From a virus (Duplodnaviria; Caudoviricetes): a stretch of DNA of 64,000 bases. The translations under genes were made by a program, and so were the position numbers. The stretch's first letter is position 1. Each line of letters opens with the position of its first letter. The stretch lies in IMG/VR virus record IMGVR_UViG_3300025715_000009, positions 128,001 to 192,000 of that record. The stretch is one strand, 5' to 3'. This document shows, one piece after another, positions 1 to 64,000 of this stretch. The notes below the pieces were generated by a model that was given only the letters and a program-made list of their open reading frames with translations, made no database searches and was not told the origin of the DNA.

Positions 1-345
1 AGCTATCTTTCTCCAAAGATCAGATCTATGATCATGTAACATATGATATAATACACCTGGCTTAATATAATATGGCTCATCACCAACAACTAATTCGTCC
101 GTTTTTTTCCATTTTCCTTTGACATAAAAAGGATGTTCTCCTGTAGCATATAGTGGATCACCATTTTCAAATTCTATTTTAAAAATATTAGTTGCATATC
201 TATTTCCTAATTTTTTAATTTGTGTCAATGCTGGTTTTTGATTTTCTTCATCATAACCAATTACCCAATCACCATCTTTTAATTTAGATATTCTTTTACT
301 TCCATTAGGAGTTTGAATTAATGTTCTTTTATTATCTACAATACA
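1..345 (-). mobile_element. Intein (Hint domain), N-terminal part
   Basis: CIVDNKRTLIQTPNGSKRISKLKDGDWVIGYD resembles block A (Cys1 at 343-345); LYATGEHPFYV matches block B TxxH. The C-terminal splice junction lies outside the window. Confidence 0.8.
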
Positions 346-828
346 CCAATCACATACTCTCCAATCTCCATCACTTGCTAAATAGATATTGTATGCATGT
401 CCACCTTGAGGAGCAGTTGGTGATGCTTGAACATAACCAGCAGCAACTTTTGTTCTCCAGGTAGGAACACCTGCTGCTACACATAAGGATGTAATTAATA
501 TAGCTCCATCTTCACAATCACCATGTTGAGATTGTAATGTCTCAAATGGAAATTGCCAAAATTCTGGTGTTTGATTTAAATCATCATCATACTTATATGT
601 TAAAAATTTTACTACCCATTTTTGGACTTCCCAAGCAGTATCATCTGGATTAGATTTTTGTAGTTTGTATTTTTTTACTATTTCATTTAATATTTCATCA
701 TTGGTAGAAATAAAGTTTTTTACATCTACATTTATTCTATCTTTTTTACCTCTTAATGCTCTACCTGAATAGATAATTGGTGCTTTTGGCCATTTATTGT
801 TATAATGCTCTTCATTTAATAATCCCAT
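1..828 (-). CDS. Transglutaminase-like (BTLCP/C93-like) cysteine peptidase followed by an intein/Hint domain; runs off the window (missing from ORF track)
   Basis: Manual translation: MGLLNEEHYNNKWPKAPIIYSGR...FWQFPFETLQSQHGDCEDGAILITSLCVAAGV...GGHAYNIYLASDGDWRVCDW. Putative Cys (514-516), His (397-399), Asp (349-351) triad. AAGGAG lies upstream of ATG 828; there is an alternative in-frame ATG at 867. The frame is open to position 1. Confidence 0.85.
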   Translation of the reverse strand, partial: MGLLNEEHYNNKWPKAPIIYSGRALRGKKDRINVDVKNFISTNDEILNEIVKKYKLQKSNPDDTAWEVQKWVVKFLTYKYDDDLNQTPEFWQFPFETLQSQHGDCEDGAILITSLCVAAGVPTWRTKVAAGYVQASPTAPQGGHAYNIYLASDGDWRVCDWCIVDNKRTLIQTPNGSKRISKLKDGDWVIGYDEENQKPALTQIKKLGNRYATNIFKIEFENGDPLYATGEHPFYVKGKWKKTDELVVGDEPYYIKPGVLYHMLHDHRSDLWRKIA

Positions 829-869
829 TTTCTTTATCTCCTTTTTCTTAAATAAATTAAAAAACATAA

Positions 870-1193
870 TTATTTTACTCCTTTAGGAGGATATTTTTTG
901 TTTTTTCTAAAATCAAAAATACATGCTATCATTCTATGTCTTGTTAAATCTACTTTTGCCCACTCTTTTTTTAATAATTTTAATTTTTCATTATTAATAG
1001 AACATATATTACCAGTCCCTATATCTGTATATATTCTTTGTAGATTTTCATAATCTTGATATATATGAAGAACTGTTGTATTATTTACATTTTTAAAAAA
1101 TCGTCCTAAATTCCAATAAGTTTTACCTACTTTCAAATAAATAATTTCATTATCTTGAGTAAATGCATTTTCTGTAAAAACAAAATCATTCAT
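870..1193 (-). CDS. Hypothetical protein with type-B C-terminal signature (HRMIACIF)
   Basis: ORF track; TAAGATAAT immediately upstream. Confidence 0.7.
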   Translation of the reverse strand: MNDFVFTENAFTQDNEIIYLKVGKTYWNLGRFFKNVNNTTVLHIYQDYENLQRIYTDIGTGNICSINNEKLKLLKKEWAKVDLTRHRMIACIFDFRKNKKYPPKGVK

Positions 1194-1196
1194 ATT

Positions 1197-1237
1197 ATTA
1201 TCTTAAGCATATTTATATAGAAAGTTATAAAGATAAT
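1197..1237. promoter_or_regulatory. Back-to-back AAGATAAT promoter-like motifs in the divergent intergenic region
   Basis: attatctt at 1197-1204 (minus) and aagataat at 1230-1237 (plus), each facing its downstream gene. Confidence 0.55.
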
Positions 1238-1263
1238 TAAAATTACAATTGGGAGTATTATGA

Positions 1264-2133
1264 TTGAATTTATTTAAAAAACTGTTCTTATCAAAACCTA
1301 TTTTTACTGTAGTTTTAACTACTATTTTATTTATTGCTATTACAGCATCTACTATTATGGTAGGAAATGTTATTATAGAAGGCAGACATAAAGCTGAAAT
1401 AGTATCTTTAAATGCTATTATTAACACTCTAGAAATTGAAAAAGAACAATATCATGAACAGATCATCAGTTTTATAAAAAAACAATCTGAAATTAGATCT
1501 TATATTAATGAATTAGTTGCATTATTATATGCTCGAGAATCTTCTCTTGGCGAAGGTGTTGGTGGTTCTGGTGAAACTTTTGCCATCAATGAACAAACTC
1601 CACTATTTCAATTAAAACAAGCAATCAATGAACTAAATGACGATGAACAAGCTATGAAAATGGTGAGAGACTATTTAGTAAGTAGAAGAAATTTCGCTGA
1701 ATCTTTCCCATTTATTTGGCCAGTAAAAGGCGGAGTTCCTAGAATTTCATCTGGGTATGGTGTAAGATCAAACGAAGAAGTTGGATCAGTTTTAGGTCGC
1801 CCAAAACAAGGAATTCACTTTCATGCTGGCATAGACATCCCAGGTAAATTAGCAGATCCAATTTTGGCAACAGCTGATGGTAGAGTTGCTTGGATTGATT
1901 TAAATAATAAGGTGTATGGCAATGTTGTTGTAATTCAACATAATTATGGATTTCAAACACTATATGGGCATTGTAATAAAGTAATTGTAAAATCAGGGCA
2001 ATATATTAAACGTGGAGATATAATTGCTTATATGGGGAATACGGGTGCATCATATGGTGTTCACTTACACTATGAAATAAAGAAAGATGGTTATCATATT
2101 GATCCTATGGATCTATTGGGTCTTAATATGTAA
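1264..2133 (+). CDS. M23 family peptidoglycan endopeptidase with N-terminal TM helix and coiled coil
   Basis: HAGID (HxxxD) and HLHYE (HxH) zinc motifs; WPV..ISSGYG, YGNVVVIQH, TLYGH. Confidence 0.93.
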   Translation: MNLFKKLFLSKPIFTVVLTTILFIAITASTIMVGNVIIEGRHKAEIVSLNAIINTLEIEKEQYHEQIISFIKKQSEIRSYINELVALLYARESSLGEGVGGSGETFAINEQTPLFQLKQAINELNDDEQAMKMVRDYLVSRRNFAESFPFIWPVKGGVPRISSGYGVRSNEEVGSVLGRPKQGIHFHAGIDIPGKLADPILATADGRVAWIDLNNKVYGNVVVIQHNYGFQTLYGHCNKVIVKSGQYIKRGDIIAYMGNTGASYGVHLHYEIKKDGYHIDPMDLLGLNM

Positions 2134-2162
2134 TTTAAGGTAATATAATATAAGGAGAAAAC

Positions 2163-3029
2163 ATGGCACAAATTAATGGAAATGGTAAAAAAGATGATGT
2201 TGAAAAAACAGATTTAGCAGAAGCTATCTTGGCAAAATTAGGTCAATTTGATAATCCACCAAAACCACCAAAATGGTCAATTACAACTTTTTCTGTAGTG
2301 GTTTCAGTTTTTGTTCTTGTTTTATTATCTACGACATTCTTTTTTATTAAAACAATGAACAATATGAATGCTACGTATATTCAAAAAACAGAACAAATTA
2401 TTATTGGTAGAGAAAATATTGAAATGGCCAACTCATGGGAGAGAATGCCAGCACAGCAAAGAAAAGAAATGTTAAGATCTCAATATTTTAAAATTATTAG
2501 ATATTACACTGAAGGTGTGCCAGAAGAGCAGAGAATGAATGATGATCTGTTATTAGAATCTTTTAATAGTATTTGGTTGGCATCAGAAAGAGTTAATCAA
2601 AATTTCTTTTTGTCTTTGGCTTATATGAAAGTAGCTACTAATTTTAATCCAATTTATAATGTTGAATATAAAAGAGGAATTGGTGGATTTTATCTAAGAA
2701 CCTATGAACAAATTGCAAATCTTCCACTTGTTAGAACAGATCCTGTTTTCCAAGTAGTTTATAAAGGATCAGAAACTGCAAATAATCCAGTTTTTGCTAT
2801 GAAGTTAGTTGTAGCAAGAATTTATGATTTAATGACTACGTTTAATAATCGAGCAGATTGGGTATTATTATCTATGTTTACAAATGAATATGATGTAATC
2901 AATAAATATTGGGCAAATGGTGAAGGATCTATACCAGATGAATTTTATAAGACTGGTCAATTAGCTGAAGCTTTAAGATATTATCATGCATTTAGCAATT
3001 GGGAAATTCCAAAATCAAGAAAATTATAA
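2163..3029 (+). CDS. Membrane-anchored lytic transglycosylase (SLT)-like protein, apparently lacking the catalytic Glu
   Basis: TM helix; LAYMKVATNFNP aligns with the SLT motif A(I/V)xxxESxFNP; NP..A.K segment; AAGGAG RBS. Confidence 0.5.
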   Translation: MAQINGNGKKDDVEKTDLAEAILAKLGQFDNPPKPPKWSITTFSVVVSVFVLVLLSTTFFFIKTMNNMNATYIQKTEQIIIGRENIEMANSWERMPAQQRKEMLRSQYFKIIRYYTEGVPEEQRMNDDLLLESFNSIWLASERVNQNFFLSLAYMKVATNFNPIYNVEYKRGIGGFYLRTYEQIANLPLVRTDPVFQVVYKGSETANNPVFAMKLVVARIYDLMTTFNNRADWVLLSMFTNEYDVINKYWANGEGSIPDEFYKTGQLAEALRYYHAFSNWEIPKSRKL

Positions 3030-3060
3030 AAAATATGGGGCGTTGAACGCCCCATATTTT
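3030..3060. terminator. Bidirectional intrinsic terminator between convergent genes
   Basis: Perfect inverted repeat aaaatatggggcgtt-g-aacgccccatatttt. Confidence 0.9.
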
Positions 3061-3457
3061 ATCCATATTGCTTTCTATATTTTTCTGCAATATCTATCAT
3101 CGGGTTAGTATCACCACCCTTTCTTTCATCATATTCACCTAAATTAATATTTACATTCATACCATCTTTATTAGGATTAATTAATTTAGCCTTGATTTTC
3201 AATAATTCTATTTTTTGATCTGTTCCTTTCATTTTTAATTCTAGAGCTTTTGCCATAGCTTCTCGGGTAGCTGGATTTTTATCACCGTCTATATCACACA
3301 AATCTCTCATAAAGTCGTATAATTCATCTCCCTTATCCCTATCATCTTCAACAGACTTAATAACATCTGCAGCTAGTTCATTCATTTGTTGAATCTGTTG
3401 TTTGTGTAAATCTATTAATGAGTTTTCTTTTGTTGTTATATCTTTTGATTCTTCCAT
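3059..3457 (-). CDS. Helical hypothetical protein (possibly terminase small subunit-like)
   Basis: ORF track; helical pattern with PATREAMAKAL...ELLK...NINLG loosely recalls T4-type small terminases. Confidence 0.3.
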   Translation of the reverse strand: MEESKDITTKENSLIDLHKQQIQQMNELAADVIKSVEDDRDKGDELYDFMRDLCDIDGDKNPATREAMAKALELKMKGTDQKIELLKIKAKLINPNKDGMNVNINLGEYDERKGGDTNPMIDIAEKYRKQYG

Positions 3458-4407
3458 TATAAAACCCCACTATAATCTTTGATATTTAATAAAAATAAAA
3501 ATTCTTTTCCAACTGAGGCTGCATAATCATGTGCAGCCTTGTTTTTAGCATCTATTTTACCACTCTCCAAATCTTTTTTATACCACCCATGTGATGATTT
3601 TATTTCAATGATATATTTATTTGTTTCAAAATCTACGTAGTATATGTGGTTTTTATTATTCCACTGATAAGGAAGAGAAGGACCATCCCATATATCTATA
3701 TTATTTTTTTTACAATATTGAATAAATTGCAATTCTGGTTTTGTTTGATAATGTAAAGTATCGCAGATTGTTTTTAATGATACAGATTTACCATAATTTG
3801 ATTGTATTTGTTTGAATAGTTTAGTGTTTTGTATTGGATTTTCTACTCCATAGTTTTTAAAACATGTTTCTTTTTTCTTTTTCTTAATTTCATCTAATTG
3901 AGATACATTGCTAACTCCATACCTTTCTTTTACTGTTCTTATAGCCTTATTACGATTATTATCATATATTCCATTTTTATAAATTTTTTGTCTAATTTCA
4001 GGTCTCAACAAATTGGTTTCTACACCATAATTTTTTAACATTATTTGTTTAATTTTTTCTTTTATTTCTTCTAGTTGCGAAATATTTTCAACACCATATT
4101 TTTCCTTAACAGCTTTCTTTATTTGACTTATTGCATTAGTAGATCCATATTTTTTTTGTTTTGTGCGTGCAATATCACATTCTCTGCAATTTTGCATACT
4201 AGTAAAAAATTTTTTATTAAAAGCAAATTTCTCTTCTATTTCTTTTCCACATGTATCACAAATAAATATAATTTTATCACGTTGATTTAATTTAATTTGA
4301 TTATTTATTAACAGAGTTTGAAACATTTTATTTCTATATTTATTATCAATTATTTCTGAAGAAAAAACATTTATTTTTTCTTCATTTTTTATAATAAATT
4401 TTAGCAT
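3457..4407 (-). mobile_element. Free-standing homing-endonuclease-like gene (Zn ribbon, KYGVENxSQ repeats, PD-(D/E)xK nuclease)
   Basis: CDTC/CREC; about five KYGVEN-type repeats; C-terminal YYVDF...IIEIKS. Confidence 0.75.
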
Positions 4408-4469
4408 TTCACATCCTTTATAAAATCATAATTATCTTATAGAAACGTATGTTTTAAATAATAATATTT

Positions 4470-4679
4470 TTAAAAAATAGCTCCATTTTCTTGATATAAC
4501 TTCTTTAGCGCTTTATAATGGGAATGTTTAATATTAAATGTCGAACACACATAATTAGCTGGCTGTTCTTGTTCAAACATTGTGTTTAACAACTCCCATT
4601 GATCATCAGTATATTTAGCAGATTTAAAGAATCTGGCCAATATTTTTCCAGAATTTAACATTCTTGGTAAGACCCTCAT
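4470..4679 (-). CDS. Small hypothetical protein (start uncertain)
   Basis: ORF track; fills the gap on the coding strand. Confidence 0.5.
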   Translation of the reverse strand: MRVLPRMLNSGKILARFFKSAKYTDDQWELLNTMFEQEQPANYVCSTFNIKHSHYKALKKLYQENGAIF

Positions 4680-5577
4680 TAATAATTAAATCTTGTTCTT
4701 CTGGCTTTAATTCTTCTTCAATCATATCATCTAATTTAATTTTATTTATAACGTCTTCCACACCTTTTAATGCTCCACGTTTAACAAAATTATCTGTTTT
4801 AAAAGATACTCCTGCATCTTCTAATGCTTGAATAACTCTTTTTTTAGCAGCTGGTGAATCATCAAAATCAAAATCTATGCTATCATTCTCACCTTGAAAA
4901 CGACTCATGAATTCTCCAAAAGCATCTGCTCCTCTTTTTACTTTAAAATCTGGTTTTGCATAACTTCCAACATTCATAATTGGCATCTTTACAGGAACAC
5001 CTATCTCTTTTGCTTTAGCTCTTGCTGTTGGACCTTGCCATGTTATCATACCAGTTGGTGGTCTTACTAAACCATAATATGCATCATTACCGACGGTTAA
5101 TTTTACTGGGAATGATTGCTCAAATTTAATTTTAAAAGTATTAACCCCAGTTTCTTTATATTCAGTAGATACTTCTAAATTAAATTTTTTAAATTCATCT
5201 GCAAGTTTATCAGCAACATCTTGAATCTTTTTCATTTCTGCTTCAGTGATTTCGTCTTTTGGCTTATTTAATAATTTTTCTACTTCTTTTATGGCTTTTT
5301 GTAAAGACGTTGGAACTTCAAATTTTACTTCATCTTCTTCAAATTCAGGATCATCAATTAATTCTGCTGGGCTTTTTTCTTTATATCTTTGCACATCATG
5401 AATTACAGATTTAAGTCCATCAAAATCAGAAATTTTATTTTCAAATTCTATAATTTTAGCAAGTCTTTCTGCCATTTTTTCTGCATCTTCTTTGCTTAAA
5501 ACAAATCCAGGAGTTGCTTCAAATCCTTCTTTTGCTTCAGCAATATCACTTAAAAAATCATCTATTGTTCTTTCCAT
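4624..5577 (-). CDS. Acidic hypothetical protein, likely virion-associated (start revised to MERTIDD)
   Basis: GGAGG RBS before ATG 5577; AAGATAAT at 5606-5613; the ORF-track extension overlaps a terminator. Confidence 0.7.
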   Translation of the reverse strand: MERTIDDFLSDIAEAKEGFEATPGFVLSKEDAEKMAERLAKIIEFENKISDFDGLKSVIHDVQRYKEKSPAELIDDPEFEEDEVKFEVPTSLQKAIKEVEKLLNKPKDEITEAEMKKIQDVADKLADEFKKFNLEVSTEYKETGVNTFKIKFEQSFPVKLTVGNDAYYGLVRPPTGMITWQGPTARAKAKEIGVPVKMPIMNVGSYAKPDFKVKRGADAFGEFMSRFQGENDSIDFDFDDSPAAKKRVIQALEDAGVSFKTDNFVKRGALKGVEDVINKIKLDDMIEEELKPEEQDLIINEGLTKNVKFWKNIGQIL

Positions 5578-5654
5578 AATTTTCCTCCAGGTATAAATTC
5601 CTAGAATTATCTTTATTCTATTTGTTAAAAGATCTAATTTTATGTTAATTAAAA

Positions 5655-5676
5655 CAGGCAATCTCATGATTGCCTG
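5655..5676 (-). terminator. Intrinsic terminator after the sigma factor gene
   Basis: caggcaatc-tcat-gattgcctg followed by a T-tract on the minus strand. Confidence 0.75.
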
Positions 5677-5681
5677 ATAAT

Positions 5682-6458
5682 TTATTCATTAGATGCTTTA
5701 TAAATTATACTAGTAGCTCCTGCATAAATATCTTCTTTATGTTCAAACATTATTTTTAAAAATTTGCGAATTAAATTTGGGCTCCAACCATAACTTTTAG
5801 CAAATCTAAAAAAATCTCGTTTGTTATATTCACCTATTTTTTCTAGATATTCTTGTAATATTTCTACTAATGGTATAAATTTTTTATATTTATTTATTTC
5901 AAAAACACGTTTCATATTGATTATTATTTCATTATGAATAAAATTTTGTGAAACATGATTACCATCACCATATGTCATCTCATGAGCATAGTCAGAAATA
6001 TCATAATTATCACGATGTTTTTTGTTTTTTATAGTATAAAACTTTAAACATCTTTTAGCTGTCAAAGAAAAATAATTAAAAGCAGTTGCTTTTTGACCAC
6101 TACTTGTAATAAAATTAGGATCAAATTTAGGTAAAGCTTTTAAACACGCTTCTGATGCTTCTTGATATAAATCATCATAGTTTTCCCAGGCAGTAAATCT
6201 ATGTGTAAAAATTATACCATTAATTATTTTACCTATTTCTTTAAATATCTTTTCTTTTAAAACTTCCATTTGCCACTTTTCTTGCCAATCTATTGTTTTT
6301 ATAAACCCCTCTTCACAGAATTCAACCCCTTTATCTTCAGCAGTTAATTTAGCATCTTTTCTTTTGGTATCTATTCTTTTATAATAATCCAAGTAATCCT
6401 GTATCCAACTTTCAACAACATCATTGTTGAAATAATTACTCACTAGACTCCTCATCAT
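5682..6458 (-). CDS. Phage-encoded sigma-70-family (late-type) sigma factor
   Basis: Region 2-like DDLYQEASEACLKALPKFDP...TAFNYFSLTAKRCL. Confidence 0.75.
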   Translation of the reverse strand: MMRSLVSNYFNNDVVESWIQDYLDYYKRIDTKRKDAKLTAEDKGVEFCEEGFIKTIDWQEKWQMEVLKEKIFKEIGKIINGIIFTHRFTAWENYDDLYQEASEACLKALPKFDPNFITSSGQKATAFNYFSLTAKRCLKFYTIKNKKHRDNYDISDYAHEMTYGDGNHVSQNFIHNEIIINMKRVFEINKYKKFIPLVEILQEYLEKIGEYNKRDFFRFAKSYGWSPNLIRKFLKIMFEHKEDIYAGATSIIYKASNE

Positions 6459-7113
6459 CTAATTCTTCACGTATTCTTGCAATGATATCATTGTAATATA
6501 TACGATCAAATGTAGATATTGCAGAATTTAGTGGATCTGGACTATCATTAAATGGCATAGAACCATTAGCTGTAACTACTTCTGCTGTTTCAATTGCTGA
6601 TTCACCTTCTCCATCTCTTCTCCAAGTTAATTCAACTTTTTCATTCCCAGCACCTGATGTAATAAATTCTTTAACTATAAGCTTAAATTTATTAAATTCT
6701 GGTTTTTCTTCAATCTTTTCTGGAGCTTCTGTAGGCTGTTCTAATTCTGTGGGTTCCTGAGCTTTTTTAGTAATTTGGTCTAGATCATAACCAAATTGTT
6801 TTAGAATTGCTTGAAAATTGAGTGGCAAATTATCAGCAAATTCTTCTTTATTAAATCGTTTTAATTTTTTTTCTTCATTGATATGAAGGGCCATTTTTAA
6901 TATGGTGTCTTCTTCTTCAGTTTTTTCTTTTTCAGGTGAAAGATCATCTTGATCATCTTTTTCTTTTGCTTTTTCAGTATCAACAACTGATTTATCAGCT
7001 TCAAAAATAGAAGAAATATTTACTGGCTTATCTTCAATAACCTTTTTTTTCTTTTTAGGTTTCCTGTTTTCTAAACACTCATCTATGAAGTCTTCCATAG
7101 TGATATCAGGCAT
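6436..7113 (-). CDS. Acidic hypothetical protein
   Basis: ORF track; overlaps neighbours in operon fashion. Confidence 0.7.
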   Translation of the reverse strand: MPDITMEDFIDECLENRKPKKKKKVIEDKPVNISSIFEADKSVVDTEKAKEKDDQDDLSPEKEKTEEEDTILKMALHINEEKKLKRFNKEEFADNLPLNFQAILKQFGYDLDQITKKAQEPTELEQPTEAPEKIEEKPEFNKFKLIVKEFITSGAGNEKVELTWRRDGEGESAIETAEVVTANGSMPFNDSPDPLNSAISTFDRIYYNDIIARIREELDDEESSE

Positions 7114-7537
7114 TTTGATCCCCCTTGTTGGGTTTTTTTAAATTCTGTTTTACTTCTGATGTATAAAAACTATGTTTTTTGTTTTCAATTTCTTCAGCTT
7201 TTTGCATCTCTTGAACTATTTTCCAAGATTCATAGCTTTCTCTACTTACTGTTTTGCCATTAATCTTGTAAAATTTTCCAATAATAGGAAGACCAGAAAT
7301 TGCACAATAATGTCTATCAAATCCGAAAATGTTTAGAATGTTTCCTAGTTGACTGCTTGCTATACTTTTTCCTTCTTCTAATGATGTTTTAAATTCTTTT
7401 AATTGTCTGTTAAATTCTTGATAAATGTTTTCTTCTGATTCTGAAAGTTTTGTTTCTAATTTGTTTTTTAATTGATTGTATCTTAGGAAAATATAAACTT
7501 CTCTTGTTATATTTCCATCTTTATCAAAAATATCCAT
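7106..7537 (-). CDS. Hypothetical protein
   Basis: ORF track; GGAG RBS. Confidence 0.7.
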   Translation of the reverse strand: MDIFDKDGNITREVYIFLRYNQLKNKLETKLSESEENIYQEFNRQLKEFKTSLEEGKSIASSQLGNILNIFGFDRHYCAISGLPIIGKFYKINGKTVSRESYESWKIVQEMQKAEEIENKKHSFYTSEVKQNLKKPNKGDQNA

Positions 7538-7545
7538 GTTTTCTC

Positions 7546-7947
7546 CTATACTCTTTTTACAACCTGAATATCATAATTCATAGATGATGATAATAAATAA
7601 CCTGTTGCTATAATATCACCTTTTTTAATATTACATAATGCATCGGTTGTATTCCAAAGAGTTATATTAATGTAATCATTTGTTTTTGAAGATATGACTT
7701 GTTGTAGGACCATTATCCCATTAGATCTTGCTAAACTTTCATTGTTCATAATCATAAAAATATGATTTTCATCAACTGATAATTTAAATTCTAATGAAAC
7801 TATTTTTCTTTCTTTGGGTCTTAAAATTACGTCTTGAATTGCATATAAATCAACATTATTACACCCAAATCTTTTAGATGGAGTATATTTCATAAAATCA
7901 AGAGTATATTGTGGATTTATTTCTATTTTTAAATTTTCTAAAGACAT
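7546..7947 (-). CDS. Trimeric dUTPase-fold protein with degenerate catalytic motifs
   Basis: VDLYA (motif 1), SLARSNGIMVL, NITLWN, IKKGDIIA are present; the motif 3 Asp and motif 5 are absent. Confidence 0.7.
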   Translation of the reverse strand: MSLENLKIEINPQYTLDFMKYTPSKRFGCNNVDLYAIQDVILRPKERKIVSLEFKLSVDENHIFMIMNNESLARSNGIMVLQQVISSKTNDYINITLWNTTDALCNIKKGDIIATGYLLSSSMNYDIQVVKRV

Positions 7948-8010
7948 ATTTATATTACCTTTATTATATAGTATTAAATATGCATTTTAGAGGTAATATT
8001 TTATGTAATG

Positions 8011-8640
8011 TTATGATATTTTCATATTCTCTTTGGCTGTTGTCAAAAAGTTAAATATGAATTCTTCTTTTTTCATATCACCAGCTTTTTCTAATGGTTT
8101 TAACTTTGGAGCTCTTGATGTATTGCCATTAGAATTATATGCTCCCATCCCATTAACCCATTCAATTAGGTTGTTTCTATCTCTTAAAGATAAATCGCCC
8201 CAAGCATTTTTTATCAACTCTTCTGCTATCATAAAATTACCACCAGAAACAGCATTTCTAATATGAAGAAGAATATCTCTATCTTCACCTTCAATAACAC
8301 TCTCCATAGCATTTGATCTATCAGCTATTGGAAAATATGATTGACCGATTGTTGTCATAATAGTTCCATCTTTTTTATTTCTTTCTATACCACCACCCAT
8401 ACTATGAATTAATTCTTCTGCTAATGCTTTTTTTTGTTCTACTATTCCAGATCCATACTTTTCTTTATTCTCATTAAACAATTTATCTAAGGTTGATCCA
8501 TCTTCACCCATAAGTTGAACTAAATTGTTGTAATAAGTTGATCTTTTCTGCCCAGTAGAAAGAATTATTTTAGCTTCATTAATTTTGTCTTTTTTTTGAG
8601 CTGATAACCAATCACTAAAAAGTTTTGATATTCTTGACAT
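8011..8640 (-). CDS. Hypothetical protein (possible internal head protein)
   Basis: ORF track; N-terminus KLFSDWL...INE resembles a capsid-targeting propeptide. Confidence 0.65.
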   Translation of the reverse strand: MSRISKLFSDWLSAQKKDKINEAKIILSTGQKRSTYYNNLVQLMGEDGSTLDKLFNENKEKYGSGIVEQKKALAEELIHSMGGGIERNKKDGTIMTTIGQSYFPIADRSNAMESVIEGEDRDILLHIRNAVSGGNFMIAEELIKNAWGDLSLRDRNNLIEWVNGMGAYNSNGNTSRAPKLKPLEKAGDMKKEEFIFNFLTTAKENMKIS

Positions 8641-8653
8641 ATTATACCTCTTT

Positions 8654-8899
8654 CTATTTATAATTTATATATGACCAAGAAATTTTATTATCATCTAATA
8701 TATCCAAAAATTCATTCACTCTCATAGAACGAACTTGAAAAATAATAAAATCTCCATTTACTATCTTATCATTTATATGAAAATCATATACTGATTTTGA
8801 CCAAAAAATGTCTTTAAATTTCTGCAATTCTTCTAAAGGAATTGCTATGCTTGTTGTTTGAGCAGTTGGAACTATTGTTTGTTGTTCTACATGGCTCAT
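8654..8899 (-). CDS. Hypothetical protein
   Basis: ORF track; coupled overlap with neighbour. Confidence 0.65.
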   Translation of the reverse strand: MSHVEQQTIVPTAQTTSIAIPLEELQKFKDIFWSKSVYDFHINDKIVNGDFIIFQVRSMRVNEFLDILDDNKISWSYINYK

Positions 8900-9168
8900 T
8901 TTTCTATTATAAATGAATTATTGATTAATGTATCTAAATCCATTGGGTCTTTTTGTTTTGAGGTTAAAATAACAAAGGGTTCATCTTCCATTATTTTAAT
9001 TGCTTCATTCAAATCATCTTTTCTTATGTTGAAACCTTTTGTTTTTAAAATGCCAAATAATTTTTTAGAATCCCAAGATTCAGCTATACATTCACCAATG
9101 TTATTATTTATCTCATCCCAAAAACGAACCTGATAACCACTTTCTTCAACAAGCATTATAAATTTCAT
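8896..9168 (-). CDS. Hypothetical protein
   Basis: ORF track; coupled overlap with neighbour. Confidence 0.65.
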   Translation of the reverse strand: MKFIMLVEESGYQVRFWDEINNNIGECIAESWDSKKLFGILKTKGFNIRKDDLNEAIKIMEDEPFVILTSKQKDPMDLDTLINNSFIIEK

Positions 9169-9515
9169 TTGCTTTCTCCGTACTTTTTTGTAACATAATT
9201 TTTGAATCCTCTACCTGCTCCAACTGCAACAACTAAAGGAGCCCAAATATAAGCAAAAACTTCAAGGAAAGAAACAAACTTAACCATATCAAAAGCATCC
9301 CAAAACGATCCAACAACACCCATTGCAGCAAAAACTATATAACTTACATTAATAATTAATTTAGATATTGATTCTGATTTTGCAGATGGTGGGGTTGGAG
9401 ATGCTTCTATTTCTACTTGGCTTGATTGTTCTCTCAATCTTTGGGCTTGTTCTGATAAAGCATCAGCTCTAGCTCGCATTTGTTCTGGAGTAAGTGATTC
9501 TGTAGATTTTGGCAT
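9165..9515 (-). CDS. Two-TM membrane protein, holin candidate
   Basis: Two hydrophobic helices, basic C-terminus, RBS inside a hairpin. Confidence 0.5.
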   Translation of the reverse strand: MPKSTESLTPEQMRARADALSEQAQRLREQSSQVEIEASPTPPSAKSESISKLIINVSYIVFAAMGVVGSFWDAFDMVKFVSFLEVFAYIWAPLVVAVGAGRGFKNYVTKKYGESK

Positions 9516-9520
9516 ATATT

Positions 9521-9561
9521 TCCTCCATTTATATCTTTAATATATCTTTATAAATGGAGGA
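9521..9561 (-). promoter_or_regulatory. RBS-sequestering 13-bp hairpin with TAAAGATA motifs in the loop
   Basis: tcctccatttata (9521-9533) / tataaatggagga (9549-9561) perfect inverted repeat covering the GGAGG of 9165..9515. Confidence 0.75.
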
Positions 9562-9567
9562 GTAAAG

Positions 9568-9798
9568 TTATGATTGTAGTAATTTTTCTTTAGCATTACT
9601 TGAAGTAATTGCATCAACTACTTCATCTGGCAAAAAGATTTCATTCTTTTCAGCAAATGGCGAATCTACATTATAATGTAATCTGGTAATCCACCAACCA
9701 CCATCTGTTTTAAAATACTCAAATTGATAGATGTCTTTTTCAGTTCTTTTTTCAGAGATATATATTTTTTTATTGTCTTCAATTGTCTTATAACTCAT
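9568..9798 (-). CDS. Hypothetical protein (ends AKEKLLQS)
   Basis: ORF track. Confidence 0.65.
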   Translation of the reverse strand: MSYKTIEDNKKIYISEKRTEKDIYQFEYFKTDGGWWITRLHYNVDSPFAEKNEIFLPDEVVDAITSSNAKEKLLQS

Positions 9799-9812
9799 AT
9801 ATTAAAATATGC

Positions 9813-10706
9813 CTATTGTGGTGGCCATTGTACCATTTTAGACGCTGAAACTTCTTCTGGACCCTTTGTGCCAGTAGATATTCTATACATTTCTAATGCC
9901 CAATGTCCATGAGTTTGTTCATATCCAGTAACATCTGGGACACAAATCTGAGCTCTCCACATAAAAAAACTTGGAGATGCATTATCAGAAGCTGATTCTG
10001 TATTTAATTCATCACCCATTGGGGCTGATCCTTCAAAGTTATAATGGGCAAGCCATTGAATAAATGCAATCCATTTATTATTTGTAGGGAGTGTTCGTTT
10101 GGCTACAGTTAAATCCTCTTGAGAAAACTTTTCTATATAACCTGTTCCTGGAGGAGCTACAACAAAGAAATTCATAAATGATCCTTTAGGAGCATTATAA
10201 TAAAACAATGTTCCTTCTTTTATATACACCCAGTCACAAAATCTCCAATCAATTGTTTGCATTTTATATCCAGCAGGAGCATGTTCATTGTCCCATCTAA
10301 GATCATCTGCAGGAGCTGAAAAATCAAATGTAAATGGTGTTCCTTTCCCGACTTCACCTGTTGTTAGATCATCAGCAGCACCTTGAAAAATTGCATCCCA
10401 ATCTGTTTTTCTTGAATCTGATCTTATAACCCATCTTCCCAAGTTATCAACTTCTGTTGGTCGTTGAATCTTTCTAATTAAATCTATTGCTTCAGATTTA
10501 GATAAATCTCTTATACCATCATTTACCTGATAAGATTCTGTTCCAAGCGATATAGCATCTAACAAATCATCTGAAGCTGATAATTCAATAAGTCTAACTT
10601 CATTTCCACCTATATCTAATGCACCATTTGCTGGTATAACTATATCTCCAAGATCTGCTATTACTAAATTTTGATCAGTATAATTTTTAATTATTCTTTG
10701 TGCCAT
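9813..10706 (-). CDS. Virion structural protein with shared N-terminal KN-x-T...DLG module
   Basis: N-terminus similar to 10716, 15802, 18772, 33210 and 42046. Confidence 0.65.
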   Translation of the reverse strand: MAQRIIKNYTDQNLVIADLGDIVIPANGALDIGGNEVRLIELSASDDLLDAISLGTESYQVNDGIRDLSKSEAIDLIRKIQRPTEVDNLGRWVIRSDSRKTDWDAIFQGAADDLTTGEVGKGTPFTFDFSAPADDLRWDNEHAPAGYKMQTIDWRFCDWVYIKEGTLFYYNAPKGSFMNFFVVAPPGTGYIEKFSQEDLTVAKRTLPTNNKWIAFIQWLAHYNFEGSAPMGDELNTESASDNASPSFFMWRAQICVPDVTGYEQTHGHWALEMYRISTGTKGPEEVSASKMVQWPPQ

Positions 10707-10715
10707 ATTTTACTC

Positions 10716-12596
10716 CTATAATCTTCTTCTTACGTATAATGTTATACATGGTTTTTTAGGCTTTGTATTACCAGAGGCTGATAAATATATATTAATATCA
10801 TCTTCGGCATTAAAATCTATATTTAACCAATCAGCGTTTAAATGTTCATCCCACCCTTGCTGATCCCAATATACTGTTTCTACAACTTGGTCGTTAATTC
10901 TAATTTCAACACTTGCATTTGGAGAGTTTTGACATCTTCCACTAATTCCAATTATTACTCCATTCCACGGCATTGAAAAACCAGTAAGAGAGTTAGTTTG
11001 AGCAGATCCATAATACATATATCCAGATGCACTATTATTATTGTTAGAAAACTGTGCAGCCATAGATGAAAAACTAACCCATTTTGCTCTCACAGGATCT
11101 CTAAACCACATTTCTTGATCTTTGAAACAAATCTCTCCACCTGCAAGCCATTGATTTGGTGTATAATCTATCTCTTTTAATTTTAATGGAGCAAATCCCC
11201 CAGAAGCTCTTAATTCAACTGGACCATAATCAACATCAACAATTCTGCCATTGCCCCAATCCCCATATGCTTCATCTAACGTTGATGCTCCACCGCCTAA
11301 ACCAGAATGTGTGTGGAGCCCATCGGCATTACTTCCATTTGTCAATTGTTCTAACTCAGAACCAGTAACATCAGTTGATGAATCATTTGAACTTATTGTT
11401 GCATAAGTAATTTGAGTTAATTTACAATCAACTTGCTGTTTAGTATAATATCTATCATCATGTGTATGAGATAATAGAGAATATTTATTATCTGATTCGC
11501 TTTCCGTATAATATCTATCATCGTGATTATGACTTATATTAGATTTATTAGATAATAAAGTATCAGCCTCTGTTTCTGTATAATAGCGATTATCTAACTG
11601 CCCATTATTAAGCTGTGTCTTAGTATAATAGTTATTGTTTATTTCTATTTCAGTGTAATATCTATCATCATGATTATGGGTAGATGGAGTAAATGTTGCA
11701 GGCTTATCAACAATATCTGCCCATAAATGATTATGATTAAAATCAGTAATATCTGCTTTAATATGAGTATGAGAAAGTGGAGAAGCGCCTACGTCGCTGT
11801 AATTTAATGTTACAACACCTGTTTTTCCATTAACACTTGTCACAGCATCAAGTGGAGTTAATAGTTCTTGCCATGAAGATATGATGCTATAATCAGAAGA
11901 TTTTAATATAAATGATTTATTAATATCTGTTCTAATTGCAATATCACCAATTTCTGCCGCGTTTATATTTAACATGGCAGATTCACTATTAACAACAAAA
12001 GTATCTGTTATAGCAGTTGCTGGTATTTGATTAACATAAATCTTACCAGAAGAATCTAAAGAAGCAAGTCCATTAATTTGGCCTTTTTTAGAGTTTATTT
12101 GTGTATTAATTGTAGTGTTGATATCTGTAATATCATTTGATACGTGTGTGTGATTTGATGGAAGAAAAGTTTCAGGCTTATTTGTAATATCTGCCCATAA
12201 ATGATCATGTTCAAAATCAGTAATATTTGTTTTAATATGAGTATGATTATTTAAAGAATATATAACATCAGATTGTTCTTTTGTATAATACTTATCATCA
12301 TGGTTGTGATCAAAATCAGATATTTCTGTTCTAATATGTAAGTGTTGTTTTTCTGCAAAAATATCTTCTGCAATTGGCTGTAAAAATACTCTTGATTCAT
12401 TTACAGTTAAATCTTTTGATCCATTATTAACTATTATTGAATTAGATTCTATTGTAGTGAAAAGTTCTTCATTCATACAAAATCTTGATAATTCAGAACT
12501 ATCAATTTGAACGTTTTCATTTTTTAGAATAGTTAATCCTAATGAGCTGATTGTGATATCATTATTTGTATTATTTTTTAATATAATCGTCTTCAT
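10716..12596 (-). CDS. Tail/virion fibre protein with HxH repeats and shared C-terminal domain
   Basis: HNHDDRYYT repeats, VTSVNGKTGVV, TLDEAY...APL module; probable start MKTIILKN. Confidence 0.8.
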   Translation of the reverse strand: MKTIILKNNTNNDITISSLGLTILKNENVQIDSSELSRFCMNEELFTTIESNSIIVNNGSKDLTVNESRVFLQPIAEDIFAEKQHLHIRTEISDFDHNHDDKYYTKEQSDVIYSLNNHTHIKTNITDFEHDHLWADITNKPETFLPSNHTHVSNDITDINTTINTQINSKKGQINGLASLDSSGKIYVNQIPATAITDTFVVNSESAMLNINAAEIGDIAIRTDINKSFILKSSDYSIISSWQELLTPLDAVTSVNGKTGVVTLNYSDVGASPLSHTHIKADITDFNHNHLWADIVDKPATFTPSTHNHDDRYYTEIEINNNYYTKTQLNNGQLDNRYYTETEADTLLSNKSNISHNHDDRYYTESESDNKYSLLSHTHDDRYYTKQQVDCKLTQITYATISSNDSSTDVTGSELEQLTNGSNADGLHTHSGLGGGASTLDEAYGDWGNGRIVDVDYGPVELRASGGFAPLKLKEIDYTPNQWLAGGEICFKDQEMWFRDPVRAKWVSFSSMAAQFSNNNNSASGYMYYGSAQTNSLTGFSMPWNGVIIGISGRCQNSPNASVEIRINDQVVETVYWDQQGWDEHLNADWLNIDFNAEDDINIYLSASGNTKPKKPCITLYVRRRL

Positions 12597-15500
12597 TATT
12601 TTCTCCACGCAAACTCTAATACTGATACCGCTTCTTGCAATGATGATCCTGCTGCATTTACATATATAGATATAACATCATTTGCTGAAAAGTTTATATT
12701 CAATGATGAATTAAATACTCCACCAACAATGCCCATAGTATAAGCAGAAGATTCATTAATGCGAATATCAACATTTTTATTAACACTTGTATTAGATTGT
12801 AAAGTAGCACTTATTATTGTTCCATTTTTAGCCATTCTATACCCAGTAGTAGATGTAGGACATTGTCCAACTGGGCGTAGATTTGTTCCATCTGAAAAAC
12901 CATCTTTTCCAAATAATAATGTCTTAGATGGAGTAAGCCATTTTTCTCTACCACCGTCATAAATATATAATTCATTATCAATAACAGCAATTTGACCTGC
13001 TGCTAAATTAGTAGTAGGCGTAGTTGAACGATTAGTTAATTCTAATGGTGAGTTTGTATTTGTAGATTCTATTTTAACTGGAGCTGTTGATATATTAATT
13101 GTCTTGCCTGCATCATATGCGTCTTGTAAAGTTGAACTTATATTTGCAGTTTTATCATTTAATTCTTCTAATGCATCTTGAACATTGTCTGATGTTAATC
13201 CTACTATTTGATCAATTCCAATATATCCAGCACCAGATGTTGAATTCAACTCTGTCTCTGTGTAATAACGATTATCTAATTGACCATTATTTAATTCTGT
13301 TTTGGTATAATAATTATTATTTATCTCTGTCTCTGTATAATATCTATTATCTAATTGTCCATTGTTTAATTCTGTTTCAGTATAATATCTATTATCTAAT
13401 TGACCATTATCAAGCTGTACTTTTGTATAATATCCAGCTAAAAATCCATCAACTTGTAATTTTGTATATATGTTATTATTTATCTCTGTTTCAGTATAGT
13501 AGCGATCATCATGTGTATGTCCGACATCTGATTTATTACTTAATAAATTATTTACTTCTGTCTCTGTATAATATCTATCATCATGAATATGTCCAACATC
13601 TGATTTATTACTTAATAAATTATTTATTTCAGTTTCAGTATAGTAACGATCATCATGGGTGTGAGTAGATAAAGAATAATTGCTTAATAAGGCATTTATT
13701 TCTGTTTCAGTATAGTAGCGATTATCTAATTGCCCATTGTTTAATTCTGTTTCAGTATAGTAACGATCATCATGATTATGGGTAGATGGAGTGAATGTTG
13801 TAGGCTTATTGGTTAAATTATCCCAATGAACTGAAGATAGCCCAGATGTTTGTAGCTCTGTTTCTGTATAATATCTATCATCATGCGTGTGAGTAATATC
13901 TGATTTATTAGAAAGTAAAGTATCAACTTCCGTTTCTGTATAGTAGCGATCATCGTGAATATGGGTTAATAAAGAATATCTCGCGTCACTTTCACTTTCT
14001 GTATAATAAAGATCATCATGATCATGAACAAGAGGTGAAAATAAAGTATCACATTCTGTTTTAGTATAAACTTCAGTTTTATTGTAATAATTATCTAACA
14101 AATCATCTATTTCAGTTTCAGTATAATATCTATCATCATGCGCGTGAGTAGATAAAGAATAATTATTTAATAATGTATCTACTTCTGTTTCAGTATAATA
14201 TCTATCATCATGTGTATGTCCTAATGTTGATATTTCTATTAAAGATGATCCAATTCCTATTTTCCATTTATCATCCGTTTCATCAAATCTTAAAGCTGCA
14301 TCATCTAATGTTCCTCTATCTATTAAAAGACCAGAATATCCATCTGATATACCTGCTCCTGTCTCACCTGAATTAAGAATTATTTCATTATCACTGACAG
14401 TTAAATCTGTTGAATTGATTGTTGTCAATGTTCCTTGAATTGTTACATCACCAGAAAATGTTTTATTTCCAGTGATAGTTTCATTTCCAGCAATATGAAC
14501 ATAATCACTCTCATTAAAATTTGTTATATTAGATTTTGTATGAGTATGATTAGATAGTGAAAAACTTGTTGAATCATATACTGATGATGCTATTTTTGAT
14601 CCATCATATATTAAAAACTTGTTGCTTGTATAAGCAGTGTTATTTGTTCCACCTCTTGCTATAACTAATGTTCCTGAAGTTATATTTGCTGCAGAGTGAT
14701 TGTGAGATGCTGAAGCAAACGATGAATTAGAATATGATGTTGATGCAAGCTTTGTTCCATCAAACGCAATAAATCTTGCTGATGTATAAGTGGTGTTGTT
14801 TGTTCCACCTCTAACAATTGGTAATATACCAGAAGTAATATCATCAGCAGAATGCGTGTGAATAGCTTGAGCAAAAGAAGAGATATTAACTGCTGCATCA
14901 GATAAACTACCATCTGATGTCTGAATTACAAAATTATTAACAACAGGAGAAGATACCTTATTTATTTTACTACTTAAAAAGACATCAGATCCTGTTTCAG
15001 TATAATAGCGATTATCTAATTGACCACTGTTTAATTCAGTTTCTGTATAATAACGATCATCGTGGATGTGAGTAGATAGAGAATAGTTGTTTAATAAAGT
15101 ATCAATTTCAGTTTCAGTATAATATCTATCATCATGGATGTGTCCAACATCTGATTTATTATCTAACAGGTCGTTAATCTCTGTTTCTGTGTAATATCTA
15201 TTATCATGTGTATGGGTGATGTCTGATTTGTTAGAAAGTAGAGTATCAACTTCAGTTTCTGTATAATAGCGATTATCTAATTGCCCATTATTTAATTCTA
15301 TCTTTGTATATATATTAGTATCTATTTCTGTTTCTGTATAATATCTGTCATCATGGTTATGAGCCGATGGAGTAAAGGTTGCTGGAACATTTGTTAAATT
15401 GTCCCAATGAACTAAGGATGATCCTGATGTTGATAATTCATTTTTTCTATAATACCAAGTATCATGATGATGCCATGAAGAGTGGCTGCCACCTGTTAAA

Positions 15501-15787
15501 GATTGGGCTTGTTGATCTGTAAGATTATTTACTTCAGCCCCTGGCTCTATTGTATCTAATTTTTCGCCATCTTGACTTACATCTCTTCCATCTATTATCA
15601 TAGTATGAGGATCATTTTGATGCGCAATGGTTCGCATAATAGATGTTGGAATTTGATTATCATCTAATGTACCAGTATGAACAGTTATATCATTCAAAGC
15701 ATGTGGATCAACTTGTATTTCTACTGGGAAGCGTTTAGATATTTTATTAATTCTTACGCCATCTATTGATACGATATCATAAGCCAT
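12596..15787 (-). CDS. Long fibre protein with many HxHDDRYYTETE repeats
   Basis: Tandem repeats, GxLPIxRGGT repeats, shared C-terminal domain ending FAWRK. Confidence 0.85.
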   Translation of the reverse strand: MAYDIVSIDGVRINKISKRFPVEIQVDPHALNDITVHTGTLDDNQIPTSIMRTIAHQNDPHTMIIDGRDVSQDGEKLDTIEPGAEVNNLTDQQAQSLTGGSHSSWHHHDTWYYRKNELSTSGSSLVHWDNLTNVPATFTPSAHNHDDRYYTETEIDTNIYTKIELNNGQLDNRYYTETEVDTLLSNKSDITHTHDNRYYTETEINDLLDNKSDVGHIHDDRYYTETEIDTLLNNYSLSTHIHDDRYYTETELNSGQLDNRYYTETGSDVFLSSKINKVSSPVVNNFVIQTSDGSLSDAAVNISSFAQAIHTHSADDITSGILPIVRGGTNNTTYTSARFIAFDGTKLASTSYSNSSFASASHNHSAANITSGTLVIARGGTNNTAYTSNKFLIYDGSKIASSVYDSTSFSLSNHTHTKSNITNFNESDYVHIAGNETITGNKTFSGDVTIQGTLTTINSTDLTVSDNEIILNSGETGAGISDGYSGLLIDRGTLDDAALRFDETDDKWKIGIGSSLIEISTLGHTHDDRYYTETEVDTLLNNYSLSTHAHDDRYYTETEIDDLLDNYYNKTEVYTKTECDTLFSPLVHDHDDLYYTESESDARYSLLTHIHDDRYYTETEVDTLLSNKSDITHTHDDRYYTETELQTSGLSSVHWDNLTNKPTTFTPSTHNHDDRYYTETELNNGQLDNRYYTETEINALLSNYSLSTHTHDDRYYTETEINNLLSNKSDVGHIHDDRYYTETEVNNLLSNKSDVGHTHDDRYYTETEINNNIYTKLQVDGFLAGYYTKVQLDNGQLDNRYYTETELNNGQLDNRYYTETEINNNYYTKTELNNGQLDNRYYTETELNSTSGAGYIGIDQIVGLTSDNVQDALEELNDKTANISSTLQDAYDAGKTINISTAPVKIESTNTNSPLELTNRSTTPTTNLAAGQIAVIDNELYIYDGGREKWLTPSKTLLFGKDGFSDGTNLRPVGQCPTSTTGYRMAKNGTIISATLQSNTSVNKNVDIRINESSAYTMGIVGGVFNSSLNINFSANDVISIYVNAAGSSLQEAVSVLEFAWRK
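13250..15360 (-). repeat. Coding tandem repeats (HDDRYYTETE / NNGQLDNRYYTETE)
   Basis: Repeated gtttcagtataatatctatcatcatg-like units, in frame in 12596..15787, in two blocks separated by a non-repeat section. Confidence 0.85.
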
Positions 15788-15801
15788 TCTTATTCCCCAT
15801 A

Positions 15802-16308
15802 TTAAGTGGTAATTGTTTCAATTGAAATTACATCACCATCTAATCTATTTATTATTTGTGTTTCTGTTTGTAAAATAACACCATTTTCATATTGTCTTTT
15901 AATCATCTGAATAACATCACCCTCATTATTACGAACAATTTCATCTTCTCTTATCTTTACAGCAAGTGTATTATCTTTGTAATAAACTATTTTTTTAACA
16001 TCATCATTTATATCTCTTTCTACTTGAAAGAAAGATTGTTCAGATAATTCATGCTTCAAGGTGTTTAATTTCCCATGCTTATACTCTGATAGACCAGTAA
16101 GAGATTGAATTATTTGTACAAGTGTTGCATCTTCATTATCTAACATAAAAGATATTAATGAACTATTATATAATGGTTCTAAATCTTGTGATTGAACTAT
16201 TTCTTGTGGAGAAAAACATTCCAACAAATTAACCTGTTGATTTAATTCTAATTCTAATCCAAGATCATTAATCATAACAGAATCTAAACTTTTTAAAATT
16301 ATTTCCAT
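15802..16308 (-). CDS. Virion structural protein with shared N-terminal DLG module
   Basis: MEIILKSLDSVMINDLGLEL...EIVQSQDL parallels the 18772 N-terminus. Confidence 0.6.
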   Translation of the reverse strand: MEIILKSLDSVMINDLGLELELNQQVNLLECFSPQEIVQSQDLEPLYNSSLISFMLDNEDATLVQIIQSLTGLSEYKHGKLNTLKHELSEQSFFQVERDINDDVKKIVYYKDNTLAVKIREDEIVRNNEGDVIQMIKRQYENGVILQTETQIINRLDGDVISIETITT

Positions 16309-16727
16309 ACAAACTTTCCATCTTTTATTATATATAAATCACTATTAAAATGATCAATGTATATATTTTCTATTTTATAGTTTTTTACACTTACAACTGT
16401 TTGGAACATTTCTGTCTCTTCATCAACTTCACCACTTAATCCTACATGAAATTGAAAATTACCATTTACAATATCCATTAAATTATCTGTATCCCAATAG
16501 TCATAATGCCAATTTTTCTTATTATAATTATCACCATAAAGTATAAAATTATGACCGCGTATTGTTTTTTCTTTCATGTATACTTTATTCATTATTTGTT
16601 GCATTGAATAGTGTATAGGAAAATAAGTTAACCAATCAGGGTCTAAATCTTGATAACCTTTTAAATTACCAGATAATTCGCCAGAGAAAATCAAATCTAA
16701 TATGATTTTTATATATTTATATCTCAT
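16299..16727 (-). CDS. Hypothetical protein
   Basis: ORF track. Confidence 0.6.
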   Translation of the reverse strand: MRYKYIKIILDLIFSGELSGNLKGYQDLDPDWLTYFPIHYSMQQIMNKVYMKEKTIRGHNFILYGDNYNKKNWHYDYWDTDNLMDIVNGNFQFHVGLSGEVDEETEMFQTVVSVKNYKIENIYIDHFNSDLYIIKDGKFVWK

Positions 16728-17010
16728 ATAGATCCATGTCCTTGGGATGACGAGAGATATAATTTTTTATATAACCTTTCATCCATGTCTCTCGTCTTTG
16801 TTTGTGAAAATCTTTTTCGGCTTTTTCTGCAAATTTTTCAACTTCATCATTTGTAGTTGTGTGAACAACATCAGACGAAAAATGTATATCTTGTATTTCT
16901 TTGGGTGTTTTCTTTGCTCCCCAAATTTTCTTTAACATTTCTTGTGGTATATTCTTAAAATATATGCTATCTCTTTCACTTGTTCTTGTGAATCCAGGAT
17001 TTGTTGTCAT
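16717..17010 (-). CDS. Hypothetical protein
   Basis: ORF track. Confidence 0.65.
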   Translation of the reverse strand: MTTNPGFTRTSERDSIYFKNIPQEMLKKIWGAKKTPKEIQDIHFSSDVVHTTTNDEVEKFAEKAEKDFHKQRRETWMKGYIKNYISRHPKDMDLYEI

Positions 17011-17456
17011 TAAATAACCTCTTTTATTATTTTTCTATAATTTGGATCTATTTTTTTATATTCAACTTCAATTGAATCATTTTCAAGACAATATCCACCA
17101 AAATGATAACAAATTAATCGCATTATTACAGTTGATAGTCCCCATTTTCCTATGGATATTCTCAATCCTTTTGTTTTATCTGGTAGTTTATTATTTTTAA
17201 TATGTAAATAATCATCTGTATCTGTATAATTCCACCCTTCTTGCTTTGCTTTTTGTTTTGCCTTAATAGAATTAATTTCCATATTTTGCATCGTCAATTT
17301 ACGATCTTCACCATAAAAATTAAAATTTATATAGTGTATAAACCTATCACCTATATCTACTTTAGATTGACTTGCTTTATTATCAAATATGTAAATAAAT
17401 TTATATAATGAATCGAGTTTTAATTCAGGACAATATAATATTGTATTTACACTCAT
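17010..17456 (-). CDS. Hypothetical protein
   Basis: ORF track. Confidence 0.65.
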   Translation of the reverse strand: MSVNTILYCPELKLDSLYKFIYIFDNKASQSKVDIGDRFIHYINFNFYGEDRKLTMQNMEINSIKAKQKAKQEGWNYTDTDDYLHIKNNKLPDKTKGLRISIGKWGLSTVIMRLICYHFGGYCLENDSIEVEYKKIDPNYRKIIKEVI

Positions 17457-18409
17457 GATCTATCCCTAAATAATTTTCTAATAACTATGTGATAATTATC
17501 CTCTACTGATGCATAAAATTTAGCAAAAAAATTATCCATATTTGACAACATATTTTCTTGATTTTTCTTCCAAGATACATAATTTTTAACTTCTTTTTGA
17601 TCACCATATCCACCTGTTGCTGTATTTGGTTCTGCTAAAATAAATCTTAACCATGCACCATCACTCATTGTGCCATATGACACAAGTAAATAACCAAGAC
17701 TATTTGCTCTTGGAATTATTTTATCAAATAATTTTTGTATTTCTTTTACTTGATGTGTAAATATTTTTCTATCAGTAATATTTTCATCCATATCCTCTCT
17801 TGGGTGGGCTTCAAATGATATATATTTTTCATTTTTATTAAAAATCAATAATATATTTTTCTTTTTTGCAAATTCTATAAGAGGCGTAAAAATATTCTTC
17901 TTTTTTTCATTCTTCTCATGTTTATATAAAACGTCCCATCTATTGCTTTTTTCTTCTTTTGATTTAACCAACAAATCCCCTATTTTATTTATAGAAGAGA
18001 CTATTGGGTTGAGAACATCACTAACAGATTGTCTAAGATCTCCTTCACTACTTTTAACTGTATTATAATATACATCGCTTTTAATTTTTATTTTTGTGCC
18101 TGTAATATAAAAATATATATCTAATGGTATTTCTTTATATGATTTATATTCACAATCTTTAAACTCTATTTTGTTTGTATTTGCTGAATCAAACCATTTG
18201 TTTTTAGTATTATGAATATCATCTTTTCTAAATGTATCTATTGCACCTTGTACTTGATGATATGGTATTTTCCATCCGCTTTTCTCAAGTAAATAAAATA
18301 ATGCACGAGCAAATTTAACTGGCTGTTCTTGAATCACATCCAAGGCACTTTTATCGAGTATTCTCTCTATTTGCTTTGTTCTTGATTCTGTTAGTTTATC
18401 CAAGATCAT
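17453..18409 (-). CDS. Hypothetical protein with type-B C-terminal signature (HIVIRKLF)
   Basis: ORF track. Confidence 0.7.
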   Translation of the reverse strand: MILDKLTESRTKQIERILDKSALDVIQEQPVKFARALFYLLEKSGWKIPYHQVQGAIDTFRKDDIHNTKNKWFDSANTNKIEFKDCEYKSYKEIPLDIYFYITGTKIKIKSDVYYNTVKSSEGDLRQSVSDVLNPIVSSINKIGDLLVKSKEEKSNRWDVLYKHEKNEKKKNIFTPLIEFAKKKNILLIFNKNEKYISFEAHPREDMDENITDRKIFTHQVKEIQKLFDKIIPRANSLGYLLVSYGTMSDGAWLRFILAEPNTATGGYGDQKEVKNYVSWKKNQENMLSNMDNFFAKFYASVEDNYHIVIRKLFRDRS

Positions 18410-18710
18410 TATGTCCTTTAGAAAAATTTATTTTATCTATTTCAAAAATTCTTTTAATGAAAAATCTTAATCTATTTTGTTTTTCTTCAATTTTCCAATC
18501 TTTGACAGTATTAAGTATTTGTTTTTTATCAGACCAAGTATAAATAAATTCTTTTTGAAAACAAACTTCATCATCTGCAATATAAAATCTTCTTAAATTC
18601 ATTGAATTAGAGGTTATTGATTTAATATATAAACAATTGTATATATATATTGTATTACCATCATAGGAATAAAAAAATGTCATCCCAGGTTTAATATCAT
18701 CAAACTTCAT
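18396..18710 (-). CDS. Hypothetical protein with type-B signature (RFFIKRIF)
   Basis: ORF track; GGAGG RBS. Confidence 0.7.
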   Translation of the reverse strand: MKFDDIKPGMTFFYSYDGNTIYIYNCLYIKSITSNSMNLRRFYIADDEVCFQKEFIYTWSDKKQILNTVKDWKIEEKQNRLRFFIKRIFEIDKINFSKGHNDLG

Positions 18711-18714
18711 TAAA

Positions 18715-18746
18715 AAACCTCCATGATTATCTTATCATGGAGGTTT
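18715..18746 (-). terminator. 13-bp hairpin acting as terminator and RBS-sequestering stem, with AAGATAAT across the loop
   Basis: aaacctccatgat-tatctt-atcatggaggttt; T-tract then ATG on the minus strand. Confidence 0.8.
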
Positions 18747-18771
18747 AAATAGTTATACTTTAATTAAAAAA

Positions 18772-20538
18772 TCAAACTCTCCAAGCCAAATAGACAGAGA
18801 CTACAGGGTCATGAATTGCTTCACCAGAACCAGAAACATATGCCTGAATATAATCACCTGCTGTTATATTGATATTATCATTTGTTGAAGTGTATTCACC
18901 AGCAGTAAGATTAAACGTTTTAATAGAAGCAGGAAGACCATTTTTTCTAATTTGTATTTCTTTAGTTAAATTACCACCAGTTGTACGAGCAGTCACCTTA
19001 GTTATTACAGCATTCAATGGAATCTTAAATCCTACTTCAGTTCCTAAAGCAGAACCAACTTTTAGATATTTACCACTTGCTGCTTGGTCTGCCCAATCAT
19101 ATCTTTGCTCATCAACACTTATCCATTTTGCTCTTGTTCCATCATAGTTATATAAGTGGCCATTAATAAATGCAATTTGTCCAGCAGCAAGACCAGATGT
19201 TGGGGCTGCTGTTTGTTGTGTCAATTCTAATGGTGCATAAGTAGCAGATGTGGCATCTAATTTAACAGAACCAGAATCAACTATTACTACTCTACCAGAA
19301 CCACCACCTGTAGGACCATCATAAACTTCATCTAATGTATCAGCACCTGATGCTAATGAACGAACTTCATTCAATGCACCAATGATTGATGTTGCTGTAT
19401 AACCAACAAGACCAGTTGTTCCTGTTTGTGATAATGCAATAGGAGAAGACAAGAATTGATCTTTAAAAGTTAATGCACTTGCAGATGAGATAGCAATGTT
19501 GCCAGAAGTGAGAGTTGATAAGGTTAATGTATTACCAGTAACAGACAAATTAGAAGCAGATGTAGCATCTAAAGTTATTGCTCCACCATTCACATCTAAT
19601 GATCCATTAATTTGAGTAGTTGTTCCAGTTACTTTTAATGATTGTGTAGCACCAGAAGATACAATAAATGATCTGCCAGATGATAATTGGAAATCAACAT
19701 CAGTTGTGTCTACTGTTACAATTGATCCATCATCATAAGCATCATTCAATGAATGAGTAATATCCAAAGTTCCATTAACTATATTATCAATATCACCTTG
19801 TAATTCATATAAAGCAGATTGAACATTAGTTGATGCTAAATTACCAGATGGGGTGACAGAAATAGAATTTGATGCTCCCCAATCAATATCGGCTATTTTA
19901 ACCCATTGATCTGACCAAGCACCAGAAGTAGCCACGCAAACATATTGAGCTGGCTTGCCATCACCATCATCAGCTACCATTCTGGCATCATTTACTACGT
20001 TACCAGTAACAGGAAGAACAGTTCCAGAACCATAACTTGTATCTGTTCTATCAACTGGTTCTTTCCAACTTAACGCACCAAATTGTGGAGCATTAGTAAT
20101 ATTATCCCAGTGAACAGCTACTGTACCTGTATTGGAATTACTTAGTTGTGTTTTTGTGTAATATCTTGTATCGTGATTGTGTAATGCAGTACCAGAAGAA
20201 GCATCTCCGCCATTTGTTAGTCTTTCTAACTCTGCACCAGTTACATCAGTATCATCATCTTTGCCAGAAACATAAGCAAAATCAATTTTATCAAATTTAG
20301 TAAGAGCAGTTAAATAATCAATAAGTTGAGTATAAGTAAGTGTTACTGCCCCAGATCCTTGATCAAGAGTTACCTCACCATCTCCTGCCATTGCTGTTTG
20401 GATGTCAGTAGATTCAACAATATCTTCATTTCTATAATTTAATAAAAGATCTGTTTCTTCCCCTGCTTCCAAATAGATACCAAGATCAGAAACTTCTAAA
20501 GCAACTGATCCTGTATTTTTAAATAATAGTATATCCAT
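18772..20538 (-). CDS. Virion fibre/structural protein (DLG N-module plus AWR C-domain)
   Basis: Modules shared with 33210 (DDGDGKxAQYV...KIADxDWG) and other paralogues. Confidence 0.8.
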   Translation of the reverse strand: MDILLFKNTGSVALEVSDLGIYLEAGEETDLLLNYRNEDIVESTDIQTAMAGDGEVTLDQGSGAVTLTYTQLIDYLTALTKFDKIDFAYVSGKDDDTDVTGAELERLTNGGDASSGTALHNHDTRYYTKTQLSNSNTGTVAVHWDNITNAPQFGALSWKEPVDRTDTSYGSGTVLPVTGNVVNDARMVADDGDGKPAQYVCVATSGAWSDQWVKIADIDWGASNSISVTPSGNLASTNVQSALYELQGDIDNIVNGTLDITHSLNDAYDDGSIVTVDTTDVDFQLSSGRSFIVSSGATQSLKVTGTTTQINGSLDVNGGAITLDATSASNLSVTGNTLTLSTLTSGNIAISSASALTFKDQFLSSPIALSQTGTTGLVGYTATSIIGALNEVRSLASGADTLDEVYDGPTGGGSGRVVIVDSGSVKLDATSATYAPLELTQQTAAPTSGLAAGQIAFINGHLYNYDGTRAKWISVDEQRYDWADQAASGKYLKVGSALGTEVGFKIPLNAVITKVTARTTGGNLTKEIQIRKNGLPASIKTFNLTAGEYTSTNDNINITAGDYIQAYVSGSGEAIHDPVVSVYLAWRV

Positions 20539-20589
20539 ATATCCTCCATATAAGATTTATATTATCTTATATCTTTTGAGGATAATGTT

Positions 20590-20826
20590 TTATTTAGATA
20601 GTAATAATAATTTAGCAATTAAAAATTCAGAATCTTGAGTTGGTTTATACCGCTTTTTAAATGCATCATAATCTTTGTTGGATATAAATACTTTCTCTTT
20701 TACTATAACAGTGTTATTTAATTTATTATATTTGAGACGACTAGCCCAAAATCCAGATTCAGTATCCTCTAATTTATTAAATAGAGTTATATGAGTCGTT
20801 GTTTCTTTGTAAAAAATTAACATCAA
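20590..20826 (-). CDS. Hypothetical protein, type-A C-terminal signature (LIAKLLL)
   Basis: ORF track. Confidence 0.65.
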   Translation of the reverse strand: MMLIFYKETTTHITLFNKLEDTESGFWASRLKYNKLNNTVIVKEKVFISNKDYDAFKKRYKPTQDSEFLIAKLLLLSK

Positions 20827-21088
20827 AAAATTCTCTTAATTGATCATTTTGAAGGATTGCTTTTGCAACAACATCTGATCCTTCATTTAATTCTTGAAAA
20901 GGTTTAATACGAGATAAAAATTTATCTATATCTTTAGCTTGAATTCTTGAAATATGTTTTTTGACAGCTTTTGTTTTACGATCAATATAAACACTAATGA
21001 TAACTGGGCCCATAGAAAGCATAAGAGGTCTATAAATTACTACATATCGTGGAGTGATTTTATGATAAATTTTATTTTCTAATTGCAT
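20777..21088 (-). CDS. Hypothetical protein, type-A signature (VVAKAIL); start revised to MQLENK
   Basis: GAGGAG RBS before ATG 21088. Confidence 0.65.
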   Translation of the reverse strand: MQLENKIYHKITPRYVVIYRPLMLSMGPVIISVYIDRKTKAVKKHISRIQAKDIDKFLSRIKPFQELNEGSDVVAKAILQNDQLREFFDVNFLQRNNDSYNSI

Positions 21089-21089
21089 A

Positions 21090-21395
21090 TTATCTCCTCT
21101 CCAATAGTAGTAATTCTTTGGCTGCCAGAATTTTATCTGGATAAGATTCAACTATATCTCTTGCTTGAGGATAATAATCACAAGATGGATCTTTATTCTT
21201 CATATAGAGCAGAGACAGCCAAAGCTTCTCTTCTGGGATTAGTTCCTCATTAGTAAAATCAAGCATTACAGATTGATGATTTATCTCAAGTATTAAAGTT
21301 CCAGCAATATAACATCCTCCAAACCCTGGGATATTATGATACATATTCTTTAGATGATAAATAAGATCTTTATGCTCTACTGTAATCTTACTCAT
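21090..21395 (-). CDS. Hypothetical protein, type-A signature (LAAKELLLL)
   Basis: ORF track; GAGG RBS. Confidence 0.7.
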   Translation of the reverse strand: MSKITVEHKDLIYHLKNMYHNIPGFGGCYIAGTLILEINHQSVMLDFTNEELIPEEKLWLSLLYMKNKDPSCDYYPQARDIVESYPDKILAAKELLLLERR

Positions 21396-22716
21396 AATTC
21401 CTCACAATTGTAAGACACTCATCAATAGTATGAACTTCGCCCTCAAGCTGTTTGTCCATAACAAATCCAAGAATCTCTTTGAATTTAGGACCAGGTTTCA
21501 TACCAAGATCAATAAGGTGTTTTCCGGTAAGAATAGGCTTAGGTAGCTGTTTCTCATTCTTCATCTTATCAGCAAGAGACTTGACAAAAGTAACACCATC
21601 CATTTTAGTATGAGCTCTCTCAGAATCAGCAGGATGACAAGAAAGGCAGTCAGCCTCAAAAAGAGTAATCAATTTATCAAAATGAGGTTGAGCAATGAAC
21701 TTGCGAACCGTTGCCTTGCGCATATCCTGCATAGTTCCAATCTGCATGTGGTAAGCTACAAGAGAAGTAATCATCTCTTTATCAAAATTTGAAGACTTCA
21801 TTCTCTCCATAATGGAAAGAGCAATATCAGCCCCAACTTTATCATGATTATGACAAGAAATATTACCATCAGCATTTACAACTGAAGTAGCAGGCTTGCC
21901 AACATCATGAAGAAGAGCTGCCCAAAGAAGATTAAGGTCATTAGTTCTCTCTCGAGTAGCATCTAAAACCATCATGGTATGTATGCCGCAGTTACCCTCA
22001 CTATGCCACTTGGCAGATTGCTCACAATTCCAGAGAGTAGATACCTCAGGAAGAATTTGATCAAGCAACCCAAGAGATCTGAGCATTTCAAAAGCAATTG
22101 AAGGCTTATCAGAGATAAGCATCTTATCAAGCTCATCTTTGATCCTCTCAATAGAGACATCATGTATGCGATGAGCATTTTTGCGGATTATATTTTTAGT
22201 ATCCTCGTCCATTGAGAAATCAAGTTTGGCAGCAAATCTTACAGCTCTAAGAATACGAAGTCTATCCTCATCAATTCTATCTTGAGCATTGCCAATAAAG
22301 CGGATAACCTTATTCTCAATATCCTGTTTTCCACCAACAAAATCCATGATCTTATCATTAAGAGGATCGTAGAATAAACCGTTGATGGTAAGATCTCGAC
22401 GTTGAGCATCTTCTTTAGGCGAGGAAAAAGAGATTGACTTAGGCCTACGACCATCTATATAATTACCATCATTTCTGAAAGTGGCAACTTCATACTCTTG
22501 ACCATCTATGAGAACCACAATAATACCAAATTGCTTGCCAACAGGGATGGTTTTTGAGAAAATAGACTCAACTTTATTAGGAGTAGCATCAGTAACTATA
22601 TCAATATCATGAGGCTCAAGACCTAAAAGCATGTCTCTGACACACCCACCTGCATAATAGGCAACATGTCCGTGAGAGGAAAGAGTTTTTACAATTTGAA
22701 GTGCTCTTAAATCCAT
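21388..22716 (-). CDS. cca: CCA-adding tRNA nucleotidyltransferase with HD domain
   Basis: GGCVRD, DIDIVT, EVATFR, RRDLTIN, EDRLRILRAVRF; HD domain LLHDVGKP. Confidence 0.93.
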   Translation of the reverse strand: MDLRALQIVKTLSSHGHVAYYAGGCVRDMLLGLEPHDIDIVTDATPNKVESIFSKTIPVGKQFGIIVVLIDGQEYEVATFRNDGNYIDGRRPKSISFSSPKEDAQRRDLTINGLFYDPLNDKIMDFVGGKQDIENKVIRFIGNAQDRIDEDRLRILRAVRFAAKLDFSMDEDTKNIIRKNAHRIHDVSIERIKDELDKMLISDKPSIAFEMLRSLGLLDQILPEVSTLWNCEQSAKWHSEGNCGIHTMMVLDATRERTNDLNLLWAALLHDVGKPATSVVNADGNISCHNHDKVGADIALSIMERMKSSNFDKEMITSLVAYHMQIGTMQDMRKATVRKFIAQPHFDKLITLFEADCLSCHPADSERAHTKMDGVTFVKSLADKMKNEKQLPKPILTGKHLIDLGMKPGPKFKEILGFVMDKQLEGEVHTIDECLTIVRNYE

Positions 22717-22751
22717 ATAGTTATTATATTACATAAATTCAAGCTCTAAAA

Positions 22752-23009
22752 CTAAAGGAAATACATTTCTCTTATTGAAACAAATGGTATGATAATTACA
22801 TCATCTTTAGTTGTTCTAAAAACACAATAATCATCTCCTACCATAATAAATTTTCCGCTATATTCGTTTTTATCTAAAATAATATAAACTGCTTGATTTT
22901 GAGAATATAGTTTATATATTAAAGAAGGAAATTCTCTTGGATAAGAGAATGTTTGAGCAGACAAAGATAATGATAAGATTAAAAACAAGAGAAAGATTAT
23001 TTTTTTCAA
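22752..23009 (-). CDS. Small secreted protein (signal peptide)
   Basis: MKKIIFLLFLILSLSLSA-Q. Confidence 0.7.
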   Translation of the reverse strand: MKKIIFLLFLILSLSLSAQTFSYPREFPSLIYKLYSQNQAVYIILDKNEYSGKFIMVGDDYCVFRTTKDDVIIIPFVSIREMYFL

Positions 23010-23377
23010 GCATATTCCTTTTCAATGATTGAAATAGCATGTTGAACACCAAGAGAGAAATCATCATTACCTGAAAATTCTTTTTTAAGATTTTCCAAGA
23101 TATTTTTCTTTGGTTTCTTTAACTCTTCTAATCTTTTAATAAAAGATTCTGCTTCTGGTTGAAGATGATATTTGTTAAGATCTTTGTATCTTTCAAAAGA
23201 GTAGACAGTTGTTTTTCTGGTTATTTTACCAAATAAACTTCTTTTATTCCAATAAACTTTAATATCATCAAACACATCTTCTGAAAAAGCATTGCGCGAT
23301 TCTCTTCTGATACAAACATCAAAATCAATAAAATTCTTTTCAATCTCTAATGGCAGAATCACACTACACCTCCACAA
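23006..23377 (-). CDS. Hypothetical protein
   Basis: ORF track. Confidence 0.6.
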   Translation of the reverse strand: MWRCSVILPLEIEKNFIDFDVCIRRESRNAFSEDVFDDIKVYWNKRSLFGKITRKTTVYSFERYKDLNKYHLQPEAESFIKRLEELKKPKKNILENLKKEFSGNDDFSLGVQHAISIIEKEYA

Positions 23378-24107
23378 ATTTAACTAAAGCATCAGCTTGA
23401 CGAGTTCCAGGGATGGGTACCATCTCATTAGTATTTACCACTACTTCTGCATGACCATAAAGGCGTTTTGCTTCATCATCAGCATGTTTGACAACTTGAG
23501 TATAATTATAATGAAGGCTTGCTCTCTCAATCAAAACATGATATCCACTCTTTGTCTGAATTACATGATAAATAACACCATGATTTTTGAAATCAGAACA
23601 TGCTTCTTGAACAAGCGCAATCTCTGGAACATCAAGATCAATATCAAGCAAAGAAAGTGTTCCTCTTGCCCTTTGATAACAGTTCATAAGCATGGTATCT
23701 AATTTAGCCAAGTTACCATAAGCCTCTGGATTGTCAGAGAGGTCAAAGAGAAGTTGATTTGTCTTCTCATAGAATTCCTTGAGAGCCTTTTTGCCAGACA
23801 CAGGATTGATGTTGGCATATACTACAAGACACTTGCTTGGAAGACGAATATCAGATCGAGAAGTATAAGCATCCTCATGAACTTCATAAGATCTTAGCAC
23901 CCTGAGAAAAGTAGAAAAGTCAGTCTTCTTGACCAACTTGCGGGCAAACATTTCTGTCCTTCCAAGATCAATCTCTTTCCTCTCTTCTGGTGTTAGATAT
24001 TTGTTTCGAGCAGATAGAGAGAGAAAGTAAGCCTCTTCTGGTTTAAGAGGAGAAAGAAGAGAATGGAAAAGCTTTACTTGTTCAATGTCATAAATAAATT
24101 CAGTCAT
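23364..24107 (-). CDS. Archaeo-eukaryotic primase (AEP)-superfamily-like protein
   Basis: hhDIDLD (motif I), TKSGYH (motif II), downstream PIPGT. Confidence 0.5.
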   Translation of the reverse strand: MTEFIYDIEQVKLFHSLLSPLKPEEAYFLSLSARNKYLTPEERKEIDLGRTEMFARKLVKKTDFSTFLRVLRSYEVHEDAYTSRSDIRLPSKCLVVYANINPVSGKKALKEFYEKTNQLLFDLSDNPEAYGNLAKLDTMLMNCYQRARGTLSLLDIDLDVPEIALVQEACSDFKNHGVIYHVIQTKSGYHVLIERASLHYNYTQVVKHADDEAKRLYGHAEVVVNTNEMVPIPGTRQADALVKFVEV

Positions 24108-24109
24108 AT

Positions 24110-25144
24110 TTACCTCTCAATGGTTCCACTTCCAATTACAATATTATTCTGATATAAAGCAACAATTTGACCTGGTGTAACACCTTTTTGTGGGATAGAG
24201 AAAACAATCTCATCTCCTACAACAGAAGACAAAATAGGAGTATGATTCTGCCTAATCTTGGCATAAATAGGATCATTTGTAATAGGAGAGAAAAAGAATT
24301 TGTTCATCTTTAATGAAGATGAAAAGATCTCTGCCTCTGTGGCTACAACAATTCTATTATTAACAGAATCAATCTCTTTGACAAAAAGAGGAGTAGTAGA
24401 TCCTACATTTATCCCCTTCCTCTGACCAATAGTATAATTAGTAATGCCAACATGGCGACCAAGAATCTTGCCAGTAGTATCAATGATGTCTCCTGGTATA
24501 GAAGGAAATAAAATCTTATATCCTGTTCCAATAAAATCTTGTGAATCTTTCTTGTCAGCAGTCTCAAGACCAAAATCTGCAGCCATCTTTCTGGTCTGCT
24601 CCTTGGTATATTCACCAAGAGGGAACATAACCTTATTTAAGATAAAAGGAGAAAGCTTGCTAAGAAAATAGGACTGATCCTTTTTAGAATCTAGAGCCTT
24701 ACAAACAAAAGACTTATCACCACATCTCTTAATACGAGCATAATGACCAGTAGCAAAATAATCAAATTCTATTCCACTCTTGAATACCTTATCCAAAAAA
24801 ACACCAAACTTGATTTTGTCATTACACATAACACAAGGATTAGGTGTCCTACCTGCATTATACTCAGAAGTAAAGTAGTTCATTACCTCAACACTAAACT
24901 CAGCAGATACATCAATTACATGATAAGGGATATCATGTTTAGCACATATACTCTTACAGGTGTCAATATCCTTGAGTTTGTCTGACCCATAGCAAGAAGT
25001 AGAATTAGCCAATTTATCACGAAGAGGATTATTAGGATTATATGTTTTCATAGTAATGCCGACAACATCATAACCTTGATTCTTGAGCAGAATTAAAGTA
25101 GTAGTAGAGTCAACACCACCAGATAGGCCTACGGCAATCTTCAT
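24110..25144 (-). CDS. mnmA: tRNA U34 2-thiouridylase
   Basis: SGGVDS PP-loop, GRTPNPCVMCN, ATGHYA, KDQSYFL, YTIGQRKG, TPGQ. Confidence 0.95.
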   Translation of the reverse strand: MKIAVGLSGGVDSTTTLILLKNQGYDVVGITMKTYNPNNPLRDKLANSTSCYGSDKLKDIDTCKSICAKHDIPYHVIDVSAEFSVEVMNYFTSEYNAGRTPNPCVMCNDKIKFGVFLDKVFKSGIEFDYFATGHYARIKRCGDKSFVCKALDSKKDQSYFLSKLSPFILNKVMFPLGEYTKEQTRKMAADFGLETADKKDSQDFIGTGYKILFPSIPGDIIDTTGKILGRHVGITNYTIGQRKGINVGSTTPLFVKEIDSVNNRIVVATEAEIFSSSLKMNKFFFSPITNDPIYAKIRQNHTPILSSVVGDEIVFSIPQKGVTPGQIVALYQNNIVIGSGTIER

Positions 25145-25320
25145 AGTATCTTTATTTTATATCGATCTAGCCAATCTCTAAAATTAAGTTTATCAGAATA
25201 AAATCCAATACTAACCCTTACTGGGAATTCTTTTCCTCCAAGCTTATATAGTTCTTCAGCTTGGTCATTAGTCATATATTTAATTTCTGGTAGGTTTTTA
25301 AGTTTGAATAGGGTTTTCAT
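25141..25320 (-). CDS. 59-aa hypothetical protein (not in ORF track)
   Basis: MKTLFKLKNLPEIKYMTNDQAEEL...RYKIKIL*; AAGGAG RBS; ATGA overlaps on both sides. Confidence 0.7.
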   Translation of the reverse strand: MKTLFKLKNLPEIKYMTNDQAEELYKLGGKEFPVRVSIGFYSDKLNFRDWLDRYKIKIL

Positions 25321-25643
25321 TTCTTCTCCTTGGTTAGAATATATTTTTTACTATTATCATGTCCATAAGCTGGAATTAAAAAGATCTTGTCTTTAAAAGT
25401 AGAAATATAAAACCCATGATCTGCCATAAATACCATTTCTTCTTTTTGGATCCAAGAAGCAGAAAAAGTAGAATCTTTTAAATAAACTTTATATATTCCA
25501 TCAGATTGAAATACGATTATTCCTAAATTGGTTGTCAACCCATCCCATCTTTCTGCTGATAAATTCCACTTGCCAGTAAGATTAACTTGAGCAAATAAAA
25601 AAACAGAAAGAAAAAGAAATAGGATAAAGAAAACCTTTTTCAT
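25317..25643 (-). CDS. Secreted protein (signal peptide), lipocalin-like LTGKW start
   Basis: MKKVFFILFLFLSVFLFA-QVNLTGKW. Confidence 0.7.
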   Translation of the reverse strand: MKKVFFILFLFLSVFLFAQVNLTGKWNLSAERWDGLTTNLGIIVFQSDGIYKVYLKDSTFSASWIQKEEMVFMADHGFYISTFKDKIFLIPAYGHDNSKKYILTKEKK

Positions 25644-25652
25644 GCTATCTCC

Positions 25653-26318
25653 TTATTTAAGAACAATGATTGGAGTGTTAGTATATATATCTTCATTTTC
25701 ATAAAATAATTCTATATTTAAATAATCAATGTTTGAAATTTGTTCATTTATTGCCATGTGAATAAAATCTTTCCAAGATTTATATTCTATCATAACATCT
25801 TGTTTATCAAAAGATTGGTTTCGCCATTTAAAAACATCTAAATTAGTCATACTAGAATGAAAGACAGAAGATATAATTGCTGCTTTTTTATTTTCATTAT
25901 TAATGTTTAAAATAGCAACTGGTATAATCATTCGACTAGATTCTGAAAAAATATGATATCCACCGTTTTTTAATTTATAGTCAGTAATAATTTTATTTAT
26001 GCCTTGAACAAGTTTTGTATTAAAATATTTTATATCCCTTGGTTTCCAATTTGGCAAATCACAAAATTTTATTTTAAATGATTGATCTTTATTATTACAC
26101 CATCCTTGACCAGTGATGAATCTTTCTTCAAATCTATCGTCAAAATGTGGTACTTTAACATATATCTGTAGAGATAAACCAGTTTTAGAATTTATTATTT
26201 TTTCATTACCAATTTTTCTAAAATTAGAACTATTTAACTCCTGTTGCGAGATTGTTTTATCTAATTGTTCTTCATTTAATGAAAAATTAATTATATCATC
26301 TAGAGTATATAGATTCAT
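25653..26318 (-). CDS. Hypothetical protein
   Basis: ORF track; HFDDRFEER motif. Confidence 0.65.
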   Translation of the reverse strand: MNLYTLDDIINFSLNEEQLDKTISQQELNSSNFRKIGNEKIINSKTGLSLQIYVKVPHFDDRFEERFITGQGWCNNKDQSFKIKFCDLPNWKPRDIKYFNTKLVQGINKIITDYKLKNGGYHIFSESSRMIIPVAILNINNENKKAAIISSVFHSSMTNLDVFKWRNQSFDKQDVMIEYKSWKDFIHMAINEQISNIDYLNIELFYENEDIYTNTPIIVLK

Positions 26319-26599
26319 ATCTCTCTATAACCCTTATTTATCTTTTCTCTTATTTTTCTTTCTAAAGAGCCGGCTACTTCAGCAGATTGAACAGCTTTAC
26401 CAATCCTTCCCCAATAAGCAAGATATTTAAATTTAGTAATTGGTTGGGCAGACCAGAATTTATAGTGCTCCTCTTGGGTGTTTACGAACACTCTGCCAGG
26501 AAATTGAAGTTTAAGTTTTGCTTCGTCCCAAATCTCAAGCTTTTCTGGTTTATCCATATTATGACAACTGCTCCTTTGCTTTTTTAACAAAGTAATCAT
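26315..26599 (-). CDS. WGR-domain protein
   Basis: HYKFW...AYWGRIGK..Q...KINKGYRE. Confidence 0.75.
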   Translation of the reverse strand: MITLLKKQRSSCHNMDKPEKLEIWDEAKLKLQFPGRVFVNTQEEHYKFWSAQPITKFKYLAYWGRIGKAVQSAEVAGSLERKIREKINKGYREI

Positions 26600-26819
26600 T
26601 GATAAATGGCATAATTTTGTTTATTTTCTTTATATTTTCCTCGGGTTCAACTATTTGGAAAAAATCAACCCAGGTAAGAGTTTTTTCTTGTACATGACCA
26701 TTACGCCATTCGATTACATCTACATAATCAGAGTAGATTTGTTGTACATAATACCAGACACCATCAGCCTTGAAGAGAGTAGAGTTATACTTCTCTCTAA
26801 GTATATCAATCAATTTCAT
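26559..26819 (-). CDS. Hypothetical protein (ends KAKEQLS)
   Basis: ORF track. Confidence 0.65.
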   Translation of the reverse strand: MKLIDILREKYNSTLFKADGVWYYVQQIYSDYVDVIEWRNGHVQEKTLTWVDFFQIVEPEENIKKINKIMPFINDYFVKKAKEQLS

Positions 26820-26833
26820 ATTAGGATATATGC

Positions 26834-26863
26834 AAAAAAAGAGGCTTTCAAAGCCTCTTTTTT
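26834..26863. terminator. Intrinsic terminator
   Basis: aaaaaagaggcttt-c-aaagcctctttttt. Confidence 0.85.
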
Positions 26864-26866
26864 AAA

Positions 26867-26983
26867 TTATTTCTTTTTAAACATTTCTTTTATAGAATCA
26901 AGAGCTCGTTGTATATCCTTAGGGAATGTAGCTCCTACAACTACTCCTGCCATAAAGAAAACAAGAATAACTACTACTATCAT
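26867..26983 (-). CDS. 38-aa single-TM protein (not in ORF track)
   Basis: MIVVVILVFFMAGVVVGATFPKDIQRALDSIKEMFKKK*; AGGAGG RBS. Confidence 0.7.
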   Translation of the reverse strand: MIVVVILVFFMAGVVVGATFPKDIQRALDSIKEMFKKK

Positions 26984-27597
26984 TGTATTGCCTCCTTTAG
27001 TGTTAATAATATCTTTCTATAATTATGTCTAGTAAACATATATCTTGGAATTAAAAATGGATTTATTTCTGATGTAATAGATCCTGAATCAACAGTATAT
27101 GCTTTTTTATATATTTTTTTTATCATATTAATTGCTTTATCGCAATAACGCCCTGTGGGATATACAAAATCAGTAATAGAAGAAGATAAAATATTTTCTA
27201 AAATAGATTTAGAGACATTTATCTCTTGCTCAAAAAAAGATTCATTTTCTGGAATAAGCCTTATATGATCAAAACCATGAGATGCTATAACACACTTGTT
27301 ATGCAAATCTTGTATTTGTTTTTCACCTAATTCTTTAGAATTAGCTGGAATAGCAAGCAAAGGATAGATCTCTCTAGGAAATAATATTTTTTCACAAACA
27401 TCAATTGTAGAAATAGAACCATCATCAATAGTAATATATATATTGTTTGAAGATAAATCTTCAAATCTAGAAACAAAAGTATATCCAAAATCTGTTAAAA
27501 TATTGATTATATTATTAAATTTATTAAGAGAAAAATCATAAATAGATTCTGTGTTTTGATCAAAAGAATGAAAACATAAAATAAAATTATTCATCAT
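26980..27597 (-). CDS. Polysaccharide deacetylase (NodB/CE4)
   Basis: ITIDDG, ASHGFDH, FVYPTG, IPR motifs. Confidence 0.85.
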   Translation of the reverse strand: MMNNFILCFHSFDQNTESIYDFSLNKFNNIINILTDFGYTFVSRFEDLSSNNIYITIDDGSISTIDVCEKILFPREIYPLLAIPANSKELGEKQIQDLHNKCVIASHGFDHIRLIPENESFFEQEINVSKSILENILSSSITDFVYPTGRYCDKAINMIKKIYKKAYTVDSGSITSEINPFLIPRYMFTRHNYRKILLTLKEAIQ

Positions 27598-27624
27598 TAT
27601 AATTACAATTAATTATATTTGGAT

Positions 27625-28392
27625 TCATATTTTATCCTTTTTAAATTTATTATTGACTTCTAACATATTATTTAAAATCTCTGGTAAGTATCCTGCTTTT
27701 TTACTTGCTTCTATAATAGCTGGTATATCTTTATTAAAACAATGTGAATCCCAATATGGAGCCTGTTCATACACATAAGTATTGGCAGGAGAGACACGAG
27801 AATCACAGATAAATAGTTCTCTTAATTCTATATAATCTATATCAAAAATTTTTGCTATTCTATAAAATTCATTTGCAAAACTAACTTGATTTGCTAGCCA
27901 ACAATTCTCCATGTATTTTACTAATTCAGCTGTTTTTGCATCAGTTTGGTTGATACGAAAATAAGCACTATGTATTAACATATATAATTGAGCTACTTGG
28001 TTTGTTAAATATTTATCACCACCTAAAGTTATAAAGTTCATTGGAGGAATGTCATTAGAGTGAGGCGTTATACCATAATATTCAGGCGAAAAGACAATAT
28101 CACAATTATATTTTTTTATTAAGTTATCAGTTGTTCCTGGTGGTATTGTTGATTTAATTATAAAAATTTTTACTCTATCTTTAAACTCTTGAACAACTTT
28201 ATCTACAATAGAAGTATCACAAGATCCATCAGATAATGACTCAGTAGGAACTGAAATAAATGCCAAATCCCAATTTTTGTCTTTATCTTGTAGTTGATAT
28301 AAAGGATCATGAATATCAGCCCATGGAAATTCTTTATATAAATGTTTTCCAACCATTCCATATCCTATAATTAATATTGTAGGTTTTTGCAT
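27625..28392 (-). CDS. UDP-glucose/GDP-mannose dehydrogenase family protein (no C-terminal domain)
   Basis: GYGMVG, VPT, IKSTIPPGT, SPEY, AELVKYMEN, HCFNKD. Confidence 0.88.
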   Translation of the reverse strand: MQKPTILIIGYGMVGKHLYKEFPWADIHDPLYQLQDKDKNWDLAFISVPTESLSDGSCDTSIVDKVVQEFKDRVKIFIIKSTIPPGTTDNLIKKYNCDIVFSPEYYGITPHSNDIPPMNFITLGGDKYLTNQVAQLYMLIHSAYFRINQTDAKTAELVKYMENCWLANQVSFANEFYRIAKIFDIDYIELRELFICDSRVSPANTYVYEQAPYWDSHCFNKDIPAIIEASKKAGYLPEILNNMLEVNNKFKKDKI

Positions 28393-28401
28393 ATTAACTC
28401 C

Positions 28402-29183
28402 TCAAAATAATGTAAGTGAATAATTAGGATCATAATTATCTAATATTTTTTGCCACGTTGCTGTTATTTCTGGATCATTTTTAGATTTTTCTAAATCTAA
28501 ATTACTATGTAATTCCCTAACTTGTCTATAACAATATTTACAAAAAATATCACCTTGCTTTTTCATTAATTCATCAAATGGTAGAAATCGTCTCTCTCCT
28601 ACATCTAAGTGCAAAAGATGAGCAATATATACTGCTCTAGTACAAAGAAATATGCCAAATGGAGTAATTCCAATTCCACATTCTCTTGGCACCCAACATT
28701 TATCAATAGCAAAATTATATGGTTCTACTAATTTATATTTTTCAATTGCATCTGGAAAATCCATAATAGATTGAAAAATAGGAAAATGTTCTTCTACGTT
28801 TTCTGATTTTTCTTTAGTTGAAAAAACAGTAATATTTATTCCGTTGTTTTTTAAATCTTCTATTTTTTTAATTACATCTTTAGTAAATTGACTTCTTCCA
28901 TTAGATCTTAAAAAAATTAATGGTTTTTTTGTAAAACCATTAGATAATAATTTTATTATGTCTATTATTTGTGGGTGAAGTGTCGGTTCTCCACCCATAA
29001 TGTGGATTGAATCTCTTTTTCTATAATGTGGTTTTAAAATTTCAATATATCTTTCAATTTGATCTAAAGACATATATATTGATCTGTGTTTATATTTTGA
29101 CCCACATAAACGATTACACCACTCACAACTTAAATTACACTCATAAGAATATCAAGCTGATAAAGCACCCTTAACCCCCTCAT
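28402..29183 (-). pseudogene. Radical SAM protein with an apparent 1-nt frameshift near 29146-29150
   Basis: CNLSCEWC lies upstream of the ORF-track ATG (29073) with no in-frame start; MRGLRVLYQLDI from ATG 29183 is in another frame; GGEPTLHP and SNG motifs are present. Confidence 0.7.
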
Positions 29184-29898
29184 ATTGTAAAGTAAAATTT
29201 TTTCTTTCTTCAATTGGACCATTATGATTAGAAAACATTTTAGGATATAATCTTCCTAAATGATTTAAAATTATATCTTCATATTTTCTAGATCTATATG
29301 CTGCTGTTTCTGTTCCATGTCTTCTATACAATAATTTAACTTCAAAACATGGAGCAAAAGTCTTTCCCATAGTAAATAATCTAGTTAACATCTCTCTGTC
29401 TTCGTTTCCATAAATAAATTCTTCATTATATCCACCTACTTCTTTCCATACTTCTCTTCTAAAAAGACAAGTCGGTGGAATAAGGGGTGGGTGTTTTCTT
29501 CTAAGAAAGCTTTTACATATATAGGGTGGTGGTTCAATAATTTTATTTTCACTTCCAAATCTAATGGAGCCTGTATATATTGTATCAGCTTCATCTTTAT
29601 GTTTTAATACTTCCTCTATATAATTATCTAGTAACATATCATCAGCGTCTAATGGAATTACAAATTTAGTTCTAGCTAATGCAAACCCCAAATTCCTAGC
29701 TGCAGGTAATGGCATTTGTTTTTTTAAAATATAATATATATCATTCAGCTGATCTGCTAATTTCCAAGATTCTTCATCCATCAATATTGCAATTACTTGG
29801 TCTGGTTTTACTGTCTGTCTTCTACAACTATTTACTGCATCTAACAAGTACTCTGCTTGACCATAGCATGGTATAATTACTGCAACATCACTTGACAT
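29152..29898 (-). CDS. Glycosyltransferase family 2 (copy 3)
   Basis: VIIPCYG, ARNLG, PLDADD, GGYNE, ED; start MSSD. Confidence 0.92.
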   Translation of the reverse strand: MSSDVAVIIPCYGQAEYLLDAVNSCRRQTVKPDQVIAILMDEESWKLADQLNDIYYILKKQMPLPAARNLGFALARTKFVIPLDADDMLLDNYIEEVLKHKDEADTIYTGSIRFGSENKIIEPPPYICKSFLRRKHPPLIPPTCLFRREVWKEVGGYNEEFIYGNEDREMLTRLFTMGKTFAPCFEVKLLYRRHGTETAAYRSRKYEDIILNHLGRLYPKMFSNHNGPIEERKNFTLQYEGVKGALSA

Positions 29899-30625
29899 AA
29901 ATATTCTCATATTGTAAAGTAAAATTTTTTCTTTCTTCAATTGGACCATTATGATTAGAAAACATTTTAGGATATAATCTTCCTAAATGATTTAAAATTA
30001 TATCTTCATATTTTCTCATTTCATATGACATACAATAAGTACCATGTTTTCTATATAGTAATTTAACTTCAAAACATGGAGCAAAAGTCTTTCCCATAGT
30101 AAATAATCTAAACAATAATTCACTATCTTCATGCCCATAAATAAATTCTTCATTATATCCACCTACTTCTTTCCATACTTCTCTTCTAAAAAGACAAGTA
30201 CATGGAATAGATGGAGCATAGTTTCTTCTAAGAAAGCTTTTACAGATATAATCATATGGCTCAGTTATTCTATTATCTGTTCCAAATCTAATAGAGCCTG
30301 TATATATTGTATCAGCTTCATCTTTATGTTTTAATACTTCTTCTATATAATTATCTGGCAACATATCATCAGCATCTAATGGAATTACAAATTTAGTTCT
30401 AGCTAATGCAAACCCTAAATTCCTAGCTGCAGGCACATCTAATCTTGGTTTTATAACATAATGTATGTCAGATAATTGATTTGCTAATTTCCAAGACTCC
30501 TCGTCCATTAATATTGCAATAATTTCTTTTGGCTTTACTGTCTGTCTTCTACAACTATTTACTGCATCTAATAAATATTCTGCCTGGCCATAGCATGGTA
30601 TAATTACTGTAACATCACTTGACAT
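29888..30625 (-). CDS. Glycosyltransferase family 2 (copy 2)
   Basis: Same motifs; near-duplicate of 29152..29898. Confidence 0.92.
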   Translation of the reverse strand: MSSDVTVIIPCYGQAEYLLDAVNSCRRQTVKPKEIIAILMDEESWKLANQLSDIHYVIKPRLDVPAARNLGFALARTKFVIPLDADDMLPDNYIEEVLKHKDEADTIYTGSIRFGTDNRITEPYDYICKSFLRRNYAPSIPCTCLFRREVWKEVGGYNEEFIYGHEDSELLFRLFTMGKTFAPCFEVKLLYRKHGTYCMSYEMRKYEDIILNHLGRLYPKMFSNHNGPIEERKNFTLQYENIYVK

Positions 30626-31319
30626 AGTTAATCCTTTCTTTTGGTTTATTATTAGATTTAAAATCCTCTGGATATAATTCTTGCATTTGATTGAATATTA
30701 GTTGAAAATTCTTTATAGCATTTTTACCAGCTGATACTTCATTTTGTCTATATCTAAGAAAAGTATTATTACATTTTTTAAAATTTAACCCTAATATAAA
30801 AGCTCTATACATAAATTCCCAGTTTTCATGCCCATAAATAAATTCTTCATTATATCCACCAATTTTTTCCCAAGCTGATTTTTTTATCAATGTAGTAACT
30901 ACAATTTGAGGATGTCTTTCTAAAAACATTGATTTTTCAACATCTAAAATTTTTGTTTTTCCACCATTTGGAAAAGTTCTATAATCTGTATAAACTATAT
31001 CAGCGTCAACTTGCAAAACTCTTAAAATATAATGAGGTGGTAAAATATCATCAGCATCTAATGGTATAATATATTTTGTATTTGACAAAGAGAATAATAA
31101 ATTTCTAGCAACAGCCGGAATTAATTTATCTGACACAATACAAGAAATAATTGGGCTTAATTCTGTTAGATTATGAAACATTGCCTGAGACTCTAAATCC
31201 ATTAAAAGGATAAGAATTTTCTCAGGCAATGTAACTTGTTTTAAACAACTATCAACAGTCTCTAATAAATATTTTGCATGTCCATAGCATGGTATAATTA
31301 TAGTAACATCTGAACTCAA
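30615..31319 (-). CDS. Glycosyltransferase family 2 (copy 1, more divergent)
   Basis: IIIPCYG, PLDADD, GGYNEEFIYGHEN. Confidence 0.9.
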   Translation of the reverse strand: MSSDVTIIIPCYGHAKYLLETVDSCLKQVTLPEKILILLMDLESQAMFHNLTELSPIISCIVSDKLIPAVARNLLFSLSNTKYIIPLDADDILPPHYILRVLQVDADIVYTDYRTFPNGGKTKILDVEKSMFLERHPQIVVTTLIKKSAWEKIGGYNEEFIYGHENWEFMYRAFILGLNFKKCNNTFLRYRQNEVSAGKNAIKNFQLIFNQMQELYPEDFKSNNKPKERINYVK

Positions 31320-31329
31320 TTATTTACTC

Positions 31330-31530
31330 TTATTCTGGTTGTTCATTTGGGTTTATACCCTTTGTAGCCAAGAAATCAAGCCAAGCTTGTTCTGTATCAT
31401 AGGTGACAAGACTTGGTTGACCTGATGAAACAACTTGACCTACTTCTGCTTTTCCATAATGAATAACAGAAAAGTCGTTGTTGTGTGCTACCCACCATTT
31501 TGCTGATGTTTGATTTTTTAGTTCTTGCAT
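31330..31530 (-). CDS. Hypothetical protein
   Basis: ORF track; AGGAG RBS. Confidence 0.7.
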   Translation of the reverse strand: MQELKNQTSAKWWVAHNNDFSVIHYGKAEVGQVVSSGQPSLVTYDTEQAWLDFLATKGINPNEQPE

Positions 31531-31557
31531 ATTATTTCTCCTTTGTCAATCGTTTAA

Positions 31558-33189
31558 TTAATCTCCATCTAAAATAGTCCATCCATAAGTATTTATTAAT
31601 GTATTTCTAGCATCAGCTCCTGCTGAAGAATATATAGAATTACCGCCTCCAAAAGATACATTTGTAGGAATTTGTGTTTCTCCTACATCCAATGTAGCCC
31701 AACCATTAAGAATAGCATCATAGTTGGTTGTTGATAATATAACGCCTGCGAACATGCTACTCATATTAGTTACGCTACTAATATCCCAAGATCCAATGTT
31801 TTGATTAAATGCTGTTGTATTATAAAACATACTACCCATATTAGTAACACTACTTACATCCCAACCATTAAGTGGTTGATTAAATGCTTGTGCAAATGTA
31901 AACATATTACTCATATTAGTTACATTACTTACATTCCAGTTATTAAGTGGTTGATTAAAAGCAGATGCACCATTAAACACATCTTGCATATTAGTAACAC
32001 TACTTACACCCCAACTATTAAGTAGTTGATTAAACACTGTTGCATTATTAAACATAGCTTGAATAGTAGTAACATTACTTACATCCCAAGATCCAATGGG
32101 TTGATTAAATGCAGCTGCATGACTAAACATATAACTCATATTTGTAATATTGCTTACATTCCAAGAAGATATATCTTGATTAAATAATGTTGCTAACATA
32201 AACATACCTTGTGCATTGTTTATATTAGACAAATCTGGTTGTCCTATGTTAATCATATTTTTAGTATCTGCAAATTGGTAGCCATTATTATGAAGCTTCA
32301 CACTACCCCAATCATTAATAGATAATAATTTACCAGCATCAGTACGCCTAGTAATATAAAATCCAAAACCATTACATTGTCCATCTATTGTTATTGTATA
32401 TTCTCCGCCAGTAGAATAAGTATGTGTAGCTTCAGCTTGATTATAAGAAGTTATAATGTTTGAAGAACCATCACCCCAATTGACTGTAAAGTTATATACT
32501 CCACTTGCATCAAGAGGTAATTTAATTGAATTTGTTCCAGATGTCTGTGTAGATGTTTTAGTAGTATCCCAAGTTGATGAGAATAATCCACCACCACTAG
32601 CTGCTTTAACTATAACTGTATAACTCTTGGTTTGTGTTGCTCCATCTTTGCTAATTGTGGCAGTCATAATAACTGTTGCATCAGATCCAGAAGGTTGAGT
32701 TACTACACCTGTATTACTTATAACAGATGGATTAGATGAAGACCAACTAATAGTAGTTGAATAATCACCAGTTGTTGGGAGTGTAAGATTAGATGTTATA
32801 TTTTGTAAATTAGAATTTGATCCTAATCCTACTACTATACCTTGAGCTGCCAAATAAGCAGCTTCAGAATTACTGATCTCTAATGTATCTACAATTTGAG
32901 ATAATGCATCATCAGCATTTTGTATAATTGTGTAATCTCCAATTGTCAATTTGAAAATATTGTCATCCGCACCACCTGCTGACCAATCAATTGCTACATC
33001 CATCATAGATGTAGGCATATCTTCAATGTTGGCAATTACTCCCATGCCCTTTAATGTTGCCACAAAGATTGATTGTATAGCAGCAATTTTCTTTTCATCA
33101 GTCATTGAAAGTATGAAATCTTTCAATGCTTGTATTTTTATTCCTCTTTTGAATGGTAATGTAGGATCTCTTCCTGCTAGTTGAGCCAT
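31558..33189 (-). CDS. Surface/virion protein with Ig-like, PKD-like and BspA/DUF285 repeats
   Basis: LTLPT.G...TISWSSSNP (Ig-like), VNWGDG (PKD), about six FNQxxxxWDVSxVTxMxxMF repeats. Confidence 0.85.
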   Translation of the reverse strand: MAQLAGRDPTLPFKRGIKIQALKDFILSMTDEKKIAAIQSIFVATLKGMGVIANIEDMPTSMMDVAIDWSAGGADDNIFKLTIGDYTIIQNADDALSQIVDTLEISNSEAAYLAAQGIVVGLGSNSNLQNITSNLTLPTTGDYSTTISWSSSNPSVISNTGVVTQPSGSDATVIMTATISKDGATQTKSYTVIVKAASGGGLFSSTWDTTKTSTQTSGTNSIKLPLDASGVYNFTVNWGDGSSNIITSYNQAEATHTYSTGGEYTITIDGQCNGFGFYITRRTDAGKLLSINDWGSVKLHNNGYQFADTKNMINIGQPDLSNINNAQGMFMLATLFNQDISSWNVSNITNMSYMFSHAAAFNQPIGSWDVSNVTTIQAMFNNATVFNQLLNSWGVSSVTNMQDVFNGASAFNQPLNNWNVSNVTNMSNMFTFAQAFNQPLNGWDVSSVTNMGSMFYNTTAFNQNIGSWDISSVTNMSSMFAGVILSTTNYDAILNGWATLDVGETQIPTNVSFGGGNSIYSSAGADARNTLINTYGWTILDGD

Positions 33190-33209
33190 TATCTCCCTCC
33201 TATTTTAAT

Positions 33210-36200
33210 TTACTCTCTCCAACAAATTACAACCATCACAACAGCATCTTTTGCTGGAACACCAGATGCGGGTACGAATGCTTGCAAATAATCTCCAGCA
33301 TCAAAATCTATATTTTTATTGATTGCAGAATAAGATCCACTTGTCAATGTAAAAGAGTCAAGAGGAGTTACTCTGTCATTATTTCTTCTTAATTCAAATA
33401 ACTTGGATTGATTTCCAGATGCAGATTTAGCAGTAACAGATATAATAGTTCCATTATATGGCATTAAATAACCTGTTTGAGTTGCTACTGCACCGTGGAT
33501 GTTGAGATACTTACCATCAGCAACGTTGCTACCCCAATCCAAGAACATTTGAGACATGCTTAGCCACTTACTCCTTGATGAATCATATTGGAAAGTCATA
33601 TTCAAATCTGTACGATAGAATATATCTCCAGCAGAAGGAGCAGGTGAAGTTGGGAAAGAAGTTCCAGATGGCATATCAAACTGTGTTATTTTACTGTTCA
33701 ATGCTTGAATTGCATCTTGAACATTATTGGCATTTAATGAAGTAAGTGTATCATCATAACCTACTGCAAATGCATTATCTGTCAAGTGGAATCTACCACC
33801 ATTTACACTAACCATGCTAGCACGAACATCTGGAGCTGATTGAGCATCAACATGAACATCAGCATTTCCGTCTGAGGTGAGTGTATCCCAAGAATAGTTG
33901 TTATAAAACTCTACCCATACGTTTTGTGATGCACCTTTCAATAACAAATTGCCACCCATACAATCTTTTACAGTATTAGAAGAAGCTGACCCATAACTAT
34001 CAAGATGTTCAACTCCTGTATCATCAATTGTTAATCCACCCATAAATACAGAGTTGTAAGCTGTAAGATTAGCAGCATGGATAGCAGTAGCTCCAGTTAT
34101 GGAAACATCATTTCTCAATTGAACATAATCAACACCACCACCCAACATGTTTGCTGTTAATGTTCCAATTTGACAGTTATCAAACCAAATTGATGTTCCA
34201 CCAGAGGATGTAGCTGGGTGAGTGAAAATCATATCTTGTGTTCCACCAAAACCTATATTCTTGGCAAACCATCTTCCACCACTTGTAAAGTTTGCAATAT
34301 GGTCACCAGTTTCTGTTCTTACTTTTGTTGTTTCTTTGGAAAGACCCATGATTCCAATCCATGGTTTTAATGTCAAATCCTCTAAATAAGTTCCAGGCAT
34401 AACAAATACTACATAATACTTGGTTGAAGAAGCATCCGTAATAGAATTCAATGCTGCTTGAACTGTAAGATATGGATTATCAAGAGTTCCTAATGTTACA
34501 TTTGGATTTGTATCAGTTCCATTTTTAGCAACATAAACAACATTTTGTATCTCTGTTCCCACTTCATTAGACAATTCAGTAATTGCATCTTGAACTGTTG
34601 TTGAAGATAAACTTGTTCCTGAATTATTATATGATATGTTAGATGCAGCATGTGTGTGTAGCAAGTCAGCATTACTTGCATTTGTTAATGTTTCTGCTTC
34701 AGCAGCAGTTATATCAGTATTAGGATCAGCCAACGATGCTTGAGTGAATGTTACTGTATGTGGGTTATCAGTTCTACCTTCATGATCTGATAAACCATCT
34801 AATATATTTGTAATTATATTATCTATTTGAGAAATTACTTCATCAATATCATCGCCAGTTATATTTACATCACCTGTTGAATTATAGTATAAATCATTTG
34901 CAGGGAAGAGTAGTGTTTTTGTTCCATTAAATGTTACTTTGGTTTGATTATATTCTACCCACCCCCAATATACTGTTCCACCTGATTGATTATAATCTTT
35001 TGCCCCTGTTCCTGAAGAAAGAGCAGCAGAAACAAGATATACTGTACCTGCTGATTGAGAAATTGCGTCACCACCATTATGAGAGAAATCACCATTATGA
35101 ACACGTAATGTTCCACTGGTAATATCTGTTACTGCTTCAACTACTTTAGAATCATAGAATTCAACTACACCTGCATCAATTCTAAACGTTCCACCTCTAA
35201 GATTTACATGTCTAAATGTTTGACTAAATGCTCCATTGATAAATGCTGTTCTTGCTCCAGATGTAGCTAATATATCAACATTAAAGATAGTTGGATTATT
35301 ACCAGTTATAGTTAGAGCTGCATCAGTTGTCATACTTGATGTAGATACTAAAGAAAGATTATATACACCATTTGATTTCTCTGTTGTAGATCCTACAGAC
35401 AGTGTTGTTCCAGAAGAAGATATAATTCTTGCTGCATTTTTTTGTGGTGATGCAAGATAGACAAATGGTTTATTTAATACAACATTCTCGTTATAATCAC
35501 CAGGCATAATATATACAACATATCGATTTGTAGATGATGCACCAGTAATAGAATCAATTGCTGCTTGAACTGTAAGATATGGGTTAGCAATTGTGCCTAA
35601 TGTAACGTTAGGATTTATATCTATGCCATTTTTGGCTACAAAAACTATATTATTTAAATCAACACCTTGTTCTGTAGCAATTTCATCAATTGCTGCTTGA
35701 ACTGTTGTTGCAGCAAGACCAGACGTTGTATTATTAAAAGAGATCGCAGTAGCAGGGTGAGAGTTAGCAGAATCTCTATCCCCTAAAGCATCGTGACTAC
35801 CCCAATCAACGTCTGCTATCTTAATCCAATCTGGTGGAAGACCAGATGAATCATAAACATATTGAGCAGATTTGCCATCACCATCATCTGAAACAACAAC
35901 CGCCCAATTATCTTGTGGTGCTGGATCTGGATCCCAAGAATCTCCATCCCACTCATATATTCTATCATCTGATCCTGTTCCATCTTTAAATATAACACGT
36001 GTTCCAGTAGTTGGAGAACCCTGATCTGTCCAAACACCAGAAGTATATCTATATAAATGATCATTATCTGTTGACAAATAGAATTGACCTTCTTCTGCAG
36101 TAGCTGGTATAGCTGAATATGCACCTTTACCAACAAGATTTCCTAATGCCGGAGATTGCCATTCTAATGCTCCAAATTGTGGAGCGTGAATTATATTATC

Positions 36201-36638
36201 CCAGTGAATTGAAACTGTTCCTGCGTTTGATGTTCCTAATTCTGTTTCTGTATAATAACGACTATCATGGTGGTGGAGTGTTGTTCCATTACCAGAAGTC
36301 AATTCATTTAATTCTGATAAAGTTATATCAGTGTTGGTATCTGCAGCTAAAGTTTGAGTAATTGTTGTATTGTGTGGGTTATCTCTATCAAAACGTGATG
36401 TTATAGAAAGAGCAGCAATTGCATCAGCAATGCTCATATCTCCACCATTATCTCCTATATCCGTAGTTGATAGAATTAAATTACCTGCTGTAATTGCAGC
36501 AGTTAAATCTGTCGTAAGATAAGCATTTATACCATTACTATCAATTACTAATGATTGATTGTTTGGGAGGGAAATACCAAGATCAATAACATTTACGAGT
36601 GATCCACTGGTGTTTTTCAAATAATAAGTCATGCTCAA
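33210..36638 (-). CDS. Large fibre/tailspike protein with duplicated pectin-lyase-like beta-helix entry motifs
   Basis: Two VFVAKNG...NPYLTVQAA...V.PG.Y.E units; DLG N-module and ICWRE C-domain. Confidence 0.8.
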   Translation of the reverse strand: MSMTYYLKNTSGSLVNVIDLGISLPNNQSLVIDSNGINAYLTTDLTAAITAGNLILSTTDIGDNGGDMSIADAIAALSITSRFDRDNPHNTTITQTLAADTNTDITLSELNELTSGNGTTLHHHDSRYYTETELGTSNAGTVSIHWDNIIHAPQFGALEWQSPALGNLVGKGAYSAIPATAEEGQFYLSTDNDHLYRYTSGVWTDQGSPTTGTRVIFKDGTGSDDRIYEWDGDSWDPDPAPQDNWAVVVSDDGDGKSAQYVYDSSGLPPDWIKIADVDWGSHDALGDRDSANSHPATAISFNNTTSGLAATTVQAAIDEIATEQGVDLNNIVFVAKNGIDINPNVTLGTIANPYLTVQAAIDSITGASSTNRYVVYIMPGDYNENVVLNKPFVYLASPQKNAARIISSSGTTLSVGSTTEKSNGVYNLSLVSTSSMTTDAALTITGNNPTIFNVDILATSGARTAFINGAFSQTFRHVNLRGGTFRIDAGVVEFYDSKVVEAVTDITSGTLRVHNGDFSHNGGDAISQSAGTVYLVSAALSSGTGAKDYNQSGGTVYWGWVEYNQTKVTFNGTKTLLFPANDLYYNSTGDVNITGDDIDEVISQIDNIITNILDGLSDHEGRTDNPHTVTFTQASLADPNTDITAAEAETLTNASNADLLHTHAASNISYNNSGTSLSSTTVQDAITELSNEVGTEIQNVVYVAKNGTDTNPNVTLGTLDNPYLTVQAALNSITDASSTKYYVVFVMPGTYLEDLTLKPWIGIMGLSKETTKVRTETGDHIANFTSGGRWFAKNIGFGGTQDMIFTHPATSSGGTSIWFDNCQIGTLTANMLGGGVDYVQLRNDVSITGATAIHAANLTAYNSVFMGGLTIDDTGVEHLDSYGSASSNTVKDCMGGNLLLKGASQNVWVEFYNNYSWDTLTSDGNADVHVDAQSAPDVRASMVSVNGGRFHLTDNAFAVGYDDTLTSLNANNVQDAIQALNSKITQFDMPSGTSFPTSPAPSAGDIFYRTDLNMTFQYDSSRSKWLSMSQMFLDWGSNVADGKYLNIHGAVATQTGYLMPYNGTIISVTAKSASGNQSKLFELRRNNDRVTPLDSFTLTSGSYSAINKNIDFDAGDYLQAFVPASGVPAKDAVVMVVICWRE

Positions 36639-37357
36639 TTCTCCTCATTTTTTTTAGAAAAATAATGTTTTATAGCTAAACTTATTTTTCTTTTTGTTTC
36701 TTCAGAAAGTTTTTTATTTTTATTTACTAAACTTAATTTTTTTTTATGTTCTTCTGTAAGTTTTTTCCCACAATGAGCATTGCTTATTTTTCTTTTTGTT
36801 TCTTGAGATATTTTTGTTTTTTCACAAGAAAATCTTTTTTTCTGTGAGATACTCATTTTTCTTTTAGTTTCTAAAGAATGTTGTTTTCCTTTTCTATTAC
36901 TTAATTTATTTTTTTTTGATTCACTAATTTTATTTTTAGTTTCATTTGATAAACTTTTTCCAGTTTTAGATTTACTTATTTTTTCTCTCCATTCTTTTGA
37001 TTTATTTAATGCTTGTAATCTTATTTTATTTCTAGTTTCTTCATTACAACGTTGTCCATCACCACCCAACGTTTTATTATAACCAAATTTTGAAATATAG
37101 GATTTGTATTTTCTAATATATTCAATTTCAATTTCATTTAAATTAATTTCATTTAATTCATTTATAGTATTAATTGCTAGCAGTATTTCAAATTTAAAAT
37201 TATTTATACCATATTTATTTATTGAATTAAATAAATGTTTATTTCCTCTACCTTTTTTATGTTCACTCCATCGTTTTTTCATGGAAATATAACTTTTGCC
37301 TATATAAATTTTATTATTTATTAAATTTGTTATTTTATATACACCAATATCTGGCAT
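36635..37357 (-). mobile_element. GIY-YIG homing endonuclease with NUMOD3 repeats, free-standing
   Basis: GVYKITN...IYIGKS, RWSEH, GYNKTLGG, repeated SxETKxKIS. Confidence 0.92.
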
Positions 37358-37367
37358 TTAAGTTCTC

Positions 37368-38090
37368 CTACTTTATTTTCGTTTCCAACACTTTTTTGAT
37401 TTTATGATTTAAGATTGGTTGAAGATTACGAGGTTCAAAATACTCATGATCCACCAATTCAAATTTTCTAATTTCAGGGAGGTTTTCACCTTCTACAAGA
37501 GCCATATATCCTTCATTTTCATTTTTCCAATAATAGAAAACATTATTATCTTCTGTCCAAGTACCGAATATATTTTTCTTGGCGTTATTCTCTTCTTTTA
37601 TTTCATTTAATTTTTTCTCTAATAATCTTTTTACTTTATAATTCTTAAATTCTTGCATAATACGAGGTTCAAAATAATCTTTATCTAATACTTTTACTTC
37701 TACAATTTGTGGTAATTTTATGCCATCATCCTCAACAATTGCCATATAACCTTTATTCTCACCTTTCCAATAGTAATACTTTTTACTATCATCTTTATCA
37801 ACCAACCATTTTTCAAATAAATTGAAATTATCTGATTTGTTTAATTCTTGAACTCTTTTGTTTAGAACCTTGTCCAATTCTTCTTCAATAATATGATTAT
37901 CAAATAGGTGATATGAGAATTTAGAACAATCATTAACACTTTCTATTACCATTGTTTCATAATTTATTTTATATCCTTTATCTGATGTACGCCACATATA
38001 ATAAATGTTATCATCATTTGAATCTTGAACCCATTCATAAAAATGGTTTTTATCTTCATCTAATGATTGAATAAATTTCTTGAACTTCAT
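37368..38090 (-). CDS. Protein with three internal ~75-aa repeats and a CTS-like N-terminus
   Basis: W....D...YYxWK.E..GY repeated three times; MKFKKFIQSLDE. Confidence 0.75.
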   Translation of the reverse strand: MKFKKFIQSLDEDKNHFYEWVQDSNDDNIYYMWRTSDKGYKINYETMVIESVNDCSKFSYHLFDNHIIEEELDKVLNKRVQELNKSDNFNLFEKWLVDKDDSKKYYYWKGENKGYMAIVEDDGIKLPQIVEVKVLDKDYFEPRIMQEFKNYKVKRLLEKKLNEIKEENNAKKNIFGTWTEDNNVFYYWKNENEGYMALVEGENLPEIRKFELVDHEYFEPRNLQPILNHKIKKVLETKIK

Positions 38091-38110
38091 ATTATTCCTC
38101 TTTTAATAAA

Positions 38111-38338
38111 TTACTTTCCAGATCTAATTTTATCTGGTGATATAGAATATTCTGTCCCTGTTCCATCAACCAAATAGGCCCTTTCTTCTCCACACTCAGA
38201 ACATTTTTCAATAACAGCTTTTACTCTAACGTTTTTAACATCACCTGCAATTCCTTGAAAATTACTACGTCCTATAGAATTATAAACTTCTTTCCAATTA
38301 TGTTTATGTTTTTTATTTAATATATTAGCAAATTTCAT
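38111..38338 (-). CDS. Small Zn-binding hypothetical protein
   Basis: HKHNW...CSECG. Confidence 0.65.
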   Translation of the reverse strand: MKFANILNKKHKHNWKEVYNSIGRSNFQGIAGDVKNVRVKAVIEKCSECGEERAYLVDGTGTEYSISPDKIRSGK

Positions 38339-38339
38339 A

Positions 38340-38486
38340 TTATTCCTCTTTTAAAATAAAATTAAAACTATCACCATCTTTTATAACAACTAATTCTTGA
38401 TCATCTGTCATTGTATCAATAATTGCTTTTATCTGATTACATGAAACATCATCACGTGACATTATCACCTGTTCTTCTATCTCCAT
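38340..38486 (-). CDS. 48-aa hypothetical protein (not in ORF track)
   Basis: MEIEEQVIMSRDDVSCNQ...FILKEE*; GGAGG RBS; TAATG overlap. Confidence 0.6.
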   Translation of the reverse strand: MEIEEQVIMSRDDVSCNQIKAIIDTMTDDQELVVIKDGDSFNFILKEE

Positions 38487-39607
38487 TATTTCCTCCAAGC
38501 AATAGTAACATTTACTCTTGGATCATTGATTGGAGCTCCTGTTGCTACACAATAAACCTGTATAACATCACCAGCAGAAAAATCTATATTTAATGTATCA
38601 TTATTATATTTTCCTGTTGTAAGAGAAAATGTTGCAAGATCTGTTAAAACTCCATTCTTACGAATTGCAAAACCTTTACTTTGATCACCTGCTCCACCAA
38701 CTGCTGATACTCCAACGATTGTTCCATTTTTAAGAACTGAATAGCCAGAATTTAAATCACTATGGAAACCAGTTGATAAATAATTAGCATCACCTTTTCT
38801 TGCTTGGAAAGAAACAGATGTTTGATTAATACTTAACCACTTGGATCTTGTGCTATCATAGGCATATAACACTCCATCTATATTTACAATTTGACCTGCT
38901 GCCACACCAACTGATGGAGTATAAGCCACAGGTGTAATTTGTAATGGTGCATAATCATTAGATGCATTAAATGTAACTGGTCCATTATCTATTGCAATTG
39001 ATGATCCACCATTATATGCAGCATCTAATGTTAATCCAGGGATAGTAGAACCAGAAATACCAACTGCTCCAATATAACGATATACTCTAACCCATAGTGG
39101 TTGAGACCATCCAAGATTTGATGCAGTATACCCAGCTCCAAGAACAATAAACCCCATCTTATAAGATGGGACCCAAGCACCTTGAGTTGTAGTAATTTCT
39201 GTACCAGGAGCTGTACCACTTCCATTATCTTGGAAAAGTTTCATGGCATAGCCCTTTCCAAAAATTTGTGGAATAAGCCAATCACCTTTTATAACAGATG
39301 ATTCATTTCCTGGTGTAGAAAAAGCAGCCCAAGCTCTATCATTTGTTCCTGTTATTTTTGTTAATTTAAGATCAATTTTTTCAATCATAGTAGGATTAGC
39401 TGCAACAGCAGCATCTGCTTCGGCTGGAGTATTAGCAACTGGAACTTGTTCTACATATAAATCTTGATTTAAAAGAAATGGTCTCCAACCATATTTCTCT
39501 TCATAATATGCAAGACCACTTGAATCTGATGTATTACTTAAACCTTGAACACCAAATACCATTTTAATTGCTAAATTAAGTTTTTCTTGATCAGTTAAAT
39601 TTGCCAT
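38486..39607 (-). CDS. Virion structural protein (module Y plus AWR C-domain)
   Basis: N-terminal half similar to 52850 and 54977; C-domain ends IAWRK. Confidence 0.75.
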   Translation of the reverse strand: MANLTDQEKLNLAIKMVFGVQGLSNTSDSSGLAYYEEKYGWRPFLLNQDLYVEQVPVANTPAEADAAVAANPTMIEKIDLKLTKITGTNDRAWAAFSTPGNESSVIKGDWLIPQIFGKGYAMKLFQDNGSGTAPGTEITTTQGAWVPSYKMGFIVLGAGYTASNLGWSQPLWVRVYRYIGAVGISGSTIPGLTLDAAYNGGSSIAIDNGPVTFNASNDYAPLQITPVAYTPSVGVAAGQIVNIDGVLYAYDSTRSKWLSINQTSVSFQARKGDANYLSTGFHSDLNSGYSVLKNGTIVGVSAVGGAGDQSKGFAIRKNGVLTDLATFSLTTGKYNNDTLNIDFSAGDVIQVYCVATGAPINDPRVNVTIAWRK

Positions 39608-40428
39608 AAATAATTCTCCAATAATTTTGGATTTTTTTCTATATTAATAAGATCGCTTGTCAAAATAAGAACCAATCCAATTTCGTTTTTTGCTAAATCA
39701 ATTTTATCTTTTTGTAACTCATAAAAATAATTTGCTTTTGTATCTATATATTTATTTTCTATAATAAAATCTGGAGCATATCTTTCACCAGAAGATAGAA
39801 TTATTTGTTTATGATATAATTCCCATTTATAATTTAAATTATCAAGAATTTTTGCTAATCTTAATTCATATGTTCCTTGACATTTATGAATTTTACCGGT
39901 TTTATCAACAAATTCTATCCATTTACTTTTGCCACCCTTATTAATAAATTCTTTATATTTATTTACATCTTGATGGGCTTTTTTTAAACCAATACTTATT
40001 TTGTTTTTATATTCTTCTGTAAAGATTTTATTTTTTAACTTTAATTTTACATCCTCTCTTTGTGAATTATGTTCAACATTATATTTAGCCATTATACTTT
40101 TTTTCATTTTTTCTTTATCTTTAAGTATATAATCTATACCATATCTACTTAAATTAGTTTGTTTTATTTTTTCTTTAACAGAATTTAATTGAAAACAATT
40201 TATAACTCCATATTTTTTTAAAAAAGAACATTTTTTACAATAACAACCATTGTTACTCATAATACTTTTTTTATTAGTAATAATATCACATTCACAATCA
40301 AGACATTTTGTTTGAACTCTATCACGTTGTTTAATTTCTATTCCATTTAAAAATAAAGCTTTAAATTTTACGCCATTATAAATAGAATCTTTAATTTCTA
40401 TTTTTGGGCTAAATGGTATAGAAATCAT
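39595..40428 (-). mobile_element. Homing-endonuclease-like gene (Zn ribbon, KYG repeats, PD-(D/E)xK)
   Basis: CLDC/CKKC, KYGVINCFQ, QGTYE...YAPDF...YIDTK; same architecture as 3457..4407. Confidence 0.75.
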
Positions 40429-40733
40429 TTCACTTCTCCTATAAACTTAATTGGTGATGAAAAAATAGTTTTAATAATCAAATTATGATCCAACTTATTT
40501 AAATCCTTGTGCCAATTTTCATATATATTTCTAACTTGGTTTTGACCATGTAATTGATTAGATGTTATGGTCTTACCAGTTATATTACTATAATAACCAA
40601 AAAAATAATGTATTTCACATTCCAGCAATAAATTTGACCAATCAAATTTGGATATAGTAAAATATCCAAATTCTAATCCATCACTACTTTTCCAATAATA
40701 ATAAGCTTCACCTTTATAATTAGATGGAAACAT
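40425..40733 (-). CDS. Hypothetical protein, type-B signature (HNLIIKTIF)
   Basis: ORF track. Confidence 0.65.
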   Translation of the reverse strand: MFPSNYKGEAYYYWKSSDGLEFGYFTISKFDWSNLLLECEIHYFFGYYSNITGKTITSNQLHGQNQVRNIYENWHKDLNKLDHNLIIKTIFSSPIKFIGEVK

Positions 40734-40738
40734 ATTTA

Positions 40739-40909
40739 TTAAATTTCATCTCCAATTGTTGAAACATCATATTCAAGCATTTGATCTAAATTTGCCTTAA
40801 GCTTTTTAAGCTCGGTTTTAGAAAGAAAGATGCCCTGAACTAATGCTTCATTGTCTGAAAAATATACAAGATACTTTTCTTCATTTTTCTTTTCGATTTT
40901 GATTTTCAT
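40739..40909 (-). CDS. 56-aa hypothetical protein (not in ORF track)
   Basis: MKIKIEKKNEEKYLVYF...IGDEI*; GAGG RBS. Confidence 0.65.
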   Translation of the reverse strand: MKIKIEKKNEEKYLVYFSDNEALVQGIFLSKTELKKLKANLDQMLEYDVSTIGDEI

Positions 40910-40910
40910 T

Positions 40911-41204
40911 TTATTCCTCTTCTGGTGTAAAGGTTTTTCTCTTGAGAGATTTTACTTGAGATGTTCTTACGCCATAAGATGCTGATATCATATTAATGGC
41001 CATTTTAAGGGCTTTTTCCACTTGATTTGATTGAATTGCTGCAACCAACTCTTGTTTCATTTTATCATCAACATCAGATTGTTGAATTTGATTTACAAGA
41101 CCTGCTTTGAAATCATTTCCTAATTGTCTTTTTGCTGTAAGATTATCAGCAGCAAATTGTGATTCAGCAAGATCTATTTCTTTATTTAATTGTTTAAATT
41201 TCAT
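40911..41204 (-). CDS. Hypothetical protein with CTS-like N-terminus
   Basis: MKFKQLNKEIDLAE; GAGG RBS. Confidence 0.65.
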   Translation of the reverse strand: MKFKQLNKEIDLAESQFAADNLTAKRQLGNDFKAGLVNQIQQSDVDDKMKQELVAAIQSNQVEKALKMAINMISASYGVRTSQVKSLKRKTFTPEEE

Positions 41205-41213
41205 ATTTGCCTC

Positions 41214-41693
41214 TTACTCTGTTGTATCAACTACTTCAATATCAAATTCTTTCTTAAATCTTGTTCCAGAAATACCAAGTATAATTGTTGCTTCACCTTC
41301 TGCAATAGCTGTAACTACAAATTTACCTTCATTTGCATCAACACCAGCTTCTACTGTTGCAACATCTTCATCAGAAGAAATGCAAGTAAAAGTATATGTC
41401 TTGTCTGTATTTGATGGGACGACTGCAGGTGTAATTAATGCTGATTGTAATCCACCACTCACCATATCAAATTCTGTTGCTGTAATACTACCATTTACTC
41501 CAGTAATTGGTCTATCAATATATTGAGTTGAATCGTAATCTCTTACACCATCATTTAACAAATCTGATGATTTAGATAATAAAGGATAGAATGCATGATC
41601 CTCTCCAAATCTCATATATTCTGGGTTTTTTCCATAAAATCTAACTAAACGAGCATAAGCTACTGGAACTTTATCGCCTTGAAAATCTGCCAT
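41214..41693 (-). CDS. Ig-like (Big_2) domain virion protein
   Basis: VVPSNTDKTYTFTCISSDEDVATV...VTAIAEGEATI. Confidence 0.75.
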   Translation of the reverse strand: MADFQGDKVPVAYARLVRFYGKNPEYMRFGEDHAFYPLLSKSSDLLNDGVRDYDSTQYIDRPITGVNGSITATEFDMVSGGLQSALITPAVVPSNTDKTYTFTCISSDEDVATVEAGVDANEGKFVVTAIAEGEATIILGISGTRFKKEFDIEVVDTTE

Positions 41694-41704
41694 TCTAATC
41701 CTCC

Positions 41705-42031
41705 TTAAAGTTCAAATTCATCAACTTCATCTTCATCACTTATTCCTTTTCCAGTTTCATCTTCTGCATCCATTGTTGGGAATTCTGGTTCAGGAATTTC
41801 AGCTATTTCTTCTTTGTCGATTTCATTGATAAAAAATTCTAATGTTTTTCTTGCTGCTTCCAAGATTTCTGATCTATCAGCTTTCTTGGAAAATTGTTTC
41901 TTGACATCTTTTACAAATTCTGCTATGAGAGTAAGAGCATCTTCTTTGGCAAGATTTTTGCTTACTTGCTCATCTTGTTGCTCTGCTTCATATATCTCAC
42001 TTAATAACTTTTTTAATAATTTTTCACTCAT
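41705..42031 (-). CDS. Acidic hypothetical protein
   Basis: ORF track; GGAG RBS. Confidence 0.7.
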   Translation of the reverse strand: MSEKLLKKLLSEIYEAEQQDEQVSKNLAKEDALTLIAEFVKDVKKQFSKKADRSEILEAARKTLEFFINEIDKEEIAEIPEPEFPTMDAEDETGKGISDEDEVDEFEL

Positions 42032-42045
42032 ATTATTCTCCTATA

Positions 42046-44112
42046 CTACCAATCTATTACTGACATATAACTAATGCGTGGTGCTGTGTTACCAGGATAT
42101 AAAACCTTAACAAGAATCATATATCCTGAATTGACTGTATAATTTGTTCCTAATGTAAATTGGAAATCACTTGTTGTTTGTATATCTCTATTTACCCAAC
42201 ACCCATCATCATCTGCTCCACTAAATGAAGAGAAGTTATAATCTCTTGTTAGGTCTAACCATCCAGTTTGAGATGGGGCTTTAATCCATACACGAACATC
42301 ACGATTATATAATTGTGTTTTTGTTATTCCTGTCATTCTTAATGTACCTGATGCATGTGATGAAGATGTATCTCTAAAAGCTCTTAAATAAACTTTATTT
42401 GTTTCAGATGCTATAAGAGAATAATCAGGGTTTCCACTTGGCATATAAGTAGAGAAATTCAATGTTGGGAAATAAAGTTCATCCATATAGAGTTGTAATC
42501 CAGCTCCATCATCATAAGTATCAAGAGATTGAGTACTATCCCATTGACCCGTTATTGTAGATGGAATTGAATTATATGCTAAATTTTGAAGACGATATTG
42601 TTCATCTCTGAAATGTTCAACCAAATCTGTAGATGCATTCCCATAAGACCAAATTAATATATTTTGTGATGCAGATTGAACTGCTGTATATGAACCATAT
42701 GGATCACGAGGTGTTGCAGTAATTCTTGCATTACTTGCCATTTGATTTGCTGCTTGACCTAAAGACCAATTTGATACTGACATTATTTCACCAATATCAG
42801 GGGGTGAAGAAACGCCAGATACAGCAACATTGTTATATGTTATTTCTGTTGATGACATTCCAGGCCACCCTGAAAATACTAAAGGAGCTCCTGATGAATG
42901 ATATACATTATCAAAAGCATCGCTTACAGTAACATCTACATCCCAAGTTGATCCTGTATCATAATATTTAACACCAGATAGATATTTAAATACTGGCGTA
43001 TCTTCTGTAATAATTGGTGTTGAAACAGATGGATTAGAGCCTGTATCTGTATCATAGAAAATATGAACTGATGCAGAAGTTTGTATCCCACCTTCTTGAG
43101 TTGATAATCCTTCATGTTTAATATAAATTTCACTATAACCTTGACGTAATAAAGCAGGATCAGTTATTTCTGCCCTTACTTGGAAACGTTGATAAAATTT
43201 AAAACCATTATGAGCTTGAACTGAAAGGACTTGGAAAGTACCTCCAGTAAATGTTACTACACCATTAGATATAACACTTCCTGTACCTTGAACATCATAT
43301 TCAGTTAAAATTTGAGATCCATCACGATTTGCAGGATTAAAATTTGCTCCTAAATCTATTGCAGCAATTACTGATCCATTGATATATAACTTGACTACAC
43401 CACGATCTCCATAATTAGAATAATTACCACCAGGGGTAGTAATTGTAAAAGTTGAATCTCTTGTTATGTAATTTACAACATCACCTGCAGGATCATCTGA
43501 TTTGTAATTTATATTAGATTGTGATAATCCACCAGTTACAAATGTAGTTCCAGCTACTGTAAGAGTTTGCCCATTCATAGAAAGAGGCGGATCTGGTGGA
43601 CCAATATAAGCCACATTTTTACCATTTTCAGTATCAATATATACATCATCTTCTGCTTGTACGAAAACAAGTTTTTCTATATTTTCTCCATATGGATCAT
43701 TATCATATTCTGTAACTACTAATGTTGATGTAGCTTGAGACCATTCAGCTGCTGTAGAATCCCAACGATAGAGAATTCCATTTTCACGAACAAGACGAAT
43801 GTCTCCATTTTCATTACCATTAATTGGAAGATTAGCAAAAGTAGCAACATTTGGTTTCCATTGATTTTTTAATGTCAATCTTTCAATAGCTATTGCTTTT
43901 GTAAAATCTCCAGTTGTATTACCGATATCAGTTGTAGAGAGAATCAATCCAGTAGCAGGGTTATCTGATAAATTAGTGACCATATCATCAGACAAATAAC
44001 CGTCAATATCATTAACATCAATTGTTATTGATTGACCATCTGCTATGACAATACCAAGATCATCAATGCTAACTTCTGCTCCTGTGCTGTTTTTAAGATA
44101 GTATTCAGCCAT
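42046..44112 (-). CDS. Virion structural protein (DLG N-module; C-terminal region paralogous to 54977..60025)
   Basis: Shared LRQGY, SGV.YY, RDP.G, STDL.E.FRDE.YRL, PxQTGWL, T.NSGYMI motifs. Confidence 0.8.
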   Translation of the reverse strand: MAEYYLKNSTGAEVSIDDLGIVIADGQSITIDVNDIDGYLSDDMVTNLSDNPATGLILSTTDIGNTTGDFTKAIAIERLTLKNQWKPNVATFANLPINGNENGDIRLVRENGILYRWDSTAAEWSQATSTLVVTEYDNDPYGENIEKLVFVQAEDDVYIDTENGKNVAYIGPPDPPLSMNGQTLTVAGTTFVTGGLSQSNINYKSDDPAGDVVNYITRDSTFTITTPGGNYSNYGDRGVVKLYINGSVIAAIDLGANFNPANRDGSQILTEYDVQGTGSVISNGVVTFTGGTFQVLSVQAHNGFKFYQRFQVRAEITDPALLRQGYSEIYIKHEGLSTQEGGIQTSASVHIFYDTDTGSNPSVSTPIITEDTPVFKYLSGVKYYDTGSTWDVDVTVSDAFDNVYHSSGAPLVFSGWPGMSSTEITYNNVAVSGVSSPPDIGEIMSVSNWSLGQAANQMASNARITATPRDPYGSYTAVQSASQNILIWSYGNASTDLVEHFRDEQYRLQNLAYNSIPSTITGQWDSTQSLDTYDDGAGLQLYMDELYFPTLNFSTYMPSGNPDYSLIASETNKVYLRAFRDTSSSHASGTLRMTGITKTQLYNRDVRVWIKAPSQTGWLDLTRDYNFSSFSGADDDGCWVNRDIQTTSDFQFTLGTNYTVNSGYMILVKVLYPGNTAPRISYMSVIDW

Positions 44113-44191
44113 TATTTACATACTCCTATTATAAGGGAACTTGTAATTATCTTTATGTTTATTGAAGAAAAAGATAGTTTTTAGCAAGAAA

Positions 44192-44611
44192 TTATGACAG
44201 ATTTAATTTTGATATGATTTGTTTAAAATCTTGAAATTCAAAAATTATTTTTAATGTTTTATGTAAATTTTTTTTATAAGATACTTCCAAATTACCATAT
44301 TTTAATATTAAAATAAATATATCAACTAAATCTTTTTCTGAAAAATTTTCAACATTTTCCTGAAATGTCTTGTATGGTGTTTCTCTAAATGGTGGATCAA
44401 AATATTTTTGAGTGTTTATTCTTAAATTGGCTTTATTTTTAATAAGATATTTAGCTATTTCCGCCCCATCTTTATGTTTGCCAGTTAGACAATAAAACAA
44501 TAAAGTTCTACCATAACTATCTCTTGTATTAATATCAATATGATCAGAGATAATTAAACTTAAAACATCTTGTAGTTGACCCTTAGCCAACATTCTGTTT
44601 ATTTCAACCAT
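44192..44611 (-). CDS. Ankyrin-repeat protein with type-B-like signature (HKTLKIIF)
   Basis: DINTRDSYGRTLLFY...EIAKYLIKNKAN. Confidence 0.75.
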   Translation of the reverse strand: MVEINRMLAKGQLQDVLSLIISDHIDINTRDSYGRTLLFYCLTGKHKDGAEIAKYLIKNKANLRINTQKYFDPPFRETPYKTFQENVENFSEKDLVDIFILILKYGNLEVSYKKNLHKTLKIIFEFQDFKQIISKLNLS

Positions 44612-44614
44612 GAT

Positions 44615-44836
44615 TTATAATTCACCAATTTTTGCTGTAAAGATATATTTAATAAATTTTCTCAGATGTTGCTTTTTAGCTGGAATATAATCAAATACTC
44701 TTATTCTATCATAAGATAAATAATCTATTTCTAATTTATTAATATCTTTGTCATATAATATAATTATACTAATAGGTTTAACATGTAAAAAGAGGCACTC
44801 AAAAGTATATTTAGTTCTTTTAGCGTAATTCCACAT
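44615..44836 (-). CDS. Small protein, tandem paralogue of 44843, type-B signature
   Basis: MWNY...ECLFL.VKPISII.LYD...AKKQHLRKFIKYIFTA. Confidence 0.75.
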   Translation of the reverse strand: MWNYAKRTKYTFECLFLHVKPISIIILYDKDINKLEIDYLSYDRIRVFDYIPAKKQHLRKFIKYIFTAKIGEL

Positions 44837-44842
44837 AATATT

Positions 44843-45064
44843 TTATATCTCACCAATTTCTGCTGTAAAGATATATTTAATGAATTTTCTTAAATGTTGT
44901 TTTTTAGCAGAAGTAAATTCTCTTATTACTACTAAATCATATTTTTTATGTCGTATTTCGAGTATATTAAATTTTTCATCATATAATAATATTATACTAA
45001 TTGGTTTAACGTTTAAAAAGAGACATTCGTATTTATATTTATTTCCTGGTGTATAATTCCACAT
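44843..45064 (-). CDS. Small protein, tandem paralogue of 44615 (start revised to MWNY)
   Basis: The ORF-track extension overlaps a terminator; AAGATAAT lies 3 nt before ATG 45064. Confidence 0.75.
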   Translation of the reverse strand: MWNYTPGNKYKYECLFLNVKPISIILLYDEKFNILEIRHKKYDLVVIREFTSAKKQHLRKFIKYIFTAEIGEI

Positions 45065-45083
45065 AATATTATCTTGCAAAAAA

Positions 45084-45106
45084 AAAGAGAGCAAGATGCT
45101 CTCTTT
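45084..45106 (-). terminator. Intrinsic terminator
   Basis: aaagagagca-aga-tgctctcttt plus T-tract; same stem as 50637-50661. Confidence 0.85.
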
Positions 45107-45124
45107 AAAATAAAACAACAATTA

Positions 45125-45394
45125 TTATACTTTATTGCCTTGTAATAATATCTTGGCAGCTATATTTGGTTCAGGATCAATTAAAATTCCACCTTTTAAC
45201 CAATCACAAAAATCATCCATTTTCATCTCTTGTTGGTTTACATATTGTCCATCTTTGCTAACACGACAAACAACATAAAGATCATTTTCATCTCCATCTT
45301 TAGGAGCGTATTTTGTTACATCGATAACACGGATGACATCTGCTCCATCAAAAACAACTGGAGGCATTGTAACTTGAAACATTCTTCCAATCAT
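45125..45394 (-). CDS. Hypothetical protein, type-A signature (IAAKILL)
   Basis: ORF track; GAGG RBS. Confidence 0.7.
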   Translation of the reverse strand: MIGRMFQVTMPPVVFDGADVIRVIDVTKYAPKDGDENDLYVVCRVSKDGQYVNQQEMKMDDFCDWLKGGILIDPEPNIAAKILLQGNKV

Positions 45395-45396
45395 AT

Positions 45397-45699
45397 TTAC
45401 CTCTTCATTTGTAATCTAAATTTTGCTTCATCGCTTATATTATCAAATTTTACTAAATAAATTCTATTCTTTTTTTTACTATCTATTAAAAATCCTTGAA
45501 GTGATATTTGTCCAATGAATTGTAAGTTTATATCATAATTATCTATGAGAAAAAATAATGTATCTTGTATCATTCCAACATCTAAAATATGATAATATCT
45601 ACTAAAAGAAGAAGTCATAGTATCAAATGATAATGAATCATATAAAATATCATTTGGGCGTATATCTTCTACTGATTTTATTTCAATTAACTCAGACAT
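45397..45699 (-). CDS. Hypothetical protein (ends EAKFRLQMKR)
   Basis: ORF track. Confidence 0.65.
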   Translation of the reverse strand: MSELIEIKSVEDIRPNDILYDSLSFDTMTSSFSRYYHILDVGMIQDTLFFLIDNYDINLQFIGQISLQGFLIDSKKKNRIYLVKFDNISDEAKFRLQMKR

Positions 45700-47455
45700 T
45701 TGGATATTTTTTATAAAAATCTGACTCTACATCCTTGGCCCATTCAAAACGAGCTTGTACTGATGGAGTATAAAGGCGCTTGATATCTACATTATTATCC
45801 TTACACCAACTAATACCAATCCTCGGATCAGAATAATTCAGTTTAGATGTACCAAGAGCAACGCCCTTGGTTTTTTCTTTCATATCAATTTTAGATTGAA
45901 GGTCATTAATTCTTTCTTCGAGCTTATTTAGCTTTTTAGTAAGAGCTTCCTCTTTCTTTTTATATGTTTCTTTAGCTCTCCTTATACTATCTTTTTTTCT
46001 ATCACCAGTATACTTCTCAGCAAAGGAGATACGCTTATCTCTTTCTTGTTTGAGAAGATCAAGCTCTTGTTTGAGAGATGCCTTAATATTTTTAAATTCA
46101 TTTTTATATGTCTTAAGCTTATCCTTCATGTTCTGCAGAGAGCGTTCATATGCTTCAGAAACAGCAGATTGGTGATTAAGCTTAAGAGCAACTTCTAAAT
46201 TGGCATTAACATAATACTCAAGTTTTTTCTTCTCAGAAAGAGAAGAATTGATTTTTTGAGCTTGTAATTCCTTGGCTAGAAGAACAGAGCCGGTAGCTGT
46301 TCTAAATTGTTTCGCAGTGAGACCAGGAAGTACCATACCCAAGAATTCATTGACATCAGAACTTGTAATTGAATCAAAAACTTGTTCACTTTTTCCTTTA
46401 CCATTAATAAACTCCTCTATATTACGAATTGCATTAATATGCAAATTCTCTACACGATTATGGTAGCGAATGCTATCTTTGCCAAGAAAATCAAAAACAA
46501 CTGCTGTCCCATCAACTTGAATATGCTCTACTCTCAGAGTAGTAGCACCCACGGTATCAGCTTCGTCTTCATCTTTTTCATCTCCTACACGAATACTCAT
46601 TTTGGCAATGAGCTCGCAGACAGTTGCAATTTGACGAGTAGAACGATCACGAGATGCAAGTTTCTTTTCAATAAATGAATTTACTTTATCAAAGTTATTT
46701 GCCAGCTCTATTGCCTTGGCAAATTTCTTTTCAGCTGATTTGTGAGATACAATAGAAGTAGCAGAAAAGAGGATTGGTTTAAATTTGCCAGTAAGAGGAC
46801 AATACCACCCAGCAGTAAAAAGACTATTTTGATTCTCTTCTACCCTCTTCCAAGAATGACCTTCAGGAGGAGAAGGAGGGTTAAGATTGAGAGAGTGGTT
46901 AATTATAACATCTTCAGGGGCGATTGCTCTTTTCCATGAACCACGAAGAGGATGATTACCTCTCCCAAGGAAAAGGCCAGCAGGTTCAACCACATAATTA
47001 CCAAGAGGAACTTTTTGACCATCAAGTTCAGCAAAACCATGAATAGCTTTTAGCTCTTCTCTCTTCCTCTTCTCTTCTTCTTTTACCTCTTTCCCAATCT
47101 GCTTTTTTTCATCTCTTTGAGCAATATAAATTCGTCGTAGTTTAGTAAAATCCCAGTCTTCAGGAAACTTAGATTTCTTTATCTCTTCATAATCAAGGTA
47201 GTTGTTAAGAGTAGAATTAGCAAGACCATCAGAAAATGTTTTGATAAAGTCTTTAAAAAAATTCTTTTGAAAAGTTTTGTCTTTTACATATGGTGTTTCA
47301 AATTTAGCAACCCAAGCCCATGCCATTTCTTCTTGTTTGGAAGTGAAAACAAATTCTTTATCAAACAGCTTAAAACAGGCACCCTTAAACTGATAAGGTT
47401 TAGGGAATACAGGGCCATTATGTTTAAGTGTTTTCCATTTTTCTGCCATATTCAT
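45692..47455 (-). CDS. DNA topoisomerase IB, long eukaryote/Thaumarchaeota type
   Basis: KWKTLKHNGPVFP, EPAGLFLGRGNHP, IRVGDEKD, FDFLGKDSIRY, GLTAKQFRT, LNHQ, coiled-coil linker, GTSKLNYSDPRI (catalytic Tyr). Confidence 0.96.
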   Translation of the reverse strand: MNMAEKWKTLKHNGPVFPKPYQFKGACFKLFDKEFVFTSKQEEMAWAWVAKFETPYVKDKTFQKNFFKDFIKTFSDGLANSTLNNYLDYEEIKKSKFPEDWDFTKLRRIYIAQRDEKKQIGKEVKEEEKRKREELKAIHGFAELDGQKVPLGNYVVEPAGLFLGRGNHPLRGSWKRAIAPEDVIINHSLNLNPPSPPEGHSWKRVEENQNSLFTAGWYCPLTGKFKPILFSATSIVSHKSAEKKFAKAIELANNFDKVNSFIEKKLASRDRSTRQIATVCELIAKMSIRVGDEKDEDEADTVGATTLRVEHIQVDGTAVVFDFLGKDSIRYHNRVENLHINAIRNIEEFINGKGKSEQVFDSITSSDVNEFLGMVLPGLTAKQFRTATGSVLLAKELQAQKINSSLSEKKKLEYYVNANLEVALKLNHQSAVSEAYERSLQNMKDKLKTYKNEFKNIKASLKQELDLLKQERDKRISFAEKYTGDRKKDSIRRAKETYKKKEEALTKKLNKLEERINDLQSKIDMKEKTKGVALGTSKLNYSDPRIGISWCKDNNVDIKRLYTPSVQARFEWAKDVESDFYKKYPNV

Positions 47456-47470
47456 ATTATAATCCTTTTA

Positions 47471-48019
47471 TTAATTCTCTAAATTAAGTAATAGTTTGGC
47501 TGCTCTTGCTTGCAAACGATCAAAATCATCAATGAATAAAAATATATCATAACTCCAATGGCCATAACTCCCACTACCAGACCCTGTGTTTAATGGTATA
47601 GGATATATATTATTTTTATAACTAGGAAGATATTCTCCTTTACTTGTATAAGTTTTTCCACTTATCCTGCCTCTATATCCAGGATAACCAAATGGGAGTT
47701 CAGGTTTATTATGCCAGTTTGTTGGTTTTCCTACTGGAGCATGATGACTATTAGACACCTCTGGATTAAATGTGACATCAAGAGATATATCATCAATATG
47801 GTCATCATACATTTCTTTAAGAAAATCATTTATCACTTCAAGATAGTTATCTAAATCAAAGTTTTTATAAAATTTTGCAACTGCATTTGCATAATTATTT
47901 TTTCTAAATTCTTCTAAAGCAGCTTCTTTTCTACAAATATCTTCATGCTCAAAAGCTTTTTTTATATTAGAGAATTTCTTTTTACAGTACTCACATTGAT
48001 AATGCTCAACTATAATCAT
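47471..48019 (-). CDS. C2H2-like Zn-finger protein, type-A signature (RAAKLLL)
   Basis: YQCEYCKKKF...HEDIC. Confidence 0.7.
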   Translation of the reverse strand: MIIVEHYQCEYCKKKFSNIKKAFEHEDICRKEAALEEFRKNNYANAVAKFYKNFDLDNYLEVINDFLKEMYDDHIDDISLDVTFNPEVSNSHHAPVGKPTNWHNKPELPFGYPGYRGRISGKTYTSKGEYLPSYKNNIYPIPLNTGSGSGSYGHWSYDIFLFIDDFDRLQARAAKLLLNLEN

Positions 48020-48020
48020 C

Positions 48021-48293
48021 TTAATGCTCCAATAAATATTTAGCCATTATTACATCAAATTCATCTTTTGTTATTACTTTTATAGCTGTTTTTAATAATC
48101 TATTTATCCCAGCCAAGTTATGAACAATATCACCCTCTGTTAAACCATAACTTGAAAAATAATAAAATTTAACTTTATATTCATAAGTTTTATCTGTCTT
48201 TCTTCTTGAGTATAAAAAATAATATTCATCGTCATCATCTTTTACATTATGTCTTTTACAAACAAATACTTGACCAACTTTATGCACCTTCAT
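48021..48293 (-). CDS. Hypothetical protein, type-A signature (IMAKYLL)
   Basis: ORF track; AAGGAG RBS. Confidence 0.7.
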   Translation of the reverse strand: MKVHKVGQVFVCKRHNVKDDDDEYYFLYSRRKTDKTYEYKVKFYYFSSYGLTEGDIVHNLAGINRLLKTAIKVITKDEFDVIMAKYLLEH

Positions 48294-48639
48294 TTAATTG
48301 CTCCTTGGCAATAACATCCCACCCTATTTTAACTATTGATCCAACATAAATTTTATGATCTAAAACTCTTTTTGGCACCCATTTAATCAACTCATCTGGG
48401 TCTTTCATATTACTAAAACTCCAAGTATAATACTTGGTGTCTGTTTTGCCTTTTTCACAAAATAATCTTATTTTATAAATAAATTTTTTATTAAATTTTC
48501 TTTTATCTACTATTTCCATATACTTTAAAGAATTATATGGAAAAAATTGGGTTGTTCTTCCCAATCCATCTTTCGAGACATCACTATCAAACCCATAACT
48601 TTTGGGACAAGTAAAAACATCACCAACTTCGAACATCAA
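48280..48639 (-). CDS. Hypothetical protein, type-A signature (VIAKEQL)
   Basis: ORF track. Confidence 0.7.
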   Translation of the reverse strand: MMFEVGDVFTCPKSYGFDSDVSKDGLGRTTQFFPYNSLKYMEIVDKRKFNKKFIYKIRLFCEKGKTDTKYYTWSFSNMKDPDELIKWVPKRVLDHKIYVGSIVKIGWDVIAKEQLNEGA

Positions 48640-48829
48640 AACTCCAATTTTCGCATATACTACAAGAAGGATCTATATCATCAATATTTATTTGATTAGC
48701 ATCACAATATATATAACCTTTACCTTTAATCAAATAATAACAATTAATACATAGTTTAACATCTTGATTATTTAATAATTCCTTGGCCAAAAAATTGACT
48801 GGCCATTGTTGGGGAACTACTCTTCTCAA
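48620..48829 (-). CDS. Cys-rich small protein with internal FLAKELL
   Basis: CINC...C...CSIC. Confidence 0.55.
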   Translation of the reverse strand: MRRVVPQQWPVNFLAKELLNNQDVKLCINCYYLIKGKGYIYCDANQINIDDIDPSCSICENWSFDVRSW

Positions 48830-49014
48830 ACGTTTTCTACCCCAGTAATCTTAATTCCATATTCATCTTTTTCCCAAGTGAATTGGAATTTTTTCCTCTT
48901 ATCCACCCAATCTTCAAGAGAGTCAAGATGTCCATCATCAGTAATGAGCATATTATACTCTTTACAAAGATCAGCAAATTTTTCTAAAAATTCATGCTGG
49001 AATCTATTCATCTC
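48826..49014 (-). CDS. Hypothetical protein (probable start near EMNRFQ)
   Basis: ORF track; AAGGAG upstream of MNRFQ. Confidence 0.55.
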   Translation of the reverse strand, partial: EMNRFQHEFLEKFADLCKEYNMLITDDGHLDSLEDWVDKRKKFQFTWEKDEYGIKITGVENV

Positions 49015-49201
49015 TTCTCTCCTTGATAAATTTATTGATATCAATTTCTTGACCATTAAAATAAAAATGATCACCAGAAAATGGACGCAAAATAGCTTTG
49101 ATTAGTTGAATAATATAAGTTAATATTGTGGATAAAATTATTATTCCACCTAAAAATATCCAAAAACCATTAAATAATAATAGTTGTAATATCTCAATCA
49201 T
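49004..49201 (-). CDS. Small membrane protein
   Basis: Hydrophobic N-terminal helix; ATGA overlap. Confidence 0.6.
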   Translation of the reverse strand: MIEILQLLLFNGFWIFLGGIIILSTILTYIIQLIKAILRPFSGDHFYFNGQEIDINKFIKERRDE

Positions 49202-49821
49202 TTAAATAATTCTCCCTTAGAATTATACCAGAAAACAAAATCAAGAGCAAAAACAGGAATATTAATATCATGGGCAAAATCAATCATTTTACTTTCAATT
49301 TCTAAATATGCTTTTTTATTCATATGCCTAGGAACTTCAGGGATGACTTTGTTAGCTACAAGATTTCTAAGAATATGGCGATCAAGAATACAAATTTCAT
49401 CACCAAAACCAACATTTCTAAGAAAATGACTTGCTTCTTTCATGCCCAATCCATTAATAGTATCTGCAAGCCAATTTCTTGTTTCTACTACTCCGATCTC
49501 TGCAATTTTATTTTCAACTATATTTTTAATATTGCTATATTGATTAATTGCTTGAGCAATATACTTGGCTTTGTTTTTATTAAATCTTACACCAGCTGCA
49601 CTTAATTCTTGCTGAATTAGATATTGATCTGGTATATTTAAAAGATTTGACTTAGTAAGATATTGAACTGCTTTCCACCCACACTTAGCATTTGTTTGTG
49701 GAGTGCAAAGACAAAACACAAGTTCTGAAAATACTTCTTGTCCACCTAATTTCCAAATTGTTTTAAATGTTAGGTATCGTTGATCAATCTCTGGTTTAAT
49801 TTGTTTGTAGATCTGCAACAT
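49198..49821 (-). CDS. ogg: 8-oxoguanine DNA glycosylase/AP lyase (Ogg2, Thermotoga/archaeal type)
   Basis: ELVFCLCTPQ, GVRF.KNKA.YI, HhH GLGMKEASHFLRNVG (catalytic Lys), ILDRH (catalytic Asp), C-terminal ..FK. Confidence 0.9.
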   Translation of the reverse strand: MLQIYKQIKPEIDQRYLTFKTIWKLGGQEVFSELVFCLCTPQTNAKCGWKAVQYLTKSNLLNIPDQYLIQQELSAAGVRFNKNKAKYIAQAINQYSNIKNIVENKIAEIGVVETRNWLADTINGLGMKEASHFLRNVGFGDEICILDRHILRNLVANKVIPEVPRHMNKKAYLEIESKMIDFAHDINIPVFALDFVFWYNSKGELFK

Positions 49822-50362
49822 GTTCTCCCCTATGATAAATAAAATCTAAATATATTTTGACAAATGATTCATTGATAGTATAATAATCATATTCATCATT
49901 TCTTATAACTGGCAATACAGATGAAGAGAGTAAAAGCGTTTTAACCCATATAATATCACTATCTATATTTGTTATACATTCTTCTAATTCTTGATAAAAT
50001 AAAAATCCAATGTCTGTAAACTCATAATAATAACTTGGTTCATAAAATAATTTTAATAATCCAGCAGCTTCAAATCCTTCAACCAACTCTCTAGAAAGTT
50101 TCAATCCAAAATGAATTAAACGTTCATTGTTATCATAATCTTGAACAGTGCTACATGCTCTAAGTAATTTAATATGAGGAATTTTACCAAATTTATAATG
50201 TTTAGCATCTTCAGTGCTTATCGTAGTGAGAATTTTAAAATATAACATTAATGCTATCGCATTGTTATCAGATACTTCTTTATCATTAGATGCAAAAATT
50301 GGGAGTATTTTATTATCTGATAATAGTTTAATGAATTTTTGTTTATTGACTTCTATATCCAT
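49796..50362 (-). CDS. Hypothetical protein (start revised to MDIEV)
   Basis: TATAAT-6 nt-ATG; KIPHIKLLR...GLKLSRELVE recalls the L7/L12 C-terminal fold. Confidence 0.6.
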   Translation of the reverse strand: MDIEVNKQKFIKLLSDNKILPIFASNDKEVSDNNAIALMLYFKILTTISTEDAKHYKFGKIPHIKLLRACSTVQDYDNNERLIHFGLKLSRELVEGFEAAGLLKLFYEPSYYYEFTDIGFLFYQELEECITNIDSDIIWVKTLLLSSSVLPVIRNDEYDYYTINESFVKIYLDFIYHRGEHVADLQTN

Positions 50363-50404
50363 GTGGATATTATACAATAGATAGGATATATTCTAAATAA
50401 TAAA

Positions 50405-50587
50405 TCAGTGGGTAGAGGCTTCAACAAAGAATTGAAGTTGTTCAAGTAATTCTTGTTTTGGTAGTAAATTCTTTTTTAAAATTACTTGACCAGCCTTCTC
50501 ATGATTGTTCTGTGAAAAAGAGAGTATCTCTTTTTTCAAATTCTTGTCTATTTTACCCCTTGACTCCAAGAAATCCAAAAAATCCAT
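50405..50587 (-). CDS. 60-aa MshEN/GspE-N-like protein
   Basis: FLESRGKID....KEIL and KAGQVILKKNLLPKQELLEQL resemble the RLGxxLxxxGxIxxxxLxxxL motif. Confidence 0.45.
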   Translation of the reverse strand: MDFLDFLESRGKIDKNLKKEILSFSQNNHEKAGQVILKKNLLPKQELLEQLQFFVEASTH

Positions 50588-50636
50588 GGCTTCTCCATCT
50601 GAACGAATATATTATTATCTTATGTAGAAACAATAA

Positions 50637-50661
50637 AAAAGAGAGCAAAAAGCTCTCTTTT
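50637..50661. terminator. Intrinsic terminator
   Basis: aaaagagagc-aaaaa-gctctctttt. Confidence 0.85.
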
Positions 50662-50676
50662 GTAAAAATTAACTAA

Positions 50677-51501
50677 TTAAACATTTTTATGATATTGCAA
50701 ATCCCTTACATACCTTGCTACTATTTCATGAATAGGATTATAGTCCCAAGAAGAATTTCTTACATCTTCCCAAGCGGAAGACCAGGTTTTAATTTTATCC
50801 ATATCCACTTCAGACCATGTAGTGCGAAGTGAATTAAGATAATCTATTACTTCTTGAACAGTTGCTTTTTGTTCTTGAGATCGTAAAATAAAAAGGCGAT
50901 CTTGTTCGGCCTTATCTATGGCTTGTGATAGACCAAGAGCTACAATCTTTTGTGTCTCTTCTTCTGTTAGATAATGTTTATTGTATGATACTTGTATAAG
51001 TAGTTCTTTGGCTTGCATGATCATGAATTGATTAACAATCAGATCACGTTTAACTTCCTTATCTAGATCTTTATATGCCTGTTTTCCTTTTTCTTCCATC
51101 CATCTATATTTTTGATACCCAATTTTTTTCTTTTCATCTTCTGAGAGAGCATCCCAAGCTTCTTGGCCTAATTTATCTTTAAGATCATTTCTAGCCTTAT
51201 TTGTTTCTGACATAACTCTCTTCATAAGAGCCTCTGCCAGATTGATATCTACACCCTTATCTTTAAAATGATGAATACATTCACTTCCTACTTTTAGAAT
51301 TTGTTCTGTTTTAAGGTTTTTAACTTCATAGGCAAAGGCACAATTTTTGTGTCCACAAAGCTGACAATCAAAAAATCTAGGATCGTAATAAGCATTGACA
51401 AGCTTAAACTCGTCATCAGGATTAGATGATATATTTGCTAGGTTTAATTGGATGCGATTAACAAAAGATTGAGAGCGGTATATCTTGTTATTATAATTCA
51501 T
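50677..51501 (-). CDS. Zn-binding hypothetical protein
   Basis: CQLCGH..C...VGSECIHHF; TGaTATAAT and GGGGG RBS upstream. Confidence 0.7.
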   Translation of the reverse strand: MNYNNKIYRSQSFVNRIQLNLANISSNPDDEFKLVNAYYDPRFFDCQLCGHKNCAFAYEVKNLKTEQILKVGSECIHHFKDKGVDINLAEALMKRVMSETNKARNDLKDKLGQEAWDALSEDEKKKIGYQKYRWMEEKGKQAYKDLDKEVKRDLIVNQFMIMQAKELLIQVSYNKHYLTEEETQKIVALGLSQAIDKAEQDRLFILRSQEQKATVQEVIDYLNSLRTTWSEVDMDKIKTWSSAWEDVRNSSWDYNPIHEIVARYVRDLQYHKNV

Positions 51502-51540
51502 ACATCCCCCTAATGATATTATATCATTAAAAAGAGTTGT

Positions 51541-52104
51541 CTAAACTATTGAAACACGGCCCTGATTATCTATGGCTATAACTGACTTACATTGTGGACA
51601 TCTAAATCTTCCAGATTTTTTAGTAGATAATTTTTTATCACAAATTGGACATTTAAAAACTCTTGGAAAGATGATTTCTTTATCATCAACTGTTATATTT
51701 TTAGCCAAATTATTGATTGCTTCTTCAAAAGAATCATCAAAATTAAAAAATGTAGAGAATCCTAATAGTTGAAAAACTTCAAAAACCTTAGGTTTCATAT
51801 TAATAATACTTATGTTTCCATTTTTATTTTTAGCTGTTTTTAAAAAATCAACAAATGCTCCAATTCCAGTTGATGACATATAGTCAATTCCACCACAATC
51901 AAAAATTAATTTGATATAGCGAGCATTAAAACACATATCTACTTTCTGTTTAAAGAACTTTGTGTTATAATTATCAACCACACCATGACATTCTATTAAA
52001 AGCATATCATGGTGTGTTGGTATACGACGTAAGCGAATTTTAAAATCTTTTACAGTTTCTTTATCAAAGCCTGGAATTATCAAATCATTATCATTATAAG
52101 ACAT
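51541..52104 (-). CDS. STAS anti-sigma-factor antagonist with C-terminal Zn ribbon (spirochaete type)
   Basis: IDYMSSTGIG, PKVFEVFQLLGF, FP..FKCPIC...GRFRCPQC, N-terminal IPGFD. Confidence 0.9.
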   Translation of the reverse strand: MSYNDNDLIIPGFDKETVKDFKIRLRRIPTHHDMLLIECHGVVDNYNTKFFKQKVDMCFNARYIKLIFDCGGIDYMSSTGIGAFVDFLKTAKNKNGNISIINMKPKVFEVFQLLGFSTFFNFDDSFEEAINNLAKNITVDDKEIIFPRVFKCPICDKKLSTKKSGRFRCPQCKSVIAIDNQGRVSIV

Positions 52105-52463
52105 CAGTACTCCTGATTTAGTAATATTTTAGCAGCAAAATCATATGGTATAAATTTTATTTTGATTATTAAATTAGTTTCAAAATATAAATTGCTTAAC
52201 ATATAAATTTCACCATTGTTGTTATCTTTAACAAAATTGCCTATTTTTATTAATAACTCTCCTAATCTTAATAAATCTAATTTGTTCTTATAAACATGAA
52301 TTTCAAAACAAAAATATCTTTTTCTTTTATCCCATTCACCCTTAGTAGTAAAATATTTTTCATATTTATCAATAAAAAGAGTTAAAAGTTGTTGTTCTAT
52401 ATCTTGATTTAAAAAATCTTTAACTTGTTGTGCATAGACTTCATATTCTTGTTTAGTAATCAT
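52104..52463 (-). CDS. Hypothetical protein, type-A signature (FAAKILL)
   Basis: ORF track; AGGAG RBS. Confidence 0.7.
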   Translation of the reverse strand: MITKQEYEVYAQQVKDFLNQDIEQQLLTLFIDKYEKYFTTKGEWDKRKRYFCFEIHVYKNKLDLLRLGELLIKIGNFVKDNNNGEIYMLSNLYFETNLIIKIKFIPYDFAAKILLNQEY

Positions 52464-52507
52464 ATTTACTCCTAGAAATAATTATGCCAAAATAGGATTA
52501 AATATAA

Positions 52508-52849
52508 TTATTTAATATGTTTTAATATCAAATCAATAATATTAGTCATGCTTGGGTGATAAGCTATAAAATGAAATTCATCATCATTTTCTCGTATTGT
52601 TTTAACTTCCCAGTTGAAAGACTTATACTCTTCTTCTACTTCCCCCATTCTCTCAACCATAAGATCAAAGGCTGATTCACCTTCATCTTCTTCATCGTAA
52701 AAATCTCCTACTTCAAAATTGAAATAATTTCCAAGATTATAATCATCAAAAGTATAATAACTTAATTTATATCCACTAAATATATCCTTGATTAACATTT
52801 GATAATTTGATTCATGTGGTAAATTTAAGTTTTCTTTTCTAACATACAT
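52508..52849 (-). CDS. Acidic hypothetical protein
   Basis: ORF track. Confidence 0.65.
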   Translation of the reverse strand: MYVRKENLNLPHESNYQMLIKDIFSGYKLSYYTFDDYNLGNYFNFEVGDFYDEEDEGESAFDLMVERMGEVEEEYKSFNWEVKTIRENDDEFHFIAYHPSMTNIIDLILKHIK

Positions 52850-53923
52850 TTAATTTATTCTCCAAGCTATTTCTAAATTCACCACCACATTATAAGTTGT
52901 AGTAAATTCTGATGTTGCTAAAATTTTTATTAAATCATTTGCTTCAAAATCTATTGACATGGTTCCGTCTGCAAAATAATAGTTATTTAAATTAAAGTTA
53001 TAAATAGACGTAGGGTCATTATTCTTGGACATAATAAATTTTTTATTAGCATAACCAGATGATGCTTGAGCAGTTATACCTAAGATAGTTCCTTTTCTTA
53101 AAGCAGGCCAACCTGAATTAGAAGAAGAGAAGTCAGCTACATTAAGATAACAGCCATCAGCTCTTTTAATTCCAAACGTGACATTTTGTCTCATCATGCT
53201 AATCCATTTTGATCTTGTTCCATCATATATATATAATATACCGGCTCGATTGATAATCTGCCCATCTGCTAAACCTAACGATGGTGTATATTCTACTGGG
53301 TCTAATTGTAATGCAGCTGACCCATTCGCTGCTTGAAATTGAACTGGCCCAAAGTCTACATGAATAACTCTTCCAGAACCAGATCCACTTGCACCATCAT
53401 ATGCTTCATCAAGAGGAGTAACGAAATCATGAGTATCAAAACCCCTTCTTCCTATATATCTATAACCAGAAATATAAAATGGAGGAGAATACAAAGAGGG
53501 TGTAAATTCAAAAGTTAAATTACCATTTGCGTAATCAAACTCCCAATTAACATCATCTCCTACGAAAATCTGTGTATTATTATTATCATATAATTTTATA
53601 TAATAACCTTGTTTTAATTCTTTATCTGGTTGAATAAAATCGCCAAGGCGAGTTGCCAAATTTCCTGGAGTAGAACAGGCAACCCATGATAAAGAACCAT
53701 CAACGGTTAAATCTGGAGTTAATTCTAATTTATTAATTATTTCTATGCTTGATGTAGATGTAGAAGGAGGATTTTCAGGTATATCATCAATCCAAACATC
53801 ACTTAGTTTTATTGTAAGAGCTTTGCCTGGAAATTCTTCATGCCACTTCTTGTTGACAGATGTATATTGGCGTTTAAGGAATTTTTTATATGCAATGTCC
53901 ACTTTTACATCATTACTTGGCAT
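52850..53923 (-). CDS. Virion structural protein (module Y plus AWR C-domain), paralogue of 38486
   Basis: PLDEAYDG...GRVIHVDFGPV...IAWR. Confidence 0.75.
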   Translation of the reverse strand: MPSNDVKVDIAYKKFLKRQYTSVNKKWHEEFPGKALTIKLSDVWIDDIPENPPSTSTSSIEIINKLELTPDLTVDGSLSWVACSTPGNLATRLGDFIQPDKELKQGYYIKLYDNNNTQIFVGDDVNWEFDYANGNLTFEFTPSLYSPPFYISGYRYIGRRGFDTHDFVTPLDEAYDGASGSGSGRVIHVDFGPVQFQAANGSAALQLDPVEYTPSLGLADGQIINRAGILYIYDGTRSKWISMMRQNVTFGIKRADGCYLNVADFSSSNSGWPALRKGTILGITAQASSGYANKKFIMSKNNDPTSIYNFNLNNYYFADGTMSIDFEANDLIKILATSEFTTTYNVVVNLEIAWRIN

Positions 53924-53926
53924 AAA

Positions 53927-54115
53927 TTATTCCTTTTTTAAGTTCTCCAATATCTTTTTTTCCATCTCTTCAAGACGCTTATATAAAATTTTTTGATTTT
54001 CAGCTAATGCTTCAATTGCCTGAAGAATTAAATTTTCTTGATTTTTTTCTTCAGCCATTGAACCATATTGTTGAGCTCTTTGTTCTATTATTTTTCCTAA
54101 GTTTGGTATTGACAT
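53927..54115 (-). CDS. Small coiled-coil protein
   Basis: ORF track. Confidence 0.6.
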   Translation of the reverse strand: MSIPNLGKIIEQRAQQYGSMAEEKNQENLILQAIEALAENQKILYKRLEEMEKKILENLKKE

Positions 54116-54366
54116 TATTTAATCTTCTTTAGTGGCGATAAAAGCTTATCATAAGCAACAAGAACATCTGGTATTTTTTTAATATCTTCTTGCAATGCTT
54201 CTTCTAATTTACTCATATCTTTATCAAATTCTTGTTCGGAGATAGCATGATATTTACTTAAATCAAGAGGTTTGATATTTAAATTCTCATATATTTTTAT
54301 TTTCTCTTCATATTCTTTTGCTTTTTTTTCTACTTCTGACATAATGCCTCCTGAATTATAAATCAT
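54115..54366 (-). CDS. Hypothetical protein
   Basis: ORF track; GGAGG before the internal MSEVE. Confidence 0.6.
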   Translation of the reverse strand: MIYNSGGIMSEVEKKAKEYEEKIKIYENLNIKPLDLSKYHAISEQEFDKDMSKLEEALQEDIKKIPDVLVAYDKLLSPLKKIK

Positions 54367-54967
54367 CTATTGTCAATTTTTGTCGTCTTTTTTCTGGCTC
54401 AACAGGTTCACTAGCTTTAGGTGGAGAAAATATTTTATCAATCTCTAATCTTAATTGTGTAAGAATATTCATTCTCTCAACTATATCACCAGTAAATATT
54501 GCTCTACATACTTGAAAATATCCAAATTCATTTATCATATCGTCTAATATTGCAAGAGATTTTAACTTTGTTGTGGAAATTTTATCTAATATACTAGAAA
54601 CTTCTTTTAACACAAGAATTGTATTTTTTATTTCTTGTGTTTCTAATCTATCTCCTGCATTATCCCAATCTTGCAAGACATTTATAATTTTATCCTCTAT
54701 TTTATAAACAGCTGGTTTAAAATATTCTTCAAGATAAACCTCTAATCCATATTGTTGAATAATATTTTCTTTATCTTGTCTTATACTCAACAATATGGCA
54801 AGTTCATTTTGTATACCTTGTATTATAAAAGCTTCGAGATTTACCATATTGTCAAAAACTTCACCTAATTTATTAATTGATGATGACATTTCTTTTAAGC
54901 TTCTTTTTTGTTTTTCATCAGTAAACGTTGAGCTCCTTTCATCAATATTTATGTTTTTTAATCTCAT
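54356..54967 (-). CDS. Hypothetical helical protein
   Basis: ORF track; AAGGAG RBS. Confidence 0.7.
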   Translation of the reverse strand: MRLKNINIDERSSTFTDEKQKRSLKEMSSSINKLGEVFDNMVNLEAFIIQGIQNELAILLSIRQDKENIIQQYGLEVYLEEYFKPAVYKIEDKIINVLQDWDNAGDRLETQEIKNTILVLKEVSSILDKISTTKLKSLAILDDMINEFGYFQVCRAIFTGDIVERMNILTQLRLEIDKIFSPPKASEPVEPEKRRQKLTIDDL

Positions 54968-54976
54968 ATCTTCTCC

Positions 54977-57900
54977 TTACCATTTAACTTCCATATATTC
55001 AACATTTGGAACATTAGACGTTGGTAAAGTAATTCTTACAATTATCATATATCCACTGTTTGCTGTTGAAAAAGTTCCAGATGAGTAATGATAATCATTG
55101 CCTTCAACTTTTAATAAACACCCATCCCCATCTGAACCTGTAAAAACACTTACGTCATAATTTTTATTTAATGATAACCAACCTGTTTGGGTTGGCAATT
55201 TAATATCTATTAATATTCTATTAGATGTTATATCTTGAACTGTAACTCCATTTATTTGTATTCTTCCGCCATTTCTAGCCGTTGGTTTATAAAAACTTCT
55301 GAAATATCTTTGTTGCCCAGTAAAAGTAGAATAATTAGCAACTTGATTTGGTTTATATCCACTTGCAAAGTTTAAATTAGCATACATTAGCTTTTTATTA
55401 AATATTAATGCATCATTTTGCATTAATAAATTTTGACTGTTCCAAACATTAACTCTTTGTGTTGGGATGATATTGTAATTATCTTGTGGAAGACGATAAA
55501 TTTCATCGCGGAAATATTCTATTAAATCTGTACTTCCATTTGTAAAAGTATTAACTAAACGATTTACTGGTGTAGTTGTAGCCACTTCACCTTGCCCAAA
55601 TGGATCTCGTGTTTTTATTGTCATTACAGCATTGATATCATATTCGTTATATTCATTTAAAATTATTTCACCATTAAAATTATATAAATCTCCCAATCTT
55701 GGTGGTGTTTGATAACCTGTGGCATCTTCGTGATTCCATTCTAAATCAATTGGTTGTAATCCAGGCATGTCAATTTCAATTGGTGTCATTGTATATGTGT
55801 TATTAAATAATCCAATGCCTGTAAATTGCACATTGAATCTATCCCCAATAGAATAATATCTAACACCTGAACAATATTTTGTAGAAATAAGATTTGTTTC
55901 TTGTAATATTTTTTGTGTTGCTAAATATGGGCGTGCATTTGCTGTATCCAAAAAAAGTTTCAATGTCAGTGATCTACGATTAAAAGCAGGGCTTTCATGA
56001 ACAACATATAAATAATTATAACCTTGTCTTAACGTTCCTGGTGTTATATTGATTCTCACTCTTCCTTTTTGCCACATTTTGAAATTATTATATACACCAA
56101 CAGACATAATAGAAATATATCCATTAGAAGAATTTCTTATTGCACCATTTGTTCCAGCTATGCCTTCATTTTCTCTTGCACCATTAGCTTGTTGTCCATA
56201 TGATATAGCAGATTGTTCTGTTTTAGCATTGTTTTCTACAAATGCAGCATATAATCTAAAATTATCTATTTCATTACCATTTAAAAATAATCTTATTGTT
56301 CCTTTATCAGCATCTGCAAATGATGATGAATTTGGAGTATATAAATAAAAAGTTGTACTCTCTGTTAAATAATCATGGTATTCGCCAGGACCTATTTCAT
56401 AATTTATATTATTTTGAGACACATAGCCAGATACTAATGTTAAACCATTTTTATCTAATGGTTTATTGTCAAAAGTGTCAGGAGGAGATGGTGCAATATC
56501 TTTTAGAACCTCATTAATATCATCAATAGAATCATTAACTTTCATTTCATCAAATAAATATAATAATCCATCTGCCCAAGAACCATCAGACGGTGTTCCG
56601 AGAATAATATCTTGGGCGTTGCAACATCCTCCGGATATACCCTCACCAAATATAATAAATGTTAATTTATCCTCAGATGTTGATGCTATGCCTCTTAATT
56701 CTATTGTTGAATTTGATGTTTCATAATAATCATCATTAGGTTTTAATAAATCACCATTAAAATAAACTAACAATGTTTTTGAACCTGGAATGTAAAAATT
56801 CTCTAAATTAAAAACAGTTTGACCTGATGTTGCATTTTGTTCTTCAATTACATATGTTCCTTCACCTGATGCTTGATCCATAATTATAGCAATAATATGA
56901 TCTTGTGGATAAACAAGATGAGTAAATGTAAAAGACACAGGGCTTGTTTCTATATAATCATCACCTTTCTTTTGTAACAATCCATTCCACCAAACTACTA
57001 AATTTTTACTATTCATAATATATGGTTTGCTTAAAGTAAAAACCATTTGATTTTGTGTTACAACAAAATCTTGTCTATGATATTCATTACTGATCTCAAA
57101 TATTGTTTGTCCTTCCCAAGCAACAAAATCTTTTCTTATATAATAATCACCATTAATTACTAATGATACTCTATCACCACCTTTTGCTGGAATTATTAAT
57201 TCTACTGCTTTCTCTTTTATTCTAAGCCAATCAACACCCTGCATTTGATGAAGACCATTTAAATAAACTTGAACATTGGTTTTAGTAGAAGTAATAATTA
57301 CCCATCTTGATATTTCATCATCCCATCGATATAATGAGTTGTCTTCAATTACTAAACGAACATCTCCTCTAACATTATTTACCAATGGCAATAAATTATA
57401 TGTTTCAACTGGTTCTCGCCAATAATTTACATATTGATTTGCCCAATGTCCTACAAACACCCACTGCATGCCATCCCACTCATAAATATCACTATCATTT
57501 AAAACCATACGAATATCATATAAATCATTTCCAGTAGGTGGCAAGTCAGCAACGGTTTGAACTGGACTTTTCCAATGTCCATTTGCTAAATCTGGTTTTG
57601 ATACAACATTATCCCAATGAACCTCAGATAACCCAGATGTTGCTAATTCTGTTTTTCTATAGTATAAATCATCATGATCATGGGCACTTAATGGAGGAAC
57701 ATCGGTTAAATTATAATATGATATTCTTTTAGAATTTACACCATCATGATCATGTCCAGTGTCTGTATCAAATTTAGAATCTATTTTTTGATCTACTTGA
57801 GATTTAATATAATATCTATCATCATGATTATGATTTAAATCTGCTTTTTGGGCTAATAAACCAGATACCCATAATTGTAAATTTGATATGATTGAATCAA

Positions 57901-60025
57901 TTTCATCTTCTCTATAATATCGATTGTCATGATTGTGATTCACAGGAGCAAATAAACCAGAATTAATTAATGACCAATTTACACCAGTCCAAACATAAAG
58001 ACCATTTTCATTTAAAGTAATTCTGGCATCTCCCGTTGTATTTCCAACTAATGGTAAAGAAGTAAAGTTTGCAACCGGGCTTTTCCAATAAAAATATGGT
58101 ATATTTAATAAATTATTATAATCTATTTTTTTAGAGTTAATACCATCATGATTGTGTCCAGTATTAGGATCAAATCGAGCATTAATTTCATTCTCTGTAT
58201 AATAACGATTATCTAATTGACCTGCATCTAATTGTGATTTTGTATAATAATAATTATTGTGGTCATGTGGTGGATTTGCAACAACTTTCCAAATTTGACT
58301 TATTCCATCCCACATATATAACAATAGAGTGTCTTTTGCTATTCTTACATCACCATCAGTATTGTTTGTTAGTGGCAAATTAATAAATAAATCAACTGGG
58401 TCTTTCCATTTAGATGAAGAAGATATCAATACCCACTTGTTTTGTGATGCATTCCACCTATATACTTCATTTTTATCTAATGTTAATCTTACATCACCAT
58501 CAGTATTGTTTGTTGTTGGTAAAGCAGCAAAATTAGCAACTGGTGATAACCATCTTACTATTGTATTAATTTCAGCTTTTGTATAATATAAATCATTATG
58601 GTCGTGTTCAGCATTAGTAAATTGCAACCACTGTGTCCCATCCCACCAATAAGCATCTCCTTCATCTATAACAAGGCGAACATCACCAACTCTATTTCCA
58701 GTTGTTGGTAGATTGACCATATTTTGAACTGGCAACTTCCAAGTTAAATTACCATAAACAATTGGAATCCATTTTCCAAGAGGGAGAGCATTACTATCCC
58801 ATCTATATATTGTATTTGAATTTCTTACTAATATAACATCACCATTTCTTGATGATGTATGTTCTGGTAAATCTGCTTCATATTCTACTGATACTCTCCA
58901 TCTTACCATGTTTATAACTTCATGTTGTCTAAAATAAAGAGAGTCGTGAAGGTGATTGGTTGGAGCATAAGATTGTAATAAGGTATTTATTTCTGTTTCA
59001 GTAAAATATCTATCATCATGATCGTGAGCAAATATAATTTTCTTCCAAGAACCATTATCATATTTATAAAATGTATTTTCTTGATTTACAAGACGTATAT
59101 CTCCTTGAATTGCTATTACTGTTTGTAAATTAGCGAATGTTTCAACACTGTCTTTTACAACAGATGATATCATTTTCACCCAAATAGTTTTTGCATTGTC
59201 CCATCTCCAAAGAGTATTGTCTTGTAAAACAATTCGCGCATCACCATCTATATTACCCTCTGTTGGTAATTGATTTTGTAAAGGAACTGGATTTTTCCAA
59301 TGACTTATACCATCTAAATCTACACCATAACTACCAATATATTGATAGCCAGATATTTTAAATGGAGTAGTATAATTATGAAAGTTTTGAATTGTTAAAT
59401 AACCAGAAGCATAATCCCAATACCACTGCATTGTATCAGATGATACAATTTCATTATTATTAGCATCAAATAATCTTATATGATAATCTTGACCAAATTT
59501 TGGTGGAACCCAATCTTGCATTCTACCAGATAAAACACCATTAGATGAAGCATACCAACCTCTCTTGCCAGAGACAGTTATATCTTGTGTTAATGGTTTA
59601 AGATTAAAAAATTGAACTACACCTTGTGATGTTGCAATTGATGGATTTGAAGATATGGTTGAAGACCAAATTTCATCAGAGTGGGTAATCATCTTTGATG
59701 GGATGGTTTCTTCATATTCTTGTTTGTCCAATGATGTTTGAGTTTTACCATCAATTTTTTTATTGAATCTATCGACTTGCGTTTGAAACTTCAGATTTAA
59801 TTTTGTTATAAGAAATTGAATTTCATCACTATTATTCAAAGAGTTAGTAAATTGTATTCTATATGGATCGAGTATATTATATTTTGTTCTATCTTCTGGA
59901 TTACCGTTAAGATAGACTACAAGATTAGCACCATTATTTTCCCAAGGAGTGTTAGTAGAAAAAATGGTTTTTTGAGAGTTTTCTGCTTCTGCACCTGTTT
60001 TTGTAATAATAACATTTTCAATCAT
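54977..60025 (-). CDS. Very large modular baseplate/fibre protein
   Basis: About nine WKxPVxxxxxLPxxxNxxGDxR...YxW repeats, HxHDDRYY units, VYxNG..Q..G.DY repeats, C-terminal region shared with 42046. Confidence 0.85.
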   Translation of the reverse strand: MIENVIITKTGAEAENSQKTIFSTNTPWENNGANLVVYLNGNPEDRTKYNILDPYRIQFTNSLNNSDEIQFLITKLNLKFQTQVDRFNKKIDGKTQTSLDKQEYEETIPSKMITHSDEIWSSTISSNPSIATSQGVVQFFNLKPLTQDITVSGKRGWYASSNGVLSGRMQDWVPPKFGQDYHIRLFDANNNEIVSSDTMQWYWDYASGYLTIQNFHNYTTPFKISGYQYIGSYGVDLDGISHWKNPVPLQNQLPTEGNIDGDARIVLQDNTLWRWDNAKTIWVKMISSVVKDSVETFANLQTVIAIQGDIRLVNQENTFYKYDNGSWKKIIFAHDHDDRYFTETEINTLLQSYAPTNHLHDSLYFRQHEVINMVRWRVSVEYEADLPEHTSSRNGDVILVRNSNTIYRWDSNALPLGKWIPIVYGNLTWKLPVQNMVNLPTTGNRVGDVRLVIDEGDAYWWDGTQWLQFTNAEHDHNDLYYTKAEINTIVRWLSPVANFAALPTTNNTDGDVRLTLDKNEVYRWNASQNKWVLISSSSKWKDPVDLFINLPLTNNTDGDVRIAKDTLLLYMWDGISQIWKVVANPPHDHNNYYYTKSQLDAGQLDNRYYTENEINARFDPNTGHNHDGINSKKIDYNNLLNIPYFYWKSPVANFTSLPLVGNTTGDARITLNENGLYVWTGVNWSLINSGLFAPVNHNHDNRYYREDEIDSIISNLQLWVSGLLAQKADLNHNHDDRYYIKSQVDQKIDSKFDTDTGHDHDGVNSKRISYYNLTDVPPLSAHDHDDLYYRKTELATSGLSEVHWDNVVSKPDLANGHWKSPVQTVADLPPTGNDLYDIRMVLNDSDIYEWDGMQWVFVGHWANQYVNYWREPVETYNLLPLVNNVRGDVRLVIEDNSLYRWDDEISRWVIITSTKTNVQVYLNGLHQMQGVDWLRIKEKAVELIIPAKGGDRVSLVINGDYYIRKDFVAWEGQTIFEISNEYHRQDFVVTQNQMVFTLSKPYIMNSKNLVVWWNGLLQKKGDDYIETSPVSFTFTHLVYPQDHIIAIIMDQASGEGTYVIEEQNATSGQTVFNLENFYIPGSKTLLVYFNGDLLKPNDDYYETSNSTIELRGIASTSEDKLTFIIFGEGISGGCCNAQDIILGTPSDGSWADGLLYLFDEMKVNDSIDDINEVLKDIAPSPPDTFDNKPLDKNGLTLVSGYVSQNNINYEIGPGEYHDYLTESTTFYLYTPNSSSFADADKGTIRLFLNGNEIDNFRLYAAFVENNAKTEQSAISYGQQANGARENEGIAGTNGAIRNSSNGYISIMSVGVYNNFKMWQKGRVRINITPGTLRQGYNYLYVVHESPAFNRRSLTLKLFLDTANARPYLATQKILQETNLISTKYCSGVRYYSIGDRFNVQFTGIGLFNNTYTMTPIEIDMPGLQPIDLEWNHEDATGYQTPPRLGDLYNFNGEIILNEYNEYDINAVMTIKTRDPFGQGEVATTTPVNRLVNTFTNGSTDLIEYFRDEIYRLPQDNYNIIPTQRVNVWNSQNLLMQNDALIFNKKLMYANLNFASGYKPNQVANYSTFTGQQRYFRSFYKPTARNGGRIQINGVTVQDITSNRILIDIKLPTQTGWLSLNKNYDVSVFTGSDGDGCLLKVEGNDYHYSSGTFSTANSGYMIIVRITLPTSNVPNVEYMEVKW

Positions 60026-60573
60026 AATTTAAGAGTTTTCGTGATTACTTCTTTTATTTTTAAGATACGAATTATGTATGCTTCTTTCAAAAACGTATCT
60101 ATTGTATCTACTAAAAATCTTATAAATGTTTCTGTATCAAGAAATGTTTTACCTATTTTTAATTTATATTCATTTGTTTTAGAAATAATAAGAGTTCTTA
60201 TTGATTTTAAATATGCTAATGATTGTTTTAGTTTTAATTTGCTTTCTTCAAAATCTATGACTCTAAGAATAGCAGCAAGCCCATCAATAAATTGATCAAC
60301 TGTCATAACAATATCTCTTACCTGAACTTCTAATTCTTGGACTGATGGTTTTTTTGCTATTTCAATCATATCAAGAATTGTTGTTCCTAAATCCTCGAGA
60401 CTAATTTCCATCTTTTCTACATATTCATAAATGAGTTTTAATTTTTCTATATCTTCTGGGGTTTTATTTTCTTTGAGGATTAAATCAACTAATTCTGGTA
60501 AATCAAATTTTTCGAAATCTTTTTCGTATAAAAGACTTTTAATGCGAGTAAATATATCATATAATTCGCTCAA
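60022..60573 (-). CDS. Helical hypothetical protein
   Basis: ORF track; GAGG RBS, TTG start. Confidence 0.7.
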   Translation of the reverse strand: MSELYDIFTRIKSLLYEKDFEKFDLPELVDLILKENKTPEDIEKLKLIYEYVEKMEISLEDLGTTILDMIEIAKKPSVQELEVQVRDIVMTVDQFIDGLAAILRVIDFEESKLKLKQSLAYLKSIRTLIISKTNEYKLKIGKTFLDTETFIRFLVDTIDTFLKEAYIIRILKIKEVITKTLKL

Positions 60574-60584
60574 AATAACCTCTC

Positions 60585-61265
60585 TTAGAGCAAAGATTCT
60601 ATTAAAAATTTAATTATAAAAAATAATATACCACCAGAACCAAATAATATACCTATAATCTTTGCCCAGAACATTAATTTATTTTTTTCTTTAGTGGCAT
60701 CTGTTTTTATCTTTGAATCTTCGAGAGAAATTTGAGCTTTTTGTATATCACTTTTATTACTTACAAGAGAATTTATTATAGAATATAAGCCTTCTTGGTT
60801 TTTTATTAATTCATCTTTAGTTGTCTTAAAAGAAGAGGCTACGCCTTTTATTTGTGTTTCCATTCTCTCTAATCTTTTATCATTTTCTATATCTTTTGTC
60901 TTTACTTGCTGTGCTAATGCTCCAATATATTGAGCTAATTTTTTTAAATTATCAGTATTTACTTGAAAACCTTTGTTTAATTCATTTACAATTTTCAATT
61001 CAGATGCATTAATAGAAGGTTTAATGCTATTCAATTCTTTTTCTATTGCATCTAATTTAGCCATATACTCTTTAATAGATTCAAGAATTGTTTCTATTTT
61101 AACAACAGTAATTCTAATTTCTGATAAATCATGAGCAGAAACGTTTAGATAACCTGTTAATTCTTTGAGGATTATTTCTGTTGATGCTTTCAAATCATTG
61201 ATAACAGTTATTAAGTTATTCTCTAACTGTTCAAGATCTTGTGCCAAATCTTGCAAGTTATCCAT
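60585..61265 (-). CDS. Coiled-coil protein with C-terminal TM helix
   Basis: Heptad pattern; IIGILFGSGGILFFII. Confidence 0.7.
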   Translation of the reverse strand: MDNLQDLAQDLEQLENNLITVINDLKASTEIILKELTGYLNVSAHDLSEIRITVVKIETILESIKEYMAKLDAIEKELNSIKPSINASELKIVNELNKGFQVNTDNLKKLAQYIGALAQQVKTKDIENDKRLERMETQIKGVASSFKTTKDELIKNQEGLYSIINSLVSNKSDIQKAQISLEDSKIKTDATKEKNKLMFWAKIIGILFGSGGILFFIIKFLIESLL

Positions 61266-61831
61266 TATACTCCTACTTGTTCTATATTGATATCTTTATT
61301 TATCTTAGGTAAAAATTCCATAAAGATGTCATGTTGCTTTTTAATCATAGATAATTTCTTATCTAATTTAACTTTATCTAATTCTGGTTCTTTATCCCAC
61401 CAATGAATATATCCATCAATACAATCAAAATCATATCCATATAAAATTGCCTTTTTATATCCTAAATCTACTGCTAAATGCAGTGCAAGCATAAATGCTA
61501 AGTTTTTATCATCATATAATTTTAATTGATGCCATCCACGAATATCAAAAGTTGTAAATTTATGAATTAGTGGATATTTTCTTGTCATCATTATATACCT
61601 TTCTTTTTCAACATCATACGGTTCATTATATACATGATATGTTGCTTTTAAAGGCAAATGAAAAATAGTATCATTAATTGTAAGTATATCTTTACCACGA
61701 ATTGTTTGCCAATTAAAATTTCTTACAGAAGGGCCTGCAGAAATAATATGTATGTCTTCCTCTTTTGATTCTTTAAGATGAGACAATGGTGTTGCTATCT
61801 TCCTCTCTGTTATTATTCTTGGCCCTGTCAT
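61265..61831 (-). CDS. DUF115/Maf/MptE-like Rossmann protein (sugar-transferase-like)
   Basis: IHIISAGPS, ILTIN, LAVDLGYKKAILYGYDF. Confidence 0.65.
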   Translation of the reverse strand: MTGPRIITERKIATPLSHLKESKEEDIHIISAGPSVRNFNWQTIRGKDILTINDTIFHLPLKATYHVYNEPYDVEKERYIMMTRKYPLIHKFTTFDIRGWHQLKLYDDKNLAFMLALHLAVDLGYKKAILYGYDFDCIDGYIHWWDKEPELDKVKLDKKLSMIKKQHDIFMEFLPKINKDINIEQVGV

Positions 61832-64000
61832 TTTATTTTAATTTTATATCCATCTTTTATAGAATCAATCATACCGATGATTCTATCTCTCAAGAATAAT
61901 TTTTCGAACCAAGATGCTTTAATTGCCATACCATCATAATATGATACGACCTCATCACCGATTTCAGCTCTACCTTCTAATTTAATTTTTACTCTTCCTG
62001 CAATACCAATAGGAACAACTTTAGATGTTTTTAAATCATTAAATTTATCATCATTTAATAAATAACCATACGTGTTTGAAATAACACCAATAGTAGCTTT
62101 CTCTGCTCTTTTTTTAGATGGTCTTACACCATTTTCAGTTTGAACAACTACTTGGCCATATTCAAATTCATAATTTGGTGCCTTATTCCAACATTCAGCT
62201 ATATCATTCCAAACAGCATTATATACTCTTCCAGCATAAAATCTAGAATAGGCATCTACAGTAACAGGTGGAGATGTATTATTGCCAGTTAAAAATGCTA
62301 AAGCAGTTCCTCCTGTGCCTGCTTGACCAAATGTAGAATTATAATCACCTTTTCTAAACCAAACAAAATGATCATTACTTCTAAAATAAACTGAACTAGA
62401 TTGAGTTCCTATTTCCGGTTTATCTAATATGTCGTTAAGAATTATTTTCTTACCATTTATATCACTAAACCTTAATAAACTATTAAATCTTGCATCACTA
62501 TTTATCTCTATTATTCCACTGGATTCAAATGTTAGATTTTTGGTTGATTTAGAAGAAATAACATTATCATTAAATAATATATTATCAATATAAGTAGGAG
62601 TTGAGCCAGAGTTAATTTGTGTAGTTGTTAATGGTTGAATTATGATATTATTTGCTTGGTTTACGTGTTCATTTCCTATTATTCTTGATATACCAGAATA
62701 AGAATTAATAATTACTTCTGATGATATTGTATCGTTAGCAAGAGTTGTATTTCCAGAAAATGATTTGATTTGATTATTTTTTACTCTTAAATTATCAAGA
62801 TGAATGTCCCCTGTCCCTGCATTTAAATCTATATTATCAGAATTAATTTCTACTTTTCTACCAGATGGTGAAGTTAGTGTTAAATCATTCATACCAATAG
62901 AAGTAATACTATTGCTATCCAATTTCAAGTTATCAACTGTTAAATATCCACTTGGGTGAATATCAAGAAAATCAGTAGAACCAACTTTACCATATAAGTG
63001 ATTTGTAATATATACAGGAATATTAAATTTAGCATCTGAATTATCACCGTATGGAGTTGTTCTAAATTCGATGTTATTTGTTTGTGAATCTTTACCATGG
63101 ATAATCAATCTTTCTGTCATTATTGTAGTATTAGATTTTGTTTTTATATCCCATAAAGAAGAAACAACAATATTACCACTTGAGTCTGTTTTAAATCCAC
63201 CTATTTTATTACTAAAAAACTTACAAGTATTATTTGGAGTAATTGCATTAGATGAAACAACTATATCTATTTCTTCTTCTTCACCCTCACAATCAACTAA
63301 ATAAATATAATATTCTGTTAATGGAGAAAAACTTGAACTAATATCTAAATAAGAAGAATCTATAACTATACTATCATTAGAAGATTCAAATACTTTATAT
63401 TCATTGTTATCTGGTTTTGATTCTTTCTGTGAATCTAATTTAACAGCATCATTTGTTTTTGTAAAAAGATTGAATTTGAGTGAGGATAATAAACCTTCAA
63501 ATTTTTGAGCACCATTTCCACCTAATTCTATTAATCCTAATAATGAAGAATCTATGGTTGTATATTCTTGATTAAGTGATATTAAATCTTCTCCATTAAG
63601 AGATAATTTTATTTGTGATTGCTCCCATAATATTATTAATCTTTGCCAATGATCAATTAAACCATTAAATGCCATTGATGTCATAGATTTAGATAATTGT
63701 TTTTCTGTCTGTGTAGTAGCATCATATATAAAAAACGATATTGCTGATGATCCTAATTCAAGGCGCATAGCATCATTATAATATCTACTTTGTATAGGAT
63801 TATACTGCTGAGTCATTTCAACTCTAAATAAAACATTTTTTTCTGAATTAAAGAATTTTGGCATAAATTCTAAATCAATTAATCCCTTCTCAATACGAAT
63901 CATGTCATTACCATATTTTAATATTGATTCTCCTCTTGAAGATGGCGTAAATGTTGAACAATATGCCTTTTTTTCAATTTGAACTGCATCAATATAACTT
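61828..64000 (-). CDS. Tail fibre/spike with LamG-like region and C-terminal peptidase G2-like chaperone domain; 5' end outside the window
   Basis: Frame open to the window end (SYIDAVQIEKKAYCSTF...); C-terminal NDIAECW...IGVIS...VPIGIAGRVKIK. Confidence 0.75.
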   Translation of the reverse strand, partial: SYIDAVQIEKKAYCSTFTPSSRGESILKYGNDMIRIEKGLIDLEFMPKFFNSEKNVLFRVEMTQQYNPIQSRYYNDAMRLELGSSAISFFIYDATTQTEKQLSKSMTSMAFNGLIDHWQRLIILWEQSQIKLSLNGEDLISLNQEYTTIDSSLLGLIELGGNGAQKFEGLLSSLKFNLFTKTNDAVKLDSQKESKPDNNEYKVFESSNDSIVIDSSYLDISSSFSPLTEYYIYLVDCEGEEEEIDIVVSSNAITPNNTCKFFSNKIGGFKTDSSGNIVVSSLWDIKTKSNTTIMTERLIIHGKDSQTNNIEFRTTPYGDNSDAKFNIPVYITNHLYGKVGSTDFLDIHPSGYLTVDNLKLDSNSITSIGMNDLTLTSPSGRKVEINSDNIDLNAGTGDIHLDNLRVKNNQIKSFSGNTTLANDTISSEVIINSYSGISRIIGNEHVNQANNIIIQPLTTTQINSGSTPTYIDNILFNDNVISSKSTKNLTFESSGIIEINSDARFNSLLRFSDINGKKIILNDILDKPEIGTQSSSVYFRSNDHFVWFRKGDYNSTFGQAGTGGTALAFLTGNNTSPPVTVDAYSRFYAGRVYNAVWNDIAECWNKAPNYEFEYGQVVVQTENGVRPSKKRAEKATIGVISNTYGYLLNDDKFNDLKTSKVVPIGIAGRVKIKLEGRAEIGDEVVSYYDGMAIKASWFEKLFLRDRIIGMIDSIKDGYKIKIK

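Follow-up and report, generated by a model that had tools for sequence, protein, structure and literature searches.

Small, otherwise dissimilar proteins of an uncultured phage and its relatives carry a terminal AKxLL motif

The window analysed here is a stretch of 64,000 nucleotides (positions 128,001 to 192,000 of IMGVR_UViG_3300025715_000009) from the 388-kb, 98%-complete genome of an uncultured phage in IMG/VR (GC 30%). This phage is denoted G000, and the relatives used for comparison G001-G006 and L045. Dozens of small and otherwise dissimilar proteins of this phage and its relatives carry A-K-x-L-L no further than about 20 residues from their start or end. A preliminary description had reported a C-terminal A-K-x-x-L on about 11 small proteins clustered around genes for a CCA-adding enzyme, topoisomerase IB, Ogg and a STAS protein, and this gene context was recovered by Pfam. 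Megablast with the TopoIB region gave no match among GenBank phages. All cited peptides are present where they had been placed, and ten of the twelve are C-terminal when gene ends include the stop codon (genes at 9568, 20590, 21090, 26559, 45125, 45397, 47471, 48021, 48280 and 52104). The exceptions are VVAKAILQ (20777) and FLAKELLNN (48620); the latter had been called internal and is in fact N-terminal. Carrier genes in the window include the following.

9568-9798 (motif 9580-9594), minus strand: 76-aa orphan, no Pfam family; weak C-terminal tag SSNAKEKLLQS
20590-20826 (motif 20602-20616), minus strand: 78-aa orphan, no Pfam family above cut-off; C-terminal tag EFLIAKLLLLSK
20777-21151 (motif 20852-20866), minus strand: ORF with VVAKAILQ 29 residues before its end; not terminal, doubtful as a tag
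21090-21395 (motif 21108-21122), minus strand: 101-aa orphan; C-terminal tag KILAAKELLLLERR (TKMLL in the G004 orthologue)
26559-26819 (motif 26565-26579), minus strand: 86-aa orphan; weak C-terminal variant KKAKEQLS
44192-44611 (motif 44573-44587), minus strand: 139-aa ankyrin-repeat protein; N-terminal MLAKGQL, a weak variant, possibly a chance match
45125-45394 (motif 45143-45157), minus strand: 89-aa orphan; C-terminal tag DPEPNIAAKILLQGNKV; the best documented carrier
45397-45699 (motif 45412-45426), minus strand: 100-aa orphan; weak C-terminal variant DEAKFRLQMKR (the L045 orthologue ends in ERAKFLLLMNTSS)
47471-48019 (motif 47486-47500), minus strand: 182-aa protein with a phrog_12523 body; C-terminal tag RAAKLLLNLEN
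48021-48293 (motif 48030-48044), minus strand: 90-aa orphan; C-terminal tag DVIMAKYLLEH
48280-48639 (motif 48295-48309), minus strand: 119-aa orphan; weak C-terminal variant VIAKEQLNEGA
48620-48829 (motif 48773-48787), minus strand: 69-aa zinc-ribbon-like protein; N-terminal tag NFLAKELLNNQDVKLCINC, with FLAKELLNN at residues 13-21
52104-52463 (motif 52119-52133), minus strand: 119-aa orphan; C-terminal tag YDFAAKILLNQEY (the G003 orthologue, 42% identity, ends in YDMAAKILLNQSQ)

The weak cases 9568, 26559, 45397 and 48280 match AK..L and not AK.LL. Word-based homologue searches returned close orthologues only. The 52104 protein falls into an unnamed phage cluster of the ESM Atlas (score 0.75), and its structural neighbours are of low confidence. 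Homologues of the phrog_12523 carrier from Vibrio, Pseudomonas and Salicola phages match its body as far as LFLDDFP, after which they have different helices lacking AKxLL, so the tag may arise by remodelling of a native helix rather than by fusion.

Statistics were based on our own 610-gene call for the whole phage genome. Among 39,074 patterns enumerated, AK..L was counted 30 times within the last 18 residues, where the internal rate predicts 7.1 (Poisson p 1.6e-10), and about 7-8 of 60 AK..L matches are expected by chance. The strict form AK.LL is present in 18-19 copies within the last 18 residues and 24 copies within the first 22, with only 7 internal in-frame copies. When each terminal window was shuffled 500 times, 18 C-terminal copies stood against 0.44 ± 0.65 and 24 N-terminal copies against 0.52. 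The observation of the preliminary description thus stands and extends further than first described. With one representative per BLAST family, the counts were 17 vs 0.38 (C-terminal) and 11 vs 0.43 (N-terminal). The decoys KA..L, L..KA, AR..L and AK..I/F/V showed no comparable enrichment in the same shuffle test on this genome. The C-terminal copies are followed by 1-12 residues, and carriers are dispersed genome-wide. In all, the AKxLL set comprises about 45-50 small, fast-evolving accessory proteins, or about 8% of the phage proteins. Some large carriers were discarded as chance matches: the TerL N-terminus (MTREEHAKALLKGK), whose motif is not conserved in G002 or G005, a 990-aa protein and, by its appearance, the STAS protein of G003.

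The same genome carries a second discrete tag, missed in the preliminary description. This tag A, [IVL]-K-x-[ILV]-F, is found on about 55 further proteins of G000, and among the phi-K-x-phi-phi combinations only A..L (22 vs 4.1) and I..F (26 vs 2.9) are enriched. Of 30 MORN paralogues, 23 have tag A at the N-terminus and 7 have AKxLL there. Together, the two tags mark approximately a quarter of the small proteins in G000, and only one of 114 tagged proteins bears two.

The tag is clade-wide and independent of base composition. In an unbiased enumeration of C-terminal patterns, AK..L ranked first or second in four relatives with a GC content of 29-41%. The N-/C-terminal copies numbered 13/16 in G001 (GC 41%; ~2.8 expected per terminus), 5/17 in G003 (1.3 expected), 12/18 in G004 (1.8 expected) and 5/20 in G005 (4.2 expected). 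In G002, a fragment (63%) that lacks the MoxR region, C-terminal enrichment was weak (8 vs 2.5) and N-terminal copies numbered 12. The tag was absent from the first 100 kb of T4 and from the more distant relative G006.

Protein termini in this tightly packed genome sit near gene junctions, where a promoter, a ribosome-binding context or an RNA element might translate to AKxLL by accident. This is extremely improbable and effectively refuted by the frame test, in which the back-translated AK.LL pattern was distributed over the three frames as 19/0/0 at C-termini and 24/0/1 at N-termini. The codons of AKxLL differ from copy to copy, the distance from motif to stop ranges from 1 to 12 codons, and the identical motif occurs in the relative with 41% GC. 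Orthologues retain the invariant residues despite synonymous changes, as in the 45125 protein, whose orthologues (69-94% identity) keep AAKILL through synonymous codon substitutions. Among small-protein orthologue pairs with 29-74% identity, the tag was retained as [AST]K..L in 15 of 17 by hand count. Enrichment in the coding frame only, together with synonymous changes among orthologues, means that selection acts on the protein, in agreement with the earlier claim that codons vary while the peptide is conserved. A very unlikely alternative is that all carriers descend from one highly divergent family, with the helix as its last recognisable remnant. Small phage proteins do diverge fast, and small BLAST families exist among the carriers (families 3, 7 and 22 and a MORN subfamily). 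However, carrier bodies are no more similar to one another than to non-carriers (Mann-Whitney p 0.36) and span MORN repeats, CxxC zinc ribbons, the phrog_12523 domain and orphans; the tag is N-terminal in some carriers and C-terminal in others, and reducing each BLAST family to a single representative still leaves 28 strict copies where 0.8 would be expected. The carriers had been described as mutually unrelated, and no similarity among them was detectable here.

A family scan of 96 carriers identified only MORN_2, STAS, DUF7695, UPF0164, TPR_2 and two PHROGs, and nearly all carriers have no Pfam or PHROG family. One zinc-ribbon gene and one MORN gene are identical over the 33 nt of their tag-coding 5' end and differ beyond it. 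For the C-terminal carriers of G000, BLASTP found no orthologue in G001, though both genomes are tag-rich. AKxLL is a terminal motif selected at the protein level, spread clade-wide over unrelated bodies, and one of two discrete tag classes. Protein-level conservation, dissimilar carriers, selection in orthologues, clade-wide presence and different bodies fit the portable module proposed earlier, although the module is not purely C-terminal and has about as many N-terminal copies. The host-takeover role given to the carriers in that proposal is an assumption.

AlphaFold2 (AF2) models place the tag in a short, low-confidence helix apart from a better-predicted core. In the model of the 45125 protein, a beta sheet and a helix are followed by a low-confidence linker at residues 69-71 and, at residues 76-86 of 89, by another helix; a second carrier has a low-confidence helix at residues 3-12 of 90. 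With mean pLDDT values of 62 and 59, neither of these low-confidence models can decide if the helix is free. A portable terminal helix of ~10-14 residues may have AKxLL as its core, with a putative N-terminal form M-x(3-14)-AK-x-LL-[LNQG] and a putative C-terminal form [P/D/E-rich stretch]-phi-AK-x-LL-[LNQ]-x(1-12)-end. In some C-terminal carriers the residues before the tag are rich in P and D (P 5.8% vs 3.0%, D 10.8% vs 6.6%). In zinc-ribbon and MORN carriers the linker has 0-3 residues: only 3 separate LL from the first Cys in the zinc-ribbon family, and the MORN helix runs directly into the first strand.

We give about even chances to AKxLL being a portable docking helix at protein termini that one partner reads; the single reader and its identity are what we infer. 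An exposed helix bound by a common partner would recruit, sort or process the ~45-50 small accessory proteins. Three candidate readers are encoded in all tag-positive genomes obtained:

277225-278445 of G000: MoxR AAA+ protein
275526-277136 of G000: vWA protein with an HExxH metallopeptidase domain, forming one candidate together with the MoxR protein
279916-285894 of G000: neighbouring second module with AAA, DUF2201_N and cREC_REC
260925-261356 of G000: conserved 143-aa protein of no known family

The MoxR/vWA/zincin set of the phage (AAA_5, DUF2201_N and DUF2201 matches) is retained in G001 and G003-G005, and HExxH and DxSxS of the vWA-metallopeptidase are invariant among 60 homologues. A host protein is an equally possible reader. 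Complex prediction for the 45125 tail (residues 50-89) with the vWA-metallopeptidase gave a score of 0.00 in a run without controls, and this speaks neither way. A reader of the Hsp70 type encoded by the phage was rejected: the phage has no detected HSP70 gene, and the likeness of AK-x-LLL to the DnaK model peptide NRLLLTG leaves the invariant Ala unexplained. A pairing of the two tags with the two MoxR modules was likewise unsupported; G001 has both modules, and tag A is not among its enriched C-terminal patterns.

Because many carriers have a short linker or none at all, the helix could also pack on its own body. It would then be a structural element that caps or oligomerises small domains and has no common reader, AKxLL being a favoured solution spread by recombination among accessory genes of this lineage. 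The 33-nt identity, which shows that tag-coding DNA has been exchanged between genes, and the motif-free helix at the same position in phrog_12523 homologues fit this explanation, yet we consider it rather unlikely: with a generic cap, A and K would not stay invariant across unrelated folds, both termini and a clade of 29-41% GC, no enrichment is seen for other phi-K-x-phi-phi combinations, and nothing similar occurs in small proteins from the first 100 kb of T4. If docking led to one defined fate, the tag might signal processing or degradation, a special case in which an AAA+ machine (the phage MoxR/vWA-zincin set or a host protease) would unfold, cleave or degrade the carriers for timed removal or maturation. 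In its favour, MoxR is encoded in the phage and in every tag-positive relative together with a vWA protein bearing the invariant HExxH and DxSxS, zincin peptidases that cleave small diverging proteins with a conserved C-terminal peptide have been described (PMC7159879), and peptidolytic processing was proposed for the fused pair in group 2.2 jumbo phages (PMC7824862). We regard this fate as improbable; the carriers are scattered across the genome and not beside the peptidase, AKxLL does not resemble the FxSxx, RxD or acidic types, weak MoxR and vWA homologues are present in tag-negative G006 too, and the motif occurs at both termini, unanchored to a free end, unlike classical C-terminal degrons.

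Returning to the docking helix, it is conceivable, if somewhat doubtful, that proteins in this clade are addressed by a system of two or more orthogonal terminal tags, among them AKxLL and [IVL]Kx[ILV]F, which are placed at either end and swapped between bodies by recombination; dedicated receptors (possibly the two clade-specific MoxR/AAA and vWA/zincin modules or the conserved 143-aa protein) would sort, assemble or process ~100 accessory proteins as groups. Small orphans make up most genes of huge phages and lack a handle for study, and the tag groups ~8% of phage proteins into one set and provides an experimental hook as bait for finding the reader. Should there be a reader, the phage would encode a sorting or processing system on a scale undescribed for phages, and the two tags would form a compact orthogonal pair for engineering.

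No description of such terminal tags was found in the literature searched. Like AKxLL, the gp45 clamp-binding tails of T4 are short hydrophobic terminal peptides on unrelated phage proteins, and they are read by one hub. The T4 record gives the C-termini SLDFLFG for gp43 and SLDFLYEAND for gp55, and gp33 also bears such a tail. Unlike AKxLL with its ~50 orphans, these tails mark three replication and transcription proteins, are C-terminal only and have another motif. The phage has no match to the gp45-type or beta-type clamp families (PF02916, PF00712, PF02768), and its polymerase is DnaE-type with a C-terminus other than AKxLL. The T4 capsid targeting sequence is a common, exclusively N-terminal peptide on unrelated small internal proteins, followed by a prohead-protease site and directing them to one destination. 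In contrast, half of the AKxLL copies are C-terminal, and the tagged proteins show no general LxE/IxE site, LxE after the tag being found in part of the MORN subfamily only (LRE). ssrA and ClpX C-motif degrons lie at the extreme C-terminus with a free carboxylate; the 1-12 trailing residues and the 24 N-terminal copies of AKxLL argue against such a degron or any reader needing a free carboxyl end. BMC encapsulation peptides (PduP, PduD, EutC, CcmN) are short N- or C-terminal helices that act as independent modules on unrelated cargo, with only a hydrophobic pattern in place of a conserved sequence and a linker of usually 20-90 residues (Aussignargues et al. 2015, PMC4594438). AKxLL resembles them as a predicted short helix at either terminus, and hydrophilic residues may trail their C-terminal copies as well, but its core is strict and its linkers have 0-8 residues. 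A BMC shell gene (PF00936) had no match at E<=1 in the 98%-complete phage genome. In vWA-MoxR-linked systems, zincin peptidases cleave small, rapidly diverging proteins that are conserved in their C-terminal peptide (Kaur et al. 2020, PMC7159879). For the fused MoxR-vWA-metallopeptidase pair of group 2.2 jumbo phages, a role in virion assembly was proposed (Iyer et al. 2021, PMC7824862, where the term 'C-terminal tail' was not found). Unlike the proteins of those modules, AKxLL carriers are not peptidase neighbours, their motif belongs to another type and it is also N-terminal. What the two have in common is a conserved terminal peptide on small diverging proteins and a genome encoding MoxR, vWA and zincin components.

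Short AKxxL-type peptides had been described at the C-termini of otherwise dissimilar small proteins. All the cited peptides were found where they had been placed, and different copies of the motif do use different codons. Ten of these peptides are C-terminal, but VVAKAILQ lies 29 residues from its ORF end and FLAKELLNN, previously called internal, is actually N-terminal (residues 13-21 of the 69-aa ORF 48620-48829; window coordinates are used unless genome coordinates are indicated). At 20590-21395 on the minus strand, three successive small ORFs, each taken at its greatest length, overlap their neighbours by 50-62 nt:

20590-20826, minus strand, small ORF (longest-ORF call, start uncertain)
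20777-21151, minus strand, small ORF (longest-ORF call, start uncertain)
21090-21395, minus strand, small ORF (longest-ORF call, start uncertain)

The true start of ORF 20777-21151 is probably the ATG immediately past the stop codon at 21090.

All 3-residue gapped patterns were enumerated in the last 18 residues versus the remainder of each protein, and the looser form of the motif, AK..L, was enriched at C-termini across the whole genome (30 copies vs 7.1 expected, p = 1.6e-10, 39,074 patterns). The patterns H.L.K, K.YL and DYL rank above AK..L, but are trivial, all three belonging to a single 30-member family of MORN-repeat paralogues. The strict motif AK.LL (the AKxLL tag) has 50 in-frame copies in the whole proteome versus about 3.4 expected from composition. 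Of these, 24 fall within the first 22 codons and 19 within the last 18, which leaves only 7 internal copies. The motif is terminal at both protein ends, not at the C-terminus alone, which confirms and extends the original observation of a terminal tag. By comparison, when each terminal window was shuffled 500 times, C-termini yielded 0.44 copies and N-termini 0.52, and with a single representative per BLAST family there were 17 C-terminal copies (vs 0.38) and 11 N-terminal copies (vs 0.43). N-terminal copies have the form M-x(3-14)-AK-x-LL-[LNG], with Ala as residue 7 in 13 of 24, and between 1 and 12 residues (most commonly two) come after the C-terminal copies, where Pro and Asp are mildly enriched on the side of the protein body.

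Among C-terminal peptides of the phi-K-x-phi-phi type, only the A..L (22 vs 4.1) and I..F (26 vs 2.9) combinations are enriched, and I..L, L..L and A..F remain at background level. This second tag (consensus [IVL]-K-x-[ILV]-F) occurs at 24 N-termini and 31 C-termini of the genome (examples are IIKTIFSS, FIKYIFTA and FIKRIFE), almost never together with AKxLL: of 114 tagged proteins, a single one bears two tags. It is also present, though weaker, in the related genomes G003-G005. The window contains the following copies of the second tag:

18444-18458
40461-40475
44639-44653
44867-44881
52778-52792

The 30 MORN-repeat paralogues (61-160 aa) are encoded outside the window by genes arranged in tandem, with stop and start codons overlapping as ATGA, at genome positions 15-16 kb, 39-45 kb, 69-73 kb, 92-101 kb and 215-217 kb. 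Twenty-three of them start with MKYIAREQIKxLFxNP, containing the second tag, and seven with MTIDQQAKALLLRKE, containing AKxLL. A zinc-ribbon gene (genome 69559-69765) and a MORN gene (72913-73203) have unrelated bodies and identical first 33 nt (ATG ACA GTA GAT CAA GAA GCT AAA AAT TTA TTA, encoding MTVDQEAKNLL), which suggests that recombination may have occurred within the tag-coding sequence. Two discrete tags, their alternation in the MORN family and the shared 33 nt agree with a module able to sit on a variety of protein bodies.

For most proteins bearing AKxLL (carriers), no paralogue was detected by BLASTP. After removal of the last 20 residues, similarity between carriers did not exceed that between carriers and non-carrier small proteins (Mann-Whitney p 0.36). 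Pfam scans covered 96 carriers from five genomes and three short related contigs, and PHROG scans 51 of these carriers; the only families matched were MORN_2 (3 proteins), STAS (one protein, probably a chance match), DUF7695, UPF0164, TPR_2, phrog_12523 and phrog_21015. The phrog_12523 body belongs to the minus-strand protein with gene end at 47471, and in its homologues from Vibrio, Pseudomonas and Salicola phages the domain is shared as far as LFLDDFP and followed by other helices. None of this phage's own C-terminal carriers has a BLASTP orthologue in the related genome G001, compared to about 55 other genes which do.

Related genomes were retrieved through topoisomerase IB, TerL and MoxR. 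AK..L ranked first in the unbiased C-terminal enumerations of G003 (p 2e-13) and G004 (p 1e-12) and second in G001 and G005.

Terminal AK..L counts in related genomes and phage T4
G001: GC 41%; N-terminal 13, C-terminal 16; expected per terminus about 2.8
G002 (63% fragment): GC 30%; N-terminal 12, C-terminal 8; expected per terminus 2.5
G003: GC 29%; N-terminal 5, C-terminal 17; expected per terminus 1.3
G004: GC 31%; N-terminal 12, C-terminal 18; expected per terminus 1.8
G005: GC 36%; N-terminal 5, C-terminal 20; expected per terminus 4.2
G006 (MoxR 35% identical): GC 54%; N-terminal 2, C-terminal 3; expected per terminus 1.1
T4, first 100 kb: N-terminal 0, C-terminal 2; expected per terminus 1.1

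No terminal enrichment was found in G006 or in the first 100 kb of T4, indicating that AT-rich phage proteomes do not show it in general. The sole strict AK.LL C-terminus in this part of T4 is that of internal protein I (T4 record 23591-23878), whose KIIAKNLL end is probably a coincidence. Orthologues of the minus-strand protein with gene end at 45125 (69-94% identity) retain DPE..AAKILL.GNK, with synonymous changes at the Ala, Ile and Leu codons of the tag. Among 17 pairs of small-carrier orthologues detectable by BLAST (29-74% identity), a hand count found the tag retained in 15, allowing Ser/Thr for Ala.

AlphaFold2 (AF2) models, built on shallow alignments and of low confidence, place the tag of the 45125 protein in a helix (residues 76-86) following a three-stranded sheet and helix and a linker (69-71, pLDDT below 50). 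In a MORN carrier, the tag is predicted to be helix 3-12, preceding the beta repeats; pLDDT stays below 50 for residues 1-14. These models agree with, and do not prove, a tag helix which is not confidently packed.

The earlier interpretation is supported in part: the tag is portable, under selection and conserved at protein level, while the partner and the role of the carriers remain conjectural. We give an even chance to AKxLL being a docking or address helix for a common putative reader. As a special case of this reading, a processing signal or degron appears doubtful; a classical C-terminal degron was rejected, because the motif occurs at N-termini too and is not fixed to the very end of the chain. 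A structural or oligomerisation helix acting without a common reader seems unlikely, and hidden paralogy of the carriers is regarded as improbable. Neither a generic amphipathic end nor a single hidden family readily accounts for the two tag classes, their alternation among the MORN paralogues and the shared 33 nt. A nucleic-acid signal is highly improbable: the back-translated C-terminal DNA pattern has 19 copies in the coding frame and none in the other two.

These proteins belong to a huge tailed phage that carries genes of the gp25-type baseplate and gp2-like (DNA end protector) kinds. Its single-contig IMG/VR record (388,268 bp, 98% complete by CheckV, GC 29.7%), of which the window covers bases 128001-192000, has 610 genes, called genome-wide using a codon-usage score, with Shine-Dalgarno sites present and 537 on the minus strand. 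By Pfam, the window encodes a CCA-adding enzyme, Ogg, STAS and ankyrin proteins and a topoisomerase IB, which is conserved in G001, G003, G004 and G005 (37-64% identity). Outside the window are a gp32-like SSB, two AAA/MoxR and DUF2201_N/vWA modules and three of the proteins listed here:

45692-47455 (window), minus strand, full-length eukaryotic-type topoisomerase IB (Topoisom_I_N, Topoisom_I, Topo_C_assoc; E 1e-62 to 1e-24)
58385-61624 (genome), 1079-aa hybrid sensor kinase (SBP_bac_3, PAS, HisKA, HATPase_c, receiver)
7142-8182 (genome), tubulin/FtsZ-like protein, conserved in G001 and G002
373123-377268 (genome), DnaE-type polymerase with an N-terminal UDG-like domain

No clamp gene of gp45 or beta type, Hsp70 gene or BMC shell protein was found in this genome. 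Eleven proteins are common to every tag-positive genome compared, a set biased by three genomes having been found through MoxR: topoisomerase IB, a 188-aa protein, a 143-aa protein, a PD-(D/E)XK nuclease, a 140-aa protein, MoxR, a vWA-zincin, cREC_REC, a 499-aa protein, a DUF2201_N protein and a 935-aa AAA protein. In the tag-negative G006, homologues of these proteins are limited to weak ones of MoxR and vWA. The 143-aa protein (genome 260925-261356, outside the window), which matches no Pfam or PHROG family, is better conserved over the clade than any other protein (identities of 80, 63, 58 and 55%); its only PDB sequence match, to FabZ-like hot-dog proteins, is weak (E 0.04). The vWA-zincin has HExxH and DxSxS invariant in 60 homologues. 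The conserved module at genome 275013-285894, outside the window, encodes, in order, the 935-aa AAA protein, DUF2201_N (303 aa), the 499-aa protein, cREC_REC, three to four small genes lacking family matches, MoxR AAA_5, DUF2201_N with vWA, STAS with a zinc ribbon, and SLT, and metagenomic relatives have the same gene order. This MoxR-vWA-metallopeptidase pair has been described in group 2.2 jumbo phages and proposed to act in virion assembly with proteolytic processing (Iyer et al. 2021, PMC7824862), and zincin peptidases cleave small fast-diverging proteins whose conserved part is a terminal peptide (Kaur et al. 2020, PMC7159879). MoxR/vWA-zincin and the conserved common proteins are leads as candidate readers.

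No description of the AKxLL tag was found in the literature searched. The clamp-binding tails of T4 (SLDFLFG and SLDFLYEAND in the T4 record) follow the same principle within a phage, but involve three proteins only and one terminus. The closest functional analogue is the encapsulation peptide of bacterial microcompartments (BMC), a short helix found at one or the other end of unrelated cargo proteins; a few hydrophilic residues may come after it (PMC4594438). Compared to such peptides, AKxLL has a strict sequence core, linkers that are short or absent in many carriers and a genome without shell genes.

Follow-up and report, generated by a model that had tools for sequence, protein, structure and literature searches.

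A gene for a long-form topoisomerase IB (TopIB) was identified in the genome of a huge tailed phage, and its product very probably serves as the phage's own ATP-independent swivelase and the sole topoisomerase detectable there, belonging to a phage-specific clan of such enzymes rather than representing a recent capture. The long form of TopIB has been assigned to eukaryotes and some archaea and the short form to bacteria and viruses (PMC4824112; PMC8748870), and the short TopIB of the jumbo phages phiRSL1, Lu11 and PaBG is the sole TopIB type listed in phages (PMC7824862). The gene lies on the IMG/VR record IMGVR_UViG_3300025715_000009 (388,268 bp, 29.7% GC), in a window of 64,000 nucleotides (the whole stretch of DNA that was analysed, positions 128,001 to 192,000 of the record) to which the coordinates given here refer. 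The gene, the parts of its product (P0001) and the elements of its local transcription unit are as follows.

47471-48019, minus strand: 182-aa ORF upstream of TopIB, ending 15 nt before the TopIB ATG
47463..47467, minus strand: AAGGA Shine-Dalgarno-like motif, 7 nt 5' of the TopIB ATG (direct sequence reading)
45692..47455, minus strand: long-form topoisomerase IB gene (P0001), 587 aa, ATG start
46772..47440, minus strand: cap / DNA-binding region, Pfam Topoisom_I_N, residues 6-228 (E 6e-54), containing R165 in FLGRGNHP
46079..46744, minus strand: catalytic core, Pfam Topoisom_I, residues 238-459 (E 1.5e-62), with R289, K326, D327, R385 and H428
45872..46156, minus strand: Lys/Glu-rich antiparallel coiled-coil linker, helices 434-479 and 485-528 (AlphaFold2 model, pLDDT about 87-95 there)
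45716..45919, minus strand: C-terminal domain, Pfam Topo_C_assoc, residues 513-580 (E 2e-24), with N540 and the catalytic Y541
45833-45835, minus strand: codon of the catalytic Y541 of TopIB
45125..45699, minus strand: two small co-oriented ORFs after TopIB (ORF list, sequence, synteny)
45397-45699, minus strand: the first of these, a 100-aa ORF whose start overlaps the TopIB stop (ATGTCTGA)
45125-45394, minus strand: the second, an 89-aa ORF kept downstream of TopIB in the related record L005 (74% identity)
45084..45106, minus strand: intrinsic-terminator-like hairpin, 10 bp stem and T-run (consensus scan)

The hairpin, one of five sites found by the terminator consensus scan against 1.9 expected, probably closes the TopIB transcription unit; a scan for sigma-70 promoters returned 40 sites against 42.5 expected and is hence uninformative. 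Most of the TopIB gene is covered at 100% identity by the contigs of one metatranscriptome library, which cannot show transcription, DNA carry-over being possible.

P0001 is a complete long-form (eukaryotic-type) TopIB. Its Pfam domains occur in the order Topoisom_I_N, Topoisom_I and Topo_C_assoc with 183, 211 and 85 bits, all far above the gathering scores, and the motifs quoted in the preliminary description of this DNA for a 587-aa protein are all present, namely the cap sequence KWKTLKHNGPVFP (residues 6-18), FLGRGNHP (162-169), FDFLGKDSIRY (321-331), GTSKLNYSDPRI (535-546) and the coiled coil. The same description held the catalytic R-K-R-H-Y set and the residues equivalent to the camptothecin contacts of the human enzyme to be intact, and the alignment to human Top1 agrees on both counts: the pentad consists of R289, K326, R385, H428 and Y541, corresponding to R488, K532, R590, H632 and Y723 of human Top1, and the drug-contact equivalents are R165 (hR364), D327 (hD533) and N540 (hN722). 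The pentad is invariant across 103 aligned TopIB sequences, and the protein is apparently active as a topoisomerase, as far as may be predicted from its sequence. The best PDB sequence match is the archaeal CsTOP1 (6z01, E 2e-106), and human Top1 chains match residues 6-581 with an E-value of about 1e-89. The AlphaFold2 model (pLDDT 90.2, pTM 0.81) superposes over its full length on human Top1-DNA complexes in Foldseek (TM 0.82/0.85, E 2e-45), with tyrosine recombinases, which have the same catalytic fold as TopIB, in the tail of the matches.

Comparison with known enzymes places these features in context. Human TOP1 (PDB 1K4T, 1A36, 1RRJ) has in common with P0001 the three-domain core, the pentad, the R364/D533/N722 equivalents and a long coiled-coil linker, the His-to-Tyr spacing being 90 residues in the vertebrate enzyme and 112, about 22 longer, in P0001. 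The two enzymes differ in that P0001, encoded by a virus of bacteria, is about 33% identical to human TOP1, falls in a separate phylogenetic clan and lacks the charged N-terminal extension of about 200 aa, only 4-6 residues preceding the conserved Trp against a eukaryotic median of 237, without any tag or fusion. The long TopIB of the NCLDV (the 1.26-Mb L043 and 617-kb L065 IMG/VR records and many GVMAGs) has the domains and the pentad of P0001 but comes from viruses of eukaryotic hosts, groups with eukaryotes (100/99), shows a median His-to-Tyr spacing of 70 and is 30-36% identical to P0001. Short poxvirus and bacterial enzymes share the catalytic chemistry and the fold of the catalytic domain; they differ in their length of about 310-350 aa, in having a distinct small N-terminal domain and in lacking both cap and linker. 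Those of D. radiodurans (346 aa) and variola (314 aa) align to P0001 only over its residues about 250-410 (E 1e-7 to 1e-9), with a TM of about 0.3 against its model. Camptothecin trapping is a property of the eukaryotic nuclear enzymes and not of the whole TopIB family. The Thaumarchaeal/Aigarchaeal TopIB, represented by CsTOP1 of Caldiarchaeum subterraneum (6Z01), resembles P0001 in its pentad and in lacking the N-terminal extension, but the archaeal median His-to-Tyr spacing is 68 and P0001 lies outside the archaeal clan. CsTopIB is a long TopIB of prokaryotes that relaxes supercoils of both signs and is camptothecin-resistant despite having the same drug-contact residues (PMC4824112, PMC8748870), so that conservation of these residues is not predictive of sensitivity; the linker measures 53 aa in archaeal TopIB and 76 in the human enzyme (PMC4824112), and grafting of the human linker and C-terminus onto CsTOP1 confers camptothecin sensitivity (PMC8748870).

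The genome carrying the gene is that of a tailed phage (Caudoviricetes) of a bacterium. The flanking genes are of phage type, as already recognised in the preliminary description, and the genome has tail-protein PHROGs, a large terminase (Terminase_6N) and two SLT peptidoglycan transglycosylase domains, a family positive only in bacterial controls; it also encodes STAS and MnmA-like proteins and a tRNA nucleotidyltransferase of phage type, an HD-domain CCA-adding enzyme of the bacterial class II, and its genes run almost all in one direction. NAD-dependent ligase and Amidase_2 were not found in the 388,268-bp genome. CheckV estimates the record to be 98% complete as a virus; it is labelled linear and has no terminal repeat, which leaves room for a minor gap in the genome. 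In the window, TopIB is surrounded by small ORFs without assigned function, an Ogg glycosylase and tail-like genes, without an obvious replication module. The phage comes from wastewater sludge (anaerobic digester, activated sludge), and the metagenome runs in which this stretch occurs were taken from digesters, sludge and sediment. Searches of GenBank phages (INPHARED) by protein tblastn and 12-kb megablast returned no close homologue in other deposited phage genomes. Identity with the Jug (jumbo gut) phages, described as phages of 360-402 kb from the animal or human gut with DNA topoisomerase IV among their core genes (PMC12880540), was considered and rejected on account of the habitat and of the absence of PF00521 and PF00204 from the genome; among the characters described in that source, only size and GC are similar.

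The TopIB gene is native to this genome. The X3 contig spans 45205-48811 with 4 mismatches, the X7 contig (8.1 kb) spans 43720-49500, X4 contigs bridge both TopIB junctions, and independent assemblies across both junctions are available from at least three other studies; the gene is therefore not an assembly chimera, and the chimerism at its flanks that the preliminary description had considered is excluded. Its GC (0.354) and GC3 (0.241), at about the 90th percentile among the ORFs of the genome, and its codon usage lie within the genome's own range, indicating an ameliorated composition. Synteny extends to related phages: 12 of 25 ORFs of the TopIB region are collinear in L005, and neighbours of TopIB recur in L004 and L085.

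A careful maximum likelihood tree, which is unrooted and does not fix the order among its four clans, places P0001 in a clan of its own comprising 27 rows (support 100/97), and recovers the Archaea (100/100) and the eukaryotes with the NCLDV (100/99) as clans that do not include it. A FastTree analysis of 212 rows enlarges the phage clan to 42 rows (support 97), none of the labelled cellular or NCLDV rows falling within it; of the representatives that join the clan in that analysis, the six most divergent are on long branches, among them P0188, whose context is of doubtful origin. Short and long TopIB have about 200 alignable residues at approximately 20% identity, and the branches between the clans are very short. 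Most members of the phage clan have a coiled-coil linker of eukaryotic length or longer, and every member whose context could be judged comes from a contig, up to 732 kb in length, of a huge phage or a T4-like phage; two of these contigs (732 kb and 480 kb) display a huge-phage gene pattern. The TopIB gene of one T4-like member (P0058) is situated inside a gp44/RNase H/UvsY/UvsW/ligase/RecA module, that of another adjoins RecA and SLT, and contigs of the relatives bear FliM/FliN, GGDEF, OmpA and NAD-dependent ligase. A search of five IMG/VR records for NCLDV capsid genes gave no match and is uninformative, the control being equally silent. On its sequence, P0001 is a member of a clan of long TopIB specific to phages, and full-text searches of the literature outside subscription-only publications did not turn up any account of such enzymes in phages. 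Vertical inheritance of TopIB in this huge-phage lineage, with a further occurrence in T4-like replication modules, is considered highly likely jointly with the swivelase explanation.

The proposed function follows from the gene content. Pfam profiles PF00521, PF00204 and PF01131 detected no homologue in the genome (controls positive), and PF00521 is absent also from five related, incomplete records; as the absence rests on Pfam models, a very divergent phage-specific topoisomerase could be missed. With no type IA or IIA topoisomerase detectable in a near-unidirectional genome that is about 98% complete, the most likely role of TopIB is that of a swivelase belonging to the phage itself, and family knowledge together with the context in relatives suggests that it would most likely act in replication and transcription. 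As in other members of the family, the cap and catalytic lobes would clamp duplex DNA, and Tyr541, assisted by R289, K326, R385 and H428, would nick a single strand by forming a 3'-phosphotyrosyl link; that strand would then swivel, its rotation damped by the long, basic coiled coil of the linker, and be resealed. Positive and negative supercoils would in this manner be relaxed without ATP or Mg in the service of replication, recombination and transcription, and the phage may be independent of the host gyrase, topo I and topo IV. Phages that encode an enzyme for this task usually have a T4-type topoisomerase II (gp39/gp52/gp60), an ATP-dependent enzyme of unrelated fold which, unlike TopIB, can decatenate and of which no homologue is detectable in the present genome. 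Human topo IB is reported to complement topoisomerase defects of E. coli (bioRxiv 10.1101/2021.07.10.451908), so that, going by that report, a long TopIB can work in bacteria.

Other origins of the gene fare poorly against these data. That it was recently captured from a Thaumarchaeon, another archaeon, a eukaryote or a giant virus might be supposed from the archaeal CsTOP1 being the top sequence match among solved structures and from the Nitrososphaerota, at 35-39% identity, supplying the next-best database matches beyond the phage clan; yet the clan lies outside both the archaeal and the eukaryote-NCLDV clans, an AU test rejects a clade of P0001 with the core Nitrososphaerota (p-AU 2e-46, at a cost of 139 lnL units), no cellular sequence is more than 39% identical to P0001, compared with 44-97% for members of the clan, and the composition is ameliorated and the gene syntenic across related phages. 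Recent capture is thus largely refuted already and very improbable. On the same grounds of nesting, AU test, composition and synteny, the label 'Thaumarchaeota-type' initially given to the enzyme is misleading; of the two origins proposed with it, the data bear out an unrecognised phage clade but do not support an inter-domain transfer of recent date. The probability is smaller still that the contig does not derive from a bacteriophage at all, being instead an archaeal virus, a giant virus of eukaryotes, cellular DNA or a chimeric assembly. The record is indeed metagenome-derived and without terminal repeats, and archaea occur in anaerobic digesters, but the junctions are bridged in the assemblies of other studies, the terminase, tail, SLT, CCA-adding enzyme, STAS and MnmA genes and the completeness as a virus point to a phage, and the relatives carry the FliM/FliN, GGDEF, OmpA and ligase genes noted above.

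The role of the enzyme may likewise be read in other ways. TopIB could be a capsid cargo that enters the cell together with the DNA, relaxing the incoming genome or enabling early transcription and not serving replication, in the manner of vaccinia, which is cited in PMC4824112 as encapsidating its TopIB. Tail and structural genes do flank TopIB on both sides in the 64-kb window, some distance off, but its closest neighbours are small non-structural ORFs and the DNA glycosylase, P0001 is free-standing and begins at the conserved cap motif without a tag or fusion, and the T4-like relative has its TopIB within a replication-recombination module, which together make a virion cargo unlikely. A fold retained for a changed job, such as site-specific resolution or recombination of concatemers or counter-defence, has hardly any probability: the catalytic fold is common to tyrosine recombinases, the phage linker is unusually long and co-transcription with small ORFs lacking an assigned function is predicted, but the swivelase features (full cap, both lips regions, pentad) are all kept without extra domains, no evidence of recombination-site repeats was found, and relatives have TopIB among replication genes. 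The swivelase explanation accordingly remains the preferred one.

The phage-specific clan extends the known distribution of long TopIB to viruses of Bacteria and gives the TOP1 family a further deep branch with which it may be dated and rooted, bearing on whether the eukaryotic TOP1 is of archaeal, viral or older origin. The long regulatory linker has been seen until now as a eukaryotic and Asgard elaboration. A tentative and rather doubtful extension is that the replication modules of tailed phages have included the long form since early times, the phage clan and a separate phage trio (L002/L010/P0063) possibly being as deep as the archaeal and the eukaryote-NCLDV lineages; if so, the Caudoviricetes would constitute a fourth reservoir of the enzyme from which eukaryotic TOP1 arose, and possibly its source, and the linker would have arisen in, or been common to, phages. 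As a mesophilic, bacterially expressible and extension-free enzyme with a natural long linker, P0001 may serve as a model for the control of strand rotation by the linker and for camptothecin trapping. The finding also bears on the management of supercoiling by giant phages: it suggests that some huge phages use an ATP-free swivelase as their sole topoisomerase in place of the usual ATP-dependent type II enzyme, a reading that leads to testable predictions on decatenation and host dependence.

The query, a 587-residue topoisomerase IB (TopIB), carries the complete long-form domain architecture (Pfam), and every motif quoted in the preliminary description is present in its open reading frame.

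Features of the TopIB gene (coordinates in the window) and protein (residues)
45692-47455, minus strand: TopIB ORF, ATG start, 587 residues
residues 6-228: Topoisom_I_N (Pfam E 6e-54)
residues 238-459: Topoisom_I (Pfam E 1.5e-62)
residues 513-580: Topo_C_assoc (Pfam E 2e-24)
residues 6-18: motif KWKTLKHNGPVFP
residues 162-169: motif FLGRGNHP
residues 321-331: motif FDFLGKDSIRY
residues 535-546: motif GTSKLNYSDPRI

The top sequence match among solved structures is the archaeal enzyme CsTOP1 of Caldiarchaeum subterraneum (PDB 6z01, E 2e-106), and human Top1 chains align to residues 6-581 (E about 1e-89). Only part of the catalytic domain is matched by the short enzymes, 346 aa in D. radiodurans and 314 aa in variola. 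Alignment to human Top1 places the intact catalytic R-K-R-H-Y pentad at R289, K326, R385, H428 and Y541; in a 103-sequence alignment the pentad is invariant across all groups. The residues that correspond to the human camptothecin contacts are R165, D327 and N540. The AlphaFold2 model, built from an alignment of 25 clade members (pLDDT 90.2, pTM 0.81), is confident and superposes full-length on DNA-bound human Top1 (TM 0.82/0.85, E 2e-45), whereas the short poxviral and bacterial TopIB reach a TM of only about 0.3.

A chimeric assembly at the gene flanks is contradicted by contigs assembled independently in other studies, which bridge both gene junctions: a 3,607-bp X3 contig spans 45205-48811 (4 mismatches), one of 8,105 bp from a 2025 study spans 43720-49500 at about 97% identity, and each junction is also spanned by X4 contigs. 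Among the ORFs of its own genome the gene ranks near the 90th percentile in GC (0.354) and GC3 (0.241), with codon usage within range. An AAGGA motif lies 7 nt 5' of the ATG, the stop overlaps the start of the next small ORF, and two small ORFs downstream are followed by a strong hairpin and T-run; judged from these sequence features, the gene sits in a predicted compact phage transcription unit.

The source is a single 388,268-bp IMG/VR virus record, of which the window covers positions 128001-192000; it has an estimated completeness of 98% (CheckV), a GC content of 29.7% and 212 of its 233 large ORFs on one strand. The window encodes tail and baseplate-like proteins and a tRNA nucleotidyltransferase of phage type that combines a bacterial class II head with an HD domain. 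Its other products include a STAS-domain protein, a tRNA thiolase resembling MnmA, a glycosylase of the Ogg type and a homing endonuclease (GIY-YIG/NUMOD3). The large terminase of the genome is of the Terminase_6N type, and two SLT peptidoglycan transglycosylase domains are present, a domain which among the controls matched bacterial genomes only. The genome is that of a huge tailed phage of a bacterium. A Jug phage, suggested by size and GC, was ruled out, as the runs containing the stretch are metagenomes of anaerobic digester, activated sludge and sediment, and the genome lacks topoisomerase IV, a core gene of the gut 'Jug' phages (PMC12880540).

Several other genes of the window were also noted.

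Other genes of the window
27625-28392, minus strand: UDP-glucose/GDP-mannose dehydrogenase-like, matching positions 73-135 only of the N-terminal domain, plus the central domain
36635-37357, minus strand: free-standing GIY-YIG and NUMOD3 homing endonuclease, immediately downstream of the gene for a 1142-aa tail-like protein
39595-40428, minus strand: DUF7487
42046-44112, minus strand: 688-aa protein, no Pfam family, matching only PHROG 8578 (unknown function)
49198-49821, minus strand: Ogg-HhH 8-oxoguanine DNA glycosylase (E 2.5e-56), about 1.7 kb upstream of TopIB

The dehydrogenase-like ORF, which has ORF 28402-29073 next to it, may be truncated or one part of a split gene. DUF7487 is a recurrent neighbour: its gene lies near TopIB in this phage, and in L004, a 480-kb relative, two such genes (11701-12807 and 16312-16758) directly flank TopIB. 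The 688-aa protein is kept close to TopIB in L004 (55% identity) and in the IMG/VR record L005 (75%) and is thus a lineage-conserved neighbour. The glycosylase also lies beside TopIB in L005 (60%) and in the contig L085 (43%), a conservation that suggests a small DNA-maintenance cluster.

A search of 5.8 billion proteins identified about 60 clusters at 44-97% identity to the query. All are 504-588 aa long and share its three domains, and the contigs that carry them reach 732 kb, 480 kb, 288 kb and 275 kb. Archaeal matches (Nitrososphaerota, Aenigmatarchaeota) begin only below 40% identity, and in IMG/VR a long TopIB with 30-36% identity is encoded by many giant-virus MAGs. Two of the contigs, those of 732 kb and 480 kb, carry long same-strand arrays of 80-100-aa ORFs without known family together with genes for FliM/FliN, GGDEF, DnaJ and RtcB, and have the look of huge phages of bacteria. 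The relatives' gene contexts likewise point to phages: P0058 lies within a T4-like module (gp44 clamp loader, RNase H, UvsY, UvsW, TopIB, NAD-ligase, RecA), P0144 has RecA on one side and an SLT lysin on the other, 12 of 25 ORFs are collinear between L005 and the window, and the 688-aa neighbour or the glycosylase recurs in L004 and L085. The sole 'bacterial' genome match, L085:3001-4712 (CAZLSE010000038.1, a 16.5-kb contig of a MAG labelled Gammaproteobacteria), has the glycosylase adjoining a 54% identical TopIB that is read in two overlapping frames, likely through a frameshift; since it shares a neighbour of TopIB with the window, it is almost certainly a piece of phage DNA wrongly binned with a bacterial MAG.

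For phylogenetic analysis, phage-clan proteins were combined with archaeal genes named by GenBank records, NCLDV genes from IMG/VR, ten named eukaryotes (insects, turtle, Dictyostelium, Rhizamoeba, chytrid, two red algae, glaucophyte, jakobid) and unlabelled representatives from an exhaustive HMMER search of 1.84 billion proteins. The careful tree (unrooted; 75 rows, 578 columns, LG+C20+F+G4 PMSF) resolves four clans but not the order among them.

Clans of the careful tree and their support
Archaea: 100/100
Eukaryotes and NCLDV: 100/99
trio of tailed-virus sequences (L002, L010, P0063): 100/100
the query's phage clan, 27 rows: 100/97

The query had been described as of Thaumarchaeota type, a label not sustained by its position outside the archaeal clan; a tree in which the phage clan is forced to join the core Nitrososphaerota is worse by 139 log-likelihood units (p-AU 2e-46). 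Of the two origins proposed earlier, inter-domain transfer gives way to a previously unrecognised phage clade, separate from Archaea and from Eukaryotes and NCLDV. The clan persists (42 rows, support 97) in a 212-row FastTree of all suitable representatives, in which no labelled cellular or NCLDV sequence falls inside it and six very divergent representatives join it. One of these, P0188 (L172:8001-9653; GCA_028748545.1, 131-kb contig), belongs to the clan only in the fast tree, has mixed-strand neighbours (LRR_5 proteins, Macro domain, SNF2 helicase) and is of uncertain origin (phage, giant virus or cell).

The trio (L002:5998-7662 in a 131-kb and L010:4980-6731 in a 189-kb IMG/VR record, plus P0063) is a second long-TopIB clan on tailed-virus contigs, separate from that of the query. 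The L010 record carries Terminase_6N, and the L002 and L010 loci have a UvsW-like helicase and two other proteins in common with the window's genome. Two further IMG/VR records (L048:4983-6518 and L067; 122 kb and 156 kb, one classed as provirus) place TopIB inside the archaeal clan beside Aenigmatarchaeota (100/99); they may represent viruses or proviruses of DPANN archaea, or else cellular contigs that were misclassified. A 577-aa protein is common to L048 and the window's genome (36% identity). An NCLDV-labelled sub-group of 720-802 aa (L054, L077, L079; IMG/VR, 277-393 kb) has a very long stem branch (about 1.0) and is sister to all other NCLDV and eukaryote sequences.

The length of the linker was measured as the spacing from the catalytic His to the catalytic Tyr.

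His-to-Tyr spacing
query: 112
phage clan: median 110.5
trio: 113
eukaryotes: median 110.5 (90 in a vertebrate)
archaeal clan: median 68
NCLDV: median 70

The basal phage-clan members P0058, P0059 and P0065 have spacings of 65-86. In the AlphaFold2 model the linker forms two antiparallel helices of 45 residues each. A long linker is regarded as a eukaryotic trait, also of some Asgard archaea, and camptothecin sensitivity is governed by the linker and C-terminal domain rather than by the contact residues alone; CsTOP1 conserves the contacts, yet is camptothecin-resistant (PMC4824112, PMC8748870). The drug sensitivity of the query therefore does not follow from its residues, and its natural long linker makes this a testable question.

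GyrA/ParC-type, GyrB-type and type IA topoisomerase domains were not detectable in the genome, each search having matched in 12-14 control genomes, and the GyrA/ParC domain is absent from five related, incomplete records. With none of these domains detectable, TopIB is most likely the phage's own ATP- and Mg-independent swivelase, which would remove the positive and negative supercoils that arise as a 388-kb AT-rich genome is replicated, recombined and transcribed strongly in one direction; we infer its activity, timing and independence from the host. Human topo IB is reported to be able to function in E. coli (bioRxiv 10.1101/2021.07.10.451908). The main rival, an enzyme delivered in the virion by analogy with vaccinia, appears improbable because the query carries no tag or fusion and TopIB lies inside a replication module in a relative.

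The TopIB family and its mechanism are well known, as are the long TopIB genes of NCLDV and archaea. Among prokaryotes, a 2016 NAR paper saw the long form only in Thaumarchaeota, the short form is the only one in a jumbo-phage survey (PMC7824862), and a full-text search of the jumbo-phage and topoisomerase literature found no description of long-form TopIB in bacteriophages. What appears new here is a distinct phage clan of long TopIB, found in a new biological setting and with a linker as long as that of eukaryotes, and its chief bearing is on topoisomerase evolution and the biology of huge phages.
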